Origin: an uncultured bacterium | GTDB taxonomy: Bacteria > Omnitrophota > Omnitrophia > Omnitrophales > Aquincolibacteriaceae | Length of the DNA: 64,000 nt | Direction of reading: 5' to 3' | Assembly (NCBI GenBank): GCA_964606385.1 | Contig: CAZSFZ010000003.1 | Location: 111,615 to 175,614 of the forward strand | Shown: one piece after another, positions 1-64,000 of the stretch | Numbering within the stretch: the first letter of the stretch is position 1 | How the letters are laid out: every line of letters starts with the position of its first letter | Notes under the pieces: generated by a model | Databases searched by the model: none | What the model was told of the DNA's origin: nothing | The model's input: the letters and a program-made list of their open reading frames with translations, nothing else | Position numbers and translations under genes: made by a program

Positions 1-263
1 AGCACGCGGGCCGGCGTGAAGGCGATCTCATGCTCCGGTTTGTGTTTCGGGTCCCAGGTCGCGAGCCGCTCGATATCTTTTCGCGTGACGTTCTTGCCGT
101 CCTCATTACGAAGGAGGTTCTCGAGAAGCACGCGGATGGAATAAGGCAGCTTGAGGACTTTGGCAACCCCGCACTCCTGGAGCGCGCGCAGGCGGTAGAT
201 CGTGTAGTCCTTCCCCGCGATCCGGAGCGTGACCTTGCTGCCAAAACTGTTCAAGAGGCTCAT
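1..263 (-). CDS. acnA: aconitate hydratase, N-terminal part only (runs off the window start)
   Basis: Minus-strand translation from the ATG at 263-261 gives MSLLNSFGSKVTLRIAGKDYTIYRLRALQECGVAKVLKLPYSIRVLLENLLRNEDGKNVTRKDIERLATWDPKHKPEHEIAFTPARV, a close match to aconitase N-termini (KSLKVLLENLLR...REIAYRPARV in E. coli AcnA). Its ATG overlaps the upstream hemerythrin stop by 1 nt (TGATG). The plus-strand track ORF 30..323 is a shadow. Confidence 0.8.
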   Translation of the reverse strand, partial: MSLLNSFGSKVTLRIAGKDYTIYRLRALQECGVAKVLKLPYSIRVLLENLLRNEDGKNVTRKDIERLATWDPKHKPEHEIAFTPARV

Positions 264-670
264 CAACAGATCCCTTTTTCGTTCAGAAACGGGCCGTACT
301 GTTTATCCACTTCCAGAATGTGATGATCCAGCCAGCCCAGCAAAAAGTTGATCACTTCCATCGAAAGCGTCGCTTTCCCCGCCGCAAAATCTTTTTCAAA
401 CGCCGTGACCTTTGCCCGGAAGGCATCATGCTCCCTTTTGTGCGCTTCATACCCGGGAAAGCCGTACTGCTTCATAAAGATCTCTTCCGTCCCGAAATGC
501 TCGCTGGCATACCAGACCATCTGATCCAGGATGGCCTTCAGCGCTTCCGGGCTTTTCTTTTTTCCCATTTCTTCGAAAAGCTTTCCGAGGATCTCGATGA
601 TCTTCTTATGCTGCTGGTCGATCACCTCGATATTCACGCTGTACTTGTCATCCCAAGCGATATGCGACAT
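263..670 (-). CDS. hemerythrin-like (bacteriohemerythrin) protein
   Basis: 135 aa with hemerythrin metal-ligand pattern (H..H...E..H...HF..EE...H....H...D; WLDHHILEVD). GGGGGAAA RBS upstream. Confidence 0.75.
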   Translation of the reverse strand: MSHIAWDDKYSVNIEVIDQQHKKIIEILGKLFEEMGKKKSPEALKAILDQMVWYASEHFGTEEIFMKQYGFPGYEAHKREHDAFRAKVTAFEKDFAAGKATLSMEVINFLLGWLDHHILEVDKQYGPFLNEKGIC

Positions 671-694
671 AAGTTTCCCCCTTGCCCGGCTGAT

Positions 695-1777
695 CTACCG
701 CAATTTCTTGATGATCGCTTCTCCCATCTCACGGGTCCCGACCGCCGTCGGGTCATTGCGGTCATCTTTCAAGTCATACGTCACGCTCTTGCCTTCACGG
801 ATCACATCAGCCACCGCTTTTTCCAGGCGCTTCGCGGCGTCAATCTCCCCGAGATGCTGGAGCATCAAAACACCTGAAAGGATCATGGCGACGGGGTTTA
901 CCTTATTGAGCCCTTTGTATTTCGGCGCGGAACCATGGGTCGCTTCAAAAAGCGCCCCGTTCGTCCCGATATTCGCCCCGGGAGCCACGCCCAGCCCGCC
1001 GACCAAGCCGGCGCAAAGATCGGAAAGAATATCGCCGTAAAGGTTCGGAAGCACCAATACGTCATAAAGTTCCGGTTTTTGGACAAGCTGCATGCACATG
1101 TTGTCCACGATGCGGTCCTCGAACTGGATATCCGGATATTTTTTAGCTACTTCGCGCGCCACCTCAAGAAAAAGCCCGTCCGAGAATTTCATGATGTTGG
1201 CCTTGTGGACCGCCGTCACCTTTTTGCGTTTGTACTGCCGCGCGTAATCAAAGGCGAATTTGACGATGCGTTCCGTCCCCGCGACCGAGATCGGCTTGAT
1301 GCTTACACCGGAATCCGTGCGGATCTTGCGTTTGGAAAGTTTTTCGATGTGCGCGATCAGGTCCAGGGCTTCGGGCGTTCCCTTCTGGAATTCAATGCCG
1401 GCGTAAAGGTCTTCGGTATTCTCGCGCACGACCACGAGATCGATGTTCTTGTAGCGGGAGCGGACCCCTTCGTAGGACTTACAGGGCCTGAGACAGGCGT
1501 AAAGATCGAGTTCTTTGCGGAGCGCCACATTCACCGAGCGGAATCCGGTCCCGACCGGCGTGGTGATAGGCGCCTTGATGGCGATCTTGTTCTTGCGGAT
1601 GGATTCAACCACGCGGTCCGGAAGCGGCGTCCCTTCGGCCTCCATGACATCCAGGCCCGCGGTCTGAATATCCCAGTCGAATTTCACTCCCGTAGCTTCC
1701 AGGCATGCCTTCGTCGCTTCGGCTAGTTCGGGCCCGACGCCGTCGCCGGGGATCAAAGTGACACGATAAGATTTCAT
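695..1777 (-). CDS. idh: NAD-dependent isocitrate dehydrogenase (IDH3-like, isocitrate/isopropylmalate dehydrogenase family)
   Basis: 360 aa. [28 protein letters not shown] is near-identical to the NAD-IDH signature. N-terminal [19 protein letters not shown]. Adjacent to aconitase. Confidence 0.85.
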
Positions 1778-1888
1778 TGGAACTCCTTGATATTAACGTT
1801 GTTTGTTCAATGAGTTGAAGCCGATGAGCTGTTCAGATAGAATGCTTTCTCGCCGTCAAAAGGACCCATTGAGGGAACCGTATTTTAT

Positions 1889-2689
1889 ATGAAGAATGCT
1901 GAAATTAAAAGAACGCTCTTGGAAGCCATCCGCAAGGCCGGAACGGTCGTTCGGGCCAACTTCGGCAAGGTCCAGCGCATCACCAAAAAAGGCGAATTCA
2001 ACCTTGTCACCGAGATCGATAAGGCATCCGAAGCCGCCGCGCTCCGGGTGATCCGGAAGCGGTTTCCGGACCATTCGATCCTGGCCGAGGAATCCCCCGC
2101 CGTCGAGGGATCGGGATGCCGCTGGATCATTGACCCGATCGATGGCACCACGAATTTCGCGCACGGATTTCCCATCGTCTCCGTTTCAATTGCCTTTGAA
2201 CGGGAAGGGCGGCTTGAGATGGGGGCTGTCCTCGATCCGACGCGGAACGAGCTTTTCTTCGCCGAACGCGGACGCGGGGCGTTCCTCAACGGTGAAAGGA
2301 TCCGGGTCTCCAAAGTTAAAACCCTCTCGGATTCCCTGGTCGTCACGGGATTTCCGTATGACCGGAAGAAGAACCCCGAGGATTATTTGAACCTTCTGCG
2401 GGCCTTCCTCACCAAGGTGCAGTGCATCCGGCGCACCGGATCCGCCGCCATGGACCTTTGTTATGTCGCGGTCGGCCGTTTTGACGGTTACTATGAAATG
2501 AAGCTCAACCCGTGGGACAAAGCGGCCGGCATGCTGATCGCTGAGGAAGCGGGCGGCAAACTTACAGACTTTTCAGGTTCCCCCCTGACGCTTTCCAGCG
2601 TCCAAAACCTCGCCACCAACAGCCTGATCCACGCGGAAATGCTCGCAGCCCTTGCGCCATTCAAGGATCTGGGACGGTCCGGCTTTTAG
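1889..2689 (+). CDS. suhB: inositol monophosphatase family protein
   Basis: 266 aa with WIIDPIDGTTNFAHGFP and AAMDLCYVAVGRFDGY motifs of IMPase/SuhB. Confidence 0.85.
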   Translation: MKNAEIKRTLLEAIRKAGTVVRANFGKVQRITKKGEFNLVTEIDKASEAAALRVIRKRFPDHSILAEESPAVEGSGCRWIIDPIDGTTNFAHGFPIVSVSIAFEREGRLEMGAVLDPTRNELFFAERGRGAFLNGERIRVSKVKTLSDSLVVTGFPYDRKKNPEDYLNLLRAFLTKVQCIRRTGSAAMDLCYVAVGRFDGYYEMKLNPWDKAAGMLIAEEAGGKLTDFSGSPLTLSSVQNLATNSLIHAEMLAALAPFKDLGRSGF

Positions 2690-2700
2690 GAGGACCTGGA

Positions 2701-2850
2701 ATGCCTAAGAAAAAAATCTCCGGAATGCCAAAACTTCGTCATGGTTGGGCGATCAACCCTCGGACACGGGTGAAACCTTCCCGGAAGACTTACCACCGGA
2801 AAACCGTCAAAAAAGCGGAAAAGAACTGGGTGGATGAGCTGCTGGACTGA
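2701..2850 (+). CDS. small basic protein (49 aa), not in the ORF track because it is under 60 aa
   Basis: ATG at 2701 preceded by a GGAGG RBS (2690-2694). Translation is MPKKKISGMPKLRHGWAINPRTRVKPSRKTYHRKTVKKAEKNWVDELLD. A strong hairpin terminator follows at 2871-2901. Confidence 0.5.
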   Translation: MPKKKISGMPKLRHGWAINPRTRVKPSRKTYHRKTVKKAEKNWVDELLD

Positions 2851-2870
2851 AAAGGCGGGTTTAAAAATAA

Positions 2871-2901
2871 AAAGCGCCGGGTTTTGAGGCCCGGCGCTTT
2901 T
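2871..2901. terminator. bidirectional rho-independent terminator
   Basis: aaaaataaaaa-GCGCCGGG-ttttgagg-CCCGGCGC-tttt. A-run and T-run flank a GC stem. It serves the small ORF 2701..2850 (+) and the gene 2919..3290 (-). Confidence 0.7.
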
Positions 2902-2918
2902 GAGAGACGAAATCTCGA

Positions 2919-3290
2919 TTACTTCGTCGAGCCGCCGCTGATATCCACCCCGTTGTTCGGGAGCGGAAGGTCCGCAGGGATCGGGAAGGTGACCAAATGG
3001 AGCGCGCCACCGACCGTATCCACGACCGCTTCCACAGCGCCCTGTCCAATGCCGGCCCAAACGTTCTTGCCTTCATCGGCGTACTGATTGGGAACCGCGA
3101 AGAGCTGGATCCAGCCGAGCAGGGTGTTCGTAAGACCGAACACGAGCTTACCGGTCACTCTGTCGCCATAGGTTTTTTCTTCAGTCCACGGGCTGGCCGC
3201 GAAAGCGACAGGCGCGAGGAGCATGGAAAGAACCACTACGAGACTCATAATCTTCTTCATTCGTTTTTTCTCCCTTTGTTTTGATAACAC
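2919..3290 (-). CDS. small secreted protein, paralog family member 1 (signal peptide)
   Basis: 123 aa. N-terminal signal MKKIMSLVVVLSMLLAPVAFA. Shares GKLVFGLTNTLLGW and a Gly-rich central block with the genes at 5082 and 7036. Confidence 0.6.
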   Translation of the reverse strand: MLSKQREKKRMKKIMSLVVVLSMLLAPVAFAASPWTEEKTYGDRVTGKLVFGLTNTLLGWIQLFAVPNQYADEGKNVWAGIGQGAVEAVVDTVGGALHLVTFPIPADLPLPNNGVDISGGSTK

Positions 3291-3404
3291 TTACTTCTTA
3301 TGTTCCTGAAAGTTATCGTCCCTCAACATCTTTTCTTTATCTTTTTCTATCATCTTTGATCCGCCTCTTGCCGCCCCCCTCTGAACCCGATATCATACCC
3401 CCCT

Positions 3405-4478
3405 ATGCCTGAAGACCCGAGATCACTCCCCAAGCTGCGCCGGCAACTTCTCCGTTGGTACCATAGGTCCAAGAGAGACCTTCCCTGGAGGCATACCCGG
3501 AACCCCTACAAGATCTGGGTCTCCGAGATCATGCTCCAGCAGACCCAGGTTGCGACGGTCATTCCTTACTACGAACGCTGGCTCCAAACATTCCCCTCTC
3601 TTGCCTCCCTGGCCGCGGCCCCGTTACCCAAGGTATTGAAGCTCTGGGCAGGACTGGGTTATTACAGGCGGGCCAGGATGTTCCATCAGGCGGCCCGTCA
3701 TGTCCAGCATGAACTTCACGGAAAAATCCCCAAAACGGCCGAGGCGCTGAGAAAACTTCCCGGTATCGGCCGCTACACGGCCGGCGCGATCGCCAGTATC
3801 GCCTGGGGTGAAAGGACGCCCGTATTGGACGGCAATGTGATACGGATCCTGACAAGGATTTTTGCTATTTCCCATAGTATCGACCGGCCCTCGACCCAGG
3901 AAAAACTTTGGAAGCTCGCGGCCGCGCTCCTTCCAGCGAAAAACTCCGGGGATTTCAATCAGGCCATGATGGAGCTGGGCGCAACGGTTTGTTTCCCTCT
4001 GAATCCTGATTGTTCTCAATGCCCGGTCAGGAAAAATTGCCGGGCTCGCCAAAAGGAGCGCGAACTTTCATATCCGGTCCGCTCGAGGAAAGAAAAGTAC
4101 GAGAAGCTCCATATGGCAGCTTTGGTCCTGGTCGGTCCCCGGGGAAAGATCTGGCTCGAAAAACAACCGGAACACGGCCGCTGGGGAGGACTTTGGATGT
4201 TCCCTTTTTGGAAAAGTGAAGGGGACATGTTCGACGAATTAGGGTCTTTAGGATGGAAACCGGCGCTCAAAATGAAGGTTCAGCATGGATTCACAAAATA
4301 CAGGATCACATTGAAGGTGTTCGGCGTGGCGCCCAACAAAACCGCGTGGAAACATCGCTCAGGAAGATGGTTTTCGATCGGAAATCTGGCCCGCATCGCT
4401 TTTCCGTCCCCGCACAGGAAAATCGCTCAGGCGCTGGTGAAACCAAGTGGGGTTTTCGCGCCCCTTTTCTCTGCCTGA
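3405..4478 (+). CDS. mutY: A/G-specific adenine DNA glycosylase
   Basis: 357 aa. HhH-GPD core (LPGIGRYTAGAIASIAWGE), 4Fe-4S cluster Cys ligands (CFPLNPDCSQCPVRKNC) and a C-terminal NUDIX-like domain. Confidence 0.85.
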   Translation: MPEDPRSLPKLRRQLLRWYHRSKRDLPWRHTRNPYKIWVSEIMLQQTQVATVIPYYERWLQTFPSLASLAAAPLPKVLKLWAGLGYYRRARMFHQAARHVQHELHGKIPKTAEALRKLPGIGRYTAGAIASIAWGERTPVLDGNVIRILTRIFAISHSIDRPSTQEKLWKLAAALLPAKNSGDFNQAMMELGATVCFPLNPDCSQCPVRKNCRARQKERELSYPVRSRKEKYEKLHMAALVLVGPRGKIWLEKQPEHGRWGGLWMFPFWKSEGDMFDELGSLGWKPALKMKVQHGFTKYRITLKVFGVAPNKTAWKHRSGRWFSIGNLARIAFPSPHRKIAQALVKPSGVFAPLFSA

Positions 4479-4575
4479 CGGCAGGCCCACCAGAAGCGCG
4501 ATATTTTAGAGACCCGGGTCCCGACTCACCTGAAACCGTTATCGCAAGGATAACCGCCGCAAACCCGGGGATCTC

Positions 4576-4797
4576 TTATTGATTCATCCGATCGGTCAAC
4601 CAGGCGTCCAGGACGTCTTTTTTAAAACGCCACTGTCCCCCGATCTTCGTTGCCGGAACTTCACCTTTCTTCAGTAGCCGATAGATCGTCACGAGATGGA
4701 ACCCGAGATACTTCGCCGCTTCCTTGGGCGTCATGATCTGGGTTCTTTCCCGCCTGGGATACTGGAATTCCTGGCCCTGCTCTTTTGCCTGTTCCAT
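4576..4797 (-). CDS. excisionase-family helix-turn-helix DNA-binding protein
   Basis: 73 aa. MTPKEAAKYLGFHLVTIYRLLKKGEVPATKIGGQWRFKKDVLDAWL matches the Xis-type HTH consensus. Strong AAGGAGAA RBS before the ATG at 4797. No integrase nearby. Confidence 0.6.
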   Translation of the reverse strand: MEQAKEQGQEFQYPRRERTQIMTPKEAAKYLGFHLVTIYRLLKKGEVPATKIGGQWRFKKDVLDAWLTDRMNQ

Positions 4798-5081
4798 GCT
4801 AGTTCTCCTTGTCCATTATTGCTATTTTTGAATCTATTATAGCTACATACTACAACATAACTTATCCTACATACTATAAATTGTCAATAGTTGCTAGTTT
4901 TTAGCATTTCGGGCTGTTTATGTAACTTATTGCCTTTTAAGCGCTTACAAAAAACGCTGCGGGAAAATAAAAATATTATTGCGTGTTATTTTTATTCATT
5001 GTATTATCTGTCCCTGTCCGGATTTTTCCGGATATCCGATCATTCGTCATCTTCAAACATTCATTAAAAGGGAGGTTGTTC

Positions 5082-5603
5082 ATGAACAAGGCAAAGATAT
5101 TGTTGGCTCTTCTGGTCTGCGCGTTCCTGCTCGTCCCGATGGGCTTCGCGAAAGACATGTGGGAAATGGCGGATTCCGAAGTCTATAAAGAAAAAGCCGG
5201 CGCGATGTTAGGCCGCGGTCTTCTCAATGTTGCGACAAGCCCCGTGGATATCTTTGTTCAAACCGTGAACCGCTCCAAAGAAGGTCCCGCTCTTATCGGC
5301 ACCTTGACGGGCATGGCCGGCGGTCTTGGCTGCACGGCACTCCGCGCCAGCTCGGGTATTGTGGATGCGGGTCTTTTCTGGGTCCCCGGATTCAACGGTT
5401 TTCCAGTAAACCGTTCCTATGATAATTGTTTGATCGAGGCTTCTGACGAAGTCGCGCAGCCTGTTTACCAGGCTCCGATGTCTTTCCAGCCCTCTCCCGC
5501 TGTGACCGAGGCAGCGCCGATCGTGACGGTGACCGAAACCGAACCCGCTCCGGTCAAGAAGCTCGTCAAAAAGCACAACGCTTACGATTACGTAAAGAAA
5601 TAA
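5082..5603 (+). CDS. small secreted protein, paralog family member 2
   Basis: Track ORF 4983..5603. The likely start is the ATG at 5082 (MNKAKILLALLVCAFLLVPMGFA signal peptide) preceded by an AAAGGGAGG RBS. Motif GRGLLNVATSPVD is shared with the 7036 gene (GRGAMNILTSPGE). Confidence 0.6.
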   Translation: MNKAKILLALLVCAFLLVPMGFAKDMWEMADSEVYKEKAGAMLGRGLLNVATSPVDIFVQTVNRSKEGPALIGTLTGMAGGLGCTALRASSGIVDAGLFWVPGFNGFPVNRSYDNCLIEASDEVAQPVYQAPMSFQPSPAVTEAAPIVTVTETEPAPVKKLVKKHNAYDYVKK

Positions 5604-5621
5604 GCGTTCGCAGGGATATAG

Positions 5622-5663
5622 TAAAAAAGCGCAAGGCCGAATATCGGTCTTGCGCTTTTTTTA
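5622..5663. terminator. bidirectional rho-independent terminator between convergent genes
   Basis: aaaaaa-GCGCAAGgccga-atat-cggtCTTGCGC-tttttttt between the 5603 (+) end and the pyrE (-) end. Confidence 0.7.
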
Positions 5664-5689
5664 TGTCCGGGGATTAAAACGCCGAGGCC

Positions 5690-6235
5690 TTACAACCCCA
5701 GATCGCGAAGCGTAAAGATAGGCGCGTAATTGTAATTGGCGAGAGTTTCAGAAGCCCCTTCGTTGCGATCCACCAGGCAAATCGTTTTGATCACCTTCGC
5801 TCCGAGAGCTTCGACTTCTTTGATCGCTTTCAAGACGGATCCCCCGGTCGTGATCACATCCTCGAGCATCACCACTTTGTCACCGGGTTGAAGGGCCGGA
5901 CCTTCGATCATTTTCTGCATGCCGTGATCTTTGGCCTCTTTGCGGACAATGAATGCTTTGAGAGGCTTGCCGCTTTGGGAACTCAGGACGGAAACTGCCG
6001 CCGCAAGCGGGTCCGCGCCCAGCGTGGGCCCTCCGACCGCATCGGCGCCAGCTGCCTGGGCCATATGAAGGATCACTTTAGCCGCGTAGAACAGCCCTTG
6101 GGCGTCCAGCGTGACCTGCTTCCCGTCGATGTAGTATTGCGAGATCTTTCCGGAGGCCAGTTTGCGCTCCCCGCGCACCACCGCCTTCTCCTGGATCGAT
6201 TTCAATAATTCCTGCTTAAGTGTCTGTTCATCCAT
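5690..6235 (-). CDS. pyrE: orotate phosphoribosyltransferase
   Basis: 181 aa. PRPP-binding motif VVMLEDVITTGGSV. AAGGAG RBS. Confidence 0.9.
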   Translation of the reverse strand: MDEQTLKQELLKSIQEKAVVRGERKLASGKISQYYIDGKQVTLDAQGLFYAAKVILHMAQAAGADAVGGPTLGADPLAAAVSVLSSQSGKPLKAFIVRKEAKDHGMQKMIEGPALQPGDKVVMLEDVITTGGSVLKAIKEVEALGAKVIKTICLVDRNEGASETLANYNYAPIFTLRDLGL

Positions 6236-6275
6236 AAATAAACGACTCCTTTTTTTCTATTCTATCGGGGTGCTT

Positions 6276-6998
6276 TCAGGAATTCAAAACCTTTTCTCGT
6301 ATCGTTCGCGAAAGCCCTTTGATCATCTGCGCCTCAGGCGCCAGAAGGCCGGAGCGCTTGATAAGCCCCCGAAAGGTATGAAGGATCCGCGGCAGAAGGT
6401 TCGCCCCGCCCTCTTTGTATCCAAGCGCCCGAAGCGCTTCTTCAAAGTGCCGGACCGTAACCTCGATCTCTTTTTTGTTCAGGGTTCTTTCCTTCGTACG
6501 CGGGCCAGCCGGATCACGCCGCCACGCGAGAGCGAAAAGCATGACCATCACCGCTTGGGCAAGGTTCAGTGATGGATAGGCGGCCCCCGTCGGGATCATC
6601 ACAAGATGGTCACACAGCGCGCTCTCCTCATTCGACAGCCCCTTGGACTCCCGTCCGAAAACGATCCCCACTTTCTGTTGACGTGAAACCCCGCGAACCT
6701 TCGCGATCGCTTTGTCAAAAGAAAGAAAAGCCCCACGATGGCCTCCGGAACGCCGCGTCGTCCCGATCACAAGCCCCAGATCGCGTATCGCGTCTTCCGT
6801 CGAAGGGTAAACTTTCGCTTCTTTGAGAATGTCCGTCGCGGACATGGCCATTTTCTTCGACTTCACGCGCCAGGCTTTAGGAGGCTGTACGAGGCGCAGC
6901 CCCCGGAACCCCATATTCATGATCGCGCGGGCGGCAGCCCCGATATTATCGGGGTTCTCGGGAGAGACAAGGATGACCTGGATATTTTCTTTCTTCAT
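6276..6998 (-). CDS. trmJ: SpoU/TrmH-family RNA 2'-O-methyltransferase (TrmJ-like)
   Basis: N-terminus MKKENIQVILVSPENPDNIGAAARAIMNMGF matches TrmJ. The track ORF starts at a TTG (7070). The ATG at 6998 is preferred and avoids overlap with the 7036..7401 gene. Confidence 0.7.
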   Translation of the reverse strand: MKKENIQVILVSPENPDNIGAAARAIMNMGFRGLRLVQPPKAWRVKSKKMAMSATDILKEAKVYPSTEDAIRDLGLVIGTTRRSGGHRGAFLSFDKAIAKVRGVSRQQKVGIVFGRESKGLSNEESALCDHLVMIPTGAAYPSLNLAQAVMVMLFALAWRRDPAGPRTKERTLNKKEIEVTVRHFEEALRALGYKEGGANLLPRILHTFRGLIKRSGLLAPEAQMIKGLSRTIREKVLNS

Positions 6999-7035
6999 CG
7001 GAATTTTCGGAGACCTGAGAAAAATGAACGATTCT

Positions 7036-7401
7036 TTATTCTTTTTCCCAGACGTAATCGGGAAGATCAAAATGACGCGTGATGGGCTCGGTTTCGCCCT
7101 TAAAAGGCGCCACGAAAGGCAGTACGGCGATATCGTTCACTCCCGACGCGACACGGGTCGTCAAGTTCGTGAAGAAGCGCGGGATATAGGTCACAGGCCA
7201 AGCTTTCGGATGGTCCTTGCGCTCAAAGTTATAAGCCGACGCTAACTCCCCCGGCGATGTCAGGATATTCATCGCACCGCGCCCCTGGATGGAAGCGATC
7301 TCTTTGAAGGTGTTCTCTTTTTTAGCGGCTTCTTCCGCGTAAAGAGCGCCTGCCCCCAGCAATAAAAAGCCCACGAGTATCCAAGCCGTCATTTTTTTCA
7401 T
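7036..7401 (-). CDS. small secreted protein, paralog family member 3
   Basis: Track ORF 7036..7893 is over-extended into rsmB in another frame. The real start is MKKMTAWILVGFLLLGAGALYA (ATG at 7401, GGAG RBS). Motif GRGAMNILTSPGE. Confidence 0.6.
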   Translation of the reverse strand: MKKMTAWILVGFLLLGAGALYAEEAAKKENTFKEIASIQGRGAMNILTSPGELASAYNFERKDHPKAWPVTYIPRFFTNLTTRVASGVNDIAVLPFVAPFKGETEPITRHFDLPDYVWEKE

Positions 7402-7417
7402 GTTCTTTTCTCCGCTT

Positions 7418-8710
7418 TTATTTATTTTTCTTGAACGCCGCAAGAAAGAAACCATCCGTCCCCGTCTCGGGCGGCCACAATTTGAAGAAGGGCTCCCCTC
7501 CTTCCCCGCACGGAACGGCTTCGAGTTCGGGATGCGCGGCCAAAAATTTCGCGGCCACCTCTTCGTTCTCGGCCGCTTCCACCGAACAGGTGGCGTAGTA
7601 CAGTTTGCCGTTTTTCGCAAGATATGGCAAAGCTTTTTCCAGGATCGCCAGCTGCTCCCGGGGAAGCGTCTCGAACCACGAGGGCGTGAGCTTCCATTTC
7701 GCGTCCGGATTCCGCCCAAGCGTCCCGGTCCCGGAACACGGCGCGTCCACCAGGATCCGGTCAAACCCCCGCTGGGCGAGTTTGAGGTCCGCCATGCGGT
7801 CCAGTTCCGCGGGAAAAATATTGAAGACCCCCGCGCGCTTGGCTCTTTTCTTAAGTTCCTCGAGCTTATAAGAGCGCAGGTCGGTCGCCACAATGCGCCC
7901 CTTGTTCTCCATCATGGCCGCCAAAAGAAGGCTCTTCCCGCCTCCTCCCGCGCAGACATCCCAAATGCTCTCCCCCGGCTGGGGGTCCATTTTCTGACAA
8001 ACCATCTGGCTGCCTTCGTCCTGGACCTCGAACCAGCCGTCCCGGAAAGCCGGAGTATCAAATACGTTGCGCCGCTCCTGGAGGATTAGGCCGAAATAAG
8101 ATTTGGTGGTTTGATTCGCTTCCACGCCGAGCCGGCGGAACATATCCACAAGTTTTTTGCGGCTGATCTTGAGCGTATTCGCCCGAAGCACCAAAAGCGG
8201 CCTTTCCTGGAAAAAAGCGATCAAGCGCTCAGCCTCGGCCACGCCGAACGTTTTGACCCAGCGCTCAACGAGCCATAGCGGGAACGAATAGAGCCGGGCG
8301 ATCATTTCTTCCTTGGACTTTGGGCCGCTCTCCTCCGGCAAGAGATGTTCCCTCAAGGCGTTATAGACCTTCTCGCTTTGCTGAAAGACCTCCCGGAAAT
8401 CCTCTTTTGTGACAAACCCTTCTTTCACCGCGGCATAAAGACAAAGGCATTCCGCTTTTTCAAGATCGCTCATGATCGGACGCGGCTTCGCTTTTTCGAC
8501 CCAAGCCTCCAGAAAGCTTTTGTGCCGGAAGATCGCGTAAAGGGTTTCGGAAAGGAATTTCCGGTCTCGGGAACCGATCTTTCTTCGATTCTGATAAAAA
8601 TAACGCGCGAGCCATCGGTCGGAGGGCATGGGGTCTTTCGAGACGCCCTGCCAGGCTTCGGTCGCCATGCGGAGCTGCGAAGCGATGAGCCGTTTTTGAT
8701 TATCTTTCAT
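7418..8710 (-). CDS. rsmB: 16S rRNA m5C methyltransferase, RsmB/Sun family
   Basis: 430 aa. NusB-like N-terminus. SAM-binding DVCAGGGGKS and catalytic DAPCSGTGTL. Confidence 0.85.
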   Translation of the reverse strand: MKDNQKRLIASQLRMATEAWQGVSKDPMPSDRWLARYFYQNRRKIGSRDRKFLSETLYAIFRHKSFLEAWVEKAKPRPIMSDLEKAECLCLYAAVKEGFVTKEDFREVFQQSEKVYNALREHLLPEESGPKSKEEMIARLYSFPLWLVERWVKTFGVAEAERLIAFFQERPLLVLRANTLKISRKKLVDMFRRLGVEANQTTKSYFGLILQERRNVFDTPAFRDGWFEVQDEGSQMVCQKMDPQPGESIWDVCAGGGGKSLLLAAMMENKGRIVATDLRSYKLEELKKRAKRAGVFNIFPAELDRMADLKLAQRGFDRILVDAPCSGTGTLGRNPDAKWKLTPSWFETLPREQLAILEKALPYLAKNGKLYYATCSVEAAENEEVAAKFLAAHPELEAVPCGEGGEPFFKLWPPETGTDGFFLAAFKKNK

Positions 8711-8801
8711 GAGTACCTCGGGATTAACGCCGCATGAAAATTAAGATCTCGGGAATGCGGCGCCACGCCGTTCTCTATTAAAATTATGAAATAACGGCAT
8801 A

Positions 8802-8833
8802 GAAAAAAAGGCCTGATCGCGGGGATCAGGCCT
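8802..8833 (-). terminator. rho-independent terminator for the gene 8872..9312
   Basis: Minus strand reads AGGCCTGATC-cccgc-GATCAGGCCT followed by TTTTTTT. Confidence 0.65.
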
Positions 8834-8871
8834 TTCGCAATATCAGAAAATCAAAGAGCGATCTCTAAAAA

Positions 8872-9312
8872 CTATTGCTCGCCGGCTCTCAAGATCCTCT
8901 GGCGAATATCGGATTCCCGTTCGAAACGATTCTGACGGGACACGTCCAGGGTCCTTTGAGCGGATGAAAGTTGCTGCTGAATATACGGGTCGTTGTTGTT
9001 CTGGTTGCTCCGCGCTGTTTTGAAAGCATCCGTCGCGCTCCACGCGTGGTTGGCGATCAAGGGCCCGAGACCCACCCAGAAAAGACCGCCGCTGGTGAGC
9101 GTTGCGAGAAGGATCGTGGTGGTGACGGCGGCGACTTCGATGCCTGCCATGATCTTGGTCTTGGTCGCCCCGATCTCGTTATTCATGGCCTGCCCTGTGG
9201 TCGGTAAAAGCAGGGACGCGCCGAATTCTTTGCCGCCCACCGCAAAAGCCGCGGGAGATAAGGACGCGAAGATCATTAAAAATGCGATAAGGATAGAAAG
9301 TTTCTTTTTCAT
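8872..9312 (-). CDS. secreted/membrane protein of unknown function
   Basis: 146 aa. Signal peptide MKKKLSILIAFLMIFASLSPAAFA, a hydrophobic segment and a Q/N-rich C-terminus. Weakly related to the paralog family (GLFWVGLG). Confidence 0.5.
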   Translation of the reverse strand: MKKKLSILIAFLMIFASLSPAAFAVGGKEFGASLLLPTTGQAMNNEIGATKTKIMAGIEVAAVTTTILLATLTSGGLFWVGLGPLIANHAWSATDAFKTARSNQNNNDPYIQQQLSSAQRTLDVSRQNRFERESDIRQRILRAGEQ

Positions 9313-9376
9313 AACGATTCTCCTTAAATTAGCTGCTTTTCCTGCTTTAAGTCTAACGGCTTTTTCGGAGAAATCT

Positions 9377-10900
9377 TTATGACTTCGAAACGCTTTCCGG
9401 ACCCCAGCTCGAGAGAACTTCGGTCAAGAGCCGAACTCCGTATCCGGTCGCGCCCTTGGGACAATCGAACCGGTTTGAGGTGCAGTTGGCCACGCCGGCA
9501 ATATCCAGATGGACCCACGGCGTTTTTTCGGGAACGAATTCTTTCAGGAACATCGCCGCCGTAATGGTCCCAGCGTAACCGTCCCCGGTATTTTTAAGGT
9601 CGGAATGGTGGGACTTGATACAGTCCCCGTAATCTTCCCACAGGGGCAGCGGCCAACACCGTTCCCCGACCTTATCCCCCGCTTCCTGGATGGCATCCAT
9701 GAGCTTCGGATCCGTCCCGAGCATCCCGCAGGTCTTATCCCCGAACGTGTGATGACACATGCCGGTGAGGGTCGCCATATCGATGATCGCTGTGGGATTG
9801 AATTTAGCGCAATAGGAAAGAGCGTCCGCCAGGATCAACCGTCCCTCGGCATCAGTATTGATCACTTCAACGGTTTTTCCGTTATACATGCGGATAATAT
9901 CGCCGGGACGCTGGGGATCATTGGCCACCGTGTTCTCAACGCACGGCGCCAGCCCCACGATGTGCACCGGCAGTTTCAGGTCCGCTACAAGCCCCATCGT
10001 CGCGATGACCGCGATCGCGCCCGATTTATCATATTTCATCTCCTCCATACCTTTGGAAGGCTTGATCGAAATGCCGCCGGTGTCGAATGTCACGCCTTTT
10101 CCCACAACGCATACCGTTCCGTTCTTCTTGTAGGCTTCTCCGTGCTCGAAAGCGATCAGCGCGGCCGGGGTCACGGCACCCGCATTCACCGCCAGGATCC
10201 CGTTCATGCCGAACTTTTTAAGTTCCGCGAGCCCAAGCACCTTACACTGCAGCCCTTTTTCGTGAGCAAGTTTTTTGGATTCCTCCACGAGCCGCGGCGC
10301 GTTCATCACATTACCCGGTTCATTATTAAGATCGCGCGCGAAATTCACGGCCTTCGCGATCTTTTCCGCCCGCGTCATAATGGGTCGGGCCAGAGGGATC
10401 AGGTCCTTCGCTTGGGTCACAAGCTCCACGGATTCCGGAGCTTTCGCCGGATCATCCTTTTTCTGGGTCTTGTACGGCGTAAAACGATAAGACGCGAGAT
10501 AAGACGCTTCCGTCATGAGCCGAACGATCTCTCCGGCGGGAAGAGCCCCTTGCACGAAAGAATCGACAAGTACCCGGACCTTGGCGGCTTTCCGGGCGTT
10601 CGCGGCGGCGATCAGCGCGCCCACGGCCTTCCGCAGGGATTCACTTTTGTAATCTTTTTTCTCGCCCAACCCCAGGAGCATCATTTCCGGCGCCTGGCGA
10701 TAGGCGGCCTGGTACGAACTGAACGTTTCGCCGCATTTTCCTTCGAAGCGTTTCCGGGTTAAGGCTGTTTCGGCGGCCCGCGCGAACGCGGGATCGATCT
10801 TTTTAAGCGCCTTAAGATCCTTCTCGCCTTTAAAGAGCCCGAAAACAAAAAGATCCGCTTTGGGCGCTGATTTTGTCAAACCCGCAAATGAAACTTTCAT
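9377..10900 (-). CDS. pepA: leucyl aminopeptidase, M17 family
   Basis: 507 aa. NTDAEGRL signature, metal ligands (VGKGVTFDTGG), AAGGAGG RBS. Confidence 0.9.
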   Translation of the reverse strand: MKVSFAGLTKSAPKADLFVFGLFKGEKDLKALKKIDPAFARAAETALTRKRFEGKCGETFSSYQAAYRQAPEMMLLGLGEKKDYKSESLRKAVGALIAAANARKAAKVRVLVDSFVQGALPAGEIVRLMTEASYLASYRFTPYKTQKKDDPAKAPESVELVTQAKDLIPLARPIMTRAEKIAKAVNFARDLNNEPGNVMNAPRLVEESKKLAHEKGLQCKVLGLAELKKFGMNGILAVNAGAVTPAALIAFEHGEAYKKNGTVCVVGKGVTFDTGGISIKPSKGMEEMKYDKSGAIAVIATMGLVADLKLPVHIVGLAPCVENTVANDPQRPGDIIRMYNGKTVEVINTDAEGRLILADALSYCAKFNPTAIIDMATLTGMCHHTFGDKTCGMLGTDPKLMDAIQEAGDKVGERCWPLPLWEDYGDCIKSHHSDLKNTGDGYAGTITAAMFLKEFVPEKTPWVHLDIAGVANCTSNRFDCPKGATGYGVRLLTEVLSSWGPESVSKS

Positions 10901-10918
10901 GATACCTCCTTAAAAGGA

Positions 10919-11272
10919 TTAGGATTGCTTGAAAAAAAAGATCTTGATCGCGACCAGAACCAAAAAAATGGCAAAAGAACGCTGGAGTAAGACCGCGTCC
11001 AATTTAAGCGATAATTTGGTCCCAAGCCAGACACCCAGGATGCTGAACAGGCCCAAAATGGCCGCAGCCTTCCAATCCACCATGCCGGCCTTCCCGTGAA
11101 AGATCGCCCCGGAAAGCGCCGTAAAAATAATGATCAGAAGGGACGTCCCGATCGCCCGATGGACATCAAAGCCTTTCAGGAGCATCAGCAAGGGCACAAA
11201 GATGGTCCCGCCTCCGACTCCGAATAAGCCTCCCAAAAAACCCCCTAAAATCCCGATCAACGCTATAGCCAT
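10919..11272 (-). CDS. TauE/SafE-like membrane protein, half-length
   Basis: 117 aa, hydrophobic. GGLFGVGGGTIFVPLLMLL is typical of the TauE/SafE (DUF81) repeat unit. Confidence 0.55.
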   Translation of the reverse strand: MAIALIGILGGFLGGLFGVGGGTIFVPLLMLLKGFDVHRAIGTSLLIIIFTALSGAIFHGKAGMVDWKAAAILGLFSILGVWLGTKLSLKLDAVLLQRSFAIFLVLVAIKIFFFKQS

Positions 11273-11296
11273 ACCTTGCTTTCCCGTTTATCTCTT

Positions 11297-11719
11297 TTAA
11301 TGGCCTTCGTGATCCAGCGCCAGATTCACGAGCCGGTCAACATGCTTGATCTTCGGATGTTCGCGTGGCACATGAAAATAAGAAATCCGTTTGAACTTTT
11401 TCTCAAGGTCTTTGACTTGTGTAAAGAACGGCTTAAGGTGCTCAGCCTTGAGCCTGTAAATCCCCGAGAGCTGGCGGGCAACGAGTTCGCTGTCCAGGAA
11501 ATAATCCGCCTCGGAGATCCCGAGCTCTGAAGCCAGCATCAGGCCGCGGACCACCGCGGTGTATTCCGCGACATTGTTGGTGGTGTCCCCGATAGTTTCC
11601 CCGTGATCGGTCAGTTTCTGGTCTTTTTCATCACAGATCAGGACGCCGATGGCCGCGGGCCCCGGATTGCCGCGGGCGCCCCCGTCGGAATAGATCTTGG
11701 CTTTCGCGAGAGCCTTCAT
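11297..11719 (-). CDS. rnhA: ribonuclease H
   Basis: 140 aa. IYSDGGARGNPGPAAIGVLI and TNNVAEYTA RNase H fold motifs. Confidence 0.8.
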   Translation of the reverse strand: MKALAKAKIYSDGGARGNPGPAAIGVLICDEKDQKLTDHGETIGDTTNNVAEYTAVVRGLMLASELGISEADYFLDSELVARQLSGIYRLKAEHLKPFFTQVKDLEKKFKRISYFHVPREHPKIKHVDRLVNLALDHEGH

Positions 11720-12408
11720 TTTGGTTCGTTCTGGGTAGGTTTCTTGTGCGCCTGACCTTTGTGCTGCGCTTCCAGGGACTCCACTTCTTTTTGAAGTTCA
11801 CGGACGCGGTTCTTGAGCTCTTTCACGGGATCCGGAAGATCTCCGTGGTCCAGGTCGATCTCTTCGGGTTTTTTACCGTCGATCCGGACGATCTCGGCCG
11901 GCACACCGACCACCGTGCAGTGGTCCGGCACCGAATGGATCACGACCGAACCGCCGCCGATCTTCACATGGTCGCCGATCTTGATATTCCCGAGCACTTT
12001 GGCGCCCACGCCGACCACGACATTGTGGCCGAGTGTCGGATGACGTTTGCCGCGTTCTTTCCCTGTCCCTCCAAGCGTCACGCCCTGATAGATCGTCACA
12101 TTTTCTCCGATCTCAGTCGTCTCGCCGATCACAACGCCCATGCCGTGATCGATAAAGAACCCCGGAGCGATCTTGGCGCCAGGATGGATCTCCACGCCGG
12201 TCAAAAACCGTGCGACCTGCGAAAGCAGGCGCGGAATAAAAGGTATGCGCAGCCTGTAAAGGATATGCGCGAACCGATACACAAGGACTGCGTGAAGCCC
12301 TGAATAGAGGAACAGGACCTCAAGGGCCCCGAAAGGCGTCCGGGCGGCCGGATCCCGTTCAAAGCAGGCCTTAAAGTCGCGGTAGATGGAGTAAAAAGGG
12401 TTTTTCAT
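11716..12408 (-). CDS. cysE: serine O-acetyltransferase
   Basis: 230 aa. Left-handed beta-helix hexapeptide repeats FFIDHGMGVVIGETTEIGENVTIYQGVTLGG. ATGA overlap with rnhA. Confidence 0.85.
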   Translation of the reverse strand: MKNPFYSIYRDFKACFERDPAARTPFGALEVLFLYSGLHAVLVYRFAHILYRLRIPFIPRLLSQVARFLTGVEIHPGAKIAPGFFIDHGMGVVIGETTEIGENVTIYQGVTLGGTGKERGKRHPTLGHNVVVGVGAKVLGNIKIGDHVKIGGGSVVIHSVPDHCTVVGVPAEIVRIDGKKPEEIDLDHGDLPDPVKELKNRVRELQKEVESLEAQHKGQAHKKPTQNEPK

Positions 12409-12424
12409 AGTGGGGGTATTATAT

Positions 12425-12514
12425 ACGGGGAATGGGAAACGGGGAACGGGGAACGTGAAATTTTTAAACCACGGCGCTAAACGGTCGTTTGCCGTTCCCC
12501 GAGGAACGTTCCCC
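12425..12514. repeat. GGGGAAC heptamer inverted-repeat element (REP-like hairpin)
   Basis: acGGGGAAtGGGAAACGGGGAACGGGGAACGtg, a 33-nt AT-rich spacer, then GCCGTTCCCCgagGAACGTTCCCC, between ychF and cysE. Confidence 0.7.
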
Positions 12515-12525
12515 GCTCTTTCGAT

Positions 12526-13620
12526 TTAGACACTAAATCGAAAGAGCATCACATCGCCGTCCTGGGTCTCGTATTCCTTGCCCTCGACGCGGAGGAGGCC
12601 TTTTTCTTTGACCGCCGGCTGGGAGCCGTATTTGACGAGATCTTCATAGCGCATAACCTCGGCCCGGATGAACCCGCGTTCAAAATCGGAATGGATCACA
12701 CCCGCGGCCTGCGGGGCCTTGGAACCTTTGCGGACGGTCCACGCACGCACTTCTTTTTCTCCCGCCGTAAAATAGGTAATGAGCTGGAGGGTTTTATAGC
12801 CGGCGCGGATCAAGGAGTTCAGTCCCGGTTCTTCAAGGCCGAGGTCTTTCAGGAAAACCTGCTGGTCTTCTTCTGAAAGATCGATCAGTTCGGATTCGAC
12901 TTTCCCGGAAATCACGACAACCTCGGCGCCTTCTTTTGCCGCGTGCTGACGCACAAGATCGACATATTTTCCGCCGCCAGGAAGATCTTTCTCGGCAACA
13001 TTCGCGCAGTAAAGCGTGGGCTTTAAGGTAAGAAAGGCCATGTCTTTCACGAGCTTTTTTTCTTCTTCATTCAGCCCGATCCCGCGGAGAGTCGTTCCAG
13101 CCTCCAGCGCCTTTTTCACCCGCTCGTAAACGGGCATTTTTTCCTTAGCTTCCTTGTCGCCGGAGCGCGCAAGTTTTTCGGTCTTGTCATAGCGGGCGTT
13201 GATCGTATCGAGATCTTTCAGGCAAAGTTCCGTATCGATCACGCTGATATCGCGTTCCGGATCGATCGAGCCGGAAACATGGACGATGTTCGGGTCTTCG
13301 AAGCAGCGCACCACGTGAAGGATCGCTTCGACTTCTTTGATGTGCCCAAGAAATTGGTTCCCCAGGCCTTCCCCCTTGGACGCGCCGGCGACAAGTCCCG
13401 CGATATCATAGAATTCGACCGTGGTCGGGGTGGTCTTCTGGGGATTATAAAGTTTGCTCAGTTCCCAAAGGCGAGGGTCCGGCACCGGGACCATGCCGAC
13501 ATTGGGCTCGATCGTGCAGAAAGGATAGTTCGAAGCCGCAGCGTGCGCCTTGGCGATCGCGTTAAAGATGGTCGATTTTCCGACATTCGGGAGGCCGACA
13601 ATACCGCATTTGAAACCCAT
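12526..13620 (-). CDS. ychF: ribosome-binding ATPase YchF
   Basis: 364 aa. Starts MGFKCGIVGLPNVGKSTIFNA (G1 motif). TGS domain at the C-terminus. Confidence 0.9.
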   Translation of the reverse strand: MGFKCGIVGLPNVGKSTIFNAIAKAHAAASNYPFCTIEPNVGMVPVPDPRLWELSKLYNPQKTTPTTVEFYDIAGLVAGASKGEGLGNQFLGHIKEVEAILHVVRCFEDPNIVHVSGSIDPERDISVIDTELCLKDLDTINARYDKTEKLARSGDKEAKEKMPVYERVKKALEAGTTLRGIGLNEEEKKLVKDMAFLTLKPTLYCANVAEKDLPGGGKYVDLVRQHAAKEGAEVVVISGKVESELIDLSEEDQQVFLKDLGLEEPGLNSLIRAGYKTLQLITYFTAGEKEVRAWTVRKGSKAPQAAGVIHSDFERGFIRAEVMRYEDLVKYGSQPAVKEKGLLRVEGKEYETQDGDVMLFRFSV

Positions 13621-13640
13621 GGCTCACTATGCTCGCGTTG

Positions 13641-13777
13641 AACGGGAAACGGTTAACGAAAAATAATCTTTATAATTTTAAAGCTCTTTTTATTTTTGAA
13701 ACGAGGCACTATAGCAGAAAATTTCTCCCCGGGAAATGACAAACGGGTAGGGCGTTCCCCGTTCCACGTTCCCCTGG
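13641..13777. repeat. GGGGAAC heptamer inverted-repeat element flanking an AT-rich promoter region
   Basis: GAACGGGAAACGGttaacg (13641-13659) and GGCGTTCCCCGTTCCACGTTCCCC (13751-13777) bracket about 90 nt of AT-rich sequence upstream of ychF. Confidence 0.65.
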
Positions 13778-13780
13778 CGG

Positions 13781-16700
13781 CTATGCCGCTCGAGCAAAGA
13801 CGATGCTGTTCTGAAATTCCTGGAGAGCCACGCGCAGCATCGCGCTCGCCATGGAAAGGTCCATGACGCCCTTTTCGGAGGGTTTCTCGTGCTGGTCCGC
13901 GTAAAGAAGCGCCATCGGTACCAACCCCGTTTCTTCCGCGATATAACGGAAATCAAAGATCTTTTTGTTTAAAGCAGAACGCGGGACGCTGCGTTTTGAA
14001 ATGCGGATGATCTTTTCATCTTTCCCGACCGGCATATCTTCCGGAGCAACCTCCGTGATCACAATGCGCCCGGCGCCTAGTTGGCGCTGAAGCCGGGTCA
14101 AACGATCCACCGCGCCCTTCGCAGAAAAAGGCTGGCTTTGATTTCCATAAAAAACGAATTTTACGTTCGGCTGCAGGATCGCCATGGTTTCGAATTCCTG
14201 TAGCTGGGCGTCCGTAAAATACGCTACATCCGCCAGGTCCGTCATGACCGTGAATTTTCCGCGCAGGTTTTCGATCGCTGTCCGCACGGACCGTTTTTCA
14301 TTAAGACCCGAAGATTGAACCGGTTCATATTCTTTGGGGCCGGTTCCGCTCGAGCGAACTTCAGACCGATCAGATTTGTCTTTCGGTGTTTTTCCTGTAA
14401 GTTCCAGCTCACGCGCTTCAGATTTCCGGACGGCTTCGATCGCGGCCTTCGCGTAGGCCTCCGTGAACGCGTCATAAAAACTCGTCCTTTGTCCGCCGAC
14501 GACCACCTGAAGGTTCCGCCCTTCCTCTGAGAAGATCTTGCTGTCGTCAAAGAGGGACCCCTGTTTTTCGGGGTGGGCATTCGCATTGAGCAACAGAAGA
14601 GCGCCATCGCTCTCAATCGCGTTCCTGACAGCGGTCTCATCGGCGTCTGCCCCGGCGCGGATCCGGATCGGAGCGGCCCCTTCACGGCGCGCCTGATCAG
14701 CCCACAACTCTTGCGCGTTCGAAAATTCTTTCCGGCTGTGATCCACCATCACGAGAGGAGCCTTCAAGTCCTTCGCGATCCTGGCGGCCTCTTTCGCCCC
14801 CCACATATCGACCGAAGGGTCCCAAGCTTCTTCCTCATAATTCTCATATTCCCTGTTTTCTCCCGGAAAACTGGATGCTGTTTTCTGCTTGATCAGGATG
14901 AAGCGGGTTTTACCCGGCTGCCATTGAGCGGCCTGCGTGTTCCACCGAGAGGGATCCCCGGACAGCTCCAGCACCCCGAGCTCCGTCTTGACGGCCTCGC
15001 TGAAGTAAGGGAAAAACTGCCCCAGGCTCATGTTCTGCCAAATGACAAGCGGCCTGTCTTTTTTCCCGGACTCATCCATCCAGCGCCGCGCCTCGAGGAT
15101 CTTTTTCAGAGCATAGGCCGCCGAAGGAGTTTCCTTTTCGATCACGTTCCAGACGGAGTAAGAAAGGCCGTCTTGCTGGACCGTGTATCGGGTCAAAAAG
15201 TCAGCCGAACTTTGATAGGCATCGGAATTTCCATCCACCCTCACTTCAGAGCGGCCGCCGACGGCAAACCGCACGATGCGAACCAAAGTTCCGTGTTCGC
15301 TTAAAACACATGGGATCGGCTGCGGCTCAAAAACATGCGGCAAGAAACGATACGCTTCCGAGGAACCCGAAGGGAGAACCGTATGAATTTCAGCAAAACT
15401 ATGCGGCTCCGACCGGACCGCTGAAAGAATATAAGGAAGTCCTTTGCCTCGGTGGGTGCTTCCGGTCATTGAATTTCCGGGCTCCACGGCCCAAAGAACG
15501 GAGGGGATCCCTTCCCCATTATCCAAAGAAAGGATCTCGATCCCTTTGCGCCCCCGGTCTTCGATCGAGCGGGCGACGATCACGCTTTGGGCCTGATTTC
15601 CCGCATGAACACGATTGATCTGGAACTCGTTAAGCACCTGCCCCATCAACTCTTCATCGGTCGAAACCTTCTCCTCACCAAGCATCCGGAAATAGACCGG
15701 CGCCGGTGTCGTCGAAAAACCTGTCTCTTCCAACAGATCGCTCAAACGCGTCCCGCGGTTAAGCTCTGAAAAACCGCTCACCCAATAACCCTTTTCTAGA
15801 AGCTCCTTCGCTGCTTCCTTGGAACCCTTCATCCACCGGCCCGCTAACTCCAGGTCTTCATGCCGCATCTCCGCCCGGTTCCGAGAATCGGGAGGGGTCT
15901 GCTGGGCGGCATAAACACCGTTGAGAGCCTCAAGAACATTGCTTTGATCGGTTTTGTCCCAGATATTGCGTGAGACAAAAAATTCCGCCAGGGGTTCCGG
16001 AAGCCCGTGATCGAGAAGACCTTTCAAGCTCGACACGACAGGACGCGTTGTGTAGGAATAAATTTTAAGATACTGAGTGATCATCTCCCGATTCGTTGCC
16101 GCATTGAACCTGGCGTCTAATAAGGCCTTTAATTCTTGCGCGGTTTTCATGAAATCGATGTCACGCGCTTCCGAACGACCCTTAGATTCAAGCCGCGGCT
16201 CAGCTGCCGGCCATTTTCTTTCTTGTCCGTTCTTCATATTACGAAGCTCAATGAATCCGGGCTCGCGCTTGATCGACTCGGGGTCCAGACCCGCTTCACG
16301 CAAAGCCGCGTCCCATCCACCGCGATCTTTATAGACCTGAAGGGCCTTGTTGTAGACCGACGATGGAGTCCGCGGCGTTCCCAACACCCCGAAAACGACC
16401 CGGGCGCCCGCTTCACTGATTTCCAGTTGGACCGTTCCTCCCCGCAGACTGAATCCTGCTTCATGAAGCGCTTTAAGGACCTGCGGGATCTTTGCTTTTT
16501 CTCCCTCCGTCCATGCCGGGATCTTTTTGGACCACCATTTAAACTGGCGCTGGGCCGCTTCAAGATCGGTCTTCGCTGCTTCATCGTTTGAGGATCCGGC
16601 CTCGCGCATTTCCGACCGTTCCGCCGTAAACCGGACGATCACCGCCGATCCTTTGAACTTGGCAATATCCTGGGCTCGCTTCCCGTCATAGGGCCGGGGA

Positions 16701-19700
16701 ATCACTTTCCTTGCGGCCGTTTCTCCTTTTCGGATCTCCGCCACCTGCCCATGAGAAATGATCGTGACATCGCCTTCCTTGATGACGCGACCCATCGCGA
16801 TCCCGTCGCCACCCCCCTCAGATTTCTGCGCCAGGAAACCGCCATGGACCAAGGCTATATCCAATTCACCCTTCGTGTTGATAGGAAATCCTTCGCCGCG
16901 ATCGATAGCGGCCACGTATCCGGTACCGGTGGCATCATCATAATCCACCACAAGAGCACCCTGCTGATGGGCATACCAATCTACATTTTCTCCGAGGTAG
17001 TTAGCCGCCATTCTCGCATTTCGAATGAATGAATAATTTTTTCCATAGCCCCTCTTGCGAAGATTCTCCGTCGCCTTCCCCATCCACTGATATCCCTCTT
17101 CAGTTCCGTCGATCAGCCCGGCCCATGCGACCACCGCTTTTTCAAACTCCGTACTATCGCCGATGAATACAAATCCTTCTTTCCCGGTTTGAACACTCTT
17201 CACATCGAGCGGAACAGGTTTGTTTCGAAGGTTGAGTTGATCCACTTTCTCCCAAACATCCGTTACCTTGGCCATAACCTCTTCCGGCACGATATCTTTG
17301 TTCCGAGCCTCGGAACGCTTTTTCGTGAGGAGGATGGCCTCGAGACCGGTGCCGCGGGAATTGCGAGTGCCCGCAAGGTCTTTGCCATTCGCCCACAGGA
17401 ACACATCTTTTGCCCCTCTGGCAATGAACTGCTGAATTACCTCCGGCAGATATGCGCCGATGAATTTGGAATCGCCCGCAAGGGTGTTCCCGACCAATAG
17501 TTGTTTCTTTCCGCGCGGATCTTCTGCCAGACCGATAAAGCTGTGGGGGTAATATGCAGCGATCAAACGAATCTCGATTTCGCGACCGTTGATGATCCGA
17601 AACTCCCCTTCGTCGAGTTTTTCTTTCTCTTTGTCTCTTCGCGCATCAAAATCTTTGTATTCCCATTCCAGATATTTCTGACGGATCGCCTCAACCGTTA
17701 ACCCTTTTTTCAATAACGGTTCGAGCGAAAGAACGATCGGCTGTCCCATGAGCGCCAACTTGATAAGTTCGGGGTCTCGATAAAGCTCCCCCAGATCATC
17801 GCTGAACCCAAGTTCGATATTCTGTTCGACTCCGTCCCGTACCATACGGAAAAACGGTAGCCGGAAAATATGGCGAAGATCATCGAATTGTTCATGAAGA
17901 TTCTTGAGATTGTCTTTACCGTTTTTTACGATCCGCTGCCCATAGACCGCATAGCGAATGCCCGTCACGGGATCTCCCCGTTCATCAAAAATACCGCGGG
18001 TGCCATCCGGCTTCATGAGCTGGAGACTCATGACGGAGAGCGAACCATCCTCCCCTGTGACCAGCATGTCATAGACGCGGCCCGCTTTCGGGTCGCGTGC
18101 CGAAGAATATACTTTTCCATCCGCCACGCCGACAAACCAGTCATTGATCCCGAGATTTCCGTTCGGAAGCACAAGCTCGACTTTCTCATCGGAATGTGTG
18201 ACTTCATAGGTTTCAATGAATTGAGAAACAGTCTTCTTGAACGCCTCGACCCGGGGATCATGAGACCCGTAGGGTTTTCCCTCGCGGTCCACATAAAGCG
18301 GCCCATGGACCCTGTCCCGGAAAAGCCGGCTCACGCCGTCAGCTTTGAACCATTGTTTTGTCGGATCTGTTTCGTCCGCGCCGCTCACGCTCAAGACAAC
18401 CTTGATCTTGTCGGGATCAAAGGCCTCTATTTGGGGCTCTACTTTCTGGAACTTCGATGTCCGTATCTCGGACCTCTTCGCTTCATCTTTCTCATTTTTC
18501 CGGATGCGAACATCCCAGCCATATCGATGCGCGGGAGCATCGCTCAAAATACCGCCTCCTCGCAATTTCAGGATGGCCTGAGTAAGTTCTTTATAATGTG
18601 GAATGCTTAATTGCGGGAGCCCTCCCGGGAAACTACTCCCCCGGTCTGTAAACGCGAGTTCGCGCGGCGTGCCGGGGACATGATAGTAGGCATGATCATC
18701 GGTAATAAAATAGCCGCCTTGCGGAAGCGCATCCTGGAGTTCTAAAATAAATCCTGGGTTCTGCGCGTAATCCAGGGGGACTTCCTCACCGGCGCGTTGA
18801 TAGTAACCGTTGAAGCCGGATCCCAAAAGTTCCCGGTAAGCATAAGACCGTGTGATATCGGCATCCACGAACAAAACCGTCCGAGACGATAAGGTTTTCC
18901 CTAGAGGATGTTGCCATTCGAAATCGAGACCAAGTGACTGTTCGTAAGAAGTGATCTGAAAATTTTTAACTCCCAAAGCGTCCAATTCCACGGTCATTGC
19001 GATAAGCCGCTCCAACGGACCCCTTAACCATTCTCCGACAGAATAACCAAAGACTTCTTTATTATAACGATATCGATCCGCTAATTCCGATGCCAACCAG
19101 CGTGCCCGGGTCCCCGGATCCAGGATCTGTCTGGGGTCCATCGGAATTGCTCCGGTCAACGCGTCTTTGAACCACCCGAAGTAATCGGAAATGAACAGCC
19201 CGCGCGTCATATTCGTGCTCAAAAGCGCGTTCGAAAGATCCACGCCGGCTGCGCCATAGATCAATCCGTAATCCTTAAGCGAAGGATTCACCACGCTCAA
19301 AATCATCCAGTCATGGAGAATATAAGCCGGATCCAAAAGATGGCTCACTTCGGATCCCGCCGCCTTTGCTTTCAACCCTTCCCAATTGGCAAATCTTTCC
19401 GCATCTCTCACTTCTGAGCGGTTGGTATTTGCGGCTTGTTCCAATACATCACGAACGTCTTGATTGGCAGGATCGTGAAGAAGCGGGGCGAGGAGATCGC
19501 TGGAAAGCTGGTCGTGGCCGAGGCTCATCAGTTCATCATAAGCGTATTCATGAATGGACCAGACTTCACCAAGACCGTTCTTGGCTTTCTGCTGCGCCTC
19601 AAGCCACTGTTTGAAACCGGCTTCCCCCAACTCGGCAAGCTTCGTCTCTAAAAGTTTTCCCGTAGCCCGGATCTTTTGGATCTCTTCGATGCTGGCAAAA

Positions 19701-22700
19701 TAAACATAATGAGAACGGCGCTCGCGGTTCTTTCCGTCCCACTCTGGCGAGGCGAAAGCGCCTTCGGTGCGAATCGTCTGCAATTTACTGTCATCAATTT
19801 TCCAGTCCTCCGGCAGTCCCAGCTCTTCGACAATCTCGTGTTTAACCGTATCCCTGTAACCTTGCCTTGTCTGAACATGGCCACCAAAAAGGGAGAGCCG
19901 CATTGGCTCGGCGATATTATGTGCCCGACGTTGGAGAAGGAACTTGCCTTCGGGGGTCATAATAAATGTGGTCGGAACCCGGTGCATCAATCCGTACCGG
20001 TGCGCGATGTTCCGGTCAATCGCCCCGATCACCGTTTCTATACCATTCTCTGACTTGATAATATCCACATCTTCGCCCTTGAGCTTCAGGCTTCCGTTCT
20101 CAATCGCCGTCAAAATATCTTGTATCTTTGCGCTATCCAGCCCGGCGGAAGGATCTTCTTTAATTTTTTCAAGTTGTTGCCGCAGTTTCGGTTGAACCCC
20201 CTTTGTTTCCGGTCGGATTGGTTCCGAAACAGTCTTTGACCGGGCGATTTCGAAAATGGTGTAAATGTGATCCTCGTCAGCTTGATGATAGAACGCGATA
20301 CTTGAAACACCGCGAGCGTTGAAATCGAGCGGCGCGAGCGAGGCTTGAAACACCTTTTCACAATCCGGATCCTGGATTTTGGTAAGATCGGTCCGACGGC
20401 GCATATAGCGTGACATGGTTCCCTGGTAGAGAAAAACAAGCGCCTTGCCATTCGGGTCAAGATGCGCGGGGAGCTCCCTCAAGAACCTGAGCGTAAGCTG
20501 TTTTGCGGCCGCGGCCCCATGCTGAAGTGGCAAGCTCGCGAGAATAAGATCGAATTTTTCATCAACCCCGACGGCTTCACCCGTGAAGGGGTCCCCATAG
20601 GCAACGCGGACTTTGTCCTGAAGACCGAGACGGCGCACATTCCATTTCGCGAGTTCAAGCGACAAATCATCGGTATCAGTCGCCGTCACCTGTCCTGAGC
20701 CTTTTTGAACCGCAAGCGCCGCAAAGATCCCCGAGCCCGTTCCGACATCGAGCGTTTTGAATCCAGTCTTGAGTTCCATCCCTCCCAAAAGCGCGGCGAA
20801 CTTATCGCTTACCCGATTTTTCGACATCAAACGCCCGCGGACGTTCATAAAACCGTCTTCTGTATAAAAAATGGGCGCACCATTCATAAAAACCGGCTTG
20901 CCGGGGAAGAGCTCGCCGGCCTTTTGCATCTGCGCTGCGGCTTGCGCCTCATCCGGATACGCCCAAGGGTCCCATGCGTCATTCGGGTTCTTTTGATTTC
21001 GTCTGACCTCCGCTTCGCTCATGACCGGCACGATTAAAACAAAAGACGGACTTTCAATAGCCAAGCTTTGCCCGTCACTGTTTTCAATGAGGCTCGCTCG
21101 GATCTTCGAAGACTCTCCTATCAGAACTCTTTCGAAAAACTGATTTTCGGTCTCCTCTGCGTTTTTTTGAGCCAGAAAAATCTCCGCGCCTATCCTTCGA
21201 GATGGCATCATCACTTCCGATTCCGAACTGTGCCGGTTAAGGTCCAGCAGCCATTTTTCAAAACTTCTCATTTTTAGGGGCTCTATGCGCCCTTCAATGA
21301 TGTCAAATCCTCCCCTCACGCCAGCCACAGAACGGTCAAAATTCAAACCAATATGGCCGAACAGGAACACATAATCCGGATTCTGCAACTTAACATCTGT
21401 CCTTATCTCAGAACGGATATTTTTTACGGCAAAGATCATGTCCATATCCTGGGAAAGATCGAATCTGCCGACATAGGATTTTCTTTCGTGCCTTGGAACA
21501 GAGAACGACTTTGCGGCCTCAAGCGCGTCGGTCACAGCTTTTGCTTTTTCATCCGCTTTCATGCCCTTCCAGACGGCGGTCGCTTCGGGTGAATAATAGT
21601 CCGGGTTATAAGCGACAAAAAGGGTCCCGCCTTCTTTTAAGGTCTCAGCGGCAGCGCGGAACAAAGAAGGAAGATCCTCGGCATACGCGGCGCCCGAGGT
21701 CATGACCACGGCATCGAAACGGCCTTTCCATTCCTCCGGGAATGCCGGCTTTTCATTCACATCTTGAACGCGATAGCTGGTTAATTTTTTGTTAAGCGCC
21801 ATTTCCTTATCATTCAAGCCGACCCCGATTACCTCGGACGCTTGCGATGCGGCAGGCACATAGGAGAATTTCCCGCTCATCAGATCGAGCACCTTCGCGC
21901 CTTCGGGAAGGAGTGTCGCCAGTTTCTGTTCGATCATTTGTCCGGGCGCCCATTCAAGATAAGGCGTTTCGTTCACGACATCTCTAAAATCACTTTGAGA
22001 TCCTTCCCGCATTTCAGAGCGAGGGCGAGGGCCAGAGCCAGATAGAAGTTCGGAGATATCGTCCGGAAACAGATTTTTCACTTTAGTGCCAGAAGCGTGC
22101 TGTGCCGAACGCCATTCGAGAAGATTGAAAGTAAGCTCGGACGATCTGGCGAGAAGCGCTTCGCGCGAAAAACTATGGGTGCCTTCCGCCGGCATGGCCG
22201 AAACGTGGGCGATCACCTGATGATGAAGGTCCCGCAATTGCTTGAACGACATCCCCGGATATCTCCGGTACTCGTCCCGCACAAGCTCAAAAAGCTGGCT
22301 CGGGACCGCAATGAACGCTCCCCCGGCCGGGAAAAAGTTCGCCCAAAAGAGCGTGTTGACCCGGAGCTTATAGATCCACGTGAAAGGCGCGATCAGGAAC
22401 ACAAGCCTGAGGAATGGGCTCATGAAGAACCATATGGAAACAGGAACAAAAGCGAACAGCGGATGCGTCGCGACCAGCGCAGTGCTCAGCGTGCTCAGGA
22501 CCGTCTTCGAGATCGCGAAGAGAGGGACCGAAAGTGACATGAGCTCCCAAAGCCGGATATAGGCTTTTTTCTGTTCCGGCGAAAACCCTGTTCGATGGAC
22601 CAAATAATTCAAAAGCCGAAGGTCCGGACTCTCGAGCATCTTTCGACGTTGTGCATCCCGCCATTTTGAAACAAAATCGGTACGAACTTCTGAGCGGTTT

Positions 22701-25700
22701 TTGGGGGTCATATCCTGCCCCGGAATGATGTCTAATCTTATGGTCTTGGTCATTTCATGCTCAAGCGGGGGTTGGTTGCTGAATTCCGTTGGATTTCCCG
22801 CCACCCCCGAAAGAATGCGCATAACATCTCGTTTGAGCTTGGTCGGGGCCTGCCGGATCTTCTCGGAGCTGATGACCTGGAGAAGCCGGAAGAATTTCGG
22901 GTTCATTTTCCCTGCGGGAAGATAGGAAACGGCAACCTCAAGGACGGGCAGCCAAATCGAAATCCGGTCTTCCTGGAGAAGCTTCTCAAGCGCCTCAAGG
23001 GCGTAATTCGTGCGGTCAACCGCTTGCCCGACCACGTTCGCGAACAGGACTTCCTGGATCACTTCTTTTCTGAGCTTCTCCAGTTCTCCGAATTCAGCGC
23101 TTTCCTGATAAAGGCGGCATGTTTCATCGACAGCGTGCTTGTAGTGATGGATGGGGTCGTCCTTCACAGGCTTTTTATCATCCGCTTTCAACAGATCCCC
23201 CAGAGAAGCAAGGATTAGTTTTAATAATTCCGAATACCGGACCATATCCTGGTCGCGGCCTTCATAAGCGACGGTTGCCGGATAAATTTCTGCCGAAAGG
23301 ACGGTCCCGTTCGTGGAGCGGTAGTCCTCGATGGTGATCCACAGGTTCCCCTCATCATCCCGAAAGACCCGGAATGAGAAATGCCTGCCTGAGGTCACAA
23401 ACTCGGAGTCGACCGTGAACAGCTCCGCAGCCTGGATCTTGTCTTCCGGAACGTGGTCCCGGGCGACCATGTAGGTTTTATTGAAATCCACTTCATACGT
23501 GTCCGCGTCTCCGCGGGAATAGATCCTGAAAGCGATCCTTCCGTCCGCAAGCGGTTCGATCTCGAATTGAACCGGACTTGTTTCGACGTGTTCCCCCACG
23601 CCGAGAATGACCCTTCCGAAGAACATTGCCGTGAAATCTTCTCCTCTTAATTGGCGGTCCTGAAGGATCATGGTCGGTTCGGAAGCGGGCGAATGCAGAT
23701 AATTCAGAACTGTTTTTTTGAGCTCCGGAGAAAGCATATCCAGAAAGTCTTTCCGCAGTTCCGGATTCATGTGTTCGACCAAAAGAAAAGCGAGGTTTTT
23801 CTGATCCTGGCTTTGCAACATGACAGAAATTGCAACAAAGTTATAAGTTTTTCCTTCCCACGCAATCGTCTGCATTTTGGGGGCGTTTTTAAGCGCCAGC
23901 GGGGTGAACCTGGCCGGTATGCCCGCACTTCTCACTTCTGAACGCTTTTCGTGGTGATCAACACGGGTCTCCGTTTGAGGATGAACGCCGAGCTTTTGGG
24001 CTTGTTCGTAGGTCCAAGCCGCGAGGCGTTTGTAATCCGTCACGCGGAACGGCCGGTCAAGATCGCCGGTCAACTGGATCATGCCCGCGTCCGCAGTCCC
24101 CTGCGTCATGGCATAAACAGTCTGGAGGTAAACATTTCTCAAATAGTGAAGATGCCCGACGCCTTGTTCAAGATAAGGCGTATTGAGAAGAACTTTCAGG
24201 ACGTAGGCCTGCGTTCCGTCCTCGGACGGCGTGCCTTTTTCCGCATCCCATCGCTGCCCGACACCCTCCATATAGCCGACTACGATGCCGTTCCGTCTCC
24301 GGTCTTCGTTCCCGTCTCCCAGTCCCTCGAACATCTTTTTAACGAATGCTTCATGGCTTCCGGCGCTCCGAATATCCGCCATCATCGCTTCGTCTTCGGC
24401 CTGATAGGCAAGTTTTTCATCTTCGATCTGGGACGCGTAGGTCCGGAACACTGCGCGGAGGATCTCGGGATCTTTCAGGATCTCGTTGGGATCCACGGTC
24501 CCTTTCGCGGGGCGCAGGGCATTCAGCCTCTTCATAAAATCTTCAAAGCCCTGATTCGTCGCATAACGAAGATGAGCATTCCGGAGGTGGGTCCCTTCGT
24601 GGATCACGACATATTTCACGATCATCTGCGGCATCTCCAACGCAAAATCTTTATTGACCTGGATCCCGCTCAGCTCTCCGGCCTTGTTGGCCTGCTGGCG
24701 AATAAAGGGATGTATTGAAAGCGGATCGATCCGGGTTTCATCGATCTTGGCATGCTCTCGGAACTCTTTGATGAGGTCTTGAATGGATTCCCGCGCGGCA
24801 GGGTCCATAACGGTCGCGGCGATCCTGTTGAAACGGCGGGCGATCCGGTCCGTATCCGATGAGGTCATTTGAAAAACAAAGAACGCCGCGATCGCGATCG
24901 TTACCGCCAAGGAAACTGCCAGGCTCGCCTTTAAGACGAAGCCCTTGCGGCTTGTCGCCGGCGGCGCGCGCGATTGAAGGCCTGAGATCTCGAATAAGGT
25001 CTTGAGCTTCGCGATAGAAACATCCGGTCCAAGCACCTCACGAACATCCTCATAAGAATGGATCCGGCCTTTCCGTAACGCCGCAACCAACTCATTGGCC
25101 TTTGCTTTTCTCTTGGCTTTATCAGAAACCACGCTTTTGAGCACTTCGAGCAGTTCGGTGAATTTCGTTTCAGCGGCCAGCAGGGTCCTTATTTCCGAGC
25201 GGCCGTTTATCGAAACATCCGTGTCGGGAACGTTTGGTTTTTTTGCGGCAAGCGCCGCGGGAGGCAGCGTAAAAAGAACGTTCAAGTCCAGGTTCGCTTT
25301 GACCCAGCGCAAAACCTCTTCAAGGTGGAAGGCGTCGATCTCATTTTCATGGACATTCGGAAAATCGATCGCCGTGCCCACCGTGGTCGAGGCCAGCTCC
25401 AAAGCCCCGGAGCGGTAGACACCCTCCGAAAAAGCCTTCTTGATCAGTTCCGCGCCGAGCGTGATCGCCCGCCCGTGCTGGTAAAAAACCTCTTCCGCGG
25501 CGTTATTCTTTTCTTTTTCGATGGGAAGCTGGGTCCGGAGCGAACGAAAAAGCTGAAAAAGGTCGGGTGACTTTTGGAGCGAGCTTTGCAGATGTTTCGC
25601 CGTCGCTTCGGCTCTTTCTGTTTTGGCCGCGATCGTAACGGGCATGCCCGGAAAGAATCGGTCGTACTTTTTTGCAAAATAACAGACTGTAAGAAATTGC

Positions 25701-28700
25701 AAAAAACGGATGTCCGTCAGGATCAAGGTCGCCAGAACTTCCGTTGAAATATTCCGGAGCTTTGCCTGGGCCTGAAGCCATTCCCAAAATGTGCCGGAAG
25801 CTTGCGAAAAAAAGATCCTTGTTAAGGGTTCCGTGGCCTGAACAGGATTCCAGAAAATGTCGGGGAGGAACGGCTCCGGCGCGTTGAACCAGGGAGACGG
25901 ATCCTCACCCGTGATCCCGATCCCGCCGGACCAATGGATCATTTTCCGCGCGTCGCTCGCGAAATTCTTGTCCGAAGGATCCGTCATCGATTCCAGGAAA
26001 AGCCTGCGCCAGTAAAGCGCCTTTTCCCCCAAAACTTCGCGCAGGAGGCTTCTCGCTCCCGAAGACGTTCTTTCAAGGAGTTCCCGTGTCCGGACGATCG
26101 AGGCCTCGAGGGCTTTTTGCCGGGCCTCGGTCTTCCACGGCTCATCAGGAATGTCCGAAGCCCGCACTTCCGAACGGCTCGCAGGATCAAGAGGTTCTCC
26201 CCGCCGGCGCCGTTTTTCACTGTCCAGGTGCCAGGCGTGCGCAAAGGCCTTCACCGCTTTCATATCAAGCCGTCCTTCTTCCGCATGCCTGACAAATTCG
26301 CCCACCGCCTTGTGAGCCGTGATCCCGTTCCGGTAAACACGTTCTACTGTCATCGCATCGAATGAATCCGCAACGGCAATGATCCTTGCTTCCACCGAGA
26401 TTTCTTTTCCGATCAGCCCGCGCGGATACCCCCTGCCGTCCATGCGTTCGTGATGAGAGAGAACGGTCTCGCGGACTTTTTCTAGGCCGGGGATCGAGGA
26501 GAGGAGATCCGCGCCTTTTCGGGAGTGTGTCTTCATGATGATCCATTCCGGGTCTGAAAGAGGATTGGGATTTTTAAGGATCTCTTCGGGGATCTCGAGC
26601 TTCCCGATATCATGCAGGAGAGCCGCTTGGGCCAATGTCAGTGAATGAGGCAGCCTCAATTCTACGGCTGTCATGACCGCAAGACGCATGACCCTCTCCA
26701 TATGACTTAAAATCTCTTCGTCCTTTTCCCGGACTTTTTCCAGAAGCTCCCGGGCCTGGGGAGGCAAAGACTCCACAACCTCCTGAACCGTCCATTGTTT
26801 ATGGGAATCGTCCGTTTCATCGGTGGCTGGCGCCAGAATATCCCTAAGAAGGGTTATTTGATAATCGTCCCGGAAATGATACCCAAGCTTAACAGCCCCG
26901 GATCGTTCCCTCTTTTCCAGATACCGATCATAGAAATCCCTGGATGCCTCACTAAAGGCTTGCCAGAAAACTTCCCGGACCCCCGCCTGGAACATCTGAC
27001 TCAAAAAGACATCCATGAGCCATGTGCCGCGTCCGCGAAGACCGTCTTTCACGGTCAGGATCCTCACAAGTTCCACTTTCTCACGGTCATCGCTCAAACG
27101 GCCATAAATACCTCCCGCGATCCTTCCTTGCGCGTCGATAAAGATCCAGGCTGGGTACCGGGTCAGATTCCTTTCCCACTTATCGGAAGAACCGCTTCGC
27201 AAAACGCCGTCCTGCTGTTTGACATGAAATGCTTCTGCCTCTAATTCACCCAGAACAGCGGCGACCTCCCGGAGTTGTCGCGCATCCAACTCCAAGGCTT
27301 TAACATTGACAATTTTCCCCAAGAGCGGGTCCGAAACCACGACCGCCGCTTCAGGAATTTCCATCTGCAACTGAAAAACGGATTTCGTTGCCGCTACTGA
27401 GATAAGCCTGTCAAGGGTGGCTACCAGAGACTGATATTGGGTGAAAACTTCACGGTGCCCGCCGAGGCCGTATTTTCCGATCACGACCCGACGCAGATTA
27501 TCCTTTTGAAATTGCGCTTCCGCGGCTACTTGCTCGGGCTCTTCGGCGGCCATCGGGATAAGAGAATCCAGTTTTTTCTCAAGCACTCCGAGAAGCCCTT
27601 TCACGATCGCGATCTTCTGCGCTTCGGAAAGATCTTTTTTGTCTTCGTCGCCTTCTGTCCGGACCTCGGAGCGGATCCGGAGATGTTCCAAAAATCTGCC
27701 TGTTAAAAGATCTTGATCCAGGGGCTGAAGTTTTTTAACCCAAGCCCGCTTGAGCGTCAGGCCTCCCTCCCAAGGGATCTTCGTTGAAAGGTCCGTAAAG
27801 ACATAGCCGAAATCCGGCATGTTCTGATCATAGACAATGCGGGCCAAGTCGGGATCCAGGGCTTTCATGTAGAGCCGTTTTTTCATGCGCTCCGCCGCGG
27901 GGCTGCCCCCCATCCACTTGAAAAGCGAGGGGATCATCGGCCGCATCAAAAAGGTCGCGAAGATCTGAACCGCGCGGAAAAACCGGGTCAGGGCATCGCT
28001 CTTCCCATAATGCTGAAGCCTCGCGATGACTCCCGGAAAGGCCCGTTCCGGCCAGCGTTCGAGGATGGTTTCGCTCCCAGGGCTGACGATCTCGGTGACG
28101 CCCGGAAGGGTCCGGGCATACGCTTCCAGGACAAGGCGCATGACTTTCCGCCAATCCTTGTACCTCGTCCGCGTGGTCTCATCTTTTTTGAGGAACGGAT
28201 AGATATCGCTTTGGACTTCCGCCACGACAAGCTGGTGGCCGCGCACATAACAGCGGGCAAAAGCAAGCGATCCCGGCACATGAATGTCCGTGAATTGCCC
28301 TTCCAGAACTTCTGAGGTATGAATGTGTTCCTTTTCCTCATCCGCCGGAAAGAACCCGATCACCTTCGGGTCTTTGGCTGTACCGTACATCCGCCGCGTT
28401 GCTTCGAAAGGAACTTCGCGCGCCTCTCCGCTGAAAAGATCCATTTTGGCTTTTCCGATCTTGAAGCGTTCCTGACCTTGCGGGATATTGATCGTCGCGT
28501 AAAAATCAACATTTCTCGTTTCGGAACGGTTAAAAAGTTTTTCCTGGTTGGCTAAATAAACCACGAGAGGAAATTCTTTGGAATCACGATAACGAAAAGT
28601 GGTCACATCCCATGTCAGGGAACCGCTCAACCGGTCCTCGAAAGTTTTCTTACGATCTTTCTTGGAGGGGTTGGGGTCTCTGAAGATCTTTCCTTTCGCG

Positions 28701-31700
28701 GCGCCTACGTACCGGAGCTGTTCTCCTTCGATTCCTGCGATGACAAAATGCATCACCTCCTGATCGCTGGGGTACATGGGGGGGGTCCGGACCACGACCA
28801 CATCCCCTGTTTTCAGGCCATCCTGTGGTATTTTATCGTATACCTCAAACTCCCCGGGGTTTTGAACCGCATATTTCATCCATTCAAAAGAGCCCTTTTC
28901 GGTAAATTCAGTAACAGAAGATTGTTCTGAAAGCGTTTTGCCAGCCTCTCCGAGGCGGGTGAGACGGACGGCTCGTTGAGGAAATTTGAAGCGAATGGTG
29001 GTTTTGTGACCGTCAAGACCCGGAGAAAGCGCTTCCATGGTACCGTCGTGGGCTTGCGTAACGATTTGGGACATAAGAACACCTATGCCGCCCCGGCTTA
29101 AGATAAAACGTCCGGATCCTTCTCGCGCGGGGCTTTTGGATACGATCTTGAAATATTCCCCGTAGAGGTCCTCGGGAACGAGAGAGGCAATGCCGATGCC
29201 GTCATCGGAAACTTCAAGATAAACATGATCTGCGTCTTGCAAAACCTTAAGATGAACCAGCCCCTCCCGGTCACCGCGGCCGTAAGCTGCCAGTCCGTTC
29301 TTGAGCGCTTCCGCGAGAAGCTCATGAGGTTCCCAGCTTTTCAAATCATGGACAATCCTCCCCCAAGTCCATTCCGGATGCCTTCCAAGCACTTCTTGAG
29401 CTCCTAGGCCGATGATATGATCGATCGGTTCAGTTGCCCATTTCAACCCCACGCGGTCCATGAAGTCCGTTAACATTTCACCTATCAATCCTTCGAGGTC
29501 CGCCTGGGTGTCCTGGAGGGTGGGCGCCGGCCTCATCGAACGGCTTTCGAAAACAACCTCTCTTGTCTCAGATCGTTTTGAGTGATGTTTTTCGCGGCTG
29601 ACCGAAGCATCCTCATAAAAAACCTCTTCGACATCCGCGATCTGCCGATGATCCTTATCCAGAATCGCCCTGAAATCCCCCCCGTTCCCGTGCACGATCC
29701 GTTCGATCTTGGCATAGATCCAAGATGCGGTTTCTGCGGCGGGCCATGCGATGCCGCTGGTATAAAAATCGTTTTCCAAGAAAAATTTTCGAAAGATCTC
29801 CTCGCCACTCCTCCGTCGGACTTCGGAACGAATTTCCTTCGCGGCGCTCATGGGCAATTGGGGCAAAAAGGGTTCGAGTTCGGCCTTCGCCGACCGGATC
29901 ACTTCTTCCTGCTGCCCAGGACGGGTGTCGAAATACCGGCTAAGACCACTTTTATAAACTTTGAACGCTTCCGGGGAAGCCGAAGCTGTGCGCAGGCCAT
30001 GGAGCATTTCCTCTTCAGTAAGCTCTTTTTCAGATCCCGGGTCCTGAATGGCCGTTTTGAAGACCGCTTCCATGAACCCCATATTGCCCGGGAAGATATC
30101 CGGACGTACCTTTGAATACGGTTTGATGTAAATCGCCGCGGGCCGGTTTTTAAAAGGCGCCCGCATGAGCAAGAGATGGGGCGTATCCAGCAACTTCAGG
30201 AAATCCGTGATCAGAGCCGCGTACTTTGCGACACCGCTCGACGAGGGCCCCTTCACGACAAACCACGCTCCTTCATCCGTTGAAAGTTCCGCAACAAAGG
30301 GCCCTCCTTCCTGGGCCGGAATGAATATGTCCTCTTCCTTGACCAGCTGATCTTCGATCCATGTGCTGTCCGAAACAAAACCGTGGGCATGTTGGGGCTT
30401 ATCTCCCATTCCGACAGCCGTCCCTCCATGGAACGCAAGCGCGACATTTCCGACCCCGAATCGTTCAAGCGCCTTCATCATGATTAAAAGGGACCGGCGG
30501 TCGACTGTTTGGTTGTGAAGCTCTCGATGATTAATGGCAAGGACGAAGTGATACGGCAAAAACGGCATATAACTGCGCAGGATGTGGACGTGAAGCCCAT
30601 CAATATTAAAATCGAGAAGCTTCTGGTGGGGATACTTGGCGGCAATTTCCTTCCAAGGCATGCCGGCGGCAGAGCGATCGACCGGTTTTGTAACAAAACC
30701 CGGAGCATTTTTGTAGAACGCTATCCACGCAACAACTTTGCGGAGAAATCCCCGGGGGCCGGGGATGGCCTCCGTTCTGACATCTTTGAGGTAGGAGAAC
30801 CCCGCGCCCCCCGCCCCCGTATAGGCTTCGGTTGCTTCGTAGCGTTTTTCAAACTCACGGAATACCGCGCTTGTAAAATGTTTGTCTTTTTCCTCTTTAC
30901 CGGCCCCGGGCAATTCGGAATGCGCTTGAGCCTGGGAAGTCTCGTCGCGCTGCGCTTTTCGAAGGGACCTGATGATCGAGGCACGTTCATCGCCGGAGAG
31001 CTCCGGGATTTTTTTATAAACATCAATAATTCGATCGAAAAGGCTTTTCGAAACCGTCTCGGTCTCAAGAGCTTCTTTGATTTCACCCATGATCGCGTCA
31101 GGAACATAGGAAAAGCCCGCGAATTCTGGAAATCCGGGACGCTCGACCGGAAAGAGGGCTGAGGGAGTACGCGATCTCGGGAAGATATAGAAGGTCCCTC
31201 CGCTCAGAATCACATTGTGCGGGATATCGGCGCTTCGGAGAACCCCGATATATTTTAATGCTTCTGCGCCCGCGGTTTGAGGGTCTTTCCCCGAAAAAAC
31301 CACGGCTCGGGCGCGATAATCGGTCAATTGCTCCACACGCACATCCAAGGGGGTCACCGCTATTTCTGTCCTGGCGGTTTGGTCCAGCCGCGAAGCTCCT
31401 CTCGAAACCGGCACAAGCATTACTGAAAAATAAAGTTGCCTGAATCGGGCGCCGGCAATCATGCTGTCAAATCCTATATAGACCCGGTACTGACCGCCTT
31501 CAGAAAGAGCGCGAACTATGGCCGCCATATATTCAAAAGCTTTTTGATTCATGACTTGAGGCAGGTTCGCGGACATATCAGCCACCACATAAAAATGATT
31601 AGGCCTGGACCCTCGTCCGGCTGTTAGAATGCGAACGCCGTTCGAAATCCCCTCGATCGAAACAGATTTCTCAAAAAGGTCGCTCCTGTCACCGTCAAGC

Positions 31701-34231
31701 AAGCCTTCGTAACCGGGTACGGGTCGTTCCCGGTCCGATGAGTGAGTCGCGGACCATTGCGCCATAAAAAGGTCCTTGAGCCCCGGGTCATCCATATCAC
31801 TCATGAGATAGGTCGGCTCCATTTCTTCAAACAACGCGGGCGGCAGCAGTAAGCCTTCGGATTTTTTCGAGAGTTTTTTCGAGCCTTGCACGCCACGCGC
31901 CCGTTCCAAAATCTTCACGGAAAGCGGTGCTTCAGTGAATGGTTCTTCCGTTTTCTTCCGCTCCATGCCCTGGGGCTTAAGCTGTCTGACCTCCGAACGG
32001 GCTTTTTCGCTTTTTACACTTTCAAAACGAATGTAATCCCGGATCGCCTGGTCAGTCCGGGGCCAGACCTCCAGCATCTTGAAGATCCCGCGCCTGAACT
32101 TTTCATAATCATTGCCGGGCGCAGCCAAACCGGAATTAAAAGCAGCATTCAGTAAATAGGGAAGCTGTATATCGTAAGGAACGGGGTCAGCTTGTGTTCC
32201 CTGATATTTGTCGAGAGTAGTCTTGTAAGCTGTAAAATCCTCTTTAAGGATCAACCGGAACATTTCCGAGTTTCTTGAAAACGTTTGCCGGATCTCTTCG
32301 AGCGCTTTGTCGAGATCTTGTAAATTCGCCTCTTTTTCCCCGAATTCCCAAAAAAGCATTTCGAGGATCCCGGAGAGGATCTGTTCCTTATTCGCAAAAA
32401 GATGGGTGCTGAAAACGCCCAGAGCCGTTTGGGTATCCAATACCTGCCCGTTCATGATATAAACCGTCTTTTTCAGGCGAGCATGCTTCCCAATCCACAT
32501 TTTAAGGCTTGAAAAATACTTTATAGCGGAAGAAGCCCGCTTAAGAAGATCGGGTTCATCCCAATCCGGCTCAGACGGCCACACCTCTTCCCTCATTTCC
32601 GCGCGTTGAGAGGAACCTTCCAATGCGCGATCCATTTTAAGCACAAAATCCTGGGACGGCTCGCCGCGCAAAGGTCCGGCGGCTTCAAGAAGACGGGATA
32701 ACGCGGGGGCGTAATCCATGGTCACAGCGCGTTGCGGGCAGGTGCTTTCACGGGCCACGCTCTCCGGACCATGCGCCACGCCCGCCTCACCGCTTTTCGT
32801 GTCCCGTGTCCCGTGTCCCACAGCCCAATCTTTTTCAAAATCATGTTTTCCCCCGCTCATGAGCATGCGGTAATAATCCTGATGCCGTTTGCTGGGGGCG
32901 CCGATCGCGGGAGAAAGAATGACGTAGCCGATCCCTTTTTCTTTCAGGATCTTTTTAATGGCCTCTTTGTGGAAACCGCCGAACACAAGCGCCGCGGCCT
33001 TGGCTTCCGGGTCCTGGAGAAAACCGTCGAAGATCTTCCCGATCGAAAGGTCGCGCTTCATCGCGAGCTCATAGAACCGGGTAGCGTCGGTGATGAGCCC
33101 CTCCCAGGAACGGAACATCACGATCGAACGGCCCGTTTCCTGAGCAAGAAACCGGGCCACGTCCTCGGTCTTGAGGCCTTCGAGCGATCCTTTGAGCTCG
33201 GTGAATTCCTCGTGGCTCAACTCGATCGCATTCATTTTTTCAAGCAGCAAAACGCTTTGGTAATAACCGTAAGTTTTTCTGTCCCGCTCGGAAGAGAGGC
33301 CGGACTCAACGATCTCCCCTTCCAGCTGTTCGATCTCTTTCAGGAGTGCCATGAGATCGATCTGCTGGATCTTTTTCTCATCACCGGAAAGCAACTTTGA
33401 AATTTCGGGGAATGATGAGCGGGGAACGTCCAGCGCTTTCGTTTCCCGTTCCACGTTTCCCGTTCCACGGGTTTTCCATGTTCGCTGGAGATATTCCACG
33501 AGCGGCATCTGCCCCTGCTGGTACCGCTCCTTCAACTTCAACCATTCCTTCATTTCCTTGGGAAAATTTTTATCGATGAGTTTTTGGAGTTCCTTGCGGA
33601 TGAGCCAGATATCGCGGGTCACCTCCCCTCGGTTTTTTGCGGCTTGTTCGTAAGCGCGGATGTTCTCGAGGTGCAGCGCGATCGAATCAGCGCCCACAAG
33701 CTGAAAGTCGCTTTGCGGAGAACGGGGAACGGGGAACGCTGAGCGATCCGTTAACCGTTCACCGTTAGCCGTTTCCCGGGAGGACGGTTCTGCCGACCGA
33801 TTAATGTGCGCATACTCCGCCCCGCCGACACGGAGCTTGTCCATCAGGTAGTAAGAGAGCTTTTCCTTGAGCGCAGGGTCGTCGATCGCGCCAAAGATCT
33901 TGTCCGTCGGGACGGGGCCTTCGTAGCCTTCTTCATAAACGGTCTTGATCCCGTATTCTTTGACCAGGTAGCGGACCATGCCGGCGATATTTTCTTGCGC
34001 TTCGAGGGAATCATGCGCGTCCTGGATATAGACAAGTGTTTTACCCGACTTCCCGGCCGAGGTCTCCATCAGGCTGCCGAGTTTCTCGGGCAATTGGAAG
34101 GACGAGCGAAGTTCGGCTCCCGGCATCACGGGCGACAATGATTCGAGAGGCATAGCGATCGCGTTCGTCGTCACAAAACAAACGACGACTACCAAGCTGA
34201 CGATCCGTTTAAAGCCAGAACCTCTTATCAT
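13781..34231 (-). CDS. giant multidomain protein, 6,816 aa. Signal peptide plus internal TM segments and many fused enzyme modules separated by a recurring RSE[VI]R motif
   Basis: Uninterrupted 20,451-nt ORF. N-terminal signal peptide (MIRGSGFKRIVSLVVVVCFVTTNAIAMP). GHKL ATPase motifs (EVSDDGIGI, GGIGV) near nt 29190. GNAT-like motif. HD-GYP (HHERMDGRGYP) near nt 26420-26465. HExxH (VVIHEGTHL) near nt 24590. FHA-like (YRSTNGT) near nt 23300. SAM MTase motifs (VLDLMSGK; LDVGTGSGIFAALA near nt 20705-20765). Nudix box GGHVQTRQGYRDTVKHEIVEELGL at nt 19817-19888. GAGAGGT RBS before the ATG at 34231. Confidence 0.8.
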   Translation of the reverse strand: MIRGSGFKRIVSLVVVVCFVTTNAIAMPLESLSPVMPGAELRSSFQLPEKLGSLMETSAGKSGKTLVYIQDAHDSLEAQENIAGMVRYLVKEYGIKTVYEEGYEGPVPTDKIFGAIDDPALKEKLSYYLMDKLRVGGAEYAHINRSAEPSSRETANGERLTDRSAFPVPRSPQSDFQLVGADSIALHLENIRAYEQAAKNRGEVTRDIWLIRKELQKLIDKNFPKEMKEWLKLKERYQQGQMPLVEYLQRTWKTRGTGNVERETKALDVPRSSFPEISKLLSGDEKKIQQIDLMALLKEIEQLEGEIVESGLSSERDRKTYGYYQSVLLLEKMNAIELSHEEFTELKGSLEGLKTEDVARFLAQETGRSIVMFRSWEGLITDATRFYELAMKRDLSIGKIFDGFLQDPEAKAAALVFGGFHKEAIKKILKEKGIGYVILSPAIGAPSKRHQDYYRMLMSGGKHDFEKDWAVGHGTRDTKSGEAGVAHGPESVARESTCPQRAVTMDYAPALSRLLEAAGPLRGEPSQDFVLKMDRALEGSSQRAEMREEVWPSEPDWDEPDLLKRASSAIKYFSSLKMWIGKHARLKKTVYIMNGQVLDTQTALGVFSTHLFANKEQILSGILEMLFWEFGEKEANLQDLDKALEEIRQTFSRNSEMFRLILKEDFTAYKTTLDKYQGTQADPVPYDIQLPYLLNAAFNSGLAAPGNDYEKFRRGIFKMLEVWPRTDQAIRDYIRFESVKSEKARSEVRQLKPQGMERKKTEEPFTEAPLSVKILERARGVQGSKKLSKKSEGLLLPPALFEEMEPTYLMSDMDDPGLKDLFMAQWSATHSSDRERPVPGYEGLLDGDRSDLFEKSVSIEGISNGVRILTAGRGSRPNHFYVVADMSANLPQVMNQKAFEYMAAIVRALSEGGQYRVYIGFDSMIAGARFRQLYFSVMLVPVSRGASRLDQTARTEIAVTPLDVRVEQLTDYRARAVVFSGKDPQTAGAEALKYIGVLRSADIPHNVILSGGTFYIFPRSRTPSALFPVERPGFPEFAGFSYVPDAIMGEIKEALETETVSKSLFDRIIDVYKKIPELSGDERASIIRSLRKAQRDETSQAQAHSELPGAGKEEKDKHFTSAVFREFEKRYEATEAYTGAGGAGFSYLKDVRTEAIPGPRGFLRKVVAWIAFYKNAPGFVTKPVDRSAAGMPWKEIAAKYPHQKLLDFNIDGLHVHILRSYMPFLPYHFVLAINHRELHNQTVDRRSLLIMMKALERFGVGNVALAFHGGTAVGMGDKPQHAHGFVSDSTWIEDQLVKEEDIFIPAQEGGPFVAELSTDEGAWFVVKGPSSSGVAKYAALITDFLKLLDTPHLLLMRAPFKNRPAAIYIKPYSKVRPDIFPGNMGFMEAVFKTAIQDPGSEKELTEEEMLHGLRTASASPEAFKVYKSGLSRYFDTRPGQQEEVIRSAKAELEPFLPQLPMSAAKEIRSEVRRRSGEEIFRKFFLENDFYTSGIAWPAAETASWIYAKIERIVHGNGGDFRAILDKDHRQIADVEEVFYEDASVSREKHHSKRSETREVVFESRSMRPAPTLQDTQADLEGLIGEMLTDFMDRVGLKWATEPIDHIIGLGAQEVLGRHPEWTWGRIVHDLKSWEPHELLAEALKNGLAAYGRGDREGLVHLKVLQDADHVYLEVSDDGIGIASLVPEDLYGEYFKIVSKSPAREGSGRFILSRGGIGVLMSQIVTQAHDGTMEALSPGLDGHKTTIRFKFPQRAVRLTRLGEAGKTLSEQSSVTEFTEKGSFEWMKYAVQNPGEFEVYDKIPQDGLKTGDVVVVRTPPMYPSDQEVMHFVIAGIEGEQLRYVGAAKGKIFRDPNPSKKDRKKTFEDRLSGSLTWDVTTFRYRDSKEFPLVVYLANQEKLFNRSETRNVDFYATINIPQGQERFKIGKAKMDLFSGEAREVPFEATRRMYGTAKDPKVIGFFPADEEKEHIHTSEVLEGQFTDIHVPGSLAFARCYVRGHQLVVAEVQSDIYPFLKKDETTRTRYKDWRKVMRLVLEAYARTLPGVTEIVSPGSETILERWPERAFPGVIARLQHYGKSDALTRFFRAVQIFATFLMRPMIPSLFKWMGGSPAAERMKKRLYMKALDPDLARIVYDQNMPDFGYVFTDLSTKIPWEGGLTLKRAWVKKLQPLDQDLLTGRFLEHLRIRSEVRTEGDEDKKDLSEAQKIAIVKGLLGVLEKKLDSLIPMAAEEPEQVAAEAQFQKDNLRRVVIGKYGLGGHREVFTQYQSLVATLDRLISVAATKSVFQLQMEIPEAAVVVSDPLLGKIVNVKALELDARQLREVAAVLGELEAEAFHVKQQDGVLRSGSSDKWERNLTRYPAWIFIDAQGRIAGGIYGRLSDDREKVELVRILTVKDGLRGRGTWLMDVFLSQMFQAGVREVFWQAFSEASRDFYDRYLEKRERSGAVKLGYHFRDDYQITLLRDILAPATDETDDSHKQWTVQEVVESLPPQARELLEKVREKDEEILSHMERVMRLAVMTAVELRLPHSLTLAQAALLHDIGKLEIPEEILKNPNPLSDPEWIIMKTHSRKGADLLSSIPGLEKVRETVLSHHERMDGRGYPRGLIGKEISVEARIIAVADSFDAMTVERVYRNGITAHKAVGEFVRHAEEGRLDMKAVKAFAHAWHLDSEKRRRRGEPLDPASRSEVRASDIPDEPWKTEARQKALEASIVRTRELLERTSSGARSLLREVLGEKALYWRRLFLESMTDPSDKNFASDARKMIHWSGGIGITGEDPSPWFNAPEPFLPDIFWNPVQATEPLTRIFFSQASGTFWEWLQAQAKLRNISTEVLATLILTDIRFLQFLTVCYFAKKYDRFFPGMPVTIAAKTERAEATAKHLQSSLQKSPDLFQLFRSLRTQLPIEKEKNNAAEEVFYQHGRAITLGAELIKKAFSEGVYRSGALELASTTVGTAIDFPNVHENEIDAFHLEEVLRWVKANLDLNVLFTLPPAALAAKKPNVPDTDVSINGRSEIRTLLAAETKFTELLEVLKSVVSDKAKRKAKANELVAALRKGRIHSYEDVREVLGPDVSIAKLKTLFEISGLQSRAPPATSRKGFVLKASLAVSLAVTIAIAAFFVFQMTSSDTDRIARRFNRIAATVMDPAARESIQDLIKEFREHAKIDETRIDPLSIHPFIRQQANKAGELSGIQVNKDFALEMPQMIVKYVVIHEGTHLRNAHLRYATNQGFEDFMKRLNALRPAKGTVDPNEILKDPEILRAVFRTYASQIEDEKLAYQAEDEAMMADIRSAGSHEAFVKKMFEGLGDGNEDRRRNGIVVGYMEGVGQRWDAEKGTPSEDGTQAYVLKVLLNTPYLEQGVGHLHYLRNVYLQTVYAMTQGTADAGMIQLTGDLDRPFRVTDYKRLAAWTYEQAQKLGVHPQTETRVDHHEKRSEVRSAGIPARFTPLALKNAPKMQTIAWEGKTYNFVAISVMLQSQDQKNLAFLLVEHMNPELRKDFLDMLSPELKKTVLNYLHSPASEPTMILQDRQLRGEDFTAMFFGRVILGVGEHVETSPVQFEIEPLADGRIAFRIYSRGDADTYEVDFNKTYMVARDHVPEDKIQAAELFTVDSEFVTSGRHFSFRVFRDDEGNLWITIEDYRSTNGTVLSAEIYPATVAYEGRDQDMVRYSELLKLILASLGDLLKADDKKPVKDDPIHHYKHAVDETCRLYQESAEFGELEKLRKEVIQEVLFANVVGQAVDRTNYALEALEKLLQEDRISIWLPVLEVAVSYLPAGKMNPKFFRLLQVISSEKIRQAPTKLKRDVMRILSGVAGNPTEFSNQPPLEHEMTKTIRLDIIPGQDMTPKNRSEVRTDFVSKWRDAQRRKMLESPDLRLLNYLVHRTGFSPEQKKAYIRLWELMSLSVPLFAISKTVLSTLSTALVATHPLFAFVPVSIWFFMSPFLRLVFLIAPFTWIYKLRVNTLFWANFFPAGGAFIAVPSQLFELVRDEYRRYPGMSFKQLRDLHHQVIAHVSAMPAEGTHSFSREALLARSSELTFNLLEWRSAQHASGTKVKNLFPDDISELLSGSGPRPRSEMREGSQSDFRDVVNETPYLEWAPGQMIEQKLATLLPEGAKVLDLMSGKFSYVPAASQASEVIGVGLNDKEMALNKKLTSYRVQDVNEKPAFPEEWKGRFDAVVMTSGAAYAEDLPSLFRAAAETLKEGGTLFVAYNPDYYSPEATAVWKGMKADEKAKAVTDALEAAKSFSVPRHERKSYVGRFDLSQDMDMIFAVKNIRSEIRTDVKLQNPDYVFLFGHIGLNFDRSVAGVRGGFDIIEGRIEPLKMRSFEKWLLDLNRHSSESEVMMPSRRIGAEIFLAQKNAEETENQFFERVLIGESSKIRASLIENSDGQSLAIESPSFVLIVPVMSEAEVRRNQKNPNDAWDPWAYPDEAQAAAQMQKAGELFPGKPVFMNGAPIFYTEDGFMNVRGRLMSKNRVSDKFAALLGGMELKTGFKTLDVGTGSGIFAALAVQKGSGQVTATDTDDLSLELAKWNVRRLGLQDKVRVAYGDPFTGEAVGVDEKFDLILASLPLQHGAAAAKQLTLRFLRELPAHLDPNGKALVFLYQGTMSRYMRRRTDLTKIQDPDCEKVFQASLAPLDFNARGVSSIAFYHQADEDHIYTIFEIARSKTVSEPIRPETKGVQPKLRQQLEKIKEDPSAGLDSAKIQDILTAIENGSLKLKGEDVDIIKSENGIETVIGAIDRNIAHRYGLMHRVPTTFIMTPEGKFLLQRRAHNIAEPMRLSLFGGHVQTRQGYRDTVKHEIVEELGLPEDWKIDDSKLQTIRTEGAFASPEWDGKNRERRSHYVYFASIEEIQKIRATGKLLETKLAELGEAGFKQWLEAQQKAKNGLGEVWSIHEYAYDELMSLGHDQLSSDLLAPLLHDPANQDVRDVLEQAANTNRSEVRDAERFANWEGLKAKAAGSEVSHLLDPAYILHDWMILSVVNPSLKDYGLIYGAAGVDLSNALLSTNMTRGLFISDYFGWFKDALTGAIPMDPRQILDPGTRARWLASELADRYRYNKEVFGYSVGEWLRGPLERLIAMTVELDALGVKNFQITSYEQSLGLDFEWQHPLGKTLSSRTVLFVDADITRSYAYRELLGSGFNGYYQRAGEEVPLDYAQNPGFILELQDALPQGGYFITDDHAYYHVPGTPRELAFTDRGSSFPGGLPQLSIPHYKELTQAILKLRGGGILSDAPAHRYGWDVRIRKNEKDEAKRSEIRTSKFQKVEPQIEAFDPDKIKVVLSVSGADETDPTKQWFKADGVSRLFRDRVHGPLYVDREGKPYGSHDPRVEAFKKTVSQFIETYEVTHSDEKVELVLPNGNLGINDWFVGVADGKVYSSARDPKAGRVYDMLVTGEDGSLSVMSLQLMKPDGTRGIFDERGDPVTGIRYAVYGQRIVKNGKDNLKNLHEQFDDLRHIFRLPFFRMVRDGVEQNIELGFSDDLGELYRDPELIKLALMGQPIVLSLEPLLKKGLTVEAIRQKYLEWEYKDFDARRDKEKEKLDEGEFRIINGREIEIRLIAAYYPHSFIGLAEDPRGKKQLLVGNTLAGDSKFIGAYLPEVIQQFIARGAKDVFLWANGKDLAGTRNSRGTGLEAILLTKKRSEARNKDIVPEEVMAKVTDVWEKVDQLNLRNKPVPLDVKSVQTGKEGFVFIGDSTEFEKAVVAWAGLIDGTEEGYQWMGKATENLRKRGYGKNYSFIRNARMAANYLGENVDWYAHQQGALVVDYDDATGTGYVAAIDRGEGFPINTKGELDIALVHGGFLAQKSEGGGDGIAMGRVIKEGDVTIISHGQVAEIRKGETAARKVIPRPYDGKRAQDIAKFKGSAVIVRFTAERSEMREAGSSNDEAAKTDLEAAQRQFKWWSKKIPAWTEGEKAKIPQVLKALHEAGFSLRGGTVQLEISEAGARVVFGVLGTPRTPSSVYNKALQVYKDRGGWDAALREAGLDPESIKREPGFIELRNMKNGQERKWPAAEPRLESKGRSEARDIDFMKTAQELKALLDARFNAATNREMITQYLKIYSYTTRPVVSSLKGLLDHGLPEPLAEFFVSRNIWDKTDQSNVLEALNGVYAAQQTPPDSRNRAEMRHEDLELAGRWMKGSKEAAKELLEKGYWVSGFSELNRGTRLSDLLEETGFSTTPAPVYFRMLGEEKVSTDEELMGQVLNEFQINRVHAGNQAQSVIVARSIEDRGRKGIEILSLDNGEGIPSVLWAVEPGNSMTGSTHRGKGLPYILSAVRSEPHSFAEIHTVLPSGSSEAYRFLPHVFEPQPIPCVLSEHGTLVRIVRFAVGGRSEVRVDGNSDAYQSSADFLTRYTVQQDGLSYSVWNVIEKETPSAAYALKKILEARRWMDESGKKDRPLVIWQNMSLGQFFPYFSEAVKTELGVLELSGDPSRWNTQAAQWQPGKTRFILIKQKTASSFPGENREYENYEEEAWDPSVDMWGAKEAARIAKDLKAPLVMVDHSRKEFSNAQELWADQARREGAAPIRIRAGADADETAVRNAIESDGALLLLNANAHPEKQGSLFDDSKIFSEEGRNLQVVVGGQRTSFYDAFTEAYAKAAIEAVRKSEARELELTGKTPKDKSDRSEVRSSGTGPKEYEPVQSSGLNEKRSVRTAIENLRGKFTVMTDLADVAYFTDAQLQEFETMAILQPNVKFVFYGNQSQPFSAKGAVDRLTRLQRQLGAGRIVITEVAPEDMPVGKDEKIIRISKRSVPRSALNKKIFDFRYIAEETGLVPMALLYADQHEKPSEKGVMDLSMASAMLRVALQEFQNSIVFARAA

Positions 34232-34542
34232 TCCGTCTGTTACCTCTCTTTTTTCTACGATTTGAATCTCTAAAAAATACGGCCGTATTTTCGATTAAAC
34301 ATCTTTCAAAAAGACTTGAGTTGCATGCTTGCGCCTTTGTAAATGGATATTTTTAGTTTTAAGAATAGATTCTCAAAATTTCGAACAGCATAGTCCTTAA
34401 AATGTAACCTCCCAAAAGCTCTTTTTCAAGAGAGGAGCTGTTTTTATAGGACTTATTTTGAAATAAATTCGATGTTTTATTGACTTTGTTTCATAATATG
34501 AATATATTATATGATTATTATGTATATATAGGAGGCTACATT

Positions 34543-36198
34543 ATGATCCAAACTAAAGTAAAAATAGCGGTTCTGGGCATCTTGTTCATTCTCTTTTCGA
34601 TAGGTTTCCAGATCCAGGCTCCGGCCGAGTGGCAAAAACCTGCGCAACCCCCCGCCGCGGGAGGCCCTCTCACCTGCCTCGTCCCGCATCCGCTGGATCC
34701 CGCGAAATTCCTGACAGCATCGGAACACAGTATTTTTGAAAACAGCGCTGAAAAAACATGGCGGCCGCTGTGGTCCCAGGGCGACTCGAACTCGGCGATC
34801 CGGCACCTTTATGTCTTCCCGATCCTGCCATCCGTTATTTTTGCGATCACGGACCGGGCGGTTTTTATGGGAGATCTGAAAAACGGGTCCTGGCGCCAGG
34901 TTTATCAAGCCAACGATAGAGACCCCCTCGCTTTCACCGTTCACCCGGAAAACCCCAATCGCTGGTTCCTGGGAACCCGGAAAGGTCTTTGGGAGTCGCA
35001 TGACGCCGGAAAAACCTGGTCCCCTTCTGCGGCATTCCGAAGGGCAGGTCCTGTTTCACTTTTGATCTTTGACCGTGAGCGGCTTTTTCTTGCGGACGAA
35101 GGAACGCTTTATGTGATCCTGCCCGGAAACTCCGCGAGGCCCGTCCTGGATCTTTCCGGTCCGGAACCGGAGATTCCTGTCGCCGATACTTTGGGTCCCG
35201 AAACGGTCGCGGAGCCCGCGGACGGCAGCGTCAGGATCCACGACCTGATCTCTTCAAAGCGGGAGCCTCACGAGTGGTTCCTCGCGACAAGCCGGGGTCC
35301 TTTCCGAAGCGGTGATGGCGGGTACCGCTGGAACCCCATGCCGCAAAGCGGACTTCAAAGCCCTGTCATCCATCAACTCGCCTATTCCGGGAGGACAGGC
35401 ACTCTTTATGCCGCGACACCGCGAGGGATCTACGCTTATGACGCGAAGGCAAGGGCATGGACGGGACTGTTCCGGGGGCTGGCCAAGGACCGCGCGCAGG
35501 GTCTCGCGGTACTCAATGAAGAACGGCTAATCGCGATCACCGAGGAAGGATTCGTACAATACCCCCTTCAACCCCCCATTCCCGAAACAACGCCTTCCCT
35601 CGCGATCTACCATCCTTCCGCTGCAACGCTTTCTCTTTTGCGGGAACTTCTCAAAAGGGAGCCCTCGGCCCGGGAGGTCCACAAACATGTGATCCGGTAC
35701 GCCAACGTCGGGAACGGAAAGATCAAGCGCTGGCACGCCGAGTCGCGCCTCGCGGGACTCATGCCTTCCTTTTCTTTCGGAAAAAATCTTGATCGTAACG
35801 CTTCGATCACGACCTACAGCGGCAAATACATCACGGGCCCCGAGGACGTCAGTAAAGGCTGGGACGCGGACGTCAGTTGGGATCTTGGAGATACGATCTA
35901 CAGCTCGGACCAGACTTCCATCGACTCGCGGGAAAAACTTATGGTCGAGCTTCGTAACGACCTGCTTTCCGAAGCGACCCGTATTTTTTACGAACGCCGG
36001 CGCCTTCAGATCGGCAGGGTCTTTACGCCTCCCGCCTCCGAGCAGGAACACCTGGAAAGCCTCCTGCGCATGGACGAGCTCACCGCGCTTCTGGATAGCA
36101 TGACGGACGGTTTCTTCTCGAAAAAGATTGCGGGAATCTACCGGGAAAAGCCGGAGTTTGACAAGTTGTGGGTCTATCGACCTTCGGGGAACGGGTAA
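34543..36198 (+). CDS. secreted BNR/Asp-box repeat (beta-propeller) protein
   Basis: Track ORF 34480..36198. The preferred start is the ATG at 34543 after a TAGGAGG RBS, giving signal peptide MIQTKVKIAVLGILFILFSIGFQ. Asp-box motifs SHDAGKTW and SGDGGYRW. Confidence 0.55.
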   Translation: MIQTKVKIAVLGILFILFSIGFQIQAPAEWQKPAQPPAAGGPLTCLVPHPLDPAKFLTASEHSIFENSAEKTWRPLWSQGDSNSAIRHLYVFPILPSVIFAITDRAVFMGDLKNGSWRQVYQANDRDPLAFTVHPENPNRWFLGTRKGLWESHDAGKTWSPSAAFRRAGPVSLLIFDRERLFLADEGTLYVILPGNSARPVLDLSGPEPEIPVADTLGPETVAEPADGSVRIHDLISSKREPHEWFLATSRGPFRSGDGGYRWNPMPQSGLQSPVIHQLAYSGRTGTLYAATPRGIYAYDAKARAWTGLFRGLAKDRAQGLAVLNEERLIAITEEGFVQYPLQPPIPETTPSLAIYHPSAATLSLLRELLKREPSAREVHKHVIRYANVGNGKIKRWHAESRLAGLMPSFSFGKNLDRNASITTYSGKYITGPEDVSKGWDADVSWDLGDTIYSSDQTSIDSREKLMVELRNDLLSEATRIFYERRRLQIGRVFTPPASEQEHLESLLRMDELTALLDSMTDGFFSKKIAGIYREKPEFDKLWVYRPSGNG

Positions 36199-36215
36199 AG
36201 GGAAACGGGGAACGC
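36183..36215. repeat. GGGGAAC heptamer array (forward arm) 5' of the four-helix-bundle gene
   Basis: GGGGAACGGGtaaaGGGAAACGGGGAACGcc overlapping the last codons of the BNR gene. Confidence 0.6.
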
Positions 36216-36240
36216 CAACGAAAGAATCAAAAAAGGAGCC

Positions 36241-36783
36241 TTGAAAATGGAGCAGCAAAAACCATCTGAAAAATATACGGGGAACTGGAAACGGTCGCCT
36301 TACCCTCGAAAATCGAATCCCTATCAGAAAAATGACAAAGACTCCATCCTTCCGGGCTTAACGGTAACGCATAAGCAGGCAACCGGCCCTGCCACTTCCG
36401 AAACGGGGCTCCTTGAGGCATCCTCTCCGGAAAAAATCAGCGATTTTAGGGATCTTCACATATGGAAATTGGGAAAAGAGATCGTGCTCGATGTGTACAG
36501 GGTCACGAAATCTTTTCCTTCGGAGGAACTTTACGGCTTAACAGCGCAAATGCGTCGGGCGGCCATTTCCATCCCCAGCAATATTTCGGAGGGTTTTAAC
36601 CGCCGCTACACGAAAGACTATCAACGGTTTTTGTCCATTGCGTTGGGATCATGTGCGGAACTCGAAACGCAAGCAGAGGTCGGCAAAGACCTGGGATATC
36701 TTTCCCAGAACGGCTGTTCATTGCTTCTGGAAAAAACAGACCACGAGACGAGGATGATACGAAGCCTGATGAACAAGCTTTGA
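36241..36783 (+). CDS. four-helix-bundle protein (23S rRNA IVS-type family)
   Basis: C-terminal 115 aa (FRDLHIWKLGKEIVLDVYRVTKSFPSEELYGLTAQMRRAAISIPSNISEGFNRRYTKDYQRFLSIALGSCAELETQ) match the four-helix-bundle family. The N-terminal 65 aa are low-complexity and the true start is uncertain. Confidence 0.65.
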   Translation: MKMEQQKPSEKYTGNWKRSPYPRKSNPYQKNDKDSILPGLTVTHKQATGPATSETGLLEASSPEKISDFRDLHIWKLGKEIVLDVYRVTKSFPSEELYGLTAQMRRAAISIPSNISEGFNRRYTKDYQRFLSIALGSCAELETQAEVGKDLGYLSQNGCSLLLEKTDHETRMIRSLMNKL

Positions 36784-36792
36784 TCGTTTTCT

Positions 36793-37884
36793 TCAACCGT
36801 TCCCCGTTCCCCGTTCCCCGCGCTTGGACATTCTGTCCAAGCGGAGCTGCCCACACGCCGCTTCCGTCTCCCGCCCCATGGTCTTGCGGAACGTGGAACG
36901 AACACCCAACCGCTCCAGGGTTTCGCGGAATTTTGTCATACGTTCCTGGGAAGGGGTCTTCCAGTCGATCTCCCGGATCGGATTGTAGGGAATGAGGTTG
37001 ATCTTGGCCTGCAGAGGCTTGGCGATCTTGGCGACCGCCCTCGCGTCTTCTTCGGAATCATTCACGCCGTCGACTAAAGTGTATTCGAACGTAATGTCTC
37101 GCTTCAGATCCTGATGGATCTTTGCGAGCATTTTGATGAGTTCCTTGAGCGGGTATTTCCGGTTATAGGGGATCAGCCGGCTCCGGACCGCGTCGTCCGG
37201 AGAATGAAGCGAGACGGACAGCCGAATACGTCCTTCGGTCTGTTTCACGAACTCATAGATCTTTTCCGGGACTCCCGAGGTCGAAACCGTGATCTTGCGC
37301 CCCCCCATCTCAAAACCCCAGGACGCCGTAAGGACCTCGAGGGCTTTCATGACCTCGTCAAAATTATCGAGAGGTTCCCCCATCCCCATAAAAACCACGT
37401 TGGTGATCTTGCGTCCGGTCTCCCTCGCGATCCACGCGACCTGCTCGATGATCTCTCCGGCGGTCAGGTTCCGGAGCAGGCCTGTTTTCCCGCTCGCGCA
37501 AAAAGGGCAGCGGACCGCACAACCCAGTTGGGTCGAAACACAAACGGTCTCCCGGTCCCTTTGGGAGATCAGAACGCTTTCCAGAAAATGGCCGTCGGTC
37601 GTTTTAAAGAGGAACTTGGCCGTCCCTTCGCCCGCGGCGGCACGACCCTCTTCCATCGAGAGCGCGGTCAGTCCGAAGCGAGCAGCCAGAAGGTCGCGGA
37701 GTTCTTTGGGAAGGGTCTTCATTTCCTCCCATGAGAGGATATGCTTTTTATAAAGCCATTCGAGGATCTGCTTGGCGCGGAATTTCGGAAGGCCGAGCGA
37801 GAGAACGAGAGCTTCGACCTCCGGAGGGGTGGAGCCATAGAGGGTTTTCATTCTGTTTGCCGCCGGACTCAAAACGCCGCACAC
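36793..37884 (-). CDS. rlmN: 23S rRNA m2A2503 / tRNA m2A37 radical-SAM methyltransferase
   Basis: 363 aa. QLGCAVRCPFCASG radical-SAM motif in an RlmN/Cfr context (FRAKQILEWLYKK, GMGEPLDN). The track start is GTG at 37884. The alternative is the ATG at 37851. Confidence 0.85.
   Translation of the reverse strand: MCGVLSPAANRMKTLYGSTPPEVEALVLSLGLPKFRAKQILEWLYKKHILSWEEMKTLPKELRDLLAARFGLTALSMEEGRAAAGEGTAKFLFKTTDGHFLESVLISQRDRETVCVSTQLGCAVRCPFCASGKTGLLRNLTAGEIIEQVAWIARETGRKITNVVFMGMGEPLDNFDEVMKALEVLTASWGFEMGGRKITVSTSGVPEKIYEFVKQTEGRIRLSVSLHSPDDAVRSRLIPYNRKYPLKELIKMLAKIHQDLKRDITFEYTLVDGVNDSEEDARAVAKIAKPLQAKINLIPYNPIREIDWKTPSQERMTKFRETLERLGVRSTFRKTMGRETEAACGQLRLDRMSKRGERGTGNG
36797..36824. repeat. 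GGGGAAC heptamer array (inverted arm) 3' of the four-helix-bundle gene
   Basis: CCGTTCCCCGTTCCCCGTTCCCCG, reverse complement of the array at 36183. It overlaps the rlmN stop region. Confidence 0.6.
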
Positions 37885-37894
37885 CGTACGACCA

Positions 37895-38875
37895 TTACAT
37901 CCACTTTTTGATCCGCATCCAGACGGCCATGATCAGGGTGAGCGCCAGGGTCAGGATCACCACACCCCAGAATCCCTGCTCATGGTTCGCTCCCGGAATA
38001 ACCCTGAAATTCATACCGTAGATGCTCGCGATCATCACGGCCGGCATGGCGAGCGTGGCCACGACCGTCAGGCGTTTCATGACCACGTTCAGCTCGCTGG
38101 AGAGATAAGAAAAATAAACTTCGAGCATGCTGGTCAGATGGTCGTGCATGCCGTTAGCCAGGGCCGAGATGCGGTAAAGATGGTCGCTGATATCGCGGAA
38201 ATAGATCAGGTTTTTGGTTTTGATGAGACCCCCGGCGTTCCGGGTCAGGAAATGCAGGGTATCCCGTTGCGGGCCTACGATCCTTCGGAGCGTCGAGATG
38301 TCCTGTTTGAGCTGAAGGAGCGTCGCCAGTTTCTCACGAGAGGGGCTTTTGCTGAAAATATCCTTTTCCAGCACATCGACCTTTTGCTCATACTGATGAA
38401 AAACAGGCATGTAACGGTCCACGAGATGGTCCAGGATCATATGCGCCAAAACATCCGCCCCTGAATTCATCACGGCGGATGTTTTCTGCTGGGTCTTCAG
38501 GATATCCTGCGTGAGGCTTTCGATCGGGGTCTTGTGGAACGTCACCACATAATTGGGACCCAAAAAAAGGTTAAGCTCGATCGTGGAAAGCTCCTTGTCG
38601 CCGTTCTTCTGGACGATCGTCAAGGCGTGAACCACGAGAAAAAGATATTCCTCGTAATCATCCACTTTCGGCTCGGAGTGGTCGTTGATGCAGTCCTCGA
38701 CCGCCAGGGGGTGAAAGTTGAAGATCTCCACGAGCGAATCGCTTTCAAATTCGCTCGGATCCTCAAAATCAACCCAGAGAAGCGCGTCTTTTTCCGTCAA
38801 GGCCGTCAAAAGCCTCGCGCGGCTAAGATTCGTCTCGACCTGCCCGCCTTTTTTATAAAGAAAACTTGTGATCAT
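37895..38875 (-). CDS. corA: magnesium/cobalt transporter CorA
   Basis: 326 aa. Two C-terminal TM helices with the YGMNF signature. GGAG RBS. Confidence 0.85.
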   Translation of the reverse strand: MITSFLYKKGGQVETNLSRARLLTALTEKDALLWVDFEDPSEFESDSLVEIFNFHPLAVEDCINDHSEPKVDDYEEYLFLVVHALTIVQKNGDKELSTIELNLFLGPNYVVTFHKTPIESLTQDILKTQQKTSAVMNSGADVLAHMILDHLVDRYMPVFHQYEQKVDVLEKDIFSKSPSREKLATLLQLKQDISTLRRIVGPQRDTLHFLTRNAGGLIKTKNLIYFRDISDHLYRISALANGMHDHLTSMLEVYFSYLSSELNVVMKRLTVVATLAMPAVMIASIYGMNFRVIPGANHEQGFWGVVILTLALTLIMAVWMRIKKWM

Positions 38876-39037
38876 CTTAAGCTCCGGTTCATGGGGAACG
38901 GGGTTATCTTACCAATCCTCCCTTGGGTTGGCGATATAAAAATCAACACCGGGCGGTCAACGGCCGGAGGCCTTCGAAATCGGTTCCTCCGAAAAGCTCT
39001 CTGCCTTATAATGAAGCATCACACGGCGGGAGGGCAT

Positions 39038-39406
39038 ATGCCTAAAAAGGTCCTGATCATCGACGATGAGCCTGAGATCTGTAAAATGATCACGGAATTC
39101 CTCTTTGACGCGGGGTATGCCGCTTCCTACGCGCTGAACGGCCCCGACGGCCTGGCCATGATCAAAAAAGATCTCCCGTCGCTCGTACTCCTCGATATCG
39201 GCATGCCCGGCATGGACGGTATCGAAGTGATGCGCCTCCTCCGCGAACAATATCCCGCCTTGCCTGTGGTGGTCCTGACCGGTCACCGGGACACGGAGCC
39301 GGTCAAAAAAATGGCGGAGCTGGGCGCCTGCGAGTATTTGACCAAGCCGATCCAGCTGGACACGCTGCTCCATCAATTCGTGAAGGATCTGATCGGAAAT
39401 CCCTGA
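39038..39406 (+). CDS. single-domain response regulator (CheY-like receiver)
   Basis: Track ORF 38534..39406 is over-extended. The ATG at 39038 (GGGAGGG RBS) gives MPKKVLIIDDEPEICKMITEFL...LLDIGMPGMDGIEVMRLL...LTKP with conserved DD, D and K receiver residues. Confidence 0.85.
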   Translation: MPKKVLIIDDEPEICKMITEFLFDAGYAASYALNGPDGLAMIKKDLPSLVLLDIGMPGMDGIEVMRLLREQYPALPVVVLTGHRDTEPVKKMAELGACEYLTKPIQLDTLLHQFVKDLIGNP

Positions 39407-39431
39407 GGCTTCAAAGCGGCGGGGTTCGTTC

Positions 39432-39797
39432 TTACTTTTTCTTGTGCGCAATCACGTAGGCGTGAATGGCTTCGCGGTCTTTCTTCTTCAACTTCAGAAA
39501 CTCGACCCCCGAGCGGTAAAGGTCCTGCTCCAGAAATCCCGTATGCCGAACCACCCCTTCTATGGTCACATACTGGCTTTGATCGTCCGGCATCAAAAAA
39601 CTCACTTTAACCGGCGCGTCCTGAGGGATCCCTTCGTTGAAAGTCACAAGGAGCGCCCCGCCTTCTGAAATGTCCGAGATGCGCGTCTGGACCCCGACTT
39701 CCATATCGCGGAGGGGGCAAAAATAACGGGTGATCGCGTAAATGCTGACGCGAACAAACTTTCTCCGGTCTTTAAAATCCTTGAATTCATCCGCCAT
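39432..39797 (-). CDS. PilZ-domain protein (c-di-GMP binding)
   Basis: RRKFVRV (RxxxR) and DISEGG (D/NxSxxG) PilZ motifs. The preferred start is the ATG at 39797 with a GGAGA RBS. The track uses a GTG at 39809. Confidence 0.65.
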   Translation of the reverse strand: MADEFKDFKDRRKFVRVSIYAITRYFCPLRDMEVGVQTRISDISEGGALLVTFNEGIPQDAPVKVSFLMPDDQSQYVTIEGVVRHTGFLEQDLYRSGVEFLKLKKKDREAIHAYVIAHKKK

Positions 39798-39865
39798 GGA
39801 AATCTCCACGATTTTTACTTGCCACTATTTTCGGCCTTTTGGGCCCGGGTCTTAACAAGATCTAG

Positions 39866-40417
39866 TCACTCCTCCTCAGAGATGATGCGCATCTCATTGT
39901 AAACAAGACCTTCCTCCGGGGACATGTTCTGCACGGCCACTTTCAGACGCTGTTTTTTCCCGACCTTGTACTTAGAAAGCTCAGGACAGAACTCGTAATG
40001 ATGCCCCACCAGGACATCCCTCATAGCCTTGAGTTCTTTCTCCGCTTTGTCCTTCAAGGGCTTGTCCGCAAAATAGAGGATCGACTGAATGCAGGGAGCG
40101 CAGGCCGCGCCTTCCGGACACGGCGGGCACGGGGCCGGAGCGCAAAGCACCAGATACGCGCTTGTGAAGAACTCCCGCTCTTCGGGCACCGTGTTCTTTG
40201 AAAGCTGTTCGAGAGTATAGCTCCGGCCCGGCACGAGCGGCTTGGCTTTAGGATCCGCCGGAAGCAGTTCGACGGCGTTTTCATCCAGGAATGCCTCAGC
40301 AGGCGGATTTCCCACCGCAGGGGTCTCTTTAGCTTCGTCCATCGACGCGCTTGCGCTTCCGCAAACCATCGCTAAGTTTATACAAAAACAAAATAACGCT
40401 TTGACGCTGACCCGCAT
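39866..40417 (-). CDS. secreted Cys/Pro-rich protein of unknown function
   Basis: Signal peptide MRVSVKALFCFCINLAMVCGSASAS. CAPAPCPPCPEGAACAPC cluster. The track start is TTG at 40438 and the ATG at 40417 is preferred. Confidence 0.4.
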   Translation of the reverse strand: MRVSVKALFCFCINLAMVCGSASASMDEAKETPAVGNPPAEAFLDENAVELLPADPKAKPLVPGRSYTLEQLSKNTVPEEREFFTSAYLVLCAPAPCPPCPEGAACAPCIQSILYFADKPLKDKAEKELKAMRDVLVGHHYEFCPELSKYKVGKKQRLKVAVQNMSPEEGLVYNEMRIISEEE

Positions 40418-40476
40418 AACGGCTTTTTTAAACTGCAATATGGTTCCCCCCTTGTAAGACGCCTGAGCAATAAAAA

Positions 40477-40563
40477 CGGAGAGGGAGGGATTCGAACCCC
40501 CGAGACGCTTGCGCGCCTAACGGTTTTCAAGACCGCCGCATTCAACCGCTCTGCCACCTCTCC
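40477..40563 (-). tRNA. tRNA-Ser (anticodon UGA)
   Basis: Minus strand reads GGAGAGGTGGCAGAGCGGTTGAATGCGGCGGTCTTGAAAACCGTTAGGCGCGCAAGCGTCTCGGGGGTTCGAATCCCTCCCTCTCCG. 7-bp acceptor, 3-bp D-stem, anticodon loop CTTGAAA, long variable arm, GGTTCGAATCC T-arm. CCA is not encoded. Confidence 0.85.
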
Positions 40564-40644
40564 ATCAAAAATCTATTGGTAGGGTGTGCTGTCCTGGCCA
40601 CCTTTATTTTAAAAACAAGGCCAGGGCTGCCACCTCTCCATTAA

Positions 40645-40715
40645 CACCCGGGAAACGTTCCTCGGGGAACGGCTAACATTCAAACTCTTACGTTCTGCGC
40701 CACCCGTTTCCCGTT
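40645..40715. repeat. GGGGAAC heptamer inverted-repeat element immediately 3' of tadA
   Basis: cccGGGAAACGTTCCTCGGGGAACGGctaac, then a spacer, then caCCCGTTTCCCGTTCCacacg. Confidence 0.6.
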
Positions 40716-40724
40716 CCACACGCC

Positions 40725-41201
40725 TCAGCGCTTCTCTTTCCTCAAATTCTTGAAAAATTCCGCAAGCAGGAACTTCGCGTCATCCGCCATGACCCCGCCG
40801 GTCACTTTCACGCGGTGGTTCAGCCGGTCGTCTTCCGTGATCCGGTAAAGGCTGTGGCACGCCCCGGCTTTCGCGTCACGCGCGCCGTAGACCAGATTCG
40901 TGCATTTGGTCATCACAAGCGCTCCCGCGCACATCGGGCACGGTTCGAGCGTCACATAAAGCGTCGCTCCTTCCAAGGAGCCCCGGTGGTCACAGTGTTT
41001 GGGTTTCGCCTCAGGAAGCCCGCTTAAAGTCTCGGAGGCTTGCGTCAGCGCGATCATTTCCGCGTGAGCCGTTGGATCCCGAAGCGTTTCCATCTGATTG
41101 TGGGCCCGCGCCACGATCCGGTTCTTCCAGACTACTACCGCCCCGACCGGCACCTCCCCCGCCTCAAGCGCGATCATCGCTTGTTTGATCGCTTCCTTCA
41201 T
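40725..41201 (-). CDS. tadA: tRNA-specific adenosine deaminase
   Basis: CDA-fold zinc motifs HAEMIAL and PCPMCAGAL. Conserved N-terminus MKEAIKQAMIALEAGEVPVGAVVV, with the ATG at 41201 preferred over the track start 41228. Confidence 0.85.
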   Translation of the reverse strand: MKEAIKQAMIALEAGEVPVGAVVVWKNRIVARAHNQMETLRDPTAHAEMIALTQASETLSGLPEAKPKHCDHRGSLEGATLYVTLEPCPMCAGALVMTKCTNLVYGARDAKAGACHSLYRITEDDRLNHRVKVTGGVMADDAKFLLAEFFKNLRKEKR

Positions 41202-41239
41202 GTAATGGTCGTGATGGGGCTTTTCCATAAGAGGGGTTT

Positions 41240-41267
41240 ATTATAGGTGTTTGATAAGGGATTGCAA
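41240..41267 (-). promoter_or_regulatory. sigma-70-type promoter for tadA
   Basis: Minus strand reads TTGCAA, a 16-nt spacer, then TATAAT. The predicted TSS near 41233 lies about 30 nt upstream of the ATG at 41201. Confidence 0.5.
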
Positions 41268-41401
41268 AAAACTTTAAGGAGGTGACAGGAGTCGGCAACA
41301 ACATCCGGCAGGCCGGAAACCTACTGCTTCCGGCACTCCGCTCGGTCTTGACGACCTTCGCTCCGGAGTTTCCAAGGCTCACCCCGATATAGACACAAAT
41401 T

Positions 41402-41438
41402 AAAACGGGTACAATCCAGAAGGACTGTACCCGTTTTA
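41402..41438 (-). terminator. rho-independent terminator 3' of tRNA-Arg
   Basis: Minus strand reads AAAACGGGTACAgtccttctggatTGTACCCGTTTTAATTT. Confidence 0.65.
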
Positions 41439-41441
41439 AAT

Positions 41442-41515
41442 CGCGCCCGGCAGGAGTTGAACCTGCAACCCCCACATCCGTAGTGTGGTGCTCTATCCAA
41501 TTGAGCTACGGGCGC
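41442..41515 (-). tRNA. tRNA-Arg (anticodon ACG)
   Basis: Minus strand reads GCGCCCGTAGCTCAATTGGATAGAGCACCACACTACGGATGTGGGGGTTGCAGGTTCAACTCCTGCCGGGCGCG. Anticodon loop CTACGGA. CCA is not encoded. Confidence 0.85.
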
Positions 41516-41755
41516 AAACCACATTAATTTTTTATTCTATAATGCTTGTTCGCGACCAGTCCTTTAGGACAGGCGCAAACTGTTTTAACTTATTATATTC
41601 ATTACACTTAAAGATCTTAGAGGGTATCGGTGTTTGACCGTTCGCCCCTCACCGAGGATCGGCCCGAAAACATGCAAGCAAGGCAAACCATTCCTAAAGA
41701 GGGCGTTATTATACGCATTTTAGGGGGAAATGCAAAAATTGTTCCATGGAATCAT

Positions 41756-43231
41756 TCACTGATGGAAAATCTCTTTTAAGATGGCGTCTGCAATGTTTTC
41801 GGCAAGTAACCGGTTTCCTTTCGCGGTACAATGACCGAAATCCCCGCCGAAAATATCCGTAAAATATTCTTTGTAGTCGCTTTTTTTAAGAGCATCTTTG
41901 AAAATTTTCTCATTATCAACAAATAAGATATCTGTCTCCCCTTCAAATATCTTTTTAAGCGGTTCCACGCTCCGCACAGGATATTGGACGCACACGAGCC
42001 GGATACCTCGCTGATCGAGCATATACTTTATTTTGAGATAATTTTCTCGGGTCACAGGATCATAATATCCCAATCGGACCTCATTGGCTTTTTTAAACAA
42101 CGCGTCAGCTTGTTTTTTATTTCCCATTTCCTTATAAAGCACCGCTAACCGTCCGTATGTTTTTGCGGCTTCGGCTTCATCCTGAATGCGTGTCAGCTCG
42201 ATCGTCTTTTTGAATTGTTTCTTCGCGCAGTCTTCCTCCCCGAGAAGTTCGCACGACCACCCCAGCTGGAAATTCGCTTCCACATTTTCGGGGTTCTTTT
42301 GAACTGCTTTTTCATACATTTTCTGCGCTTCCCGTTCCCTGCCGGTCCTGTGATAGATCCCGCCCAAATCGAGGTATCCCCGGACATTCTCAGGCTGCAG
42401 CGCGATGGCTTTTTGATATGCTACTTCCGTTTCCGGATACCTTCCCTGCCGGTCATAAGCCATCGCTAATCCAATATAAGCTTCATAATGCTCCGGATCT
42501 TCGGCGACCATTTCTTTGAAGATTTTTTCCGCCTCAACCCCGCGGCTGTTAAGAATATGATCATAACCTTCCCTTAGAGGATTTTTTTCGACGGGGATTA
42601 CGGAAGTTTCTTTGTTTTGGAGAATATCTGCGCGAGGCATCAAAGAGTCTTTAGGAATCGGGGCCTGTTCAGATAGCTCTTCGCTTTTGGTTCGGCGTAA
42701 TGAAGTCTGCCCTCGGTGGAGCTTGGTGGTTATATGGAGCCAAAGATAGCGGAAGAGTTTATAGGTCCTGAGTTTTTCAAGAAGAGAAGGGCGTTTTCCG
42801 GGAACGCTGTATTCGCGGGGTAAGTGGGATGCAAAATCATTCACGCCCATCATAGTGATGACAATATCCGGCTTGAAGGTGTTAAGATTTTCTTGCAGAT
42901 GATCTGCAATATAGCTGCTTGTGATACCGGAAAGCCCCTTATTGATCACGATGAACTTGATCCCCGCATTCCGTCCATTGAGGATCTTTTCCAGCTGTTC
43001 CGGATAAGGCTCCGGACCGGCCTGTGTTGTTGATTCCCCGAGACAAAGAATCCGGATCACATCCTTTTGCTTCATGGCGACGGCATTTTGATAATTCTGT
43101 GCTGAAACAATGAGAAAGCCGCAACAGCGCATCGACACCTCAAGCATGAGGAGGGACAAGAAGATCCCGAAAAACACCAGCGCTGTCTTTTGAATGAGGC
43201 TCGTTTTCAAAAAGTCCTCTCGGATTTTCAT
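41756..43231 (-). CDS. membrane-anchored SGNH/GDSL-type hydrolase with C-terminal TPR repeats
   Basis: 491 aa. N-terminal TM. GDSL-like block ILCLGESTTQ...GLSGITSSY...MMGVNDF. Multiple TPR units (AYIGLAMAYDRQGRYPEAEVAYQKAIALQP...). Confidence 0.55.
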   Translation of the reverse strand: MKIREDFLKTSLIQKTALVFFGIFLSLLMLEVSMRCCGFLIVSAQNYQNAVAMKQKDVIRILCLGESTTQAGPEPYPEQLEKILNGRNAGIKFIVINKGLSGITSSYIADHLQENLNTFKPDIVITMMGVNDFASHLPREYSVPGKRPSLLEKLRTYKLFRYLWLHITTKLHRGQTSLRRTKSEELSEQAPIPKDSLMPRADILQNKETSVIPVEKNPLREGYDHILNSRGVEAEKIFKEMVAEDPEHYEAYIGLAMAYDRQGRYPETEVAYQKAIALQPENVRGYLDLGGIYHRTGREREAQKMYEKAVQKNPENVEANFQLGWSCELLGEEDCAKKQFKKTIELTRIQDEAEAAKTYGRLAVLYKEMGNKKQADALFKKANEVRLGYYDPVTRENYLKIKYMLDQRGIRLVCVQYPVRSVEPLKKIFEGETDILFVDNEKIFKDALKKSDYKEYFTDIFGGDFGHCTAKGNRLLAENIADAILKEIFHQ

Positions 43232-43256
43232 CGCGGCAGCAACGATCTAAAGGGGT

Positions 43257-44546
43257 CTAAGTTTTTCTGCTTTTCAAGGCTTCGAGGTGCTCGATGACCT
43301 TCTGCATCTCAGAGTTAAGGCTATGCGCGGAAACTTGTTGGTCCTTTTTTAAAAACTCCCTTAAAAAGACCGTGAGTTTTTCCCGTCGCAGCAGATCTTT
43401 ATAGTGGTTAAGCGTTTTGATCAGCCGCCCCACATATTTTCGCTTTTGGTTTCCATCCGCAATCGTCGCGACAAACCGGACCGCTCCTGCGTGGATATCG
43501 GAAAGCTCGAACAGATGGACGCAACTTTGCAGGCAATGGGTCCGGCAGTGATCGACTTTGCAGCGTATCGCCTTCGCTTTCTGAGAAAGCCACTCTTTCC
43601 GCAGCGAACTCTCTTTCAGGTTCCCGATCAGACCCTGACAGGTCCAAAGATCTCCGTCGAAGGTCAGGACGATCCTCACGATCGCTTCATAGCATTGCAG
43701 GTCTTCATTGAAGGACGTCCCTTCAAAATAGTCCGGGATCAGCTCCAGGATCCTTTCATCGACGTGGATAAATTCGTCTATGGCCGCTTTTTTCAGCAAC
43801 AGGATCTTTCGAATAACCTCCCGGAGCTTATCCATGTTCCGCACGGAAACCCAAAGGTCGTTCTTTTTCCGTTCCTGCATTTCGGTGTTGTCCGACATCA
43901 TGGGCTGGAACACGATGATATTACAGCCTTTGCTTCGCGCAAGATCGATCATGGGCAGCATGTCATCGAGATTGCAGTCCATGATCGTGAAATTGATGCC
44001 GACCGTGGGACGAGCCCGCTCGCCCCGGATCTTGCGAAAGATGTCGATCGTCGTTAAAGCCTTTTGGAAAGAGCCTCTGCCTCTTATAAAGTCATTGGCG
44101 GTTTCAAGGCCGTCGATCGACAAGGTGATGTGGCTCAACCCGCTTTGGGTCAACCGGCGGGCGGTCTCCTCGTCGATCAAAAGACCATTACTGATCAGAT
44201 CGATCTGGCCGATCTTTTTCGAAGCGGCATGTTCGATCAGCGAGAAAATGTCTTTCCGCAGGATCGGCTCCCCGCCCGAAAAGATGATGTGGTCGACCTT
44301 CAGTCCGGCGATCTGATCGATAATCTTTTTGCACTGTTCCGTCGAAAGTTCTTCTTCGGCCCTCGCATTCGCCGACGGGATCCCGCACATCTTGCATCTC
44401 AGGTTGCAGCGGTTCGTCAGCGAAAAGTAGACGTGTTCCGGAGGGCACAGGGGGCGTTTCAGAACCTTGGAATAATAAAAGCCGAGGTTCCTCTCGATCC
44501 GTTTCCATTCCCTTTCCAAACCCTCCTGTTTCACGACCGGCATCAT
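43257..44546 (-). CDS. radical SAM/SPASM-domain protein
   Basis: CNLRCKMCGIP CX3CX2C motif, GGEP, and a C-terminal Cys-rich SPASM-like region (CYEAIV...WTCQGLIGNL...CKVDHCRTHCLQSC). The start is the ATG at 44546 in an ATGA overlap with the upstream gene stop. The track ORF extends to 44669. Confidence 0.75.
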   Translation of the reverse strand: MMPVVKQEGLEREWKRIERNLGFYYSKVLKRPLCPPEHVYFSLTNRCNLRCKMCGIPSANARAEEELSTEQCKKIIDQIAGLKVDHIIFSGGEPILRKDIFSLIEHAASKKIGQIDLISNGLLIDEETARRLTQSGLSHITLSIDGLETANDFIRGRGSFQKALTTIDIFRKIRGERARPTVGINFTIMDCNLDDMLPMIDLARSKGCNIIVFQPMMSDNTEMQERKKNDLWVSVRNMDKLREVIRKILLLKKAAIDEFIHVDERILELIPDYFEGTSFNEDLQCYEAIVRIVLTFDGDLWTCQGLIGNLKESSLRKEWLSQKAKAIRCKVDHCRTHCLQSCVHLFELSDIHAGAVRFVATIADGNQKRKYVGRLIKTLNHYKDLLRREKLTVFLREFLKKDQQVSAHSLNSEMQKVIEHLEALKSRKT

Positions 44547-45574
44547 AGACCCCTTATAATCGCGCTCAAGGACCCGGATCTTTCCCGCGAATAACAGGAT
44601 TGCAAACACAGGTCCCTGCAATTTTTGACACCTCGCCTGAGCGCAGAGGCTTCCTTGGAATACCAACACTCCCGCAGCGAACGCTCGTTCAGGTTCCCGC
44701 AGATCCCATGGCAGGTATAGACAAGCGGCGCTCCGTCATCGCCGCCGCAAATGAAAATGGTTTTGTAGCCTCCGAAACATTGCCAGTCCGCTTTCTCCAA
44801 CGTTTTACGGTAATATTTTCGAAGCAATTCCAACTTGGGTTCTTCATAGATCTGGATGTGATCCCGCTTGAGATCCTTGACTGCTTGAAGCGCCTGATCT
44901 AAAGCGGGCCACTTTGCTTCGCGAACCCAAAACTCGCTTTCCTGCCGGTCGGGTGTATTGAAGTTATCTTTTAAAAGCGGTTGAAAGTTGATCACATCCA
45001 CACCCAGGTCATCCGCAAAGCTCAAAAGCTTTGGCAAGTCTTCCAGATTATGCTCCATCACGGTGCATGCGATCCCGATCGAGGGACCTCGGCCCCGCGT
45101 CTTTTTCGCTCTTATGAGCACCTCGATGCCTTGCACCGCCTTACGGAAATTGCCTTTACCCCGAACCAGATCATGGGTATCTTCCAGACCATCGATCGAA
45201 AAATGAATGTGGTCCATCCCGGAATCGGCCACGGCGTTCGCGAATGCTTCGTCGATCAGTGTACCATTCGTGGTTACGATCGATCTCACGCCTTTGGCCC
45301 GGCAATGGCCGCAGATCTCCAAAAGGTCCTGCCGGAGCAGAGGTTCTCCCCCTGTCAACACGGCTTCCGGGATCCCCATCGCGGCGGCTTGATCGATGAT
45401 GTTCGTGACCGTTTCCCGGGAAAGTTGTTTATGGGGAGCTGCTGGAAGAGAACACATGCTGCAGCGAAGGTTGCACGCCTCAGTCATAGGGATCTGGATC
45501 GCATCGGGACCTACCCAGGGATGTCCGATGTGTCGCGATAGCCAAAAAAGTGCGTCTCTGATGTTTTCTCTCAT
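44543..45574 (-). CDS. radical SAM/SPASM-domain protein
   Basis: FWLSRHIGHPWVGPDAIQIPMTEACNLRCSMCSLP, GGEP, and a C-terminal CFGGYKTIFICGGD...CHGICGNL...CRDLCLQSC. The track start is TTG at 45667. The ATG at 45574 is preferred by analogy with the paralog at 52810. Confidence 0.75.
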   Translation of the reverse strand: MRENIRDALFWLSRHIGHPWVGPDAIQIPMTEACNLRCSMCSLPAAPHKQLSRETVTNIIDQAAAMGIPEAVLTGGEPLLRQDLLEICGHCRAKGVRSIVTTNGTLIDEAFANAVADSGMDHIHFSIDGLEDTHDLVRGKGNFRKAVQGIEVLIRAKKTRGRGPSIGIACTVMEHNLEDLPKLLSFADDLGVDVINFQPLLKDNFNTPDRQESEFWVREAKWPALDQALQAVKDLKRDHIQIYEEPKLELLRKYYRKTLEKADWQCFGGYKTIFICGGDDGAPLVYTCHGICGNLNERSLRECWYSKEASALRRGVKNCRDLCLQSCYSRERSGSLSAIIRGL

Positions 45575-45585
45575 GTGCCCCACAA

Positions 45586-46683
45586 TCAGCGGACTCCGCT
45601 TTGCGTGACGGCTTTGTAGATCGTTTTGTTCTGTTCCTTGAGAATGGTGCAACATCCCGCAAAACAAGGGGCTTTATCTTGGAGTCGTTGCCTGAATTTT
45701 AAATGTTCGCCGGTCCAAAGTTTTTTGAGCCGGATCTTTTTCACGTTCATGCCGGCCACGGGGTCCTGGATCTGCGGGCATTGCAGGATGTCGCCGTTCG
45801 CGTCCACGGAAAGAATATAATAATTCGTAAAGCATTGTCCGGGGTTCTCTTCCGGGCTTTTGCCGGAGCAAGAACACGCCTTCGCTCCCCTCTCCTCCGG
45901 CGCGACCGGGGCCTTGTCTTCATCCAGCCAGTTCCTGGCATAAGCCAATTTAGGGTTTTCCACGAACTTCCGCAACAGGCCTTTGAACTCCTCCCGCTCC
46001 GCCACGCTGAGCTGCAGGGACTCATAGTCCTTCTGCCCGGAATAAAGCATCTTCAGGACATGCACGGATTCGATGTTCTTATGCGCTTGCGCGAAATCCA
46101 GGATATCGGGAAGGGTCTTGTAGTTATGGCGCGTGATCACAACATTCAGGAGGACCCTCAGCTTGCTTTCAAGGCGTTCCAGTTCTTCGAAAAACTCTGT
46201 AATCTTGTGGAAATATGGTTTTCGGTCGATCGCGGGTCTTACTCTGTGCTGGATCTCAGGTGTCACGGCATCCAGGCTCAGAAGCATGATGTCCCAACCA
46301 AACTCTGTCATGACCCGGGCGGCTTCTGGACCCAAAAGGCTCCCGTTCGTGGTCATCGATCCCATAAAGCCGAGCTCTTTGATCTTGCGAAGAATGGCGA
46401 AGATGTCTTTTTTACAGAAGGGGTCCCCGACCAGCCCGCCCAAGTTGATTTCTTTGACTTGGAAGGTCTTGGCGTCCTCAAAAAACGCGAACCATTCTTC
46501 GGGGGCGAGCTCCCTACCCCAGTCCGGCCTTATGGCGCCGCCGTGGTCCGGATGGCCGCCCCGGCAATAAAGGCAGTCGAGGTTGCAGGTTTTCGTCATC
46601 ATGAGCGCGATCGTCTCCGGCCCAACGTTTTTGTCGCGTAATGATCTTTTGACGCGCTCGATCGTATTTCGATCCATGGTCAT
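45586..46683 (-). CDS. radical SAM/SPASM-domain protein
   Basis: TKTCNLDCLYCRGG motif and a C-terminal CSCSGKS...CFTNYYILSVDANGDILQCPQ...CFAGCC. ATGA overlap with the upstream gene. Confidence 0.75.
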   Translation of the reverse strand: MTMDRNTIERVKRSLRDKNVGPETIALMMTKTCNLDCLYCRGGHPDHGGAIRPDWGRELAPEEWFAFFEDAKTFQVKEINLGGLVGDPFCKKDIFAILRKIKELGFMGSMTTNGSLLGPEAARVMTEFGWDIMLLSLDAVTPEIQHRVRPAIDRKPYFHKITEFFEELERLESKLRVLLNVVITRHNYKTLPDILDFAQAHKNIESVHVLKMLYSGQKDYESLQLSVAEREEFKGLLRKFVENPKLAYARNWLDEDKAPVAPEERGAKACSCSGKSPEENPGQCFTNYYILSVDANGDILQCPQIQDPVAGMNVKKIRLKKLWTGEHLKFRQRLQDKAPCFAGCCTILKEQNKTIYKAVTQSGVR

Positions 46684-47738
46684 GATCCCCGAAAAGTGTA
46701 TTTGCTGTTAGTCGCTGATGAGCCGCCTCTGAAGATCGAGATCAGCTTTCCCCAAAAACGCTTTTGGGACGAATCATGCCGTGCGCTCTCTTGCCCCGCC
46801 TTGTCCACCACAAGACCCGCCAGGCAAGGCGATTTGCATTTTTGGACCCTTTTCATTTCCTGAAGATACGCGTCGCAATTCAAGGCGTCCTCAAGCTTGT
46901 GCAGATGAAGGGGGTGATCGATCTCTTTGCCGCAGATCCAGAGATTGCCGCGATAGTTGATGTTAAAGCTCTTTGTTCCCATCAGGCAGTAATTATCCGT
47001 GATCAGCTGGTTGGTGAAATAATCCCAATACCGATCCATCACCCGCAAGGGACGGGCGAGCTTCATCTTTCTTTCGTTCTCATGCAAAAAGGTCAAAAGG
47101 TTTTTCAGCGCTTTTAATTGATGTCGGTCCAGATGAAACCCGTTACGCAAATAGTAGACTTCGTTGTTCGTAATGACCGGTTGAATATCAATGTGGAGTC
47201 GTTTGTGCTTCTTCATGAAAAATTTCAAGAAATCCTTAAAGCGAAGCATGTTCTCGGGCATCAGGACCGACGTGTAGAGAAAAGACCAACCCCCTTTCTC
47301 GAGCAGGCTCACCGCCGCCATGACCTTTTTAAAAACCCCCTTACCACGGATCGCGTCATTCTCTCGCTCCAGACCGTCCAGCGACAACAAGAAAACGACT
47401 TTGTCCTTACAGGCTCGGATGCTTTCTAAAAAAGCTGCGTCTAAAAGGGTCGCATTGGTGACAATGTTAGCAGTAATTCCCTTCGAAGTGATCAACGGGA
47501 TCAAGCGGCCCAGATCGGCCGCCCGCGACAAAGGCTCTCCGCCTCCGAAAGCGATGGTTTCGACAGGAAAGCGAGTGATGTTTTGAACAATGGCCTCCCA
47601 TTGCTCCACGGTCAACTCGAGCTCGACCGGAGTCTTGCTCACCGTCGTGGAGCACATGATGCAGCTAAGACCGCATCGGTCGGTCATGGCAATATAGAAC
47701 TGACCGAACCGTTTCGGATTATTTTCTGAAAAAACCAT
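46680..47738 (-). CDS. radical SAM-domain protein (tandem paralog A)
   Basis: MTDRCGLSCIMCSTT, GGGEPLS, and a C-terminal CLMGTKSFNINYRGNLWICGKE...CKSPCLAGLVV. About 70% identical to the N-terminal half of the 48291 gene. Confidence 0.75.
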   Translation of the reverse strand: MVFSENNPKRFGQFYIAMTDRCGLSCIMCSTTVSKTPVELELTVEQWEAIVQNITRFPVETIAFGGGEPLSRAADLGRLIPLITSKGITANIVTNATLLDAAFLESIRACKDKVVFLLSLDGLERENDAIRGKGVFKKVMAAVSLLEKGGWSFLYTSVLMPENMLRFKDFLKFFMKKHKRLHIDIQPVITNNEVYYLRNGFHLDRHQLKALKNLLTFLHENERKMKLARPLRVMDRYWDYFTNQLITDNYCLMGTKSFNINYRGNLWICGKEIDHPLHLHKLEDALNCDAYLQEMKRVQKCKSPCLAGLVVDKAGQESARHDSSQKRFWGKLISIFRGGSSATNSKYTFRGS

Positions 47739-47747
47739 ATCGGCCTC

Positions 47748-48185
47748 TTAAGACGACTCCCGGTCCCTTGAAAGGTTCAACATTTGCGATTTTATTTCCT
47801 GGGTATCGCAACAGACCTGGTCCAGATGGTCGCGCATGAGTTCCGTAAAATTCCGGATCGCTTCCAGATCGTGGGCCATGCGTTCGCTGGTAACATGGGA
47901 CTGCCGCAGTGATTGTTGTATGCTGTGCATTTGAGCTTCACGGGCGCTTTCCGAAATAATCTTGGACTCAAAAAGAAGCTGTCCTATGTTCGCGAGCATC
48001 CGAACCACGGCGGCCACAATCCAGCAGATGATCATGAACGTGGTCGCTTGAAGGACCCAGTTTGGCTTCCGCGCATGAAAAAAAATCGCCTGCGCTCCCA
48101 CGACGCTCCCTACGATCGCGATGACCCAGGAAAAAGCCAACAGAATGACGCTGTTCAGCATCGGCCTTTTCTTAAATGGTAACAT
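47748..48185 (-). CDS. small membrane protein (2 TM) with a coiled-coil tail
   Basis: 145 aa. Strong AAGGAGGTT RBS. A G10 homopolymer tract sits 28 nt upstream of the ATG. Confidence 0.5.
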   Translation of the reverse strand: MLPFKKRPMLNSVILLAFSWVIAIVGSVVGAQAIFFHARKPNWVLQATTFMIICWIVAAVVRMLANIGQLLFESKIISESAREAQMHSIQQSLRQSHVTSERMAHDLEAIRNFTELMRDHLDQVCCDTQEIKSQMLNLSRDRESS

Positions 48186-48212
48186 GGTATAACCTCCTTC
48201 GTTAACACCCTC

Positions 48213-48222
48213 CCCCCCCCCG
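48213..48222. repeat. poly(C) on the plus strand, i.e. a G10 homopolymer tract on the coding (minus) strand
   Basis: ccctCCCCCCCCCCgg between the radical-SAM paralog at 48291 and the membrane-protein gene at 48185. Confidence 0.8.
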
Positions 48223-48290
48223 GAGGTAAGAACCTTCGGTTGCTCCTTGGGAAAAGGCGCTGCTCTTTTAAACGTTTAAACGAGTGCGGC

Positions 48291-50267
48291 TTATTTTTCC
48301 TTAAATCCTTTCAAAGAGGAACGGCATCCTTCACTTTCAAGAAACTGCTTCAAACTTATCAGTTCGCGATAGTTTTTCTGCCAAGTGTCTTTCTTCCCCG
48401 GCCCAAATGCAAGGGTCCCGTCGCTTTCGATCATGATCGAAAAAGGACCCCCGTTTTGGGGGCCGCTCAAATTTCCCGCTTCGTCCTCGGTAAAAACACC
48501 AAAATCAGAAAAGTCGGGATTAGGGTCGAAGCGAAAGCGGTCTATGTTAGATTTGATCTTCAGATCATCAAACTTTTTTCTCATGAGCGGTCTATCTTTT
48601 AAAAATCCTTCTTGCTGCTCCGGAGAGAACCCGCGGGATTCTTCGGGCGAAAGAAAGAAAAATCCGTTCAACTTGAATTCCGCCAAAAGGCCGAAAAGCC
48701 TGGAGAGGCCGCCGTCTTGCATTCCGACGGGCGGCGATAAAATATCGATGAGAGGATGGTCGGCGTGATACACCCCCTTATATTTTTCTGAGGCTCTCAA
48801 GATCCTGAGCGCGCGTTCTTGTTGCGATCCGAGAGTCAGATCAAGACGGACGCCCAAGCGGCTGATCAAACCGTCTCCCGTCAAACGTTCCAAGTTCGCC
48901 TCATTCAGCCGAAAAACGCCGGCCATTACGCTAATGAATAGGTCCTCATTTTTCAATGCTTCTAAGAAATAAAACAGCTTTTCCTTGTAAAAAAAAGGGT
49001 CACCATTCCCGCCGATGTAGATCTCCCGGATCTCAAGCTCGCGGATGTCCTTCACTAGCTTATCGATCAGATCCCTATGCCTAAAAAAATCTTCGTGGGG
49101 GCTAAAACTACACGCATGACCACCAAGCTCCCCTCGGGCGTCCCCACACGAGCTCACTGAGAGAAAAAGCCTGGGGGGGAATGAACTGGCGCGGGAGTCC
49201 GTAGAGTTTTTTGCTTCTCCCGCTCTTCCTGATTCAATTTCGAGCGGGAACCGCCTTTTGAAGCGATCCCTCCGAAGCGCACGGCCGTAAACTGCTTTTT
49301 TCCCTCCGGCATATCCGGTTTTTGTTTCTACCACAAGACCGGCCAAACAGGGGGATTTGCATCTTTTCACCCGCTCCATCTCCTTAAGGTAAGCTTCCGT
49401 GTTAAATACATCTTCGAAAGGATGTTGATAAAGGGGAAAATCGATCTCCTTGCCGCATATCCAAAGGTTCCCGCGATAATTGATGTTAAAGCTCTGCGTT
49501 CCCATTAGGCACCGGTTGTCGGGAACGATCTCATTCCTAAAATAATCCCAATACCGGTCAATCACAGGTAAAGGGCGGGCAATCTTCATCCGTCTCTTGT
49601 TCTTATGCAAAAAGGACAGGACATCCCTCAGGGAGTTCAGCTGCGCTTCATTTAAGTGGAAACCGTTCCGCAGGTAATAGATCTCATTATTTGTGATGAC
49701 CGGCTGGATGTCCACAGGAACGGCCGGGTACCGTTCCGTCAAAAATTCTAAAAAATCCACAAAACGGCAGACGTTCTCGGGCATCAGGACCGAGGTGAAA
49801 AGGAAAGGCCATTGATAGCTCTGAAGCAGGCGCGCGGCATTCATCACTTTTTGAAAAACACCCTGCCCCCGGATCGCGTCGTTCTCTTTTTCAAGTCCGT
49901 CTACCGAGAGAAGAAAAGTGACCCTGTTTTTATGCGCCAGAACGCTCTCCAAAAATTTTTCATCCAGACAGGTCGTATTGGTCACGATGTGGATGGGAAC
50001 GCCCTTGGAGGCGATTAGAGGGATCAAGCGCGTCAGGTCGGTCGCGCGAGACAGGGGTTCCCCGCCGCCGAAAGCGATCATTCCGATCGGGAAGCGAATG
50101 ATATTGCGGATGACGGATTCCCATTTTTCCACGGACATTTCATGCTCCACGGGCGTCTTGCTGATCGTCGTGGAGCACATGATGCAGCTCAGGCTGCACC
50201 GATCCGTCATCGCGATATAAATATGCTCGATCCTTGCGGGCATGCCCCGGTTCTCGGTCGGGTTCAT
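48291..50267 (-). CDS. radical SAM-domain protein (tandem paralog B) with an extra degenerate radical-SAM-like C-terminal domain
   Basis: N-terminal half (MTDRCSLSCIMCSTT...CKSPCLAGLVVE) is paralogous to the 46680 gene. The C-terminal 330 aa contain SCGDARGELGGHAC and IYIGGNGDPFF, a radical-SAM-like fold lacking the canonical Cys triad. The start is the ATG at 50267 (ATGA overlap). The track extends to 50333. Confidence 0.7.
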   Translation of the reverse strand: MNPTENRGMPARIEHIYIAMTDRCSLSCIMCSTTISKTPVEHEMSVEKWESVIRNIIRFPIGMIAFGGGEPLSRATDLTRLIPLIASKGVPIHIVTNTTCLDEKFLESVLAHKNRVTFLLSVDGLEKENDAIRGQGVFQKVMNAARLLQSYQWPFLFTSVLMPENVCRFVDFLEFLTERYPAVPVDIQPVITNNEIYYLRNGFHLNEAQLNSLRDVLSFLHKNKRRMKIARPLPVIDRYWDYFRNEIVPDNRCLMGTQSFNINYRGNLWICGKEIDFPLYQHPFEDVFNTEAYLKEMERVKRCKSPCLAGLVVETKTGYAGGKKAVYGRALRRDRFKRRFPLEIESGRAGEAKNSTDSRASSFPPRLFLSVSSCGDARGELGGHACSFSPHEDFFRHRDLIDKLVKDIRELEIREIYIGGNGDPFFYKEKLFYFLEALKNEDLFISVMAGVFRLNEANLERLTGDGLISRLGVRLDLTLGSQQERALRILRASEKYKGVYHADHPLIDILSPPVGMQDGGLSRLFGLLAEFKLNGFFFLSPEESRGFSPEQQEGFLKDRPLMRKKFDDLKIKSNIDRFRFDPNPDFSDFGVFTEDEAGNLSGPQNGGPFSIMIESDGTLAFGPGKKDTWQKNYRELISLKQFLESEGCRSSLKGFKEK

Positions 50268-52813
50268 TTTCGTTTCTTGCCTTTCGGGAACGGGAAGAGC
50301 GGCCTCTGATGTCTTTCTCGCAGTACTTTCCATTTGTCAAAAAAGGTCTTGCTGATTGTGGAAAGTTTTTCGGATTCCGGCCGCTCGGAACAGAACTGGG
50401 TGCAATTCGAGCGGCATCGTTTGATCTTTTTGCGCAGTTGCTGCGCTTTTTCCGAGAACCAAAGCTCTTTAAGGCTGCGCTGCTGGATGTTGCCGAGGGA
50501 TTCCATGCAGACAAAACTAACATCGCCGGAGGGCCCGACGAAGATCCGGCTGAAACCGGCAAAGCAGGTATTCACGGTCCGTTTTCTCTCGAAATGCTGC
50601 ACGGTCTTTTCAGCCATAAAATCAATGTGAGGTTCCCCGGGCAAAGCCGCGCGCTTCATTATTTCGAGTTCTTCAAAGACACGGCGCAGCTCCGCGATAT
50701 CAGACGCCTCGAGCAAAAAATCAGATTTGAATACCGAGAAAGACGCAAGATCGCTGTTATCCACGAGAGGCTGGAAGGCGATATAGCAACATTGGGTCCT
50801 GCGGGCGAGCCGGGCCAGGTCAGGAAGTCCCTTAACATTACTTTTCATGATCACGCTGCACATGGCGACATCCAGCCGCCCTTCGGGGTTGTCCTCAAGC
50901 CTTCGTTTGTATTCCTTTTTATAGTGATTGATCCAATTCAAAGCCTGGAGAGCCTTGTCAAAGACTCCTTTGCCCCGGATCGCGTCGTGAATTTCGGGAT
51001 CCGCGCTATCGATCGAAAACGAGAGGCTGCGGAGTTTGGAGCGGACGATTTTTTTCGCAAGCTCTTCGGTGATCAGACTTCCGTTTGTGTTAAGCGTAGT
51101 GACAACACCCGGACGCTGGGCGTAATCGATCAATTCAAAGATATCCGGCCGCAAAAGCGCTTCCCCGCCTGTAAAATAGATATTCTTCGCCCCAAGCGCA
51201 ATGCCCTGGTCGATCACCCGCTTCACTTCTTCGGTAGTCATCTCCCGGTCGTGCTGCTGCTTCCACACGGTGCACATCTTGCAGCGGATGTTGCATTTCG
51301 TGGTCATCATGATCTGGATCATGTCCGGACCCACCAGCACCTTACTGAAAAGACGTGAAAAATAAAAGAGGGCGTTCCGCTTCGTTTCACAAAGCAGCTC
51401 CCAAAAGTCTTTCGCGTAAGGGTCCTCATGTTTTCTTGAATGCCTGTTGCTGGTGATACCGCCTTTGTAGAGCCCGAGGAGCCGCGCGAGCCTCCGAAGG
51501 CCCTTGGCGCGCCATGTCCTTGTGCGGTAATCGTTCTTTTCTTGCGCGATGAACCAATGTCCTTGGGGATCGTATTGGATCTGAAGGTCCTCGGCCTGCT
51601 CATGAAGCGCCGAGTTCTCCGGGATATAACAAGCGCTCACGTTCACGAACTCCTCGATATATTTCCTGTTCTTGAACAGGAACCATGCTGTCCGGAAAAA
51701 ATCCGAGGCGGTCTCTTTGGGATGCCCCACCATCCACAGGGTATTCACTTTGATCCCTGCCTCGTAGGCCCTTTGCATGGTGATCGAAGCTTCTTCGGCG
51801 CTCGGCTTTCCCATGAATTTGAGAATCTTGTCCGAACCGCTTTCGATGCCGAAGGTCAAATACAGACATCCGGCATTCTTGATCTTTTTGAAAAGTCCCG
51901 GTGGCATATCTTTCCGGGCCCTGGCCATGCCTCCCCAGGTAATATTCAGCTTCTCTTGGATCAAAAGATCCGCCAAGCGTTCCAGCCCCTTGAGGTCGCC
52001 GTTCACCAGAAGATCATTGCTCTTAAACCAGGTCCTTCCGTACCGCGCCTTATGCTTTTTGATCTCTTCGACGATATCCTCCGCGGGACGCATCCGGTAA
52101 TTGCCCCAAATGGGTTTGTCGCAACAGAAGCGGCAATGGTAATGACACCCCCGGCTGAAGAGGATCGGCATTTCCGTTTTATTATCGTAAGCGTTCATGT
52201 CAAAGAGGTCGAACGCGGGGAGCGGGATCGTATCGATAGGGATTGTTCCGTGGTTATCGCCGTTATCGACCAAGGTCCCACCCTCCCGAACCACCGTCCC
52301 TTTGATCCCTGTGAGCGGCTCTCTCCGGGCCAACCGTCCCAGGATCTCACTCATGATATTCTCACCTTCTCCCTTGACAAAAATGTCGACATCCGCATTG
52401 CGGGCATCCCGAAGATCCAGTCCCGACGAACAGAAGGGGCCGCCATAAATGATCGGGACCGAAGGGGCGATCTTCTTGAGCTTCCCAGCTAGTAGATTGG
52501 CCATCATGCGCGAATGGGAGTTCACTCCGAAGCCTACGACCTCGGGACCATAAGCCATAACTTCCTGGGCCCAGTGATCGGCAATCCTTTCGATATTAAA
52601 ATGTTTCTTGATCTCTTCCTCGCTCAGCCAAAGATCCGCGTTCGGCCAATCCCAAAGATGCTTTGCGGGGCCACTTTCTGCGTACAGCCTGGAGTTGAAA
52701 CAAAAAACTTTTACATCGTGTTTTTCTTCTCTGACCTTTGCCGCGATGTAAGCAAGACCCAAATGGGGAAAATCCACACCGTAGACAGGAGGAAAAACGA
52801 GGGCGACCTTCAT
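50264..52813 (-). CDS. fusion of a B12-binding (class B) radical SAM with a SPASM-type radical SAM
   Basis: 849 aa. The N-terminus MKVALVFPPVYGVDFPHLGLAYIAAKV is a cobalamin-binding domain followed by the RGCHYHCRFCCD radical-SAM motif. A second domain begins near residue 480 with MMTTKCNIRCKMCTVW, GGEALL and a C-terminal Cys cluster (CFAGFSRIFVGPSGDVSFVC...CRSNCTQFC). Confidence 0.75.
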   Translation of the reverse strand: MKVALVFPPVYGVDFPHLGLAYIAAKVREEKHDVKVFCFNSRLYAESGPAKHLWDWPNADLWLSEEEIKKHFNIERIADHWAQEVMAYGPEVVGFGVNSHSRMMANLLAGKLKKIAPSVPIIYGGPFCSSGLDLRDARNADVDIFVKGEGENIMSEILGRLARREPLTGIKGTVVREGGTLVDNGDNHGTIPIDTIPLPAFDLFDMNAYDNKTEMPILFSRGCHYHCRFCCDKPIWGNYRMRPAEDIVEEIKKHKARYGRTWFKSNDLLVNGDLKGLERLADLLIQEKLNITWGGMARARKDMPPGLFKKIKNAGCLYLTFGIESGSDKILKFMGKPSAEEASITMQRAYEAGIKVNTLWMVGHPKETASDFFRTAWFLFKNRKYIEEFVNVSACYIPENSALHEQAEDLQIQYDPQGHWFIAQEKNDYRTRTWRAKGLRRLARLLGLYKGGITSNRHSRKHEDPYAKDFWELLCETKRNALFYFSRLFSKVLVGPDMIQIMMTTKCNIRCKMCTVWKQQHDREMTTEEVKRVIDQGIALGAKNIYFTGGEALLRPDIFELIDYAQRPGVVTTLNTNGSLITEELAKKIVRSKLRSLSFSIDSADPEIHDAIRGKGVFDKALQALNWINHYKKEYKRRLEDNPEGRLDVAMCSVIMKSNVKGLPDLARLARRTQCCYIAFQPLVDNSDLASFSVFKSDFLLEASDIAELRRVFEELEIMKRAALPGEPHIDFMAEKTVQHFERKRTVNTCFAGFSRIFVGPSGDVSFVCMESLGNIQQRSLKELWFSEKAQQLRKKIKRCRSNCTQFCSERPESEKLSTISKTFFDKWKVLRERHQRPLFPFPKGKKRK

Positions 52814-53871
52814 GGTTGGGCCTTCAGAAATTTACGGAATACGTTTTTCAATGACGCGGACTCCTGACGGGCATGGCAATCCTGAAGGCAGTACTGACGG
52901 CATTGTTTGATCCAGGCCCTCCGTTTCCGGGACGCCGCCGATGTCCAGAGCTTCTTGATGGAAGGGGTTTGGCGAACATTGCCGATGATCTCGCCACACA
53001 TCTGGATGGACCCGTCCGGCAACAGCACGAAGCGGCGGTATCCCGCGAAACACACCCAATCATTTTTACCGACCTCTCTATTAAAGTATTTTTTCAGCAG
53101 ACCGTAGCTCGGGTAATCGAGATGGTATTTGGTCCTTTGTAAAGCGTCGAACTTCCCGAGGATCTTTTCGAACTTTTTAAGACGTTCCCCGGAGATCCAC
53201 AGGCCATGTTTGTCGTCGTCCGAGCTTTGTTTATAAAGCTCCACATTGTTGGCCACGACCGGCGTGATGTATAAGGATTCCGCAGAAAGTTTCTCGGCTA
53301 ACCAAAAATATTCTTCCAGATCCTCGAAATTATAGTTGGAAAGGGTCAAGATCAGGACCTTGATCGGGCTCGATAAAGTTTTAAGACGGTTAAGATGTTC
53401 GATCCCTTTGAGGATCTTGTCGAAGGCGCCTCGCTGCCCGCGGATCGTGTCATGGGTCTCCGCTTTGGCTCCGTCCAAAGAGATCGTGAGAACATCCAGC
53501 TTGGAATCGATCAGTTGCTTCGCCATCCGCTCATCGATCAGCGTCCCGTTCGTCGTCAGGATGACCCGCAATCCGAGATCCTTGGCATGTTTGATAATAT
53601 CAAAACAGACGTCCCGCAGCAGGGGCTCTCCCCCGCATAAATTCACTTCCCGCACACCCCAACGGGCGCATTGATCCATCACGGACCGGATCTCTTCGAA
53701 TGTCAGTTCCTGTGTTTCTTCCGCGCGCTCCCAGACATCGCACATCTTGCACCGGAGATTACAGCGGCTGGTCACGGAGATCTGAAGAGTGTCCGGAGCG
53801 ATCCAGGGATGCCCGGTCTTGCGGGACAACCAAAAACCAAGATCTCTCGTAAGGTCATTCCATCGATTCAC
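52810..53871 (-). CDS. radical SAM/SPASM-domain protein
   Basis: FWLSRKTGHPWIAPDTLQISVTSRCNLRCKMCDVW, CGGEPLL, and a C-terminal CFAGYRRFVLLPDGSIQMCGE...CRQYCLQDC. GTG start with an AAAGGAAA RBS. Confidence 0.75.
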   Translation of the reverse strand: MNRWNDLTRDLGFWLSRKTGHPWIAPDTLQISVTSRCNLRCKMCDVWERAEETQELTFEEIRSVMDQCARWGVREVNLCGGEPLLRDVCFDIIKHAKDLGLRVILTTNGTLIDERMAKQLIDSKLDVLTISLDGAKAETHDTIRGQRGAFDKILKGIEHLNRLKTLSSPIKVLILTLSNYNFEDLEEYFWLAEKLSAESLYITPVVANNVELYKQSSDDDKHGLWISGERLKKFEKILGKFDALQRTKYHLDYPSYGLLKKYFNREVGKNDWVCFAGYRRFVLLPDGSIQMCGEIIGNVRQTPSIKKLWTSAASRKRRAWIKQCRQYCLQDCHARQESASLKNVFRKFLKAQP

Positions 53872-53917
53872 TTCGTTTTCCTTTCAAAAATCCTGCAGTG
53901 CCCCATGCCGCTTTGCT

Positions 53918-55840
53918 CTATTTTGAATCGCAAAAACACGGCAAAAGACACGGCCAGCCGCATTTTTGGGCCTGCTCATTCGCGGCGATTCTTTTAGGGC
54001 TGGTCAGAACCTCTCTGAGGGACTGGACAGCGGCATGCCCATACACCGAGAAACAAGTGGCATATTCACCTTGGTTAGAGATCAGGACGGTCTCCGCGGC
54101 AGAGGCGCAACGGACATCCGCGGAGGATAAATTACCTTCATAATATTTTTCGATCAACCTGAGATTGTCCGCAGAGTTTTTTATAAAATCCGGATGAACG
54201 TTCTTGAATTCGATCAGCTGCCTCAATGCTTCTCCTAAAGCCGGTACTCTTTCCCGCGGAACCCAGTATTTTGATTTTTTACGCTCCGCCATTTTCAGAT
54301 TATTCGGAAGCAGCGCCTGGAATTGCAGCGAATTAGCCCCTAGAGACAACACATATTCGGCCAATGACCGGAGTTCTTCCAGGTTTTGGTTCAGTATGAT
54401 GCTGATAACATTGAAATTGACCTCCGGGCAGTCTTTCTTCAGTCTTGAAAGCAGCGCCAGCCCTTCCCGGGTCCGCTGCCACGCATCAGCGGAGTTCCTG
54501 ATCTCGTTATGAAGCGCGGGCGAAAGGGAATCCAGGGAAACCACCAGAGAAAGAGTCCGTCCGGTCAGGTAAGGCTTCAACCGTTCGAAACGATCCCGGA
54601 TCACGACGCCGTTGCTGAGGACCCCGAGATCCTTGAGTCCGAGCTTTTTTGCGTAATCCAGAATCTCAAAAACGTCTTTCCGCAGCAGGACCTCTCCCCC
54701 GGAAAGAGCGATCTCTTTGATCCCGAGATCGCGGGCCTCTCGCAGCAATTTTTTTGCCGCGGAGGTATCAAGCTCTTCTTGGGTCCCCGCGGTTTTCCAA
54801 ATGTCGCAAATATTGCACCGAAGATTGCAGGCATGGGTCAGGTCCAGAATGAGAAGACGCGGCAACAGCATTTCTCCCAGAAGAAATGTTTCCTTGCCGC
54901 TCCGGATCCTGAAAAACTCCGTAACGTTGCCGCACAGATAAGCGATCTTATGAAGCGCAAAACAACCGGCTACCGCTGTTTTTTTCCAAAAATTTTTAAT
55001 GGAATATTCGCGTGTCAGTTTTTTGCCGAGCAGGTAACAAAATCTGGGGATCTTGAGAACATTGACGATCGTGGCCGCCCAGAATGAACCCGGGCCCGTC
55101 TTCAGTTCTTGAAGCAGGACATGGCTCGGATGCAGGTGCTTGACCAGCAGGTTCCCCCTCCCGTAGATGTACGCTTGTTTTGCCAGGCTGGATAGGGATG
55201 GATCGCGATAATGAACCACCTTGATATCCTTGTCCCAAAAGGAACGGCAGCCGGCCTGGAAGATCCGCCAGAAAAATTCAAGGTCTTCTCCCCCGGGCAA
55301 AGGGAATTTTTCATCAAAAACATGCCGCAAAAAAAGAGACTTTTTGCAAGAAACATTACAGGTCGGAAAAAAGATCAGCTCGCTCTTTCCGGCTATGTCT
55401 ACCTCGATGCTGCAGGTGCTCAGGAACTGACCGACGATCACAGAGGCTTTTTGAACAGCTGTTAAGGTGGCGCCGCCGACGGCGACAAGGTCGGGGTGCG
55501 TCCTGTGGTCTTGGACCATCCGGGCCAACCAATCCGGATAAGCTTCGCAATCGTCATCGATAAAGGCGACGATATCCCCTCCAGCCAAACGGACTCCCCA
55601 ATTCCGGGCTGCGGCAGGGCCTTGATTTTCTTGGCGGAAGATCCGGACGGCCGGAAGGGATGCGTTGCGAGAATCCCGACAAAGCTCCTCCAAGCCTTCC
55701 AGCTTTTCTTTCGAGCCGTCATCAATGATGATGACCTCGAACCGGTCCTTGGGATAATCCTGCTTGATCAAGGAACGCACGCATTTCGCAAGGCCCTCTT
55801 TGCGGTTAAAGGTCGGCACCACAACAGAAATATCGATCAT
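53918..55840 (-). CDS. fusion of a family-2 glycosyltransferase (N-terminal) with a radical SAM/SPASM domain (C-terminal)
   Basis: 640 aa. N-terminus MIDISVVVPTFNRKEGLAKCVRSLIKQDYPKDRFEVIIIDDGS with a DDD/DxD GT-A fold. From about residue 320, LTHACNLRCNICDIW, SGGEVLL, and a C-terminal CASAAETVLISNQGEYATCFS...CGWPCLLPCFC. Confidence 0.75.
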   Translation of the reverse strand: MIDISVVVPTFNRKEGLAKCVRSLIKQDYPKDRFEVIIIDDGSKEKLEGLEELCRDSRNASLPAVRIFRQENQGPAAARNWGVRLAGGDIVAFIDDDCEAYPDWLARMVQDHRTHPDLVAVGGATLTAVQKASVIVGQFLSTCSIEVDIAGKSELIFFPTCNVSCKKSLFLRHVFDEKFPLPGGEDLEFFWRIFQAGCRSFWDKDIKVVHYRDPSLSSLAKQAYIYGRGNLLVKHLHPSHVLLQELKTGPGSFWAATIVNVLKIPRFCYLLGKKLTREYSIKNFWKKTAVAGCFALHKIAYLCGNVTEFFRIRSGKETFLLGEMLLPRLLILDLTHACNLRCNICDIWKTAGTQEELDTSAAKKLLREARDLGIKEIALSGGEVLLRKDVFEILDYAKKLGLKDLGVLSNGVVIRDRFERLKPYLTGRTLSLVVSLDSLSPALHNEIRNSADAWQRTREGLALLSRLKKDCPEVNFNVISIILNQNLEELRSLAEYVLSLGANSLQFQALLPNNLKMAERKKSKYWVPRERVPALGEALRQLIEFKNVHPDFIKNSADNLRLIEKYYEGNLSSADVRCASAAETVLISNQGEYATCFSVYGHAAVQSLREVLTSPKRIAANEQAQKCGWPCLLPCFCDSK

Positions 55841-55845
55841 GACCG

Positions 55846-56622
55846 TCAGGTTTTTTTCATAATATTAGGTTTAAGCTTCAAAAAGAGTCCCCACCCGGCC
55901 AGCAGTGTGATCGCGGCGATAAGGGAGGTCGTCAACAATTCATTCCAAAGGACCCGATCTTCGAATAGCACGCCTCGGAAAAAAGCGATCATTGGCGTCA
56001 TGGGATTGATGTTACATATCCATTGATAGTTTTGAGGGACCATATCCACGGAATAAAAAACGGGCGTGATCCAGAACCAAAACATAAGAAACACGGACAA
56101 AAGCTGGCCAATGTCGCGAAAATAAACATTCAAGATCGAAATGATAAGGCCCGCCCCGGAAACAAACAAAAGGATAAGGGCGAATCCCACGATCAGGAGA
56201 GGAAACAAAGCAATAATCTGGGGCCTGAACCATAAAAAAAGAGGATAGATAAAAATCCATCCGATGAGAAAGTTCAAAAAATTCCCCAGGACAGATGCTA
56301 GCGGGATGATCTCGGCCGGCAGATTGAACTGTCTGAGAACGTTTTTCTGGTTCAAGATGGAAAAAGCCGCTTCGGAAACCGCGTTTGAAAAAAAGAACCA
56401 GGGATAAATGCCGGCCAAAACGAACATAGAAAAATCCTTGATGCCGGTCTTAAAAACGCAGACAAAGACGAAGCTGACCGCCAGCATAATGAGTACGGGG
56501 TTAATGACGGCCCACGCCACGCCTAAAAGCGATCGGGAATATTTATTTTTGAGTTGGCCGACGGCCATCCTCCAGACCGCTTCCCGGAAAGAGAACAGTT
56601 CTTTAAGTCTTCCGCATTTCAT
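55846..56622 (-). CDS. wzm: ABC-2 type polysaccharide export permease
   Basis: 258 aa with six hydrophobic segments. The N-terminal region (AVGQLKNKYSRSLLGVAWAVINPVLIMLAVSFVF) is typical of Wzm/TagG/KpsM. Confidence 0.8.
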   Translation of the reverse strand: MKCGRLKELFSFREAVWRMAVGQLKNKYSRSLLGVAWAVINPVLIMLAVSFVFVCVFKTGIKDFSMFVLAGIYPWFFFSNAVSEAAFSILNQKNVLRQFNLPAEIIPLASVLGNFLNFLIGWIFIYPLFLWFRPQIIALFPLLIVGFALILLFVSGAGLIISILNVYFRDIGQLLSVFLMFWFWITPVFYSVDMVPQNYQWICNINPMTPMIAFFRGVLFEDRVLWNELLTTSLIAAITLLAGWGLFLKLKPNIMKKT

Positions 56623-56712
56623 TCAAAACCCTCCCTAGCAAAACTCAAGACTAACACCAGCGCGATCAATCGACAACGAAATCCCCGAGCCCATCGATCC
56701 ATAGGCCATGTT

Positions 56713-57828
56713 TTATGCCAACTCCTTCAAAAGTTTTCGGATGTTGTGTTGATAAGTTTCAAACTGAAAAACCCCTGGAATCAAAGGTGTGGCTGCGGAC
56801 CGCTTCCCGGCCATGATCTCATCTTCGATCGAAGCTGGCGATAAATCTTTGCAGTGCCTCTCTTGAAAATAGTCCAAGATCTCTGCCGATCCCGGATTCA
56901 TCGTGATGAGGATCCTTTGAGAGAGCACGAGCGCTTCCAGAAACGCCAATCCGAACGGTTCATTCCTCCGAAACGGAAAGACACAAACATCGACCTTCTT
57001 GAGAATTCCTGCTACATGGGTCTGAAGCCCGCAAAAAAAGACCACGGATTCCATGCTGTTTTCACGAAGGTACCGTTCTATTTTCTTTTTGTATGCTTTA
57101 GCGCGCCAGTCGCAGGGAGCGACATCTCCCACGATAAGAAGTGCGAATTTACGAGGAACTGTTTTGCCGACCTCATGCATCATCCGCACCAGCTCGAGCT
57201 GTCCCTTGGAAGGATGAATCCTTGCAACCACCGCAAAAATGACCGCATCGGGAGGCAAAGAAGGCTGCTCCTCTTCGAAAGGTGACAGGTCCATAGGTGC
57301 CGGGGAGACCATTCCCTCATAAATGATGGGGATGGCCTTCCGTTTCTCCGTCGAAAAAAGAACATCCCGTATGTTGCGAGACATGCAAACCACGGTCGAT
57401 CGCGTCGCCTGCGCTATCCCGATAAGCATGCGATTCACGCCGCGAGAGGGGAAAAATTCCCGCAAGTGCCAGATGTGTTTTTTCCGCGTGAATGAGGCCA
57501 CCAAGGATGGGAAGACAAGCAACAAGTTGTTCGTATAAAGCAGGTCGATCTTTTTTAAAAGAACGTATCCGGTAAAAAAAACCATATCGAGCAAAAACAA
57601 GACCGGAGCGAGCAGATAATAAATCGGAGACCATGAGAAGGTTAAAATGCTCAGAGGAAAAACGAAGATAGAAACATTCTTTCTTTTCAGCATTTTTTGG
57701 AGCGGGCCCTGTCGCGGAACCACCACGGTGATCTCATACTCACCCCGGATCGCTTCGATCAGATTAAGAAGTCCACGCTCCGAGCCATAAAGCTCGCTCC
57801 CCGAACTAAAAATAAGTATTTTTTTCAT
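56713..57828 (-). CDS. family-1 (GT4-like) glycosyltransferase
   Basis: Rossmann-like GT-B layout with EX7E-like segments (FGLAFLEALVLSQRILITMNPGSAEI). The ATG at 57828 (MKKILIFSSGSELYGSERG) is preferred, in an ATGA overlap with the upstream GT2. The track starts at 57888. Confidence 0.65.
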   Translation of the reverse strand: MKKILIFSSGSELYGSERGLLNLIEAIRGEYEITVVVPRQGPLQKMLKRKNVSIFVFPLSILTFSWSPIYYLLAPVLFLLDMVFFTGYVLLKKIDLLYTNNLLLVFPSLVASFTRKKHIWHLREFFPSRGVNRMLIGIAQATRSTVVCMSRNIRDVLFSTEKRKAIPIIYEGMVSPAPMDLSPFEEEQPSLPPDAVIFAVVARIHPSKGQLELVRMMHEVGKTVPRKFALLIVGDVAPCDWRAKAYKKKIERYLRENSMESVVFFCGLQTHVAGILKKVDVCVFPFRRNEPFGLAFLEALVLSQRILITMNPGSAEILDYFQERHCKDLSPASIEDEIMAGKRSAATPLIPGVFQFETYQHNIRKLLKELA

Positions 57829-58682
57829 CTTCGGAACTTCCGCGAGACGTCGTGCCACGCTTGCTTCGCATGAGGATTTGTCAGGCAAAAATGAAGTATC
57901 CGCGGAATGTCATAAAAAAAACTCCTGAGAAAGAACCGGCTTAAGTTCGTTTCATTTTTGGCAATAATATAAAACCGGTTCCGAAAGCTGTAAAAACGCC
58001 GTTTTTGCGGATCGATCGGAGCGCTTCCCCCTTGATGAACACAACACAGTTGCGGGTCGAACAAAAACTTGTACCCCTTTTTTGTAAGGCGTAAGGAAAG
58101 ATCCGTATCTTCGAACAAAAAGAAGAAATCTTCGTCAAAATACATTCCTTTTCCCCGAACCTCATCGAGACACGACCGCCGAAGCGCAGCGCAACAGCTA
58201 TTAAAACCGTTCACTTCAAATGGCGCCGAGGCCGTCGAAGCGGCTTTTCCCTTCAAAACATCGTGAGACCGATAAAGGGGAGTGATCTTCAACCCGCAAG
58301 AAAACAGCTCGCCTGTATTTGCTTGAGATATTTTGGCGGTCAGCCCGGCATAGCACGGACTCAAAGAGGCCAGAGATCGCTCGAGAGCGTCGAAAAAGCC
58401 TGCTTCCAAAAAAGCGTCGGCATCAAGGAACACGATAAACCGGCCTTGGGACGCGCGTATGCCTTGATTCCGAGCCGAAGCGCTCCCTAAATTTTTTTCA
58501 TTGCGGATCAGCTTCACGCTGGGATAATTATTTAAAATAAGGTCAGGCGTTTCGTCGGAAGATCCATTATCCACAACAAACACTTCGTAATCCCGATGCC
58601 CTTGGGACATGACAGACTCAAGACAGCGACGAATAAACATTGCGCTGTTAAAAGTGGGAATGATGAAAGAGAGAAGTTTCAT
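57825..58682 (-). CDS. family-2 glycosyltransferase
   Basis: MKLLSFIIPTFNSAMFIRRCLESVMSQGHRDYEVFVVDNGS...LDADAF GT-A motifs. Confidence 0.8.
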   Translation of the reverse strand: MKLLSFIIPTFNSAMFIRRCLESVMSQGHRDYEVFVVDNGSSDETPDLILNNYPSVKLIRNEKNLGSASARNQGIRASQGRFIVFLDADAFLEAGFFDALERSLASLSPCYAGLTAKISQANTGELFSCGLKITPLYRSHDVLKGKAASTASAPFEVNGFNSCCAALRRSCLDEVRGKGMYFDEDFFFLFEDTDLSLRLTKKGYKFLFDPQLCCVHQGGSAPIDPQKRRFYSFRNRFYIIAKNETNLSRFFLRSFFYDIPRILHFCLTNPHAKQAWHDVSRKFRR

Positions 58683-58740
58683 TTCAGCATATTTTCGACA
58701 AAGAAAAATAAAACCCTGTTAGACGGCGGTTCGGGTCGGG

Positions 58741-59520
58741 TCAGATCAATGAAGCGCTTTGAGCTTTCCCAAGCCTGGACATGCCCTGAAGCGCCGACTT
58801 ATTCTTTGGATTAAAGGTCAGAGCTTTCGCAAACCATGTTTTTGCTCTTCTGGGGTCCTTTCGCCGTATTTCAAGCCAGCCCATTTCGGCAAGAACCTGG
58901 TCATTTTTAGCATTCATCCGTAAAACATAGGAGAAAAGGCCCTCAGCGTCGTTCAGCCTGCCTTGCTGAGCATAAATAATTCCCAATTGGGTCGCCACAT
59001 CCTGATCCTTGGGGTTTGAAGCTAACTTTTTTTTATATTCTTCCGCAAGAGCCTGCCTTACACCGGCTTTGGCTTCTTCGTTCTGGGCGTCAAGAGAAAG
59101 CGCTTTTTGAAAATATTGCCGGGCCCTGACAAAATCCCCCTGCCCTAAAAAAATATTTCCAGCCTCAACATAAATTTCATCGTTATTCGGATCCTCAGTG
59201 ATTGCTTTTGCTAATATTTTTTTAGCCAGGCTTTTTTTGCCCTGAGCCCGATAAAGCTTTGCCCATAAAAGCCTGGCTTGGATGCTCTGAGGATTGATTT
59301 CCCAAGCTTCTTTTAAGAGTTTTTCTGTTTGCGCATAATCCTTTTTAGCAAGATGAAGCGACGCCTGATTCAGGAGATCGTTCTCTGTCAAAGGTTGCTT
59401 GGGTTGGTGCCTTTCATAAGAGGCATCCGCTTCAACCAGAGCGGTCTCCGCCGACGCGCGGCCGGAGATACCCGAAACAACGAGGAGGATCAAGATGCTT
59501 AAAAATGTTCTATGGCGCAT
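58741..59520 (-). CDS. secreted TPR-repeat protein
   Basis: Signal peptide MRHRTFLSILILLVVSGISGRASA, with the ATG at 59520 preferred. The track ORF extends to 59586. Six or more TPR units. Confidence 0.6.
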   Translation of the reverse strand: MRHRTFLSILILLVVSGISGRASAETALVEADASYERHQPKQPLTENDLLNQASLHLAKKDYAQTEKLLKEAWEINPQSIQARLLWAKLYRAQGKKSLAKKILAKAITEDPNNDEIYVEAGNIFLGQGDFVRARQYFQKALSLDAQNEEAKAGVRQALAEEYKKKLASNPKDQDVATQLGIIYAQQGRLNDAEGLFSYVLRMNAKNDQVLAEMGWLEIRRKDPRRAKTWFAKALTFNPKNKSALQGMSRLGKAQSASLI

Positions 59521-59607
59521 GCCCTGTCTTTCCGTGTGAAGGAGACGTTTTTTGTTTTCCGCAGTGAGTATGCCTCTTGGACCCAAAACCTCTCGTCTCG
59601 ACGTATT

Positions 59608-60747
59608 TTACCCTTCTTCATCCTGCCCAAATAGGTCTATTTTTTCCATTTGCTCAGCAAGCTCGACAAATTCACCTCTCTCGGAACACAGCTGGAGACA
59701 AGGCGTTTGACATTTTTTTATCATTTTCCGATATTGATTAGCCTGCTTGGAATACCAGAGTTCCCTTAGAGAGGATTGTCTTATGTCACCAAAAACCGCT
59801 TTGTGTTGGTTTTCGTTCACGCAAAAATAGATCTTCCCCTCCTGGGTGATTTGAAGCCGGTTATAGCCCGCATAACACGGAAGCTTCTTGGGATCCAGAC
59901 ATCCTCTGAAATATTTTTTCATCCATTCCAGCCGTTTCACGCTGTTGCCAAGAAAATCATAATCGGAGGGAGAGCTTTTTTTGCGAGCGATCAATCCGTC
60001 GATAGCATGGTCCAACACATCCAAACGTTCCGGAGGGATCGCCCCGGTAAAATTCTTTTCCCGTTGCGCCTGGTTCACATTGCAAGCGACCACGGGCTGA
60101 AAAAGAAGCTTCTCCGCCCGCAGGTCCCTGCAGAGATCAACCAGGCTTACAAGCTCTTCGAGGTTATCGTTCATCACGGTACAGACAATCACTATTTTCG
60201 GAAATTCGCCGCCTCTTTCTTTTTTGATCTCATTTATAGCATGAATATTCTGCAGAATGGTTTTCAGGATGTTCTGCCCCCGAATATTTTGAAAAGTTTT
60301 TTCTGTGGCGGCGTCGATGGAAATACTCAGCCATTTCACACCGGAATCAAAACACGCCCTGACATTTCTTTCATTCATTAAGACCCCATTGGTGATCAAA
60401 ACGGTGTTCAGACCAAAACTTTGAGCATATCGCACCAATTCAAAAATATCCTCACGCATAAACGGTTCCCCGCCAAGAAAAATAATATCGCGCGTCCCAA
60501 GCTCGCACGTCTCCCGGATCACTTTTTTACAAAGTTCCGTGCTGATCTCGACCTCCCTGTTCTCCTTTTTGTGGATCTCCATCTGCTTGTGCATATCACA
60601 CATTTTGCATCTTAAATTACATTGGAAGGTGAAATTCATTTGAACAAAATCGGGCGGGAGTAATGGAAAATTGGCCTGACGCGAAGCCCAAAATAAAGCA
60701 TTCCGTCCCAAAAGCCACTCTGATTTCTCTTTTTTTCCTGAAATCAT
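59608..60747 (-). CDS. radical SAM/SPASM-domain protein
   Basis: MNFTFQCNLRCKMCDMH, LGGEPFM, and a C-terminal CYAGYNRLQITQEGKIYFCVN...CQTPCLQLC. Confidence 0.75.
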   Translation of the reverse strand: MISGKKEKSEWLLGRNALFWASRQANFPLLPPDFVQMNFTFQCNLRCKMCDMHKQMEIHKKENREVEISTELCKKVIRETCELGTRDIIFLGGEPFMREDIFELVRYAQSFGLNTVLITNGVLMNERNVRACFDSGVKWLSISIDAATEKTFQNIRGQNILKTILQNIHAINEIKKERGGEFPKIVIVCTVMNDNLEELVSLVDLCRDLRAEKLLFQPVVACNVNQAQREKNFTGAIPPERLDVLDHAIDGLIARKKSSPSDYDFLGNSVKRLEWMKKYFRGCLDPKKLPCYAGYNRLQITQEGKIYFCVNENQHKAVFGDIRQSSLRELWYSKQANQYRKMIKKCQTPCLQLCSERGEFVELAEQMEKIDLFGQDEEG

Positions 60748-63470
60748 CCGGCATCCTTTCCAAGGCTGATTTTGATATCACAAAAACAGTAACGCCCCGG
60801 CCAAAGAATTCCCTTTTCCGGTTCCGCGCTGAGTTTCAAAAGACGTCCGCGATGGCAAATATCAGAGTTCATGATGTTCCAGATCGCCCGCATGTCCACA
60901 CCCCCTTCAGGGGTGAACCGGATCTCCGGCAGCTGGGCGGTCCCGGAAGAGGCTCGAATTTCTTTTAAGCCTCCCGCCCCCTCCAAAAACCCATCGCTGC
61001 TCCAGATCACGGGCCACTCATCGGGTTTTTCTTCAAAAGGCGGCATGTCCGCTTCAAAACCGTTACCGGTCCATTTATTATAAAGCTCCGAAAGCATGAT
61101 GTTGGTTTGAAGTTGTTCGAGGCATACCTTTTCTATGACCTCCAACTCCGCTTTCCAGATGATCGTGTCGCGTCCCTCAAAGGAAACCCGGCATTTTTGT
61201 AAAACCGGCAGCGATCGCCACTCACCCGAGAACAGGACTTCTTCCTCCGATTGAGCCGTAACCCACTTTGCATCAAGATAAGAGTTCAGCCAACGCCCTT
61301 GATATCTCAGCGACGTACAAAGCCCCATTTTTTTGGTTATTTCCCGTCCCTGGAAAAACAATTTACCCCCTCCTTGAAAAAAAACAAAACTTACGGGATC
61401 ACGCTTAAAGACCCGTTCCGAACCTTCTCCCAAAATTGACGGGGCGATCGCTCCGACAACCTCGAAACAATCATGGTGACCGGGGCCGAACCGGGTTTCA
61501 CGTTCCGGCTCAACCCTTCCGACGCGAAGATCGCGCGCCCTGAAAGATAAATCCGTATTGAAAATTTTCATGTAGGTGTTCTGATTTCGAGAGATTTCTT
61601 TCAAGGAAAAACCCGGCATTTTATCGTCTGATGCCTTTAAGGCGATCTCGCCTCCAACGACGCTTTTCTGAAGAATATCGACTTCATGCTCCTGAAAATG
61701 TTCGGCGAAAAAACCTCCGCCCCATGGACTATCGTAGAGATCATAAGCCTCAGAAAACATAAGCCGGAGATATTGTTCGCCGATGTCGACTTCTTTTTTG
61801 AGTTCCAATGCCACCCGCCACGAAAAAGAATTATTTTCTTTTAATTCCAAGGTCCAGATCTGCGTGATCCCGCTGTCCGGGAAAACCCCGCGCGCGATTA
61901 GTTTGTTCTCGTGGTCTTTGCGGCAGCTCCATGAGGCCCATTCGGAAGAATAGCAAACGTTATCGACCCAAAACATACTGACAAAGTTCCTGGATTTCGT
62001 CAGTCTCGTTTCTTTAAAAAACAGCACCCATTGCCCCTTATGAAATAGAAATTTTAAATCCCCCCGAGCTAAGCCGTAATGATCGGCCAGCTGACGGGTG
62101 TATTCTTTGATGTCGGAGCGCGCGATCGCGATCTTTCCAAAAAAATTCAGCGCTCCGCGATTTTGGTCTGGATCCTCGCTGGGGATTTTCTTCTCCCGAT
62201 ACTCTATCGTTCTTGCGTGAGCGAAATAATCCGTATTCAACAGTTTGATCTTGCTGGAAGCGGAGGGTTCTATCTGCTCGATCACGATGGGAGGAGCGGA
62301 ACCATCATCCTTTCCCATCAGCCCCACAAAAACAGGCGGTAAATCGTCCCCGGCTACATCGTTCCACTCCGTCTGGCTTTCCGGAATGTCCGGAAACTTT
62401 CCGTTTTTAATGAGCGTCAGCCACTGTTGATAATCGGAAGACCATAATGCGGTAACACACCTCTCTTCCACATCCTTCAACCCTTTACCTTCAAAGCGCA
62501 TACTGAAAACGACTTGTCCGTCCCGGAGCAATTGTATGTTCCATATTTGTTTTAGATCGAGGCGATAAAAATCACCTTCGGCCGAAATAGTGTCGTCCCG
62601 CTGTTCAACCCGCCAGCTAGCTTCAGAGGGCTGATACCATCTCCCTTGGGCGAAGAAACGGGCAAAGATCCCGGGTTGAGGCGTGATAAGCTGTCCGTTC
62701 CAATTTAAAAGCAATCGCCCCTGGTTAAAGATGATTTTGAGGGCTTCCTTTTGCAAAACTCCAACTTCCTGCCCAGTTCCTGCGGTTTGGATATAAAGAG
62801 AAAGTGATTCGTGGACAGAGCTATCACTGATTATTCTTCCGCCCTTCAAAAAAAGGGCCCTTCGCGAAAGCTTTTTCAACAAGCTCATATCGTGAGTTGC
62901 AAAAACGATCGTTTTCTTATTTTCTTTTAGTTCGAAGATCTTTTTTAAACATTTGTTCTGAAAATACTCGTCGCCCACTGAAAGCGTGTCGTCAATAACA
63001 AGCACGTCTGGATCCATATGGATCGCGATCGCAAAAGACAATCTGACAAACATGCCTTGAGAATAACAGCTCACGGGCGCGCAGATGAATTTTCCTAAAG
63101 AAGCAAAGTCCTCTATCTGCTGATACACATCATCTATTTTTTTGCGCGAAAGACCGAATAAATTGGCGTTAAGGTAGATGTTCTCCCGCCCGGTGAGGTC
63201 CGCCTGGAACCCGGCTCCAAGGTCCAAAAGACCCGCCGCGCGTCCCGAAACGACCGCCGCGCCGCGGCTCGGCTTCATAATGCCCGCGACGATTTTTAAG
63301 AGCGTGGATTTTCCGGAGCCGTTCTCTCCGATCACGCCCAGCGCTTCTCCTTGCTCCAAGGCAAAGCTAATGCCCCGCAAAGCCCAAAAATTTTCTTTTT
63401 GATGTTTACCTTCTATCGAAAATTCTATCTGGTACATCTCCCACACATCATCGAATTTCACGGCTTCCAT
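60744..63470 (-). CDS. wzt: ABC transporter ATP-binding protein (Wzt-like) with a large C-terminal extension of about 650 aa
   Basis: N-terminal 250 aa carry Walker A GENGSGKSTLLKIVAG, the signature TLSVGDEYF and Walker B VLVIDD. The remaining 650 aa match no domain I recognise. ATGA overlap with the downstream radical SAM. Confidence 0.75.
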   Translation of the reverse strand: MEAVKFDDVWEMYQIEFSIEGKHQKENFWALRGISFALEQGEALGVIGENGSGKSTLLKIVAGIMKPSRGAAVVSGRAAGLLDLGAGFQADLTGRENIYLNANLFGLSRKKIDDVYQQIEDFASLGKFICAPVSCYSQGMFVRLSFAIAIHMDPDVLVIDDTLSVGDEYFQNKCLKKIFELKENKKTIVFATHDMSLLKKLSRRALFLKGGRIISDSSVHESLSLYIQTAGTGQEVGVLQKEALKIIFNQGRLLLNWNGQLITPQPGIFARFFAQGRWYQPSEASWRVEQRDDTISAEGDFYRLDLKQIWNIQLLRDGQVVFSMRFEGKGLKDVEERCVTALWSSDYQQWLTLIKNGKFPDIPESQTEWNDVAGDDLPPVFVGLMGKDDGSAPPIVIEQIEPSASSKIKLLNTDYFAHARTIEYREKKIPSEDPDQNRGALNFFGKIAIARSDIKEYTRQLADHYGLARGDLKFLFHKGQWVLFFKETRLTKSRNFVSMFWVDNVCYSSEWASWSCRKDHENKLIARGVFPDSGITQIWTLELKENNSFSWRVALELKKEVDIGEQYLRLMFSEAYDLYDSPWGGGFFAEHFQEHEVDILQKSVVGGEIALKASDDKMPGFSLKEISRNQNTYMKIFNTDLSFRARDLRVGRVEPERETRFGPGHHDCFEVVGAIAPSILGEGSERVFKRDPVSFVFFQGGGKLFFQGREITKKMGLCTSLRYQGRWLNSYLDAKWVTAQSEEEVLFSGEWRSLPVLQKCRVSFEGRDTIIWKAELEVIEKVCLEQLQTNIMLSELYNKWTGNGFEADMPPFEEKPDEWPVIWSSDGFLEGAGGLKEIRASSGTAQLPEIRFTPEGGVDMRAIWNIMNSDICHRGRLLKLSAEPEKGILWPGRYCFCDIKISLGKDAG

Positions 63471-63565
63471 AACAGGGCCCCTGGGTTCGATAAACTCATG
63501 TTTCGCGCTCGTCGCCGCACCCTATCACGATTCGCGCTTGTTAGAATAGTGAAATATTTTTTATC

Positions 63566-63991
63566 CTACAGCATGATTTTTTGCTTAGCGGGCATTCGGC
63601 AACAGCCGAGAATTTTTTTAGCTATTTTGTGGACGCCATACGCCATATAAAGGCTCGCGGGAGCGACCAGCGTAAAATAATGCGTGGCAAAATCAATATA
63701 CAAAACGGCCGTAACGCTTGAAAAAATAACCGCCCCCCATATAAGCACGATCGTATAAACCGAACATGAACGGTATTTCTTCAAGAATCGCCCCTCGGAA
63801 TACAACATCCAGAAACCCCCAAGCCAAAACAAGAGCTGTTTGAACCAACCCCAAAGGAAAAAATCCGTATCCCTTTCAAAAATCCTGGCCCGCATAAAAC
63901 GAACCTTCTGGGAGATCGACCCCAGAACAGCCGTACCGTATTCCTCATGAAAATAATCCTTTTCCGAAAATTCTTGCGCTTGGTGCTTCAT
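63566..63991 (-). CDS. membrane protein of unknown function, possibly 5'-truncated by the window edge
   Basis: 141 aa with hydrophobic segments. It is the first gene of the minus-strand operon. Only 9 nt are available upstream of the ATG at 63991. Confidence 0.4.
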   Translation of the reverse strand: MKHQAQEFSEKDYFHEEYGTAVLGSISQKVRFMRARIFERDTDFFLWGWFKQLLFWLGGFWMLYSEGRFLKKYRSCSVYTIVLIWGAVIFSSVTAVLYIDFATHYFTLVAPASLYMAYGVHKIAKKILGCCRMPAKQKIML

Positions 63992-64000
63992 TTGAGTTGC

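What the first reader, a model, noticed from the sequence alone, without database searches (positions are those of the whole stretch)
33410..33775. Two copies of the dispersed GGGGAAC inverted-repeat element lie inside the 5' coding region of the giant gene and are translated in frame
At 33718-33775 the sequence is GAACGGGGAACGGGGAACG ctgagcgatc CGTTAACCGTTCACCGTTAGCCGTTTCCC, encoding SRETANGERLTDRSAFPVPRS on the minus strand. At 33410-33475 it is GGGGAACG tccagcgctttc GTTTCCCGTTCCACGTTTCCCGTTCCACGGG, encoding GTGNVERETKALDVPRSSFP. The same hairpin-forming element is otherwise found in intergenic DNA at gene ends. Its presence in frame within the first 250 codons of the giant gene is unusual. 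It may be an in-frame MITE/REP insertion tolerated in a linker. Alternatively it may be an RNA hairpin that paused or attenuates translation of the giant mRNA, or a recombination hotspot used to shuffle modules.
Basis: seen in the sequence. Interest (0 to 1): 0.6.

Follow-up and report, generated by a model that had tools for sequence, protein, structure and literature searches.

The report
In-frame heptamer-armed palindromic repeats in giant gene
Two small hairpin-shaped repeats built from 7-base units sit in frame inside the start of a giant Omnitrophota gene, and related genes carry many such repeats at the same few protein loops, so this domain is a hotspot for selfish palindromic DNA that is translated into protein.

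Summary
At 33710-33796 and 33410-33478, inside the 6816-codon ORF 13781..34231 (-), lie two inverted pairs of tandem GGGGAAC-like heptamers. The same repeat sits at six or seven gene ends in the window.

Both are insertions. Distant orthologues have 2 residues at site 1 where the window has 29. An AlphaFold model has pLDDT below 50 exactly at both sites.

In 72 orthologous metagenome loci, period-7 arrays are about 20 times denser in this N-terminal domain than in the flanks. No other period from 6 to 13 is enriched. The arrays fall into about six loops.

The units differ between genomes (GGGACTC, GGGTATA, GGCGTAC and others), and where a partner arm is detectable both arms carry the same unit. 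Near-identical whole elements, spacer included, occur at different loops, in different genomes and in both orientations.

They therefore behave like small mobile palindromes, comparable to Rickettsia palindromic elements. Their arms belong to the known class of G-rich heptanucleotide repeats (STRR-like).

The mRNA hairpins are weak, with no terminator signal and no frameshifted or length-variant alleles. The attenuator, phase-variation and recombination ideas are unsupported.

The transposition mechanism and the reason for the domain-specific hotspot remain unknown.

The parts
13781..34231 (-). Giant ORF of 6816 codons. It has an N-terminal signal/TM segment and a conserved ~470-aa N-terminal domain, followed by HATPase_c, GNAT-like, HD, methyltransferase and NUDIX domains.
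   Evidence: homologues named Candidatus Omnitrophica
32822..34231 (-). Conserved N-terminal domain (codons 1-470), the host of the in-frame elements. It has no Pfam match. The AF2 model has pLDDT 81 and pTM 0.70. Fold matches to erythromycin-esterase-like proteins are only weak.
33710..33796 (-). Site 1 insertion (codons 146-174, SAEPSSRETANGERLTDRSAFPVPRSPQS). It is a GGGGAAC-family palindrome with arms at 33716-33738 and 33748-33777.
   Evidence: distant orthologues have 2 aa here; pLDDT below 50 at residues 148-171
33410..33478 (-). Site 2 insertion (codons 252-274, WKTRGTGNVERETKALDVPRSSF). It is a GGGGAAC-family palindrome with arms at 33411-33428 and 33440-33469.
   Evidence: aligns in register with L121, L122 and L125; pLDDT below 50 at residues 258-265
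32750..32822 (-). Third in-frame element (codons ~470-494, VGHGTRDTKSGEAGVAHGPESVAR), with unit GGGACAC x3 plus a degenerate partner arm. It is 88-89% identical over 65-69 nt to an element at a different loop in L128.
12425..12515 (.). Intergenic GGGGAAC palindrome between the ychF stop and the start of the next gene. It has 4 + 4 units and a 31-nt spacer, and its G arm is a canonical G4 motif.
13640..13775 (.). Pair of arrays flanking the 96-nt AT-rich spacer between the giant-gene stop and the ychF start.
36185..36214 (+). G-rich array overlapping the stop codon of ORF 34543-36198. The unit variant GGGTAAA supplies the TAA.
36797..36820 (-). Perfect (GGGGAAC)3 array (read on the minus strand) overlapping the last codons of the RlmN-like gene 36793..37884. 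Together with 36185-36214 it brackets the PF05635 gene.
40640..40722 (.). Degenerate GGGGAAC palindrome between tRNA-Ser and the stop of the deaminase gene.
38893..38903 (+). Solitary 1.5-unit GGGGAAC remnant 18 nt upstream of the corA start.

Best explanation
The two sites are translated, in-frame copies of a small palindromic repeat. Each arm is about four tandem G-rich heptamers. The family consensus is (GGGGAAC)4-G-AAAA-C-(GTTCCCC)4, about 60 nt, with the G-rich arm always 5'.

The same family sits at gene ends elsewhere in the window. The arms belong to the known class of dispersed G-rich heptanucleotide repeats (STRR-like convergent pairs).

In this Omnitrophota lineage several such heptamer-armed families behave as small non-autonomous mobile or gene-converting elements. 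They land in, persist in and replace one another at about six disordered surface loops of the conserved N-terminal domain of giant proteins.

They survive inside a gene for three reasons:
- GGGGAAC and most other units seen carry no stop codon in any frame or orientation.
- Only insertions whose length is a multiple of 3 are retained.
- The loops tolerate 20-35 extra residues.

They are passengers, not regulators of the giant mRNA.

Shown here:
- identity with the dispersed family;
- the insertion status;
- the loop location;
- discrete copies at non-orthologous sites;
- nucleotide-level (not protein-level) conservation.

Inferred:
- mobility as the process;
- selective neutrality.

The enzyme responsible is unknown.
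For: 1. The in-gene and intergenic copies share the same heptamers and the same G-arm-first architecture.

2. Site 1 is 29 aa in the window against 2 aa in most orthologues, and site 2 lies in a length-variable loop. The AF2 model has pLDDT below 50 only at residues 1-4, 23-43, 148-171 and 258-265.

3. In 72 non-redundant orthologous loci there are 46 period-7 arrays in 114 kb of N-domain coding DNA, against 12 in 596 kb elsewhere. No other period from 6 to 13 is enriched (period 4 is about 3-fold; the single period-14 array is a doubled heptamer unit). Periods 6, 9 and 12 give 0 arrays in the domain. The arrays map to loops at aa 34-41, 58-64, 145-174, 255-276, 406 and 468-489.

4. Whole elements, spacer included, recur at different sites:
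- window 32751-32819 matches L128 site 3 at 88-89% over 65-69 nt, while the flanking domains are 49% identical as protein;
- the GGGTATA family is at L125 site 1 and site 3 (90%, identical spacer), and in L161, L196 and L182;
- the GGGACTC family, with conserved spacer AAACGAGGAACCAAAACG, is in L177, in L186 (reverse orientation, 92%) and at L126 sites 1 and 2;
- the GGGGAAC family is at sites 1, 2, 3 and B in six genomes.

5. Conservation is flat across codon positions. Third positions are invariant at 52% in the site-2 element against 16% in the rest of the domain (p about 1e-4), while amino-acid invariance is lower (39% against 58%). This replicates at site 1 in L121/L122/L126, 54% against 26%.

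6. The same flanks at site B hold different element families.

7. GGGGAAC and 15 other of 20 units seen are stop-free in all six frames. A stop-containing unit, GGGTATA, carries the variant GGGTACA exactly where TAG would be read.

8. The mRNA hairpins are weak and there is no terminator signature.
Against: - No transposase or RAYT-type gene was found in 28 window ORFs scanned. No target-site duplication was seen in the five-copy alignment of the GGGTATA family. The mechanism of movement is therefore unknown.
- Tolerance alone does not explain a roughly 20-fold concentration in this one domain. The next ~2000 codons of the same giant ORFs are almost free of arrays.
- Codon-independent conservation and arm co-variation would also be expected of a selected DNA or RNA structure.
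- No presence/absence or length polymorphism was seen. Another SRA assembly is 100% identical across both sites, and five near-identical contig pairs show no array differences.
- Most insert-bearing sequences fall in one clade of the domain tree. Part of the site sharing is therefore common descent rather than repeated insertion.
- In other phyla, GGGGAAC pairs have unrelated spacers, which fits in-place array growth better than copy-and-paste.
Confidence: 0.6

Rival explanations
1. The palindromes are selected nucleic-acid modules in the 5' part of giant genes. They could act as DNA cruciform or G-quadruplex structures, as binding sites for a protein, or as structures in an antisense RNA. On this reading they are maintained at fixed loops because they do something for replication, transcription or expression of the giant gene.
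For: - Enrichment of about 20-fold that is specific to period 7.
- Third-codon-position conservation of 52% against 16% and 54% against 26%.
- Both arms change together between orthologues, so palindromy is preserved.
- A strict G-arm-first orientation: 30 of 33 in the orthologues and 41 against 0 across phyla.
- Folds are systematically stronger on the antisense strand.
- A PF05635 four-helix-bundle gene, bracketed by the same arrays, is a conserved neighbour in the window's clade.
Against: - About 50 of 72 orthologous loci have no arrays at all, and a paralogue on the same contig as a fully loaded one (L142 against L186) has none. The elements are therefore dispensable for the domain and the gene.
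- Unit sequences are unrelated between genomes, which argues against a sequence-specific binding protein.
- The two sites lack a canonical G4 motif.
- Decayed copies exist, for example in L127.
- Concerted evolution (slippage plus arm-to-arm copying, or conversion from other copies) can mimic selection.
Confidence: 0.2
2. The heptamer tracts are contingency repeats. Gain or loss of one 7-nt unit shifts the reading frame, switching the giant protein on and off. Paired changes in the two arms would re-frame only the loop, diversifying an exposed surface.
For: - A non-triplet repeat period lies in the 5' part of a gene for a large secreted or surface protein.
- Within-array homogenisation differs between orthologues (GTGGAAC x4 in L121, GGGAAAC x3 in L125, an alternating pattern in the window), which implies past unit turnover.
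- The arrays are stop-free in all frames.
- The ORF of homologue P0015 ends at loop site 3, and the next ORF starts within 36 nt.
- SSRs are known to be enriched near N-termini (Rehm et al. 2015 discussion).
Against: - The tracts have only 3-4 units, which is short for efficient slippage.
- None of 80 orthologous loci is frameshifted within the domain.
- There are no unit-number differences in five near-identical contig pairs or in an independent SRA assembly.
- The reading phase of the site-2 arms is the same in all four close orthologues.
Confidence: 0.1
3. The elements are not mobile. Each array pair arose in place by polymerase slippage and fold-back copying at a permissive loop, and has since drifted.
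For: - Cross-phylum GGGGAAC pairs have unrelated spacers.
- Orthologous positions keep an array while the unit changes, both in the gene and at the rlmN/PF05635 junction. Rehm et al. report the same for Xanthomonas.
Against: - Near-identical whole elements, with specific unit-variant order and the same spacer, occur at non-orthologous loops, in other genomes and in reverse orientation.
- Unrelated units at the same site would require many coordinated changes in both arms.
Confidence: 0.08
4. The pattern is a chance or codon-usage artefact of a G-rich coding region.
For: None beyond the fact that isolated GGGGAAC heptamers occur at the expected rate.
Against: - 18 copies against 3.95 expected, with 0 of 100 shuffles reaching 18.
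- Arrays are confined to about ten loci.
- The enrichment is specific to period 7.
- The insertion status is shown against orthologues.
Confidence: 0.01

Closest known systems
Dispersed G-rich heptanucleotide repeats (GGGAATC in Xanthomonas; GGGGA(C/T)T, the STRR type, in Nostoc/Anabaena): Rehm et al. 2015, PMC4692102
   Same: - Tandem 7-nt G-rich units with a mode of four units per array.
- Located at gene ends.
- Frequent 'convergent' inverted pairs.
- Loci persist between relatives while the arrays change.

All of these are seen here.
   Different: - There, 89-93% of repeats are intergenic and the repeats are under-represented within ORFs.
- Here the densest location is the interior of a folded domain, read in frame at about six loops.
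- Many unit families co-occur.
- Whole palindromes recur as discrete copies.
Rickettsia palindromic elements (RPEs; Ogata et al. 2000, as reviewed in PMC10969869)
   Same: - Small palindromic repeats inserted in frame into protein-coding genes.
- The added peptide segments are compatible with the protein fold.
- Here the segments lie in pLDDT<50 loops.
   Different: - RPEs are ~150 bp with a conserved consensus and are spread over many unrelated genes.
- These are 60-90 nt with arms made of tandem heptamers.
- They are concentrated in one domain family, and families replace one another at the same loop.
REP/REPIN elements mobilised by RAYT (IS200/IS605-type) transposases (PMC3116915 listed; properties from general knowledge)
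   Same: - Short imperfect palindromes, often in inverted pairs at gene ends.
- Genome-specific families.
- No target-site duplication.
   Different: - REPs are extragenic and are not tandem-heptamer arrays.
- No RAYT was found in the window.
- The rest of the genome was not available.
MITEs
   Same: Small, non-autonomous, with inverted termini, able to create in-frame fusions.
   Different: - No target-site duplication and no partner transposase identified.
- The spacer is not conserved across the wider GGGGAAC family.
TAACTGA heptamer direct repeats of Beggiatoaceae, cyanobacteria and Bacteroidetes (MacGregor 2015, PMC4679880)
   Same: Genome-wide heptamer arrays of unclear origin shared across phyla. 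Their rare intragenic copies are translated.
   Different: - Those are direct repeats just upstream of start codons.
- They contain stop codons in one orientation.
- Within proteins they sit at the periphery, not in internal loops of a domain.

Membership tests
G-rich heptanucleotide SSR / STRR-like class (Rehm et al. 2015) | Tandem 7-nt units with a G-tract | tested here: met
   TRF finds period-7 arrays with unit CGGGGAA at 12425, 33716, 36185 and 36797.
G-rich heptanucleotide SSR / STRR-like class (Rehm et al. 2015) | Dispersed, mainly at gene ends | tested here: met
   Six or seven gene-end copies in 64 kb.
G-rich heptanucleotide SSR / STRR-like class (Rehm et al. 2015) | Preference for about four units, and convergent (G-arm-first) inverted pairs | tested here: met
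   The window has 3-4 units per arm and all pairs are G-first. Across phyla the mode is 4 units, with 41 G-first pairs against 0 C-first. In the orthologues 30 of 33 are G-first.
G-rich heptanucleotide SSR / STRR-like class (Rehm et al. 2015) | Four intact G-tracts able to form a G-quadruplex | tested here: not met
   For the two sites of the finding there is no G3+ x4 motif. Such motifs occur only at 12427, 36186 and 32803(-). Actual G4 folding cannot be tested with these tools.
Rickettsia-palindromic-element-like in-frame selfish DNA | A repeat family inserted in frame in coding DNA, absent from orthologues, at positions compatible with the fold | tested here: met
Rickettsia-palindromic-element-like in-frame selfish DNA | Sequence homology to RPE families, and insertion in many unrelated genes | tested here: not met
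   The arms here are heptamer arrays, not the ~150-bp conserved RPE unit described in the review; direct alignment to RPE sequences was not run. In-frame copies were found only in the N-terminal region of giant ORFs.
MITE | Terminal inverted repeats plus a target-site duplication and a conserved internal sequence | tested here: not met
   Inverted termini are present. However, no TSD appears in the five-copy alignment, and spacers are unrelated in the wider family.
REP/REPIN with RAYT | A cognate Y1 (RAYT) transposase gene flanked by the repeats | tested here: inconclusive
   No transposase family was found in 28 window ORFs. Only 64 kb of the genome was available.
Phase-variable SSR contingency locus | Unit-number polymorphism giving on and off reading frames | tested here: not met
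   No frameshifted orthologues. Identical arrays in near-identical contigs and in an independent SRA assembly. Read-level data were not available.
Intrinsic terminator / attenuator hairpin | A stable mRNA-strand hairpin followed by a U-run | tested here: not met
   z -1.7 and -0.7 on the mRNA strand. No terminator-like site on the minus strand.

The most novel reading that the evidence does not exclude
Heptamer-armed palindromes are not mere passengers. On this reading they are products of an active, site-renewing process. One example would be repeated breakage of the palindrome followed by templated re-synthesis of G-rich repeats on both 3' ends, which would explain the strict G-arm-first orientation and the wholesale swapping of units. 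This process would be harnessed to vary, or to switch, the exposed loops of the N-terminal domain that heads Omnitrophota giant proteins. That would make it a new kind of localised diversification system operating on protein loops.
Probability: 0.12. Interest if true: 0.85.

Novelty: new variant of a known kind. Interest (0 to 1): 0.62.

Why it matters
Heptanucleotide repeat arrays have been known in cyanobacteria and xanthomonads for decades, yet neither their origin nor their function has been explained. Here the same kind of repeat is seen as discrete, family-structured palindromes. They move between, and replace each other at, a handful of loops in one conserved protein domain, and they are read through by the ribosome.

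This gives a compact natural test bed for two questions: how such repeats arise and spread, and how much foreign, non-triplet repetitive DNA a folded protein can absorb. The test bed consists of one domain, six loops, and many genomes and paralogues both with and without elements.

There is also a practical consequence for annotation and comparison of Omnitrophota giant proteins. Blocks of 20-35 residues in their N-terminal domain are repeat-encoded and should not be treated as homologous protein sequence.

Tried and rejected
- Rfam scan of the window: only two tRNAs, no RNA family at the sites.
- RAYT/REP idea for the small ORF bracketed by arrays (36241-36783): it is a PF05635 four-helix-bundle protein, not a transposase. 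Its adjacency to GGGGAAC arrays is not general, with only 2 of 120 cross-phylum loci showing it. In the window's clade it is simply a conserved syntenic neighbour.
- DNA of the most similar insert-bearing homologue, P0015, could not be fetched.
- Polymorphism: near-identical contig pairs and three Logan contigs were all identical at the arrays.
- Frameshift alleles: none in 80 loci.
- Stop-free units as a selected property: 16 of 20 is not significantly above the 72% expected for GG-starting heptamers. It is a permissive property, not evidence of selection.
- Literature searches for GGGGAAC, and for heptamers in two Omnitrophota giant-gene preprints, found nothing on this.
- My first inverted-partner test used contaminated controls, because random windows hit other arrays. 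I replaced it with an up-versus-down comparison.
The breadth of (GGGGAAC)3 across phyla therefore cannot be compared with that of other heptamers.

Full report
**Observation.** The window holds one giant ORF, 13781..34231 on the minus strand, of 6816 codons. Its product has a hydrophobic N-terminus, a ~470-residue region with no Pfam match, and then HATPase_c, GNAT-like, HD, several methyltransferase domains and a NUDIX domain. The N-terminal region finds only uncharacterised proteins, several of them named Candidatus Omnitrophica/Omnitrophota.

They translate in frame as ...SSRETANGERLTDRSAFPVPRSPQ... (codons 146-174, window 33710-33796) and ...RGTGNVERETKALDVPRSSFPE... (codons 252-274, window 33410-33478). 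TRF and the repeat finder independently report period-7 arrays, and at site 1 an inverted pair of arms.

GGGGAACG occurs 18 times against 3.95 expected, with no shuffle reaching 18. Of the 29 GGGGAAC copies, 17 lie in about ten clustered arrays. The 12 isolated copies match the chance expectation of 12.8.

Copies outside the giant gene sit at gene boundaries:
- between ychF and the next gene (12425-12515);
- between the giant gene's stop and ychF (13640-13775);
- across the stop codon of ORF 34543-36198 (36185-36214);
- across the last codons of an RlmN-like gene (36797-36820);
- upstream of corA (38893);
- between a deaminase gene and tRNA-Ser (40640-40722).

A third in-frame element with another unit, (GGGACAC)3, lies at 32750-32822.

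**Are they insertions?** In an alignment with 16 database homologues, site 1 follows the invariant HINR motif. Most homologues pass from HINR to the next conserved block with one or two residues, while the window has 29. Site 2 lies in a loop of variable length.

A scan of metagenome contigs gave 80 orthologous loci at 35-65% identity. In an NJ ordering of 72 non-redundant domains, the basal state at site 1 is 2 residues. Inserts of 21-53 residues occur mainly in one clade that includes the window, plus a few scattered sequences.

An AlphaFold2 model of the domain (pLDDT 81, pTM 0.70) is confident everywhere except residues 1-4, 23-43, 148-171 and 258-265. These are the leader and the two insert sites, each lying between well-predicted helices or strands.

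**A recurrent property of this domain.** I scanned the 72 loci for tandem arrays of each period.
- Period 7 gave 46 arrays in 114 kb of N-domain coding DNA (0.405 per kb) against 12 in 596 kb of flanks (0.020 per kb).
- Periods 6, 9 and 12 gave none in the domain.
- No other period from 6 to 13 was enriched. Period 4 was about 3-fold denser in the domain (5 arrays against 8), and the single period-14 array is a doubled heptamer unit.

Most flanks downstream are the continuation of the same giant ORF, because the ORFs run off the locus after more than 2400 codons. Several of the 12 'outside' arrays are still within the first ~850 codons of that ORF.

Mapped to window protein coordinates, the arrays fall into six loops: aa 34-41, 58-64, 145-174 (site 1), 255-276 (site 2), 406 and 468-489. 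The units are diverse: GGGACTC, GGCGTAC, GGGGAAC, GGGTATA, GGTCTGT, GGAGACT, GGCGGAT, GGGACAC and others.

At sites 1 and 2, most close relatives (7 of 8 examined; L127 is degenerate) carry a palindrome of their own unit in both arms. Of 62 arrays, 33 have a detectable inverted partner, and in 30 of these the G-rich arm is 5'.

**They behave as discrete elements.**
- The third window element (32751-32819) is 88-89% identical over 65-69 nt, spacer included, to an element in L128. That element sits in a different loop, and the two domains are only 49% identical as protein.
- A GGGTATA family of ~87 nt has a fixed order of unit variants (GGGGATA-GGGTACA-GGGTATA-GGGTATA). It is found at site 1 and site 3 of the same gene in L125, at 90% identity with an identical 21-nt spacer, and also in L161, L196 and L182.
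- A GGGACTC family with the conserved spacer AAACGAGGAACCAAAACG is found in L177, in L186 in reverse orientation (92%), and at both sites of L126.
- The GGGGAAC family has the consensus (GGGGAAC)4-G-AAAA-C-(GTTCCCC)4. It occupies site 2 (window, L122, L125), site 3 (L126, L182), site B (L167) and site 1 (window).
- At site B the same flanking codons (...EIYR / HDRMVV...) enclose different families in different genomes.

This is the behaviour of small mobile or gene-converting palindromes, not of linkers evolving as protein.

**Nucleotide-level conservation.** The site-2 element aligns in register in the window, L121, L122 and L125. The invariant columns follow the heptamer core AACG regardless of codon phase.

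| Measure | Site-2 element | Rest of domain |
|---|---|---|
| Invariant by codon position 1 / 2 / 3 | 0.61 / 0.61 / 0.52 | 0.63 / 0.75 / 0.16 |
| Amino-acid invariance | 39% | 58% |

The figures are, and Fisher p is about 1e-4. The same pattern holds at site 1 among L121, L122 and L126, with third positions invariant at 54% against 26%. Either selection on a nucleic-acid structure or concerted evolution (slippage within arms, arm-to-arm copying, conversion from other copies) can produce this. The data do not separate the two.

**Translation.** All inserts keep the frame and none contains a stop. GGGGAAC and 15 other of the 20 units seen are stop-free in all six frames. This is not more than expected for GG-starting heptamers, so it is a permissive property only. 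Where a unit does contain a stop (GGGTATA, read as GTA TAG), every copy carries GGGTACA at that position. This argues that the elements are read by ribosomes rather than removed or bypassed.

**Regulatory and other readings.**
- On the mRNA strand the two sites fold no better than dinucleotide shuffles (z -1.7 and -0.7). The opposite strand folds better (z -2.2 and -3.7), because the arm mismatches are A-C in the mRNA and G-U in the antisense.
- Across orthologues, the antisense fold is the more stable in 12 of 15 cases.
- No terminator-like site lies on the mRNA strand, and no Rfam family matches.
- The two sites lack a canonical G-quadruplex motif, unlike two of the intergenic copies.
- For phase variation, the tracts have only 3-4 units. 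None of 80 loci is frameshifted. Five near-identical contig pairs have identical arrays. A contig from another SRA run is 100% identical across both sites.
- Nothing speaks directly to a role in module shuffling.

**Comparison with what is known.** The arms match the class described by Rehm et al. 2015 (PMC4692102). That class comprises dispersed G-rich heptamers (GGGAATC in Xanthomonas, GGGGA(C/T)T in Nostoc) that are mostly intergenic and close to ORF ends. They have a mode of four units, 70-75 'convergent' inverted pairs per genome, and loci that persist between species while the arrays change. Their function is unknown.

The hits came from Gemmatimonadota, Rhodanobacteraceae, cyanobacteria, Chloroflexota, Kiritimatiellia, actinomycetes and others. 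In these loci the modal array has four units, and 41 adjacent opposite-strand pairs are all G-arm-first. Their spacers are unrelated.

In behaviour the closest analogue is the Rickettsia palindromic element, which inserts in frame into many genes. The differences here are:
- the heptamer construction of the arms;
- the small size;
- the plurality of families;
- the concentration in one domain;
- the replacement of one family by another at the same loop.

Two Omnitrophota giant-gene preprints in the held library do not mention heptamers, tandem repeats or hairpins.

**Verdict.** What is there is a new variant of a known kind of repeat: translated, heptamer-armed palindromic elements with a pronounced hotspot in the N-terminal domain of Omnitrophota giant proteins.

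I put 0.6 on the passenger/selfish-element explanation, 0.2 on a selected nucleic-acid function, and 0.1 on phase variation or loop diversification.

Three things remain unexplained:
- the mechanism of movement;
- the strict G-arm-first orientation;
- the reason for the domain-specific hotspot.

Noticed in passing
window 36241-36783 (+), with arrays at 36185-36214, 36279-36292 and 36797-36820: A PF05635 (23S rRNA intervening-sequence / four-helix-bundle, Avd-like) gene is bracketed by a G-rich and a C-rich GGGGAAC array. The same gene is a conserved neighbour about 2 kb upstream of the giant gene in L121, L122, L125, L126 and L128. Among 120 cross-phylum GGGGAAC loci, only 4 carry such a gene, 2 of them adjacent to an array.
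   Followed up: partly
window 36196-36198 and 36793-36820: The stop codon of ORF 34543-36198 is supplied by a unit variant (GGGTAAA) inside a heptamer array. The last ~8 codons of the RlmN-like gene 36793..37884 are encoded by a perfect (GGGGAAC)3 array.
   Followed up: no
L121 ~3380-3405, L122 ~3790-3815, L125 3389-3417, window 36797-36820: The orthologous junction between the RlmN-like gene and the PF05635 gene carries a heptamer array in each genome, but with a different unit (GGCGTAC-like, GGGACTC-like, GCGCAAC, GGGGAAC). Unit turnover at a fixed locus therefore also happens outside coding loops.
   Followed up: partly
L001-L120 (genome contigs): (GGGGAAC)n arrays occur in many phyla (Gemmatimonadota, Rhodanobacteraceae/Dyella, cyanobacteria, Chloroflexota, Kiritimatiellia, Streptomyces and others). 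The modal array has four units, and 41 inverted pairs are all G-arm-first, none C-arm-first. No control heptamer could be scanned.
   Followed up: partly
window, 10 sites (for example 34155-34162): The palindromic octamer GCGATCGC, the sequence of the cyanobacterial HIP1 repeat (my recollection, not checked here), occurs 10 times against 2.9 expected. No shuffle reached 10.
   Followed up: no
window 43257-55840 (-): There is a run of eight consecutive radical-SAM genes, some with SPASM or B12-binding domains and one fused to a family-2 glycosyltransferase. ABC-2 transporter and GT4 genes follow.
   Followed up: no
protein P0009, aligned to window residues ~255-275 (site 2): This homologue has a different repeat-like insert (…CEGTQCPKQSPGSEIASALPGLPPRND…) at the same loop. 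Its peptide resembles translations of another dispersed hairpin repeat that I recall from uncultivated-bacteria genomes (not checked here). The loop may therefore also accept non-heptamer repeats.
   Followed up: no
protein P0015 (ENA contigs, no DNA held): The ORF of the N-domain ends at loop site 3. A 3839-residue ORF starts 36 nt later in one contig, and overlaps by 4 nt in a second contig. This may be a natural frameshift or split at an element.
   Followed up: partly
L142 and L186 (same contig Ga0182027_10001512): Two paralogous N-domains lie on one contig. One has no inserts at any loop, and the other has inserts of about 30 residues at all four measured loops.
   Followed up: partly

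Follow-up and report, generated by a model that had tools for sequence, protein, structure and literature searches.

An Omnitrophota metagenome-assembled genome carries a tightly packed operon of 16 genes, all in one direction (positions 41756-63470, minus strand, of the 64,000-nucleotide stretch analysed here, the window), in which genes encoding radical-SAM (rSAM) enzymes are interleaved with those for Wzm, a 908-aa Wzt, GT2 and GT4 glycosyltransferases and a GT2-rSAM fusion (Table 1). We tentatively interpret it as an Omnitrophota version of the ABC-transporter-dependent (Wzm/Wzt) envelope-glycan pathway, in which a lipid-linked glycan is modified by the rSAM enzymes. What was observed is the gene content, its conservation, the folds of the domains and that no gene for a peptide substrate is present; the sequences of the loci all come from metagenomes. 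Strand, gene order and gene content agree with an earlier note on this DNA, as do the stop/start overlaps it mentioned, of which there are six, each of them ATGA (g2/g3, g5/g6, g9/g10, g10/g11, g13/g14, g15/g16). The cluster boundaries, however, had to be redrawn, since the note left out an upstream part: on an identical Logan contig the operon extends at least 9 kb past the window end, where a PMT-family GT-C, two further B12-rSAMs, a GT9 and TPR proteins are encoded. The 'membrane protein' that it placed at the window edge (g1) is actually the C-terminal portion of a PMT-family GT-C of 456 aa, whose N-terminus lies beyond the window end; the complete gene on the Logan contig has precomputed Pfam PMT and PMT_2 matches. 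The window fragment by itself gave no Pfam match, and g1 has no sequence relative in the PDB. At the other end the cluster closes with g17, beyond which lie tRNA-Arg and housekeeping genes unrelated to it.

Table 1. Genes of the cluster, with positions in the window.
Gene	Product	Position	Strand	Length (aa)	Basis and remarks
g1	PMT/ArnT-like GT-C glycosyltransferase, C-terminal part	63566..64000	-	456 (full protein)	
g2	Wzt	60744..63470	-	908	ABC ATPase aa ~1-235 + 670-aa C-terminal extension
g3	rSAM, twitch/SPASM-like C-terminal domain	59608..60747	-	379	Pfam Radical_SAM 1.2e-22, SPASM 3.1e-10
g4	Secreted TPR protein, Sec signal peptide	58741..59520	-	259	Multiple Pfam TPR matches; N-terminus by sequence reading MRHRTFLSILILLVVSGISGRASA
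g5	GT2 glycosyltransferase	57825..58682	-	285	Pfam Glycos_transf_2 8.5e-30
g6	GT4-family (Glycos_transf_1) glycosyltransferase	56713..57828	-	371	Pfam 3.7e-16; ATGA overlap with g5
g7	Wzm, ABC-2 permease	55846..56622	-	258	Pfam ABC2_membrane 2.2e-17
g8	GT2-rSAM fusion	53918..55840	-	640	Pfam GT2 6.1e-32 (aa 5-123), Radical_SAM 2.4e-21 (aa 334-496)
g9	rSAM, twitch/SPASM-like domain	52810..53871	-	353	Pfam
g10	B12-binding class-B rSAM (N-half) + twitch/SPASM-like rSAM (C-half)	50264..52813	-	849	Pfam B12-binding 8.9e-10, Radical_SAM in two stretches, SPASM 1.5e-08
g11	rSAM (N-half) + degenerate rSAM-like domain without CX3CX2C	48291..50267	-	658	
g12	Small two-TM protein, coiled-coil tail, no known family	47748..48161	-	137	No Pfam match
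g13	rSAM, 4-Cys C-terminal motif	46680..47738	-	352	Pfam Radical_SAM 7e-20; alignment
g14	Divergent rSAM (CNLDCLYC)	45586..46683	-	365	Pfam Radical_SAM 2.6e-18; SPASM 20.3 bits, slightly under cutoff
g15	rSAM, 5-Cys C-terminal motif	44543..45574	-	343	Pfam Radical_SAM 5.2e-24
g16	rSAM, 5-Cys C-terminal motif + helical tail	43257..44546	-	429	Pfam Radical_SAM 1e-25
g17	SGNH/GDSL hydrolase with membrane anchor and fused TPR repeats	41756..43231	-	491	Pfam Lipase_GDSL_2 1.2e-09 + many TPR matches

Ten rSAM domains per 22 kb far exceeds chance, the remaining 42 kb of the window containing one (RlmN). The ten, a number also given in the earlier note, are intact in having both a Pfam Radical_SAM match and a CX3CX2C motif (g3, g8 C-half, g9, two in g10, g11 N-half, g13, g14, g15 and g16), and the C-half of g11 adds a degenerate one. 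In a 680-aa reading of g11 the Pfam Radical_SAM match is confined to aa 42-198; the N-half is 67% identical to g13, and the C-half shares 33% identity with a stand-alone rSAM (392 aa) from a related locus (L003), which retains CNDSCKYC where g11 has an 8-residue deletion and one remaining Cys. The B12-binding domain belongs to the N-terminal rSAM of g10. Alignment of the nine other domains revealed a common C-x17-22-C ... C-x3-C-x3-C motif which, with four or five Cys, is twitch-like and not the 7-Cys SPASM type first attributed to nine of them; Pfam SPASM is above cutoff in g3, g9 and g10C only. The signature hPW[IV][AG]PD.[LI]QI..T..CNLRC[KS]MCD[VI]W, quoted as shared by the SPASM members, literally matches g9 alone, and a relaxed version of its core, P[DE]x.Q[IM]..T..CN[LI]RC.MC, matches g3, g9, g10C, g15 and g16, about half of the paralogs. 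Met does precede the third Cys in seven of the ten domains but not in all, and BlsE has Met there too. The profile-HMM classification that the note had proposed gave partial matches, all far below curated cutoffs, and no rSAM reached the cutoff of any characterised family in NCBIfam. The paralogs are old (22-36% identity) and each is conserved individually across species, and each therefore probably has its own step.

The AF2 model of g9 (pLDDT 92) had SkfB, BlsE (TM 0.68/0.72), CteB, MoaA, SuiB and anSME as best Foldseek matches, and DesII was also matched. BlsE, a sugar-acid decarboxylase, was the best full-length match, and the similarity of the model to it and to DesII, also a sugar enzyme, may be counted for the glycan reading. 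However, peptide maturases (SkfB, CteB, SuiB, anSME) are as prominent as sugar enzymes among the structural neighbours, and thus the fold leaves the substrate undecided. BlsE, DesII and BtrN likewise combine an rSAM TIM-barrel core with a C-terminal Cys-rich auxiliary-cluster domain, but their identity to the present enzymes is only 15-19%, the similarity detected by sequence comprises the N-terminal half only, and the auxiliary motif described above is particular to the present enzyme family. Moreover, these three enzymes work on soluble antibiotic precursors, outside envelope-glycan operons.

The Wzm/Wzt pair is genuine, as the NBD matches Aquifex Wzt (E 1.5e-59) and the permease is of the ABC2_membrane family. 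A permease accompanied by a Wzt with a C-terminal glycan-recognition extension is also present in E. coli O9a, Klebsiella O1/O2 galactan and Aquifex aeolicus. However, Wzt proteins known so far have one beta-sandwich of ~150 aa as CBD, whereas the C-terminal 670 aa of g2 consist of three ~225-aa repeats with a galactose-mutarotase-like supersandwich, a fold that serves carbohydrate binding in nearly all matched structures. This triple module, the hallmark of a family comprising at least 224 representative proteins, strengthens the glycan reading.

The array Wzm - long Wzt - GT2-rSAM - rSAM occurs in ~70 species-level genomes, in which the number of rSAM motifs lying within 10 kb has a median of ~6.5 and varies from 0 to 11. 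Genomic-context comparison, as the earlier note had suggested, showed this core to be syntenic, with Wzm next to Wzt and the GT2-rSAM fusion, in 26 of the 32 related loci that span 20 kb or more. In many of the related loci g3 orthologs come after the fusion, g9 has ~50 ortholog clusters (45-90% identity), and g15 orthologs (43-54%), found in many loci, are usually followed by those of g16 (41-47%). The halves of g10 are separate adjoining genes (454 and ~416 aa) in related loci, and weak homologs of g12 (20-34% identity) lie beside a B12-rSAM in about a dozen. This conservation across the phylum contrasts with O-antigen loci, which are typically hypervariable, and among O-polysaccharide loci in the searched literature we found none with even one rSAM, as opposed to 6-12 here. 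No earlier account of such a locus was found there either, in line with the view that the pathway is undescribed.

On the same strand directly upstream of Wzm, the 57 related loci encode a UDP-galactopyranose mutase (UGM) homolog in 34 cases (full-length match to 4dsg, E 1.5e-40), a GT4 in 27 and a WecA-like polyprenyl-phosphate HexNAc-1-P transferase in 26. The same set of genes serves ABC-dependent O-polysaccharides that contain galactofuranose, such as Klebsiella galactan, and cytoplasmic assembly by GT2 and GT4 enzymes is a further likeness to such pathways; the presence of these three genes in relatives' operons strengthens the glycan reading. Against it, the initiating transferase and the UGM homolog of this genome are absent from the window and the 9 kb upstream, and no OPX/PCP or WaaL genes were seen. 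Further relatives have GH44-like and CBM30-like proteins, a SAM methyltransferase and a NodU-type carbamoyltransferase, while families of NDP-sugar-modifying enzymes are missing from the accessory genes that recur.

The GT2-rSAM fusion g8 is the signature protein of the system. It has more than 120 full-length homolog clusters (45-100% identity), with 70 loci in species-representative genomes, and, apart from one 'Patescibacteria group bacterium' and one 'bacterium', all taxon-bearing source names are Omnitrophota/Omnitrophica. Catalytic motifs are kept in both halves across 28 aligned orthologs, the DDD motif, GGEDLE, CX3CX2C and a C-terminal Cys being invariant. The GT2 half is nearest to chondroitin polymerase (4e-25), then to PglI (7e-13), an Und-PP-glycan glucosyltransferase, and is more distant from polyprenyl-P-sugar synthases. 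On this comparison it resembles glycan-elongating enzymes, which further strengthens the glycan reading. In the HpnI/HpnJ/HpnK hopanoid side-chain pathway and with archaeal calditol synthase, a glycosyltransferase step comes first and an rSAM enzyme then rearranges the transferred sugar, the substrate being membrane-bound. One of the upstream B12-rSAMs has as its nearest match HpnJ, whose substrate is the sugar of a glycolipid (partial match, 162 bits, cutoff 577). However, there are no hopanoid genes here and the substrate would be exported by Wzm/Wzt. We know of no characterised precedent for radical-SAM modification of a lipid-linked polysaccharide.

Besides the glycan, the rSAMs could target nucleotide-sugar donors, the lipid carrier or protein. 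The first alternative, which we regard as rather unlikely, keeps the same pathway but has the rSAMs acting earlier on soluble nucleotide-sugar donors, the rare sugars being polymerised afterwards by glycosyltransferases and the fusion channelling freshly modified donor to its own transferase. BlsE and DesII, with small sugar substrates, are among the structural matches, and to our knowledge the sugar-modifying rSAMs characterised so far all act on small molecules. Moreover, the classical genes for NDP-sugar epimerases, dehydratases and aminotransferases are missing from the loci, and therefore something else must diversify the sugars. On the other hand, six to twelve paralogs would imply many rare donors for three or four glycosyltransferases, and the GT2 half resembles polymer or Und-PP-glycan enzymes, a likeness that is uninformative on the donor. 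It is improbable that the rSAMs tailor the lipid part (polyprenyl carrier or glycolipid anchor) by methylation, cyclisation or tail-to-tail coupling, as in Tes, Grs, Hbs, Mss and hopanoid methylases, with Wzm/Wzt exporting a glycolipid. GDGT-MAS is indeed among the sequence and fold matches, the B12-rSAMs partially match HpnR and the 'ladderane' lipid B12-rSAM family, and Hbs and Mss homologs exist elsewhere in some Omnitrophota. However, the Tes model reaches 35-76 bits against a cutoff of 450, with AhbD, NirJ and MoaA scoring higher, fatty-acid, polyketide and isoprenoid synthesis genes are absent from the window and the recurrent accessory set, and the triple Wzt module and the UGM homolog point to a sugar polymer.

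The earlier note saw no peptide precursor, and our search of gaps and related loci yielded no such gene: the intergenic gaps (5-129 bp) hold no Cys/Gly-rich small ORF, and across the 57 related loci no small-ORF family is common to more than two. The only Cys-rich candidate ORF, at 41321-41524, was rejected as an artefact because it overlaps tRNA-Arg. Pfam detected no PqqD/RRE domain, leader peptidase or peptide-type ABC exporter in the cluster, and as the rSAM core begins at residue ~22-47 there is no room for an RRE. Multi-rSAM RiPP cassettes (SCIFF, SynChlorMet, GeoRSP, proteusins) also have several paralogous SPASM-type rSAMs per operon and give partial HMM matches, but precursor, RRE and peptidase are missing here and scores are far under curated cutoffs. 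Maturation of a ribosomal (RiPP-like) peptide or of a secreted/TPR protein, decorated by the glycosyltransferases, is thus very improbable, even though peptide maturation is what SPASM/twitch rSAMs are best known for, four peptide maturases are top structural matches of g9 and the PMT-family GT-C could glycosylate proteins.

Radical tailoring of a surface glycan, proposed in the earlier note, is partly supported, by the exporter, the relatives' WecA-like, GT4 and UGM genes, the Wzt fold and the lack of a precursor, whereas we infer both the substrate level (a lipid-linked glycan) and every individual reaction. According to this model, GT2 and GT4 enzymes at the cytoplasmic face of the membrane would assemble the glycan on a polyprenyl-phosphate carrier. 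The paralogous rSAMs, with one auxiliary Fe-S cluster, would rewrite the sugars of this cytoplasmic lipid-linked glycan via H-atom abstraction, likely by epimerisation, dehydrogenation/deoxygenation, decarboxylation or ring rearrangement, and the cobalamin-dependent rSAMs would add C-methyl groups. Within the fusion protein, a single glycosyl transfer would be directly coupled to a single radical step. The finished polymer may be recognised by the long Wzt through its three mutarotase-like repeats, which are beta-sandwiches, and would be exported via Wzm/Wzt, and periplasmic steps involving the PMT-family GT-C, the SGNH protein as O-acyl transferase or esterase and the TPR proteins as scaffolds could follow. 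As a glycan assembly and export system is combined here with ten or more rSAMs, is conserved across the phylum and lacks a gene for a peptide substrate, its product is probably a heavily radical-modified surface glycan, for which we found no described counterpart in the searched literature.

The 16 co-directional genes of the cluster, together with a 17th (g1) truncated at the window end, are joined at six places by 4-bp overlaps, every one of them ATGA, and elsewhere separated by gaps of 5-129 bp. A Pfam search of the cluster proteins bore out the gene list of the earlier note, which was read from the DNA alone, and its count of ten radical-SAM (rSAM) domains, all of which exceed the Radical_SAM cutoff (PF04055) and carry CX3CX2C. 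Since the remaining window holds a single rSAM, RlmN, this concentration is not due to chance. As to the boundaries proposed for the operon, the 3' end is as described, but the cluster runs on beyond the window end. An identical public contig of 31.4 kb (L002) carries g1 in full as a 456-aa PMT-family GT-C glycosyltransferase (GT), of which the window has only the C-terminal part, and the genes upstream of it include two more class B (B12-binding) rSAMs, so that the whole cluster has at least 12 intact rSAM domains. The GC content is 0.47 across the Wzt-GT-Wzm part, against 0.52-0.56 in most of the window.

Features of the cluster (window 41756-63470, in reading order), its flanks and two related loci; coordinates are those of the window unless another contig is named
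Feature	Description	Coordinates	Strand	Remark
Upstream gene	B12-rSAM, 474 aa	L002 1-9364	as cluster	upstream of window end
Upstream gene	membrane protein, 163 aa	L002 1-9364	as cluster	upstream of window end
Upstream genes	two TPR proteins	L002 1-9364	as cluster	upstream of window end
Upstream gene	another B12-rSAM, 503 aa	L002 1-9364	as cluster	upstream of window end
Upstream gene	GT9 heptosyltransferase-like protein	L002 1-9364	as cluster	upstream of window end
Upstream gene	338-aa protein	L002 1-9364	as cluster	upstream of window end
g2	Wzt ATPase		minus	Pfam; first after the cut-off g1
g3	rSAM		minus	Pfam
g4	secreted TPR protein		minus	Pfam
g5	GT2		minus	Pfam
g6	GT4-family GT		minus	Pfam
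g7	Wzm		minus	Pfam
g8	GT2-rSAM fusion		minus	Pfam
g9	rSAM		minus	Pfam
g9 helix	R[ND]xxF[WY]xS[RK], predicted helix, residues 3-19	53815-53865	minus	example of DNA position
g10	B12-binding rSAM fused to second rSAM		minus	Pfam
g11	rSAM fused to extra domain		minus	Pfam
g12	small two-TM protein		minus	listed in reading order
g13-g16	four further rSAMs		minus	Pfam
g17	SGNH/TPR protein		minus	Pfam
GC 0.47 part	Wzt-GT-Wzm part	56001-64000
67-aa ORF	Cys-rich	41321-41524		overlaps tRNA-Arg
tRNA/deaminase segment	tRNA-Arg(ACG) directly upstream of TadA-like deaminase gene (40725-41228); tRNA-Ser(TGA) adjoins	40476-41516	minus	3' boundary of cluster
572-aa ORF	no Pfam match	34480-36198	plus	opposite strand
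6816-aa ORF	giant gene	13781-34231	minus
L078	NodU/CmcH-type carbamoyltransferase insert	L078 13516-15512
L077	GT4-rSAM/SPASM fusion, 722 aa; rSAM/SPASM, 571 aa	L077 21555-21716; 10001-11716		Pseudomonadota MAG

The transporter genes are of a recognizable kind and, like the GT2 half of the fusion and the genes next to Wzm in related loci, speak for a glycan pathway. The g7 permease matches the ABC-2 family (PF01061, 63.8 bits; cutoff 26.9), as a Wzm protein does, and the nucleotide-binding domain (NBD) of g2 has A. aeolicus Wzt as its best PDB sequence match (E 1.5e-59), with TarH/TagH and RfbE next, which places it with Wzt-type ATPases. This long Wzt was compared with itself by Smith-Waterman alignment with a shuffle control, and its putative carbohydrate-binding C-terminus has, in a model that rests on six sequences, the fold of a triple mutarotase-like module. 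An exhaustive phmmer search recovered the C-terminal module in 224 representative proteins at E <= 1e-10, most of them about 900 aa long with the match starting directly after the NBD, and some with more or fewer repeats. The mutarotase-like repeat proteins P0264-P0338 run from 670 to about 1400 aa, with one of 2244 aa, a spread that suggests variable repeat numbers and other architectures. The GT2 half of the g8 fusion is closest to chondroitin polymerase (4e-25) and PglI (7e-13), an enzyme that acts on Und-PP-glycan; polyprenyl-P-sugar synthases such as ArnC and the DPMS type are more remote (about 1e-6). In 28 aligned g8 orthologs the GT2 acidic motifs, CX3CX2C, GGE and a C-terminal Cys are all invariant, indicating that both halves of the fusion are under selection.

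Homologs of the fusion were found in more than 120 full-length metagenomic clusters (45-100% identity) and those of g9 in about 50 (45-90%), and where the source names bear a taxon it is nearly always Omnitrophota or Omnitrophica. A scan of one genome per species gave 70 loci, nearly all labelled Omnitrophota; the other labels ('uncultured Planctomycetia/Planctomycetales', 'uncultured bacterium', Nanoarchaeota, Woesearchaeota, Methanosarcinales and Paceibacterota MAGs) are uncertain, as some taxon labels are in these sequences, all of which come from metagenome assemblies. When ORFs were assigned to window genes by best BLAST hit among the paralogs, a syntenic core emerged, in which Wzm, Wzt (about 905 aa), the GT2-rSAM fusion, a g3- or g9-like rSAM and a B12-rSAM are followed by further rSAMs (g15/g16-like pairs), GT2, a small TM protein, a B12-rSAM and GT2. 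Wzm, Wzt and the fusion occur together in 26 of the 32 loci of at least 20 kb, and CX3CX2C motifs lying up to 10 kb from the fusion number 6.5 at the median (range 0-11), counts that are lower bounds since the flanks span 10 kb. Directly upstream of Wzm, on the same strand, lie a flavoprotein (34 of 57 loci) that aligns full-length to UDP-galactopyranose mutase (4dsg, E 1.5e-40), a GT4 (27/57) and a WecA-like PF00953 transferase (26/57). A GH44-like protein, a SAM methyltransferase, a HAD hydrolase, a CBM30-like protein and a NodU-type carbamoyltransferase are rarer extras. The present genome is rearranged, with the order Wzt-g3-TPR-GT2-GT4-Wzm as opposed to the Wzm-Wzt-fusion order common in relatives, and no polyprenyl-phosphate initiating transferase (WecA/PNPT) occurs in the window or the 9 kb upstream. 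The rSAM paralogs of the window are only 22-36% identical to one another (67% for the N-half of g11 and g13), yet every one of them is matched in other species by orthologs of 40-60% identity, from which it follows that the array is ancient and that its members are maintained one by one. At least 11 rSAM genes are found in 21 kb at L078, a locus with a carbamoyltransferase insert. A locus from a Pseudomonadota MAG (L077) encodes a GT4-rSAM/SPASM fusion and an rSAM/SPASM protein distantly related to g9 in a context unlike the cluster (HTTM, trypsin-like protease, kinase), and GT-rSAM fusions are thus not unique to Omnitrophota.

Judged by CX3CX2C and a SAM-binding GGE motif within a partial TIM barrel, the ten domains belong to the rSAM superfamily, and the g9 model (pLDDT 92) has the rSAM fold. 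The C-half of g11 does not qualify, with an 8-residue deletion and one Cys left; its stand-alone ortholog of 392 aa in another genome (L003) reads CNDSCKYC, and this half is a decayed rSAM. The N-half of g10 has a predicted B12-binding domain (PF02310, 38.9 bits; cutoff 32.1) and is of class B. An alignment of the nine non-B12 domains revealed a common auxiliary pattern, C-x17-22-C ... C-x3-C-x3-C, with five Cys in six of them, CxxxCC in g14 and the last Cys missing in g13 and the N-half of g11. They had been described as SPASM-type, a label that does not hold: four to five Cys stand against the seven of the SPASM motif (CX9-15GX4C - gap - CX2CX5CX3C - gap - C), whose subfamily has two auxiliary 4Fe-4S clusters, and Pfam SPASM (PF13186) is above cutoff in only three of the nine (g3, g9 and the C-half of g10). 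These domains are better termed twitch-like, each probably with one auxiliary cluster. The signature ascribed to them, which ends in CNLRC[KS]MCD[VI]W, is literal in g9 and loose in g3, g15, g16 and the C-half of g10, but g13, g14, the C-half of g8 and the N-half of g11 diverge from it; the Met before the third Cys, offered as a peculiarity, occurs in 7 of the 10 domains but also in BlsE. The five paralogs with a literal or loose signature have a further feature in common that the earlier note does not mention, the N-terminal motif R[ND]xxF[WY]xS[RK] ahead of the Fe-S motif. In g9 it is predicted to form a helix, and it perhaps serves all five for docking or as an interface with the membrane.

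The profile-HMM classification proposed earlier was run with NCBIfam and Pfam and gave only sub-threshold, non-discriminating matches. Among the nine rSAM proteins and the upstream ones, none reached a curated NCBIfam cutoff, the best scores being 55-162 bits against cutoffs of 265-650 (AhbD, NirJ, MoaA, PqqE, W-cofactor maturase, HpnJ, Tes, BlsE). The partial matches are evenly spread over AhbD, NirJ, MoaA, W-cofactor maturase, PqqE and StsB; an upstream B12-rSAM has HpnJ as its best partial match (162 bits, cutoff 577). The fold of the g9 model matches SkfB, BlsE, CteB, MoaA, SuiB, anSME, GDGT-MAS, viperin and DesII at TM 0.5-0.7, BlsE being the best full-length match. These generic twitch/SPASM matches mix peptide, sugar, cofactor and lipid enzymes, and a substrate assignment from the fold search was rejected. 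Predicted fold and sequence thus put the cluster rSAMs among twitch/SPASM rSAMs and are uninformative on substrate class.

Many enzymes of this type mature peptides, and the cluster rSAMs could be peptide or protein maturases, possibly with a protein substrate encoded elsewhere. However, the small-ORF scan of the window gaps agreed with the earlier note in finding none with a plausible core, and clustering of the 117 small intergenic ORFs taken from 57 related loci yielded no family present in more than two loci. Two candidates were discarded: the Cys-rich 67-aa ORF, which overlaps tRNA-Arg, and the small-ORF pairs common to L038 and L072, which are small membrane proteins within the rSAM array. 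Moreover, Pfam found no PqqD/RRE, peptidase or peptide-type exporter domain in the cluster proteins, and with the rSAM core and its CX3CX2C starting at residue 22-47 there is no room for an RRE at the N-terminus. Lipid and cofactor pathways were considered as well. Some Omnitrophota carry Hbs and Mss lipid rSAMs, but those are reported to cluster with tes or mss and not with glycan-export genes, the Tes model scores only 35-76 bits, below the scores to other families, and the cluster comes with no lipid, isoprenoid or tetrapyrrole genes. The giant 6816-aa ORF was considered as a possible protein substrate but rejected as part of the cluster, since tRNA, tadA, PilZ, CorA, RlmN and response regulator genes intervene, its Cys content is 0.1%, and giant ORFs are a separate Omnitrophota feature.

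Downstream of g17 come, in order, tRNA-Arg(ACG), a TadA-like deaminase, tRNA-Ser, PilZ, CorA, RlmN and a response regulator. The TadA family comprises the enzymes that edit tRNA-Arg(ACG). The 572-aa ORF lies between RlmN and the giant gene. The latter encodes an N-terminal signal/TM segment and unrelated modules (HATPase_c, HD_5, two methyltransferases, NUDIX) amid much unannotated sequence. Giant multi-enzyme ORFs are already known from Omnitrophota, and a preprint on them states that their cleavage points are unknown. The motif R[SA]E[VIMAT]R (mostly RSEVR, RSEMR, RSEIR) occurs 21 times in this ORF, against 0.17 expected from shuffles, in copies 19-723 aa apart, and may mark module junctions or protease sites.

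Taken as a glycan pathway, the gene set would work as follows. A glycan would be started on polyprenyl phosphate, by an initiator seen in relatives only, and lengthened by enzymes of the GT4 and GT2 families on the cytoplasmic side of the membrane. The rSAM paralogs must work in the cytoplasm because they need SAM and a low-potential reductant, and there they would abstract H atoms from specific sugar carbons, with epimerisation, oxidation, deoxygenation, decarboxylation or rearrangement as possible outcomes. From the chemistry of their family, the B12-rSAMs would methylate unactivated carbons, and the fusion protein would link one glycosyl transfer with one radical step. The completed polymer may be bound by the triple mutarotase-like module of Wzt and exported by Wzm/Wzt, whereas the PMT-family GT-C, the SGNH-TPR protein and the secreted TPR proteins would act in the periplasm. 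We infer that the product is an exported lipid-linked polysaccharide. As the target of the rSAMs, the lipid-linked glycan is weakly favoured over nucleotide-sugar donors, given that one rSAM is fused to a polymer-type GT2 and that conserved paralogs are many in relation to GTs.

The framework of transporter and GTs is one already known, on which the rSAM suite, the GT2-rSAM fusion and the long Wzt are new variations. In agreement with the earlier claim that such a pathway is undescribed, no description of the locus was found in the literature on rSAMs with Wzm/Wzt, O-antigen/undecaprenyl, SPASM/polysaccharide or Omnitrophota, nor in the main Omnitrophota genomics papers, an absence that is no proof as most subscription journals lay outside this scope. 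The long Wzt with three mutarotase-like repeats would be a new substrate-recognition architecture for O-antigen-type ABC transporters. To our knowledge, few rSAMs modify sugars, and those that do all work on small molecules. If those of the cluster edit a lipid-linked glycan, radical-SAM chemistry would be extended to polysaccharides and about ten uncharacterised enzyme families would be added, the GT2-rSAM fusion included.

Omnitrophota are an uncultured phylum of nano-sized, possibly predatory anaerobes. Since the locus is conserved across the phylum, it probably encodes a defining cell-surface component, which would bear on attachment and host range as well as on phage or immune recognition. 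A bolder reading, which we consider possible but rather unlikely, is that post-polymerisation radical editing gives Omnitrophota an envelope polymer peculiar to the phylum: 6-12 dedicated rSAMs would convert, one residue after another, a simple polymer assembled on the lipid carrier. The starting polymer may then contain galactofuranose in many species, and the product may be C-methylated, epimerised, deoxygenated or even C-C/ether cross-linked. If true, carbohydrates would have their own equivalent of proteusin (polytheonamide) maturation, and these ultra-small anaerobes would build exotic sugars without nucleotide-sugar pathways or oxygen.

Follow-up and report, generated by a model that had tools for sequence, protein, structure and literature searches.

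The gene studied here occupies positions 50264 to 52813 on the minus strand of the window, by which we mean the whole 64,000-nucleotide stretch of Omnitrophota DNA that was analysed. It starts with ATG and encodes a protein of 849 aa in which a B12-binding-type radical SAM (rSAM) enzyme is fused to a second rSAM enzyme of the SPASM type. The coordinates and size that an earlier note on this DNA had given for the double-rSAM frame agreed with the ORF listing. All operon genes described below lie on the same strand. Directly upstream, a 353-aa rSAM/SPASM paralogue (52810 to 53871; Pfam) has a stop codon that overlaps the ATG of the fusion gene by 4 nt, a gene order repeated in the related lineages L001, L007 and L036. 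The gene before it (53918 to 55840) encodes a 640-aa fusion of a GT2 glycosyltransferase to an rSAM domain (Pfam Glycos_transf_2 and Radical_SAM), with equivalents of 629-640 aa carrying both domains in L001 and L036, and with a 634-aa ORF, known by position and size, at the corresponding place in L008. The downstream partner (48291 to 50333; ORF listing and Pfam) is another rSAM::rSAM fusion, in which the C-terminal module no longer has CX3CX2C; its start is probably at 50267, overlapping the stop of the 849-aa fusion gene. It is followed by four more rSAM genes (470, 374, 365 and 352 aa; 43257 to 47738; Pfam) and, as the last operon gene, by an SGNH/GDSL hydrolase fused to TPR repeats (41756 to 43231; Pfam), which is conserved in L001. 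Positions 55846 to 63470 encode an ABC-2 (Wzm-like) permease, a GT4, a GT2, a TPR protein, a 379-aa rSAM/SPASM protein and a 908-aa TagH/Wzt-like ATPase (Pfam and NCBIfam), and further upstream, past the end of the window, the contig also encodes a PMT-family GT-C, a GT9, TPR proteins and two additional B12-type rSAM enzymes. The operon holds at least 10 intact rSAM domains in the window, or 12 with the flank included.

Pfam placed four domains on the 849-aa protein, in the order B12-binding, Radical_SAM, Radical_SAM and SPASM, with Radical_SAM (PF04055; E 1.9e-50) matching two separate stretches; these matches are far beyond chance and bear out the domain assignment that the earlier note had put forward for an HMM check. 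A Rossmann-type cobalamin-binding-like domain covers residues 1-190 (52244 to 52813), as seen from the AF2 model of the N-half and from the Pfam B12-binding match at residues 79-157 (PF02310; nt 52343-52579; 38.9 bits against a cut-off of 32.1). The first rSAM core and its C-terminal cap take up residues 213-453 (51455 to 52177), supported by invariant cysteines and PDB profile matches, and the second core takes up residues 502-631 (50921 to 51310), where the best Pfam Radical_SAM stretch and the AF2 fold matches fall. Both CX3CX2C motifs of the earlier reading were present, at positions that had to be shifted. The first, RGCHYHCRFCCD, is residues 221-232 (not about 215), with Cys223, Cys227 and Cys230 encoded at nt 52124-52147, and the second, TTKCNIRCKMCTV, is residues 504-516 (not about 485), with Cys507, Cys511 and Cys514 encoded at nt 51272-51295. 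The SPASM/twitch-type auxiliary Fe-S domain (50390 to 50566) follows at residues 750-808, with cysteines 750, 769, 800, 804 and 808. The two halves were modelled separately by AF2 from separate alignments, and orthologues were collected as 39 sequence clusters for the N-half (45-72% identity) and 39 for the C-half (at least 45% identity in the alignment). A joint full-length MAFFT alignment was discarded, as the C-half homologues fell onto the rSAM core of the N-half (16-42% identity versus 50-74%).

In the N-half, the three motif cysteines were invariant in all 66 aligned homologues, and the structural model (pLDDT 94.0) aligned over its full length by Foldseek with the Cbl-dependent rSAM enzymes TsrM, MgmA, OxsB, CysS and TokK. 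Profile matches in the PDB were to AprD4, MgmA (9ccb), OxsB, CysS, TsrM and TokK. The fold model thus identifies the N-half as a member of the rSAM superfamily, with its CX3CX2C predicted to lie inside a partial TIM-barrel SAM-binding core. We know of no strict sequence motif for class B rSAM enzymes; the N-half has the class B build, a Rossmann-type cobalamin-binding domain ahead of the rSAM core, and is class-B-like in sequence and fold. The cobalamin-binding domain previously placed N-terminal to the first motif was in this way found by Pfam and by fold alike. None of the named B12-rSAM families reached its NCBIfam cut-off among the best 25 matches per protein, the scores being 115 bits for ApyD (NF050148; cut-off 750), 108 for the RiPP C-methyltransferase model TIGR03975 (282) and 85, 75 and 69 for PhpK, BchE and the MCR Gln methylase (600, 481 and 360, respectively). 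The 1,2-diol dehydratase AprD4 (6fd2), which acts on an aminoglycoside, matched the N-half as well as the Cbl-dependent enzymes did. AprD4 is not known to need cobalamin. As this dehydratase has the same fold, the B12-binding match proves neither cobalamin use nor methylation, and both cobalamin use and methyl transfer by the N-half are predictions.

In the C-half, the motif cysteines were kept in 38-39 of 39 orthologues and in 61-62 of 63 homologues, and a GGE motif (FTGGEALL) was present. The C-half model (pLDDT 92.1) had SuiB, SkfB, BlsE, CteB, PqqE and anSME as its top Foldseek matches, so that the second motif lies inside what is by prediction a true rSAM fold, where the earlier note had allowed for a fold of another kind. 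The C-half may on these models be assigned to the rSAM superfamily, its CX3CX2C inside a partial TIM-barrel SAM-binding core. The SPASM-like cysteine cluster reported after the second motif was recovered as a Pfam SPASM domain (PF13186; residues 750-804; 35.2 bits against a cut-off of 21.5), but not as the canonical motif: the C-half has five invariant cysteines in the pattern C750-X18-C769 ... C800-X3-C804-X3-C808. All five were found in 39 of 39 orthologues and C750, C769 and C800 in 63 of 63 homologues, with C675/C676 additionally conserved among the orthologues. The canonical SPASM motif has seven cysteines (CX9-15GX4C ... CX2CX5CX3C ... C) and binds two auxiliary [4Fe-4S] clusters. As the motif of the C-half departs from it, the number of auxiliary clusters is uncertain, and the five-cysteine pattern would be compatible with one twitch-like cluster or with two incompletely Cys-ligated clusters. 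Named SPASM families (W-cofactor maturase, NirJ, AhbD, MftC, PqqE, ScmE/F and the sactisynthases) missed their NCBIfam cut-offs among the best 25 matches, the best C-half scores being 102, 102 and 94 bits against 380, 500 and 265. With none of the scanned rSAM modules matched at cut-off among the best 25 models per protein, the chemistry is not transferable from a characterised homologue; among the nearest solved structures to the C-half, enzymes that modify peptides (SkfB, SuiB, CteB, PqqE) are as well represented as enzymes that modify sugars (BlsE, DesII, BtrN). As modelled, both halves of the fusion are complete enzymes by fold, each keeping its own [4Fe-4S]/SAM site, which makes two independent 5'-deoxyadenosyl radicals possible.

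As the sequence comes from a metagenome-assembled genome and one nucleotide separates the fused from the split state, the long ORF could have been an assembly or sequencing artefact, produced by a chimeric join or by a miscalled base that removed a stop codon. This explanation is effectively refuted. The junction, which the earlier note had put near nt 51400, was placed precisely at codon 459 (nt 51437-51439). An identical 849-aa protein was recorded from the NCBI contig of 184,568 bp and from the Logan assembly of SRR15237811, and an orthologue of about 78% identity (P0002), also of 849 aa, was found when the same fusion was sought in relatives, in four further independent assemblies; where the stop used to be, P0002 reads GCG, a sense codon other than the one in the window. 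The reading frame was kept in the comparison of the two orthologues, with no indel at the junction, and the former start codon and Shine-Dalgarno sequence were also mutated. Synteny was identical on both sides of the gene. dN/dS was 0.05-0.08 in both halves and in every domain (0.073 overall), while the synonymous divergence between the fused lineages was saturating (dS about 1.8). Support for the junction at the level of assemblies therefore came from two lineages, with the frame intact and dN/dS low on both sides, and the 849-aa protein is real and maintained under selection.

Codon-by-codon comparison with P0002 and with the nearest split relative, L035 (about 74% identity), defined a fusion scar at residues 454-462 (51428 to 51454), made up of the old C-terminal tail, the stop codon, the intergenic spacer and the start codon; stand-alone N-half orthologues extend to the equivalent of residue 453-454. 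L035 has the two genes in one frame with a TGA between them (...AGG GAA TGA GGA ATC ATG GAA GAT...). At the place of this TGA the window has TCA (Ser459), and at the place of the ATG it has CAT (His462; nt 51428-51430), the P0002 codons being GCG and CCG. The Shine-Dalgarno-like GAGGA of L035 is lost in the fused gene. L035 behaved as the outgroup, the window lineage and P0002 sharing 79% identity and each 74-75% with L035. The changes from TGA to TCA and from Met to His462, set against the in-frame split state of L035, indicate that the fusion arose recently by stop-codon loss, probably in an ancestor that the window lineage shared with a single congeneric one. The likely course would be that two adjacent, translationally coupled genes came into the same frame and a point mutation then removed the TGA between them. 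The upstream ancestor would have encoded a class-B-type rSAM of about 454 aa with a cobalamin-binding-like domain, and the downstream one a SPASM/twitch-type rSAM of about 415 aa. Reading of the L035 in-frame TGA as selenocysteine was considered unlikely, since Ser and Ala stand at the aligned position, within a linker of low conservation, and the GAGGA and ATG come directly after it.

About 39 sequence clusters of orthologues were found for each half, all from Omnitrophota where named and encoded as stand-alone genes; a few further relatives of the C-half carry a C-terminal methyltransferase domain. The N and C genes adjoin in L007, L008, L009, L035 and L036/L037, with stop and start overlapping or 1-6 nt apart. 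For at least 20 pairs of N-half and C-half clusters the longest contig was equally long in both tables, an indirect sign that the two genes lie on the same contig. Other neighbours are fused elsewhere in other combinations, the C-half with the next rSAM in P0149 and with a methyltransferase in L008, P0287 and P0297, and GT2 with an rSAM domain. Proteins built as B12-rSAM plus rSAM/SPASM are met again, at about 30% identity, in P0175, P0192, P0200 and P0212. The adjacency and translational coupling of the halves in all other relatives examined strengthens, as Rosetta-stone evidence, the idea of a shared substrate, and the varied fusions of other neighbour pairs support functional coupling within the operon.

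The fused state was seen in only 2 of about 40 orthologue lineages, so fusion is not required for function, and stop-loss fusion of overlapping neighbour genes can be nearly neutral. The fusion might on these grounds be a neutral accident of operon compaction, with halves as independent as the split proteins, possibly acting on different intermediates, and mechanistically uninformative. A single base change sufficed in a lineage whose genes were already in frame, and conservation is lowest in the linker (residues 441-495), where the two fused orthologues share only 64% identity. We nevertheless regard such an accident as improbable, given that the fusion persisted through saturating synonymous divergence, that the split pair is invariably adjacent and translationally coupled, that the same architecture arose again in unrelated lineages and that several other pairwise fusions occur among neighbours in the operon.

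To consider what the two modules may act on, we turned to the operon. A glycan substrate is supported by two GT2 enzymes, the GT4, the GT2::rSAM protein and the upstream GT9 and PMT-type GT-C, by the TagH/Wzt-like ATPase, the Wzm/KpsM-like permease and the SGNH hydrolase, and by the absence of an RRE/PqqD domain and of room for a precursor-peptide gene. The permease (PF01061) and ATPase (PF00005) genes adjoin the glycosyltransferase genes, and their best NCBIfam models, all below equivalog cut-offs, were TagH and Wzt/RfbE for the ATPase and Wzm/RfbD and KpsM for the permease; an ABC-2 permease with its cognate ATPase beside glycosyltransferases is the gene context expected of an ABC-transporter-dependent glycan pathway of the Wzm/Wzt or TagGH kind. 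No initiating polyprenyl-phosphate (phosphoglycosyl) transferase or sugar-nucleotide gene was found in the approximately 31 kb examined, and no Wzt C-terminal carbohydrate-binding domain was recognisable in the ATPase, whose 669-aa extension had no Pfam match and gave chance-level matches only in a PDB search (E at least 0.036). An Rfam scan of the window returned only two tRNAs and no cobalamin riboswitch.

Maturation of a peptide or protein, RiPP-like or protein-modifying, is an unlikely alternative in which the B12-rSAM half would C-methylate residues and the SPASM half would cross-link or epimerise them, the target being also glycosylated (by the PMT-type GT-C and GT2) and exported. The best NCBIfam matches of the N-half are indeed RiPP C-methyltransferases, but their scores of 115 and 108 bits lie far under the cut-offs of 750 and 282. 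The RiPP maturases SkfB, PqqE, SuiB and CteB are the closest solved relatives of the C-half, protein O-mannosyltransferases belong to the PMT family and TPR proteins are abundant in the cluster. Against this, Pfam found no RRE/PqqD domain, the stand-alone C-half has only about 40 residues before CX3CX2C, and peptidase or leader-cleaving transporter domains are absent. Intergenic gaps are about 106 nt or less, and no convincing precursor-peptide ORF and no conserved small ORF was found in or around the operon, the sole extra ORF being a lineage-specific 145-aa membrane protein. The locus consequently shows neither the adjacent precursor gene nor the RRE of RiPP rSAM maturases.

Slightly less unlikely, though still doubtful, is tailoring of a membrane lipid or glycolipid core, similar to the modification of archaeal and bacterial tetraether lipids, where a SPASM/twitch rSAM and a B12-rSAM from clustered genes work on one lipid. 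Head groups would in that case come from the glycosyltransferases, and the ABC-2 transporter would serve to move the lipid. The models for such a pathway are the SPASM/twitch rSAM Hbs/Gms bridge synthase and the B12-binding rSAM Hgm methylase or Grs ring synthases. Genes for Hbs (SPASM/twitch, AhbD-like) and Hgm (B12-rSAM) cluster, and Hbs homologues were found in Omnitrophota (bioRxiv 10.1101/2023.10.20.563219), where the lipid genes Mss and ElbD also occur in MAGs (PMC11868695). AhbD and NirJ-type models were among the NCBIfam matches of the C-half, and its profile search reached Tes/GDGT-MAS (7tol; E 6.8e-22), but Tes ranked far below SkfB, PqqE and BlsE in that search, and on the neighbouring rSAM proteins the Tes NCBIfam model stayed at 35-76 bits, where its cut-off is 450. 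The approximately 31 kb cluster contained no Tes, Mss, isoprenoid, fatty-acid or glycerol-ether gene, transmembrane segments were not evident in the rSAM proteins by inspection, and a set of five glycosyltransferases from four families with a TagH/Wzt-type exporter is what one would sooner expect of polymer assembly.

We therefore favour, with somewhat better than even confidence, a recent stop-loss fusion that yielded a bifunctional tailoring enzyme for consecutive steps on an exported glycoconjugate, of which the substrate and the chemistry are inferred. One polypeptide would generate two independent 5'-deoxyadenosyl radicals, the C-half contributing one or two auxiliary Fe-S clusters, and a single intermediate would be tailored by the two modules in consecutive steps. 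The N-half step could be a Cbl-dependent C-methylation or another B12-rSAM reaction, and the C-half step a second H-abstraction leading, for example, to oxidation, epimerisation or C-C/C-X bond formation. The intermediate would be a cytoplasmic lipid-linked glycan or glycoconjugate made by the operon glycosyltransferases and exported by the Wzm/Wzt-like ABC transporter, and the PMT-family GT-C may transfer the product onward. Fusion would set a 1:1 stoichiometry and proximity for enzymes that already co-operated when split.

A broader and distinctly more tentative possibility is that the fused protein is one station in an Omnitrophota-wide, so far undescribed rSAM assembly line, which would remodel a glycan or glycoconjugate while this is still cytoplasmic, ahead of Wzm/Wzt-type export. 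About a dozen rSAM enzymes would belong to it, including three of B12 type and several joined in pairs that differ between lineages, and its product would be a surface polymer with C-methylated, cross-linked or otherwise radical-modified sugars of a new kind. The recurrent fusions would then mark physical enzyme-enzyme contacts in a multi-rSAM complex.

Being a young, single-nucleotide event with precedents, the fusion is not extraordinary alone: double-rSAM architectures have been seen before, in FbiC and repeatedly in metagenomes, and the cluster is of greater interest than the fusion itself. A natural fusion is nonetheless strong genomic evidence for two enzymes acting together. This one ties a B12-type rSAM to a specific SPASM/twitch partner and opens a way into an operon that is conserved in an uncultured phylum and wholly uncharacterised; a literature search returned nothing specific on this Omnitrophota cluster or on B12-rSAM::SPASM fusions. 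The fused protein is a handy single-gene construct, with 1:1 stoichiometry and two radical sites, and could reveal how Cbl-dependent and auxiliary-cluster radical chemistry combine on one substrate. To our knowledge, the documented cases of rSAM tailoring so far mostly concern small natural products, cofactors, lipids and peptides, and if the substrate is a glycan the operon would extend such tailoring to an exported cell-surface polymer.

Compared with known systems, the N-half resembles TsrM, MgmA, OxsB, CysS and TokK in having a Rossmann Cbl-binding domain followed by the rSAM barrel and a C-terminal cap (Foldseek TMq 0.61-0.71 over about 450-520 aligned columns; profile E 1e-30 to 8e-19), and differs in sharing only 14-18% identity with them and in being fused to a second rSAM domain, as none of them is. 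The C-half shares the rSAM barrel and C-terminal auxiliary-cluster domain of SkfB, PqqE, SuiB, CteB, anSME, BlsE, DesII and BtrN (profile E 2.5e-40 for SkfB and 4.4e-40 for PqqE; Foldseek TMq 0.54-0.63), at 14-20% identity, without an RRE and with C-X18-C ... CX3CX3C in place of the canonical motif. MJ0619, cited in the past as a 'class D radical-SAM methylase' for its two CxxxCxxC motifs (PMC5943407), was rejected as a precedent, since it is now assigned as the tetraether synthase GDGT-MAS, a single enzyme that contains three [4Fe-4S] clusters as well as a rubredoxin-like iron (PMC9433317), and is not presented as two rSAM enzymes fused together. In the AlsB/AlsA pair of albucidin (PMC13331322) and, with clustered genes, the Hgm/Hbs pair of H-GDGT lipids (bioRxiv 10.1101/2023.10.20.563219), one molecule is the target of both a cobalamin-type rSAM and a second rSAM enzyme. 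Their unfused pairing is like the split state of most Omnitrophota, but they are separate proteins acting on a nucleotide and a tetraether lipid, and the likeness lies in the pairing. FbiC (F0 synthase) is a natural fusion of the rSAM enzymes CofG and CofH, which are separate polypeptides in other lineages, and has in one chain two complete rSAM domains that each make a 5'-deoxyadenosyl radical towards one product (PMC11917521). The 849-aa fusion shares this architecture, with two intact rSAM domains and split orthologues elsewhere. FbiC differs in having no cobalamin-binding or SPASM domain and in acting on tyrosine and a pyrimidine, substrates unrelated to the operon context, and no homology to CofG, CofH or FbiC appeared among the best 25 NCBIfam matches of the 849-aa protein. 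By functional analogy, not homology, FbiC offers the best precedent for how the 849-aa fusion would work.

The open reading frame that the earlier note had described as a class-B radical SAM (rSAM) enzyme joined to a SPASM rSAM enzyme was recovered exactly as proposed, at 50264..52813 on the minus strand, with an ATG start and a product of 849 aa, and the two motifs that had been named are present in it (RGCHYHCRFCCD, residues 221-232; TTKCNIRCKMCTV, residues 504-516). The proposed architecture of one B12-binding, two rSAM and one SPASM domain was borne out by models of both halves and by Pfam, which matched Radical_SAM in two separate stretches (E 1.9e-50) and scored B12-binding at 38.9 bits over residues 79-157, above its cut-off of 32.1, and SPASM at 35.2 bits over residues 750-804, above its cut-off of 21.5. 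The ATG and the stop codon of the rSAM gene upstream overlap by 4 nt, and the rSAM gene downstream is called with a start that overlaps the fusion's own stop; the gene is therefore part of a tightly packed operon.

Searching 5.8 billion proteins gave the full-length architecture at high identity in two clusters only, the window protein and a second fused orthologue, P0002 (849 aa, 78% identical, and flanked on either side by the same neighbours). The window protein lies on an NCBI contig of 184,568 bp and is also encoded in the Logan assembly of run SRR15237811, which translates to the query, while P0002 was independently assembled in two JGI metagenomes and two SRA runs. The junction, which the earlier note had left to be checked, was thereby found joined and in unbroken frame in independent assemblies of two lineages, and alignment of the two proteins gave zero indels across it. 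Overall dN/dS between them was 0.073 (Nei-Gojobori; dS ~1.8, near saturation), with values of 0.078 for the B12 domain, 0.076 for the first rSAM core, 0.050 for the second rSAM core and 0.053 for the SPASM/C-terminal region; by these estimates, purifying selection is acting on both halves, and the linker (residues 441-495, 64% identity) is the sole relaxed region. Taken together, the repeat assemblies, P0002, the indel-free junction and the low dN/dS effectively exclude an artefact of assembly or base calling.

When the halves were searched alone, orthologues of the N-half fell into ~39 clusters (45-72% identical, 440-457 aa), every one stand-alone, and those of the C-half into a similar number (50-74% identical, mostly 403-430 aa); wherever the source names a phylum, it is 'Candidatus Omnitrophota/Omnitrophica'. 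At least 20 N/C pairs have a matching longest-contig value in both result tables, an indirect sign that the members of a pair sit on one contig. Split N and C genes were adjacent, on the same strand and translationally coupled in the loci examined; L006 is the sole exception, having a paralogous rSAM/SPASM gene between the two. The junctions of these relatives read ...GGIQ* TAA-G-ATG in L007, a stop/start overlap (TAATG) in L009, TAAGTATG in L008 and a 1-nt overlap in L036/L037. The split L007 proteins measure 454 and 421 aa.

The closest split relative, L035, is 74% identical over residues 235-847 in one tblastn HSP, and its N and C genes are in frame with one another (...GGT GGG ATA ACG AGC CAT AGG GAA TGA GGA ATC ATG GAA GAT...). 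At its stop and start positions the window has ...AGG CAT TCA AGA AAA CAT GAG GAC... and P0002 has ...CGG GAC GCG AAA CGG CCG GAG GAT..., such that the ancestral stop position is occupied by Ser459 in the window (nt 51437-51439) and Ala in P0002, and the ancestral start Met position by His462 and Pro, respectively; the Shine-Dalgarno-like GAGGA of L035 is absent from the window. We are highly confident that the bifunctional fusion is real and that stop loss gave rise to it. As the window and P0002 proteins are 79% identical to one another and 74-75% identical to L035, L035 is the outgroup, and the most parsimonious history is that the genes fused once, in an ancestor shared by both fused lineages. 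Housekeeping proteins of both fused genomes share the same 90% clusters, indicating that the two organisms are close relatives, and YchF of the window genome falls in a cluster with proteins named Candidatus Omnitrophota.

The fusion architecture is not unique in sequence space, since an exhaustive search of 1.84 billion representatives found the same four-domain layout in P0175, P0192, P0200 and P0212 at ~30% identity. Counted from the match table, 87 of the best 150 representatives had at least two matched stretches, and these best 150 included metagenomic, multi-rSAM tandem polyproteins related to the N-half (~30% identity, up to 2689 aa). One of 2331 aa (P0121) has five Radical_SAM, four B12-binding and one SPASM matches, and the cluster of another of 1497 aa (P0125) includes a member named Candidatus Calescamantes; no literature was found on such polyproteins. 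Neighbouring genes of the operon are also joined in other pairings in different lineages: the C-half is joined to the next rSAM in P0149 (735 aa), and to a class-I-type methyltransferase rather than to a B12-rSAM in L008 (6211..8214, 667 aa), P0287 and P0297, where the C-terminal domain is Methyltransf_9/23; two rSAM/SPASM modules are joined in P0169, GT2 is joined to rSAM in every copy scanned, and the window's downstream gene is an rSAM::degenerate-rSAM fusion. Such lineage-varying pairwise fusions are what one expects of enzymes acting together on a common scaffold, and the methyltransferase fusions hint that, in the lineages that have them, the step of the SPASM enzyme is followed by a conventional methylation. 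With only two of ~40 lineages fused, the joining might have been neutral, which we consider very unlikely given that the fused state has long persisted and that the architecture appears to recur independently.

The AF2 model of the N-half (residues 1-455; pLDDT 94.0, pTM 0.91) matched, over its whole length, the PDB folds of TsrM, MgmA (9ccb, the MCR glutamine methylase), OxsB, CysS, AprD4 and TokK (Foldseek, TMq 0.61-0.71), and a profile search of PDB sequences returned the same set (AprD4 7.6e-35, 9ccb 1.1e-30). From these matches the N-half is predicted to be of class-B build, in which a Rossmann cobalamin (Cbl)-binding domain precedes an rSAM core and its cap. It reached no curated NCBIfam family (best ApyD, 115 bits against a cut-off of 750), and the fold is no guarantee of methylation, as AprD4, which shares it, is a diol dehydratase acting on an aminoglycoside.

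The C-half model (residues 456-849; pLDDT 92.1, pTM 0.90) matched SuiB, SkfB, BlsE, CteB, PqqE, anSME and DesII (TMq 0.54-0.63), placing the second motif in a true rSAM fold, and the best profile matches were to SkfB (2.5e-40), PqqE (4.4e-40) and BlsE (7.5e-32). This half likewise reached no curated NCBIfam family and has no RRE domain. The SPASM-like Cys cluster of the earlier note is present, as five invariant Cys (750, 769, 800, 804 and 808) with the orthologue-specific C675/C676, although the pattern is not the canonical seven-Cys one of SPASM, which allows for either one or two auxiliary clusters. A single chain thus carries two complete, conserved predicted rSAM active sites, one with a cobalamin-type domain and the other with an auxiliary Fe-S domain.

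Genes from 41756 to 63470 are all on the minus strand with tight spacing. In transcription direction, by decreasing window coordinate, they encode a TagH/Wzt-like ATPase (908 aa, 60744..63470), an rSAM/SPASM protein, a TPR protein, a GT2, a GT4, an ABC-2 (Wzm-like) permease, a GT2::rSAM fusion (640 aa, 53918..55840), a 353-aa rSAM/SPASM protein, the 849-aa fusion, the rSAM::degenerate-rSAM protein (48291..50333, probable start 50267), a 145-aa protein (47748..48185), four further rSAM proteins and finally an SGNH-TPR protein. This order is kept in the Omnitrophota loci L036, L007, L009 and L008. Upstream of the window end on the same contig, as seen in the Logan assembly with the identical genes, L038:1..9364 adds a PMT/PMT_2-family GT-C (456 aa), of which window ORF 63566..63991 may be the end, two B12-binding rSAM genes of 474 and 503 aa, a pair of TPR proteins, an unknown protein of 163 aa and a GT9 from the heptosyltransferase family, which brings the operon to about 31 kb and the intact rSAM domains from 10 inside the window to 12. 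The cluster boundary is marked by tRNA-Arg(ACG) (41441..41516, minus strand), directly between the operon end and a TadA-type deaminase gene (40725..41228, minus strand), followed by tRNA-Ser(TGA) at 40476..40564; TadA edits A34 of tRNA-Arg(ACG). At a distance of 7.5 kb on the downstream side of the cluster there is a giant ORF of 6816 aa (13781..34231, minus strand), and no evidence was found tying it to the rSAM operon; very long proteins have been reported in several Omnitrophota orders (bioRxiv 10.64898/2026.06.07.730766).

The N-half of the gene immediately downstream of the fusion shares 67% identity with the second gene after it (46680..47738), indicating that the two duplicated recently. 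The C-half has a homologue in L007, a stand-alone rSAM (30% identity, E 2e-38) whose CNDSCRYC motif has become SVSSCGDARG in the window; with a Pfam Radical_SAM match at E 0.034 only, this half looks like a catalytically dead rSAM module kept as a domain. The 145-aa ORF between the two duplicated genes has a hydrophobic N-terminal half, is probably a membrane protein and has no counterpart in the orthologous operon of L001, the sister lineage. GT2::rSAM equivalents with both domains (629-640 aa) occur in L001 and L036, and L008 has a 634-aa ORF at the matching position; the window's GT2 part scored best against the MftF and EpsD models, below their cut-offs. Glycosyl transfer covalently coupled to radical chemistry is unusual in itself. 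Residues 240-908 of the ATPase form a 669-aa C-terminal extension of internal repeats, with no Pfam match and no meaningful PDB match, which recurs (E 2e-17) as the C-terminal part of a 1031-aa ORF (L007:5776..8871) with a very hydrophobic N-terminal half, and may be the exporter's substrate-recognition module.

By analogy with their classes, each rSAM site would reductively cleave SAM to a 5'-deoxyadenosyl radical; the N-module would most probably methylate an unactivated carbon via methylcobalamin, or carry out another Cbl-assisted rearrangement, and the C-module would abstract H, its auxiliary cluster(s) carrying electrons for oxidation, epimerisation or bond formation. Operon context suggests a cytoplasmic glycoconjugate intermediate as substrate, because the locus holds five glycosyltransferases of four families (one covalently joined to an rSAM domain) and an SGNH hydrolase, a class common in glycan acylation, because no precursor-peptide gene or RRE was found in the operon, and because rSAM chemistry, requiring cytoplasmic SAM and reductant, fits ABC-transporter-dependent export of a polymer that has been finished beforehand. 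We give glycoconjugate tailoring roughly an even chance; that methylation and a second radical step fall on the same residue or intermediate is a more tentative proposal. Tailoring of lipids by the clustered rSAM enzymes would have a parallel in clustered Hbs and Hgm, which modify tetraether lipids and of which Hbs has homologues in Omnitrophota, and is unlikely in a cluster without Tes, Mss or lipid-synthesis genes and with weak scores against Tes. Peptide or protein maturation, to which RiPP enzymes among the nearest named or solved relatives and the PMT-type GT-C could point, appears quite improbable in a locus without RRE, precursor gene or protease.

Our literature search found no paper on a B12-rSAM::SPASM fusion or on this Omnitrophota operon. 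MJ0619, considered as a double-rSAM precedent for its two CxxxCxxC motifs (PMC5943407), is now GDGT-MAS (PMC9433317) and no true double-rSAM. What is added here is that the fusion is genuine and originated by a single stop-codon substitution, and that it belongs to a conserved, uncharacterised, rSAM-rich, glycan-type Omnitrophota operon, the operon being the more novel object of the two. Unfused pairs of a B12-rSAM and a second rSAM are known in AlsB/AlsA (PMC13331322) and, with a SPASM/twitch rSAM and clustered genes, in Hgm/Hbs (bioRxiv 10.1101/2023.10.20.563219). The clearest functional precedent is FbiC, in which two rSAM domains equivalent to CofG and CofH are carried on one chain; in archaea these are separate polypeptides, and two 5'-dA radicals lead to one product (PMC11917521).
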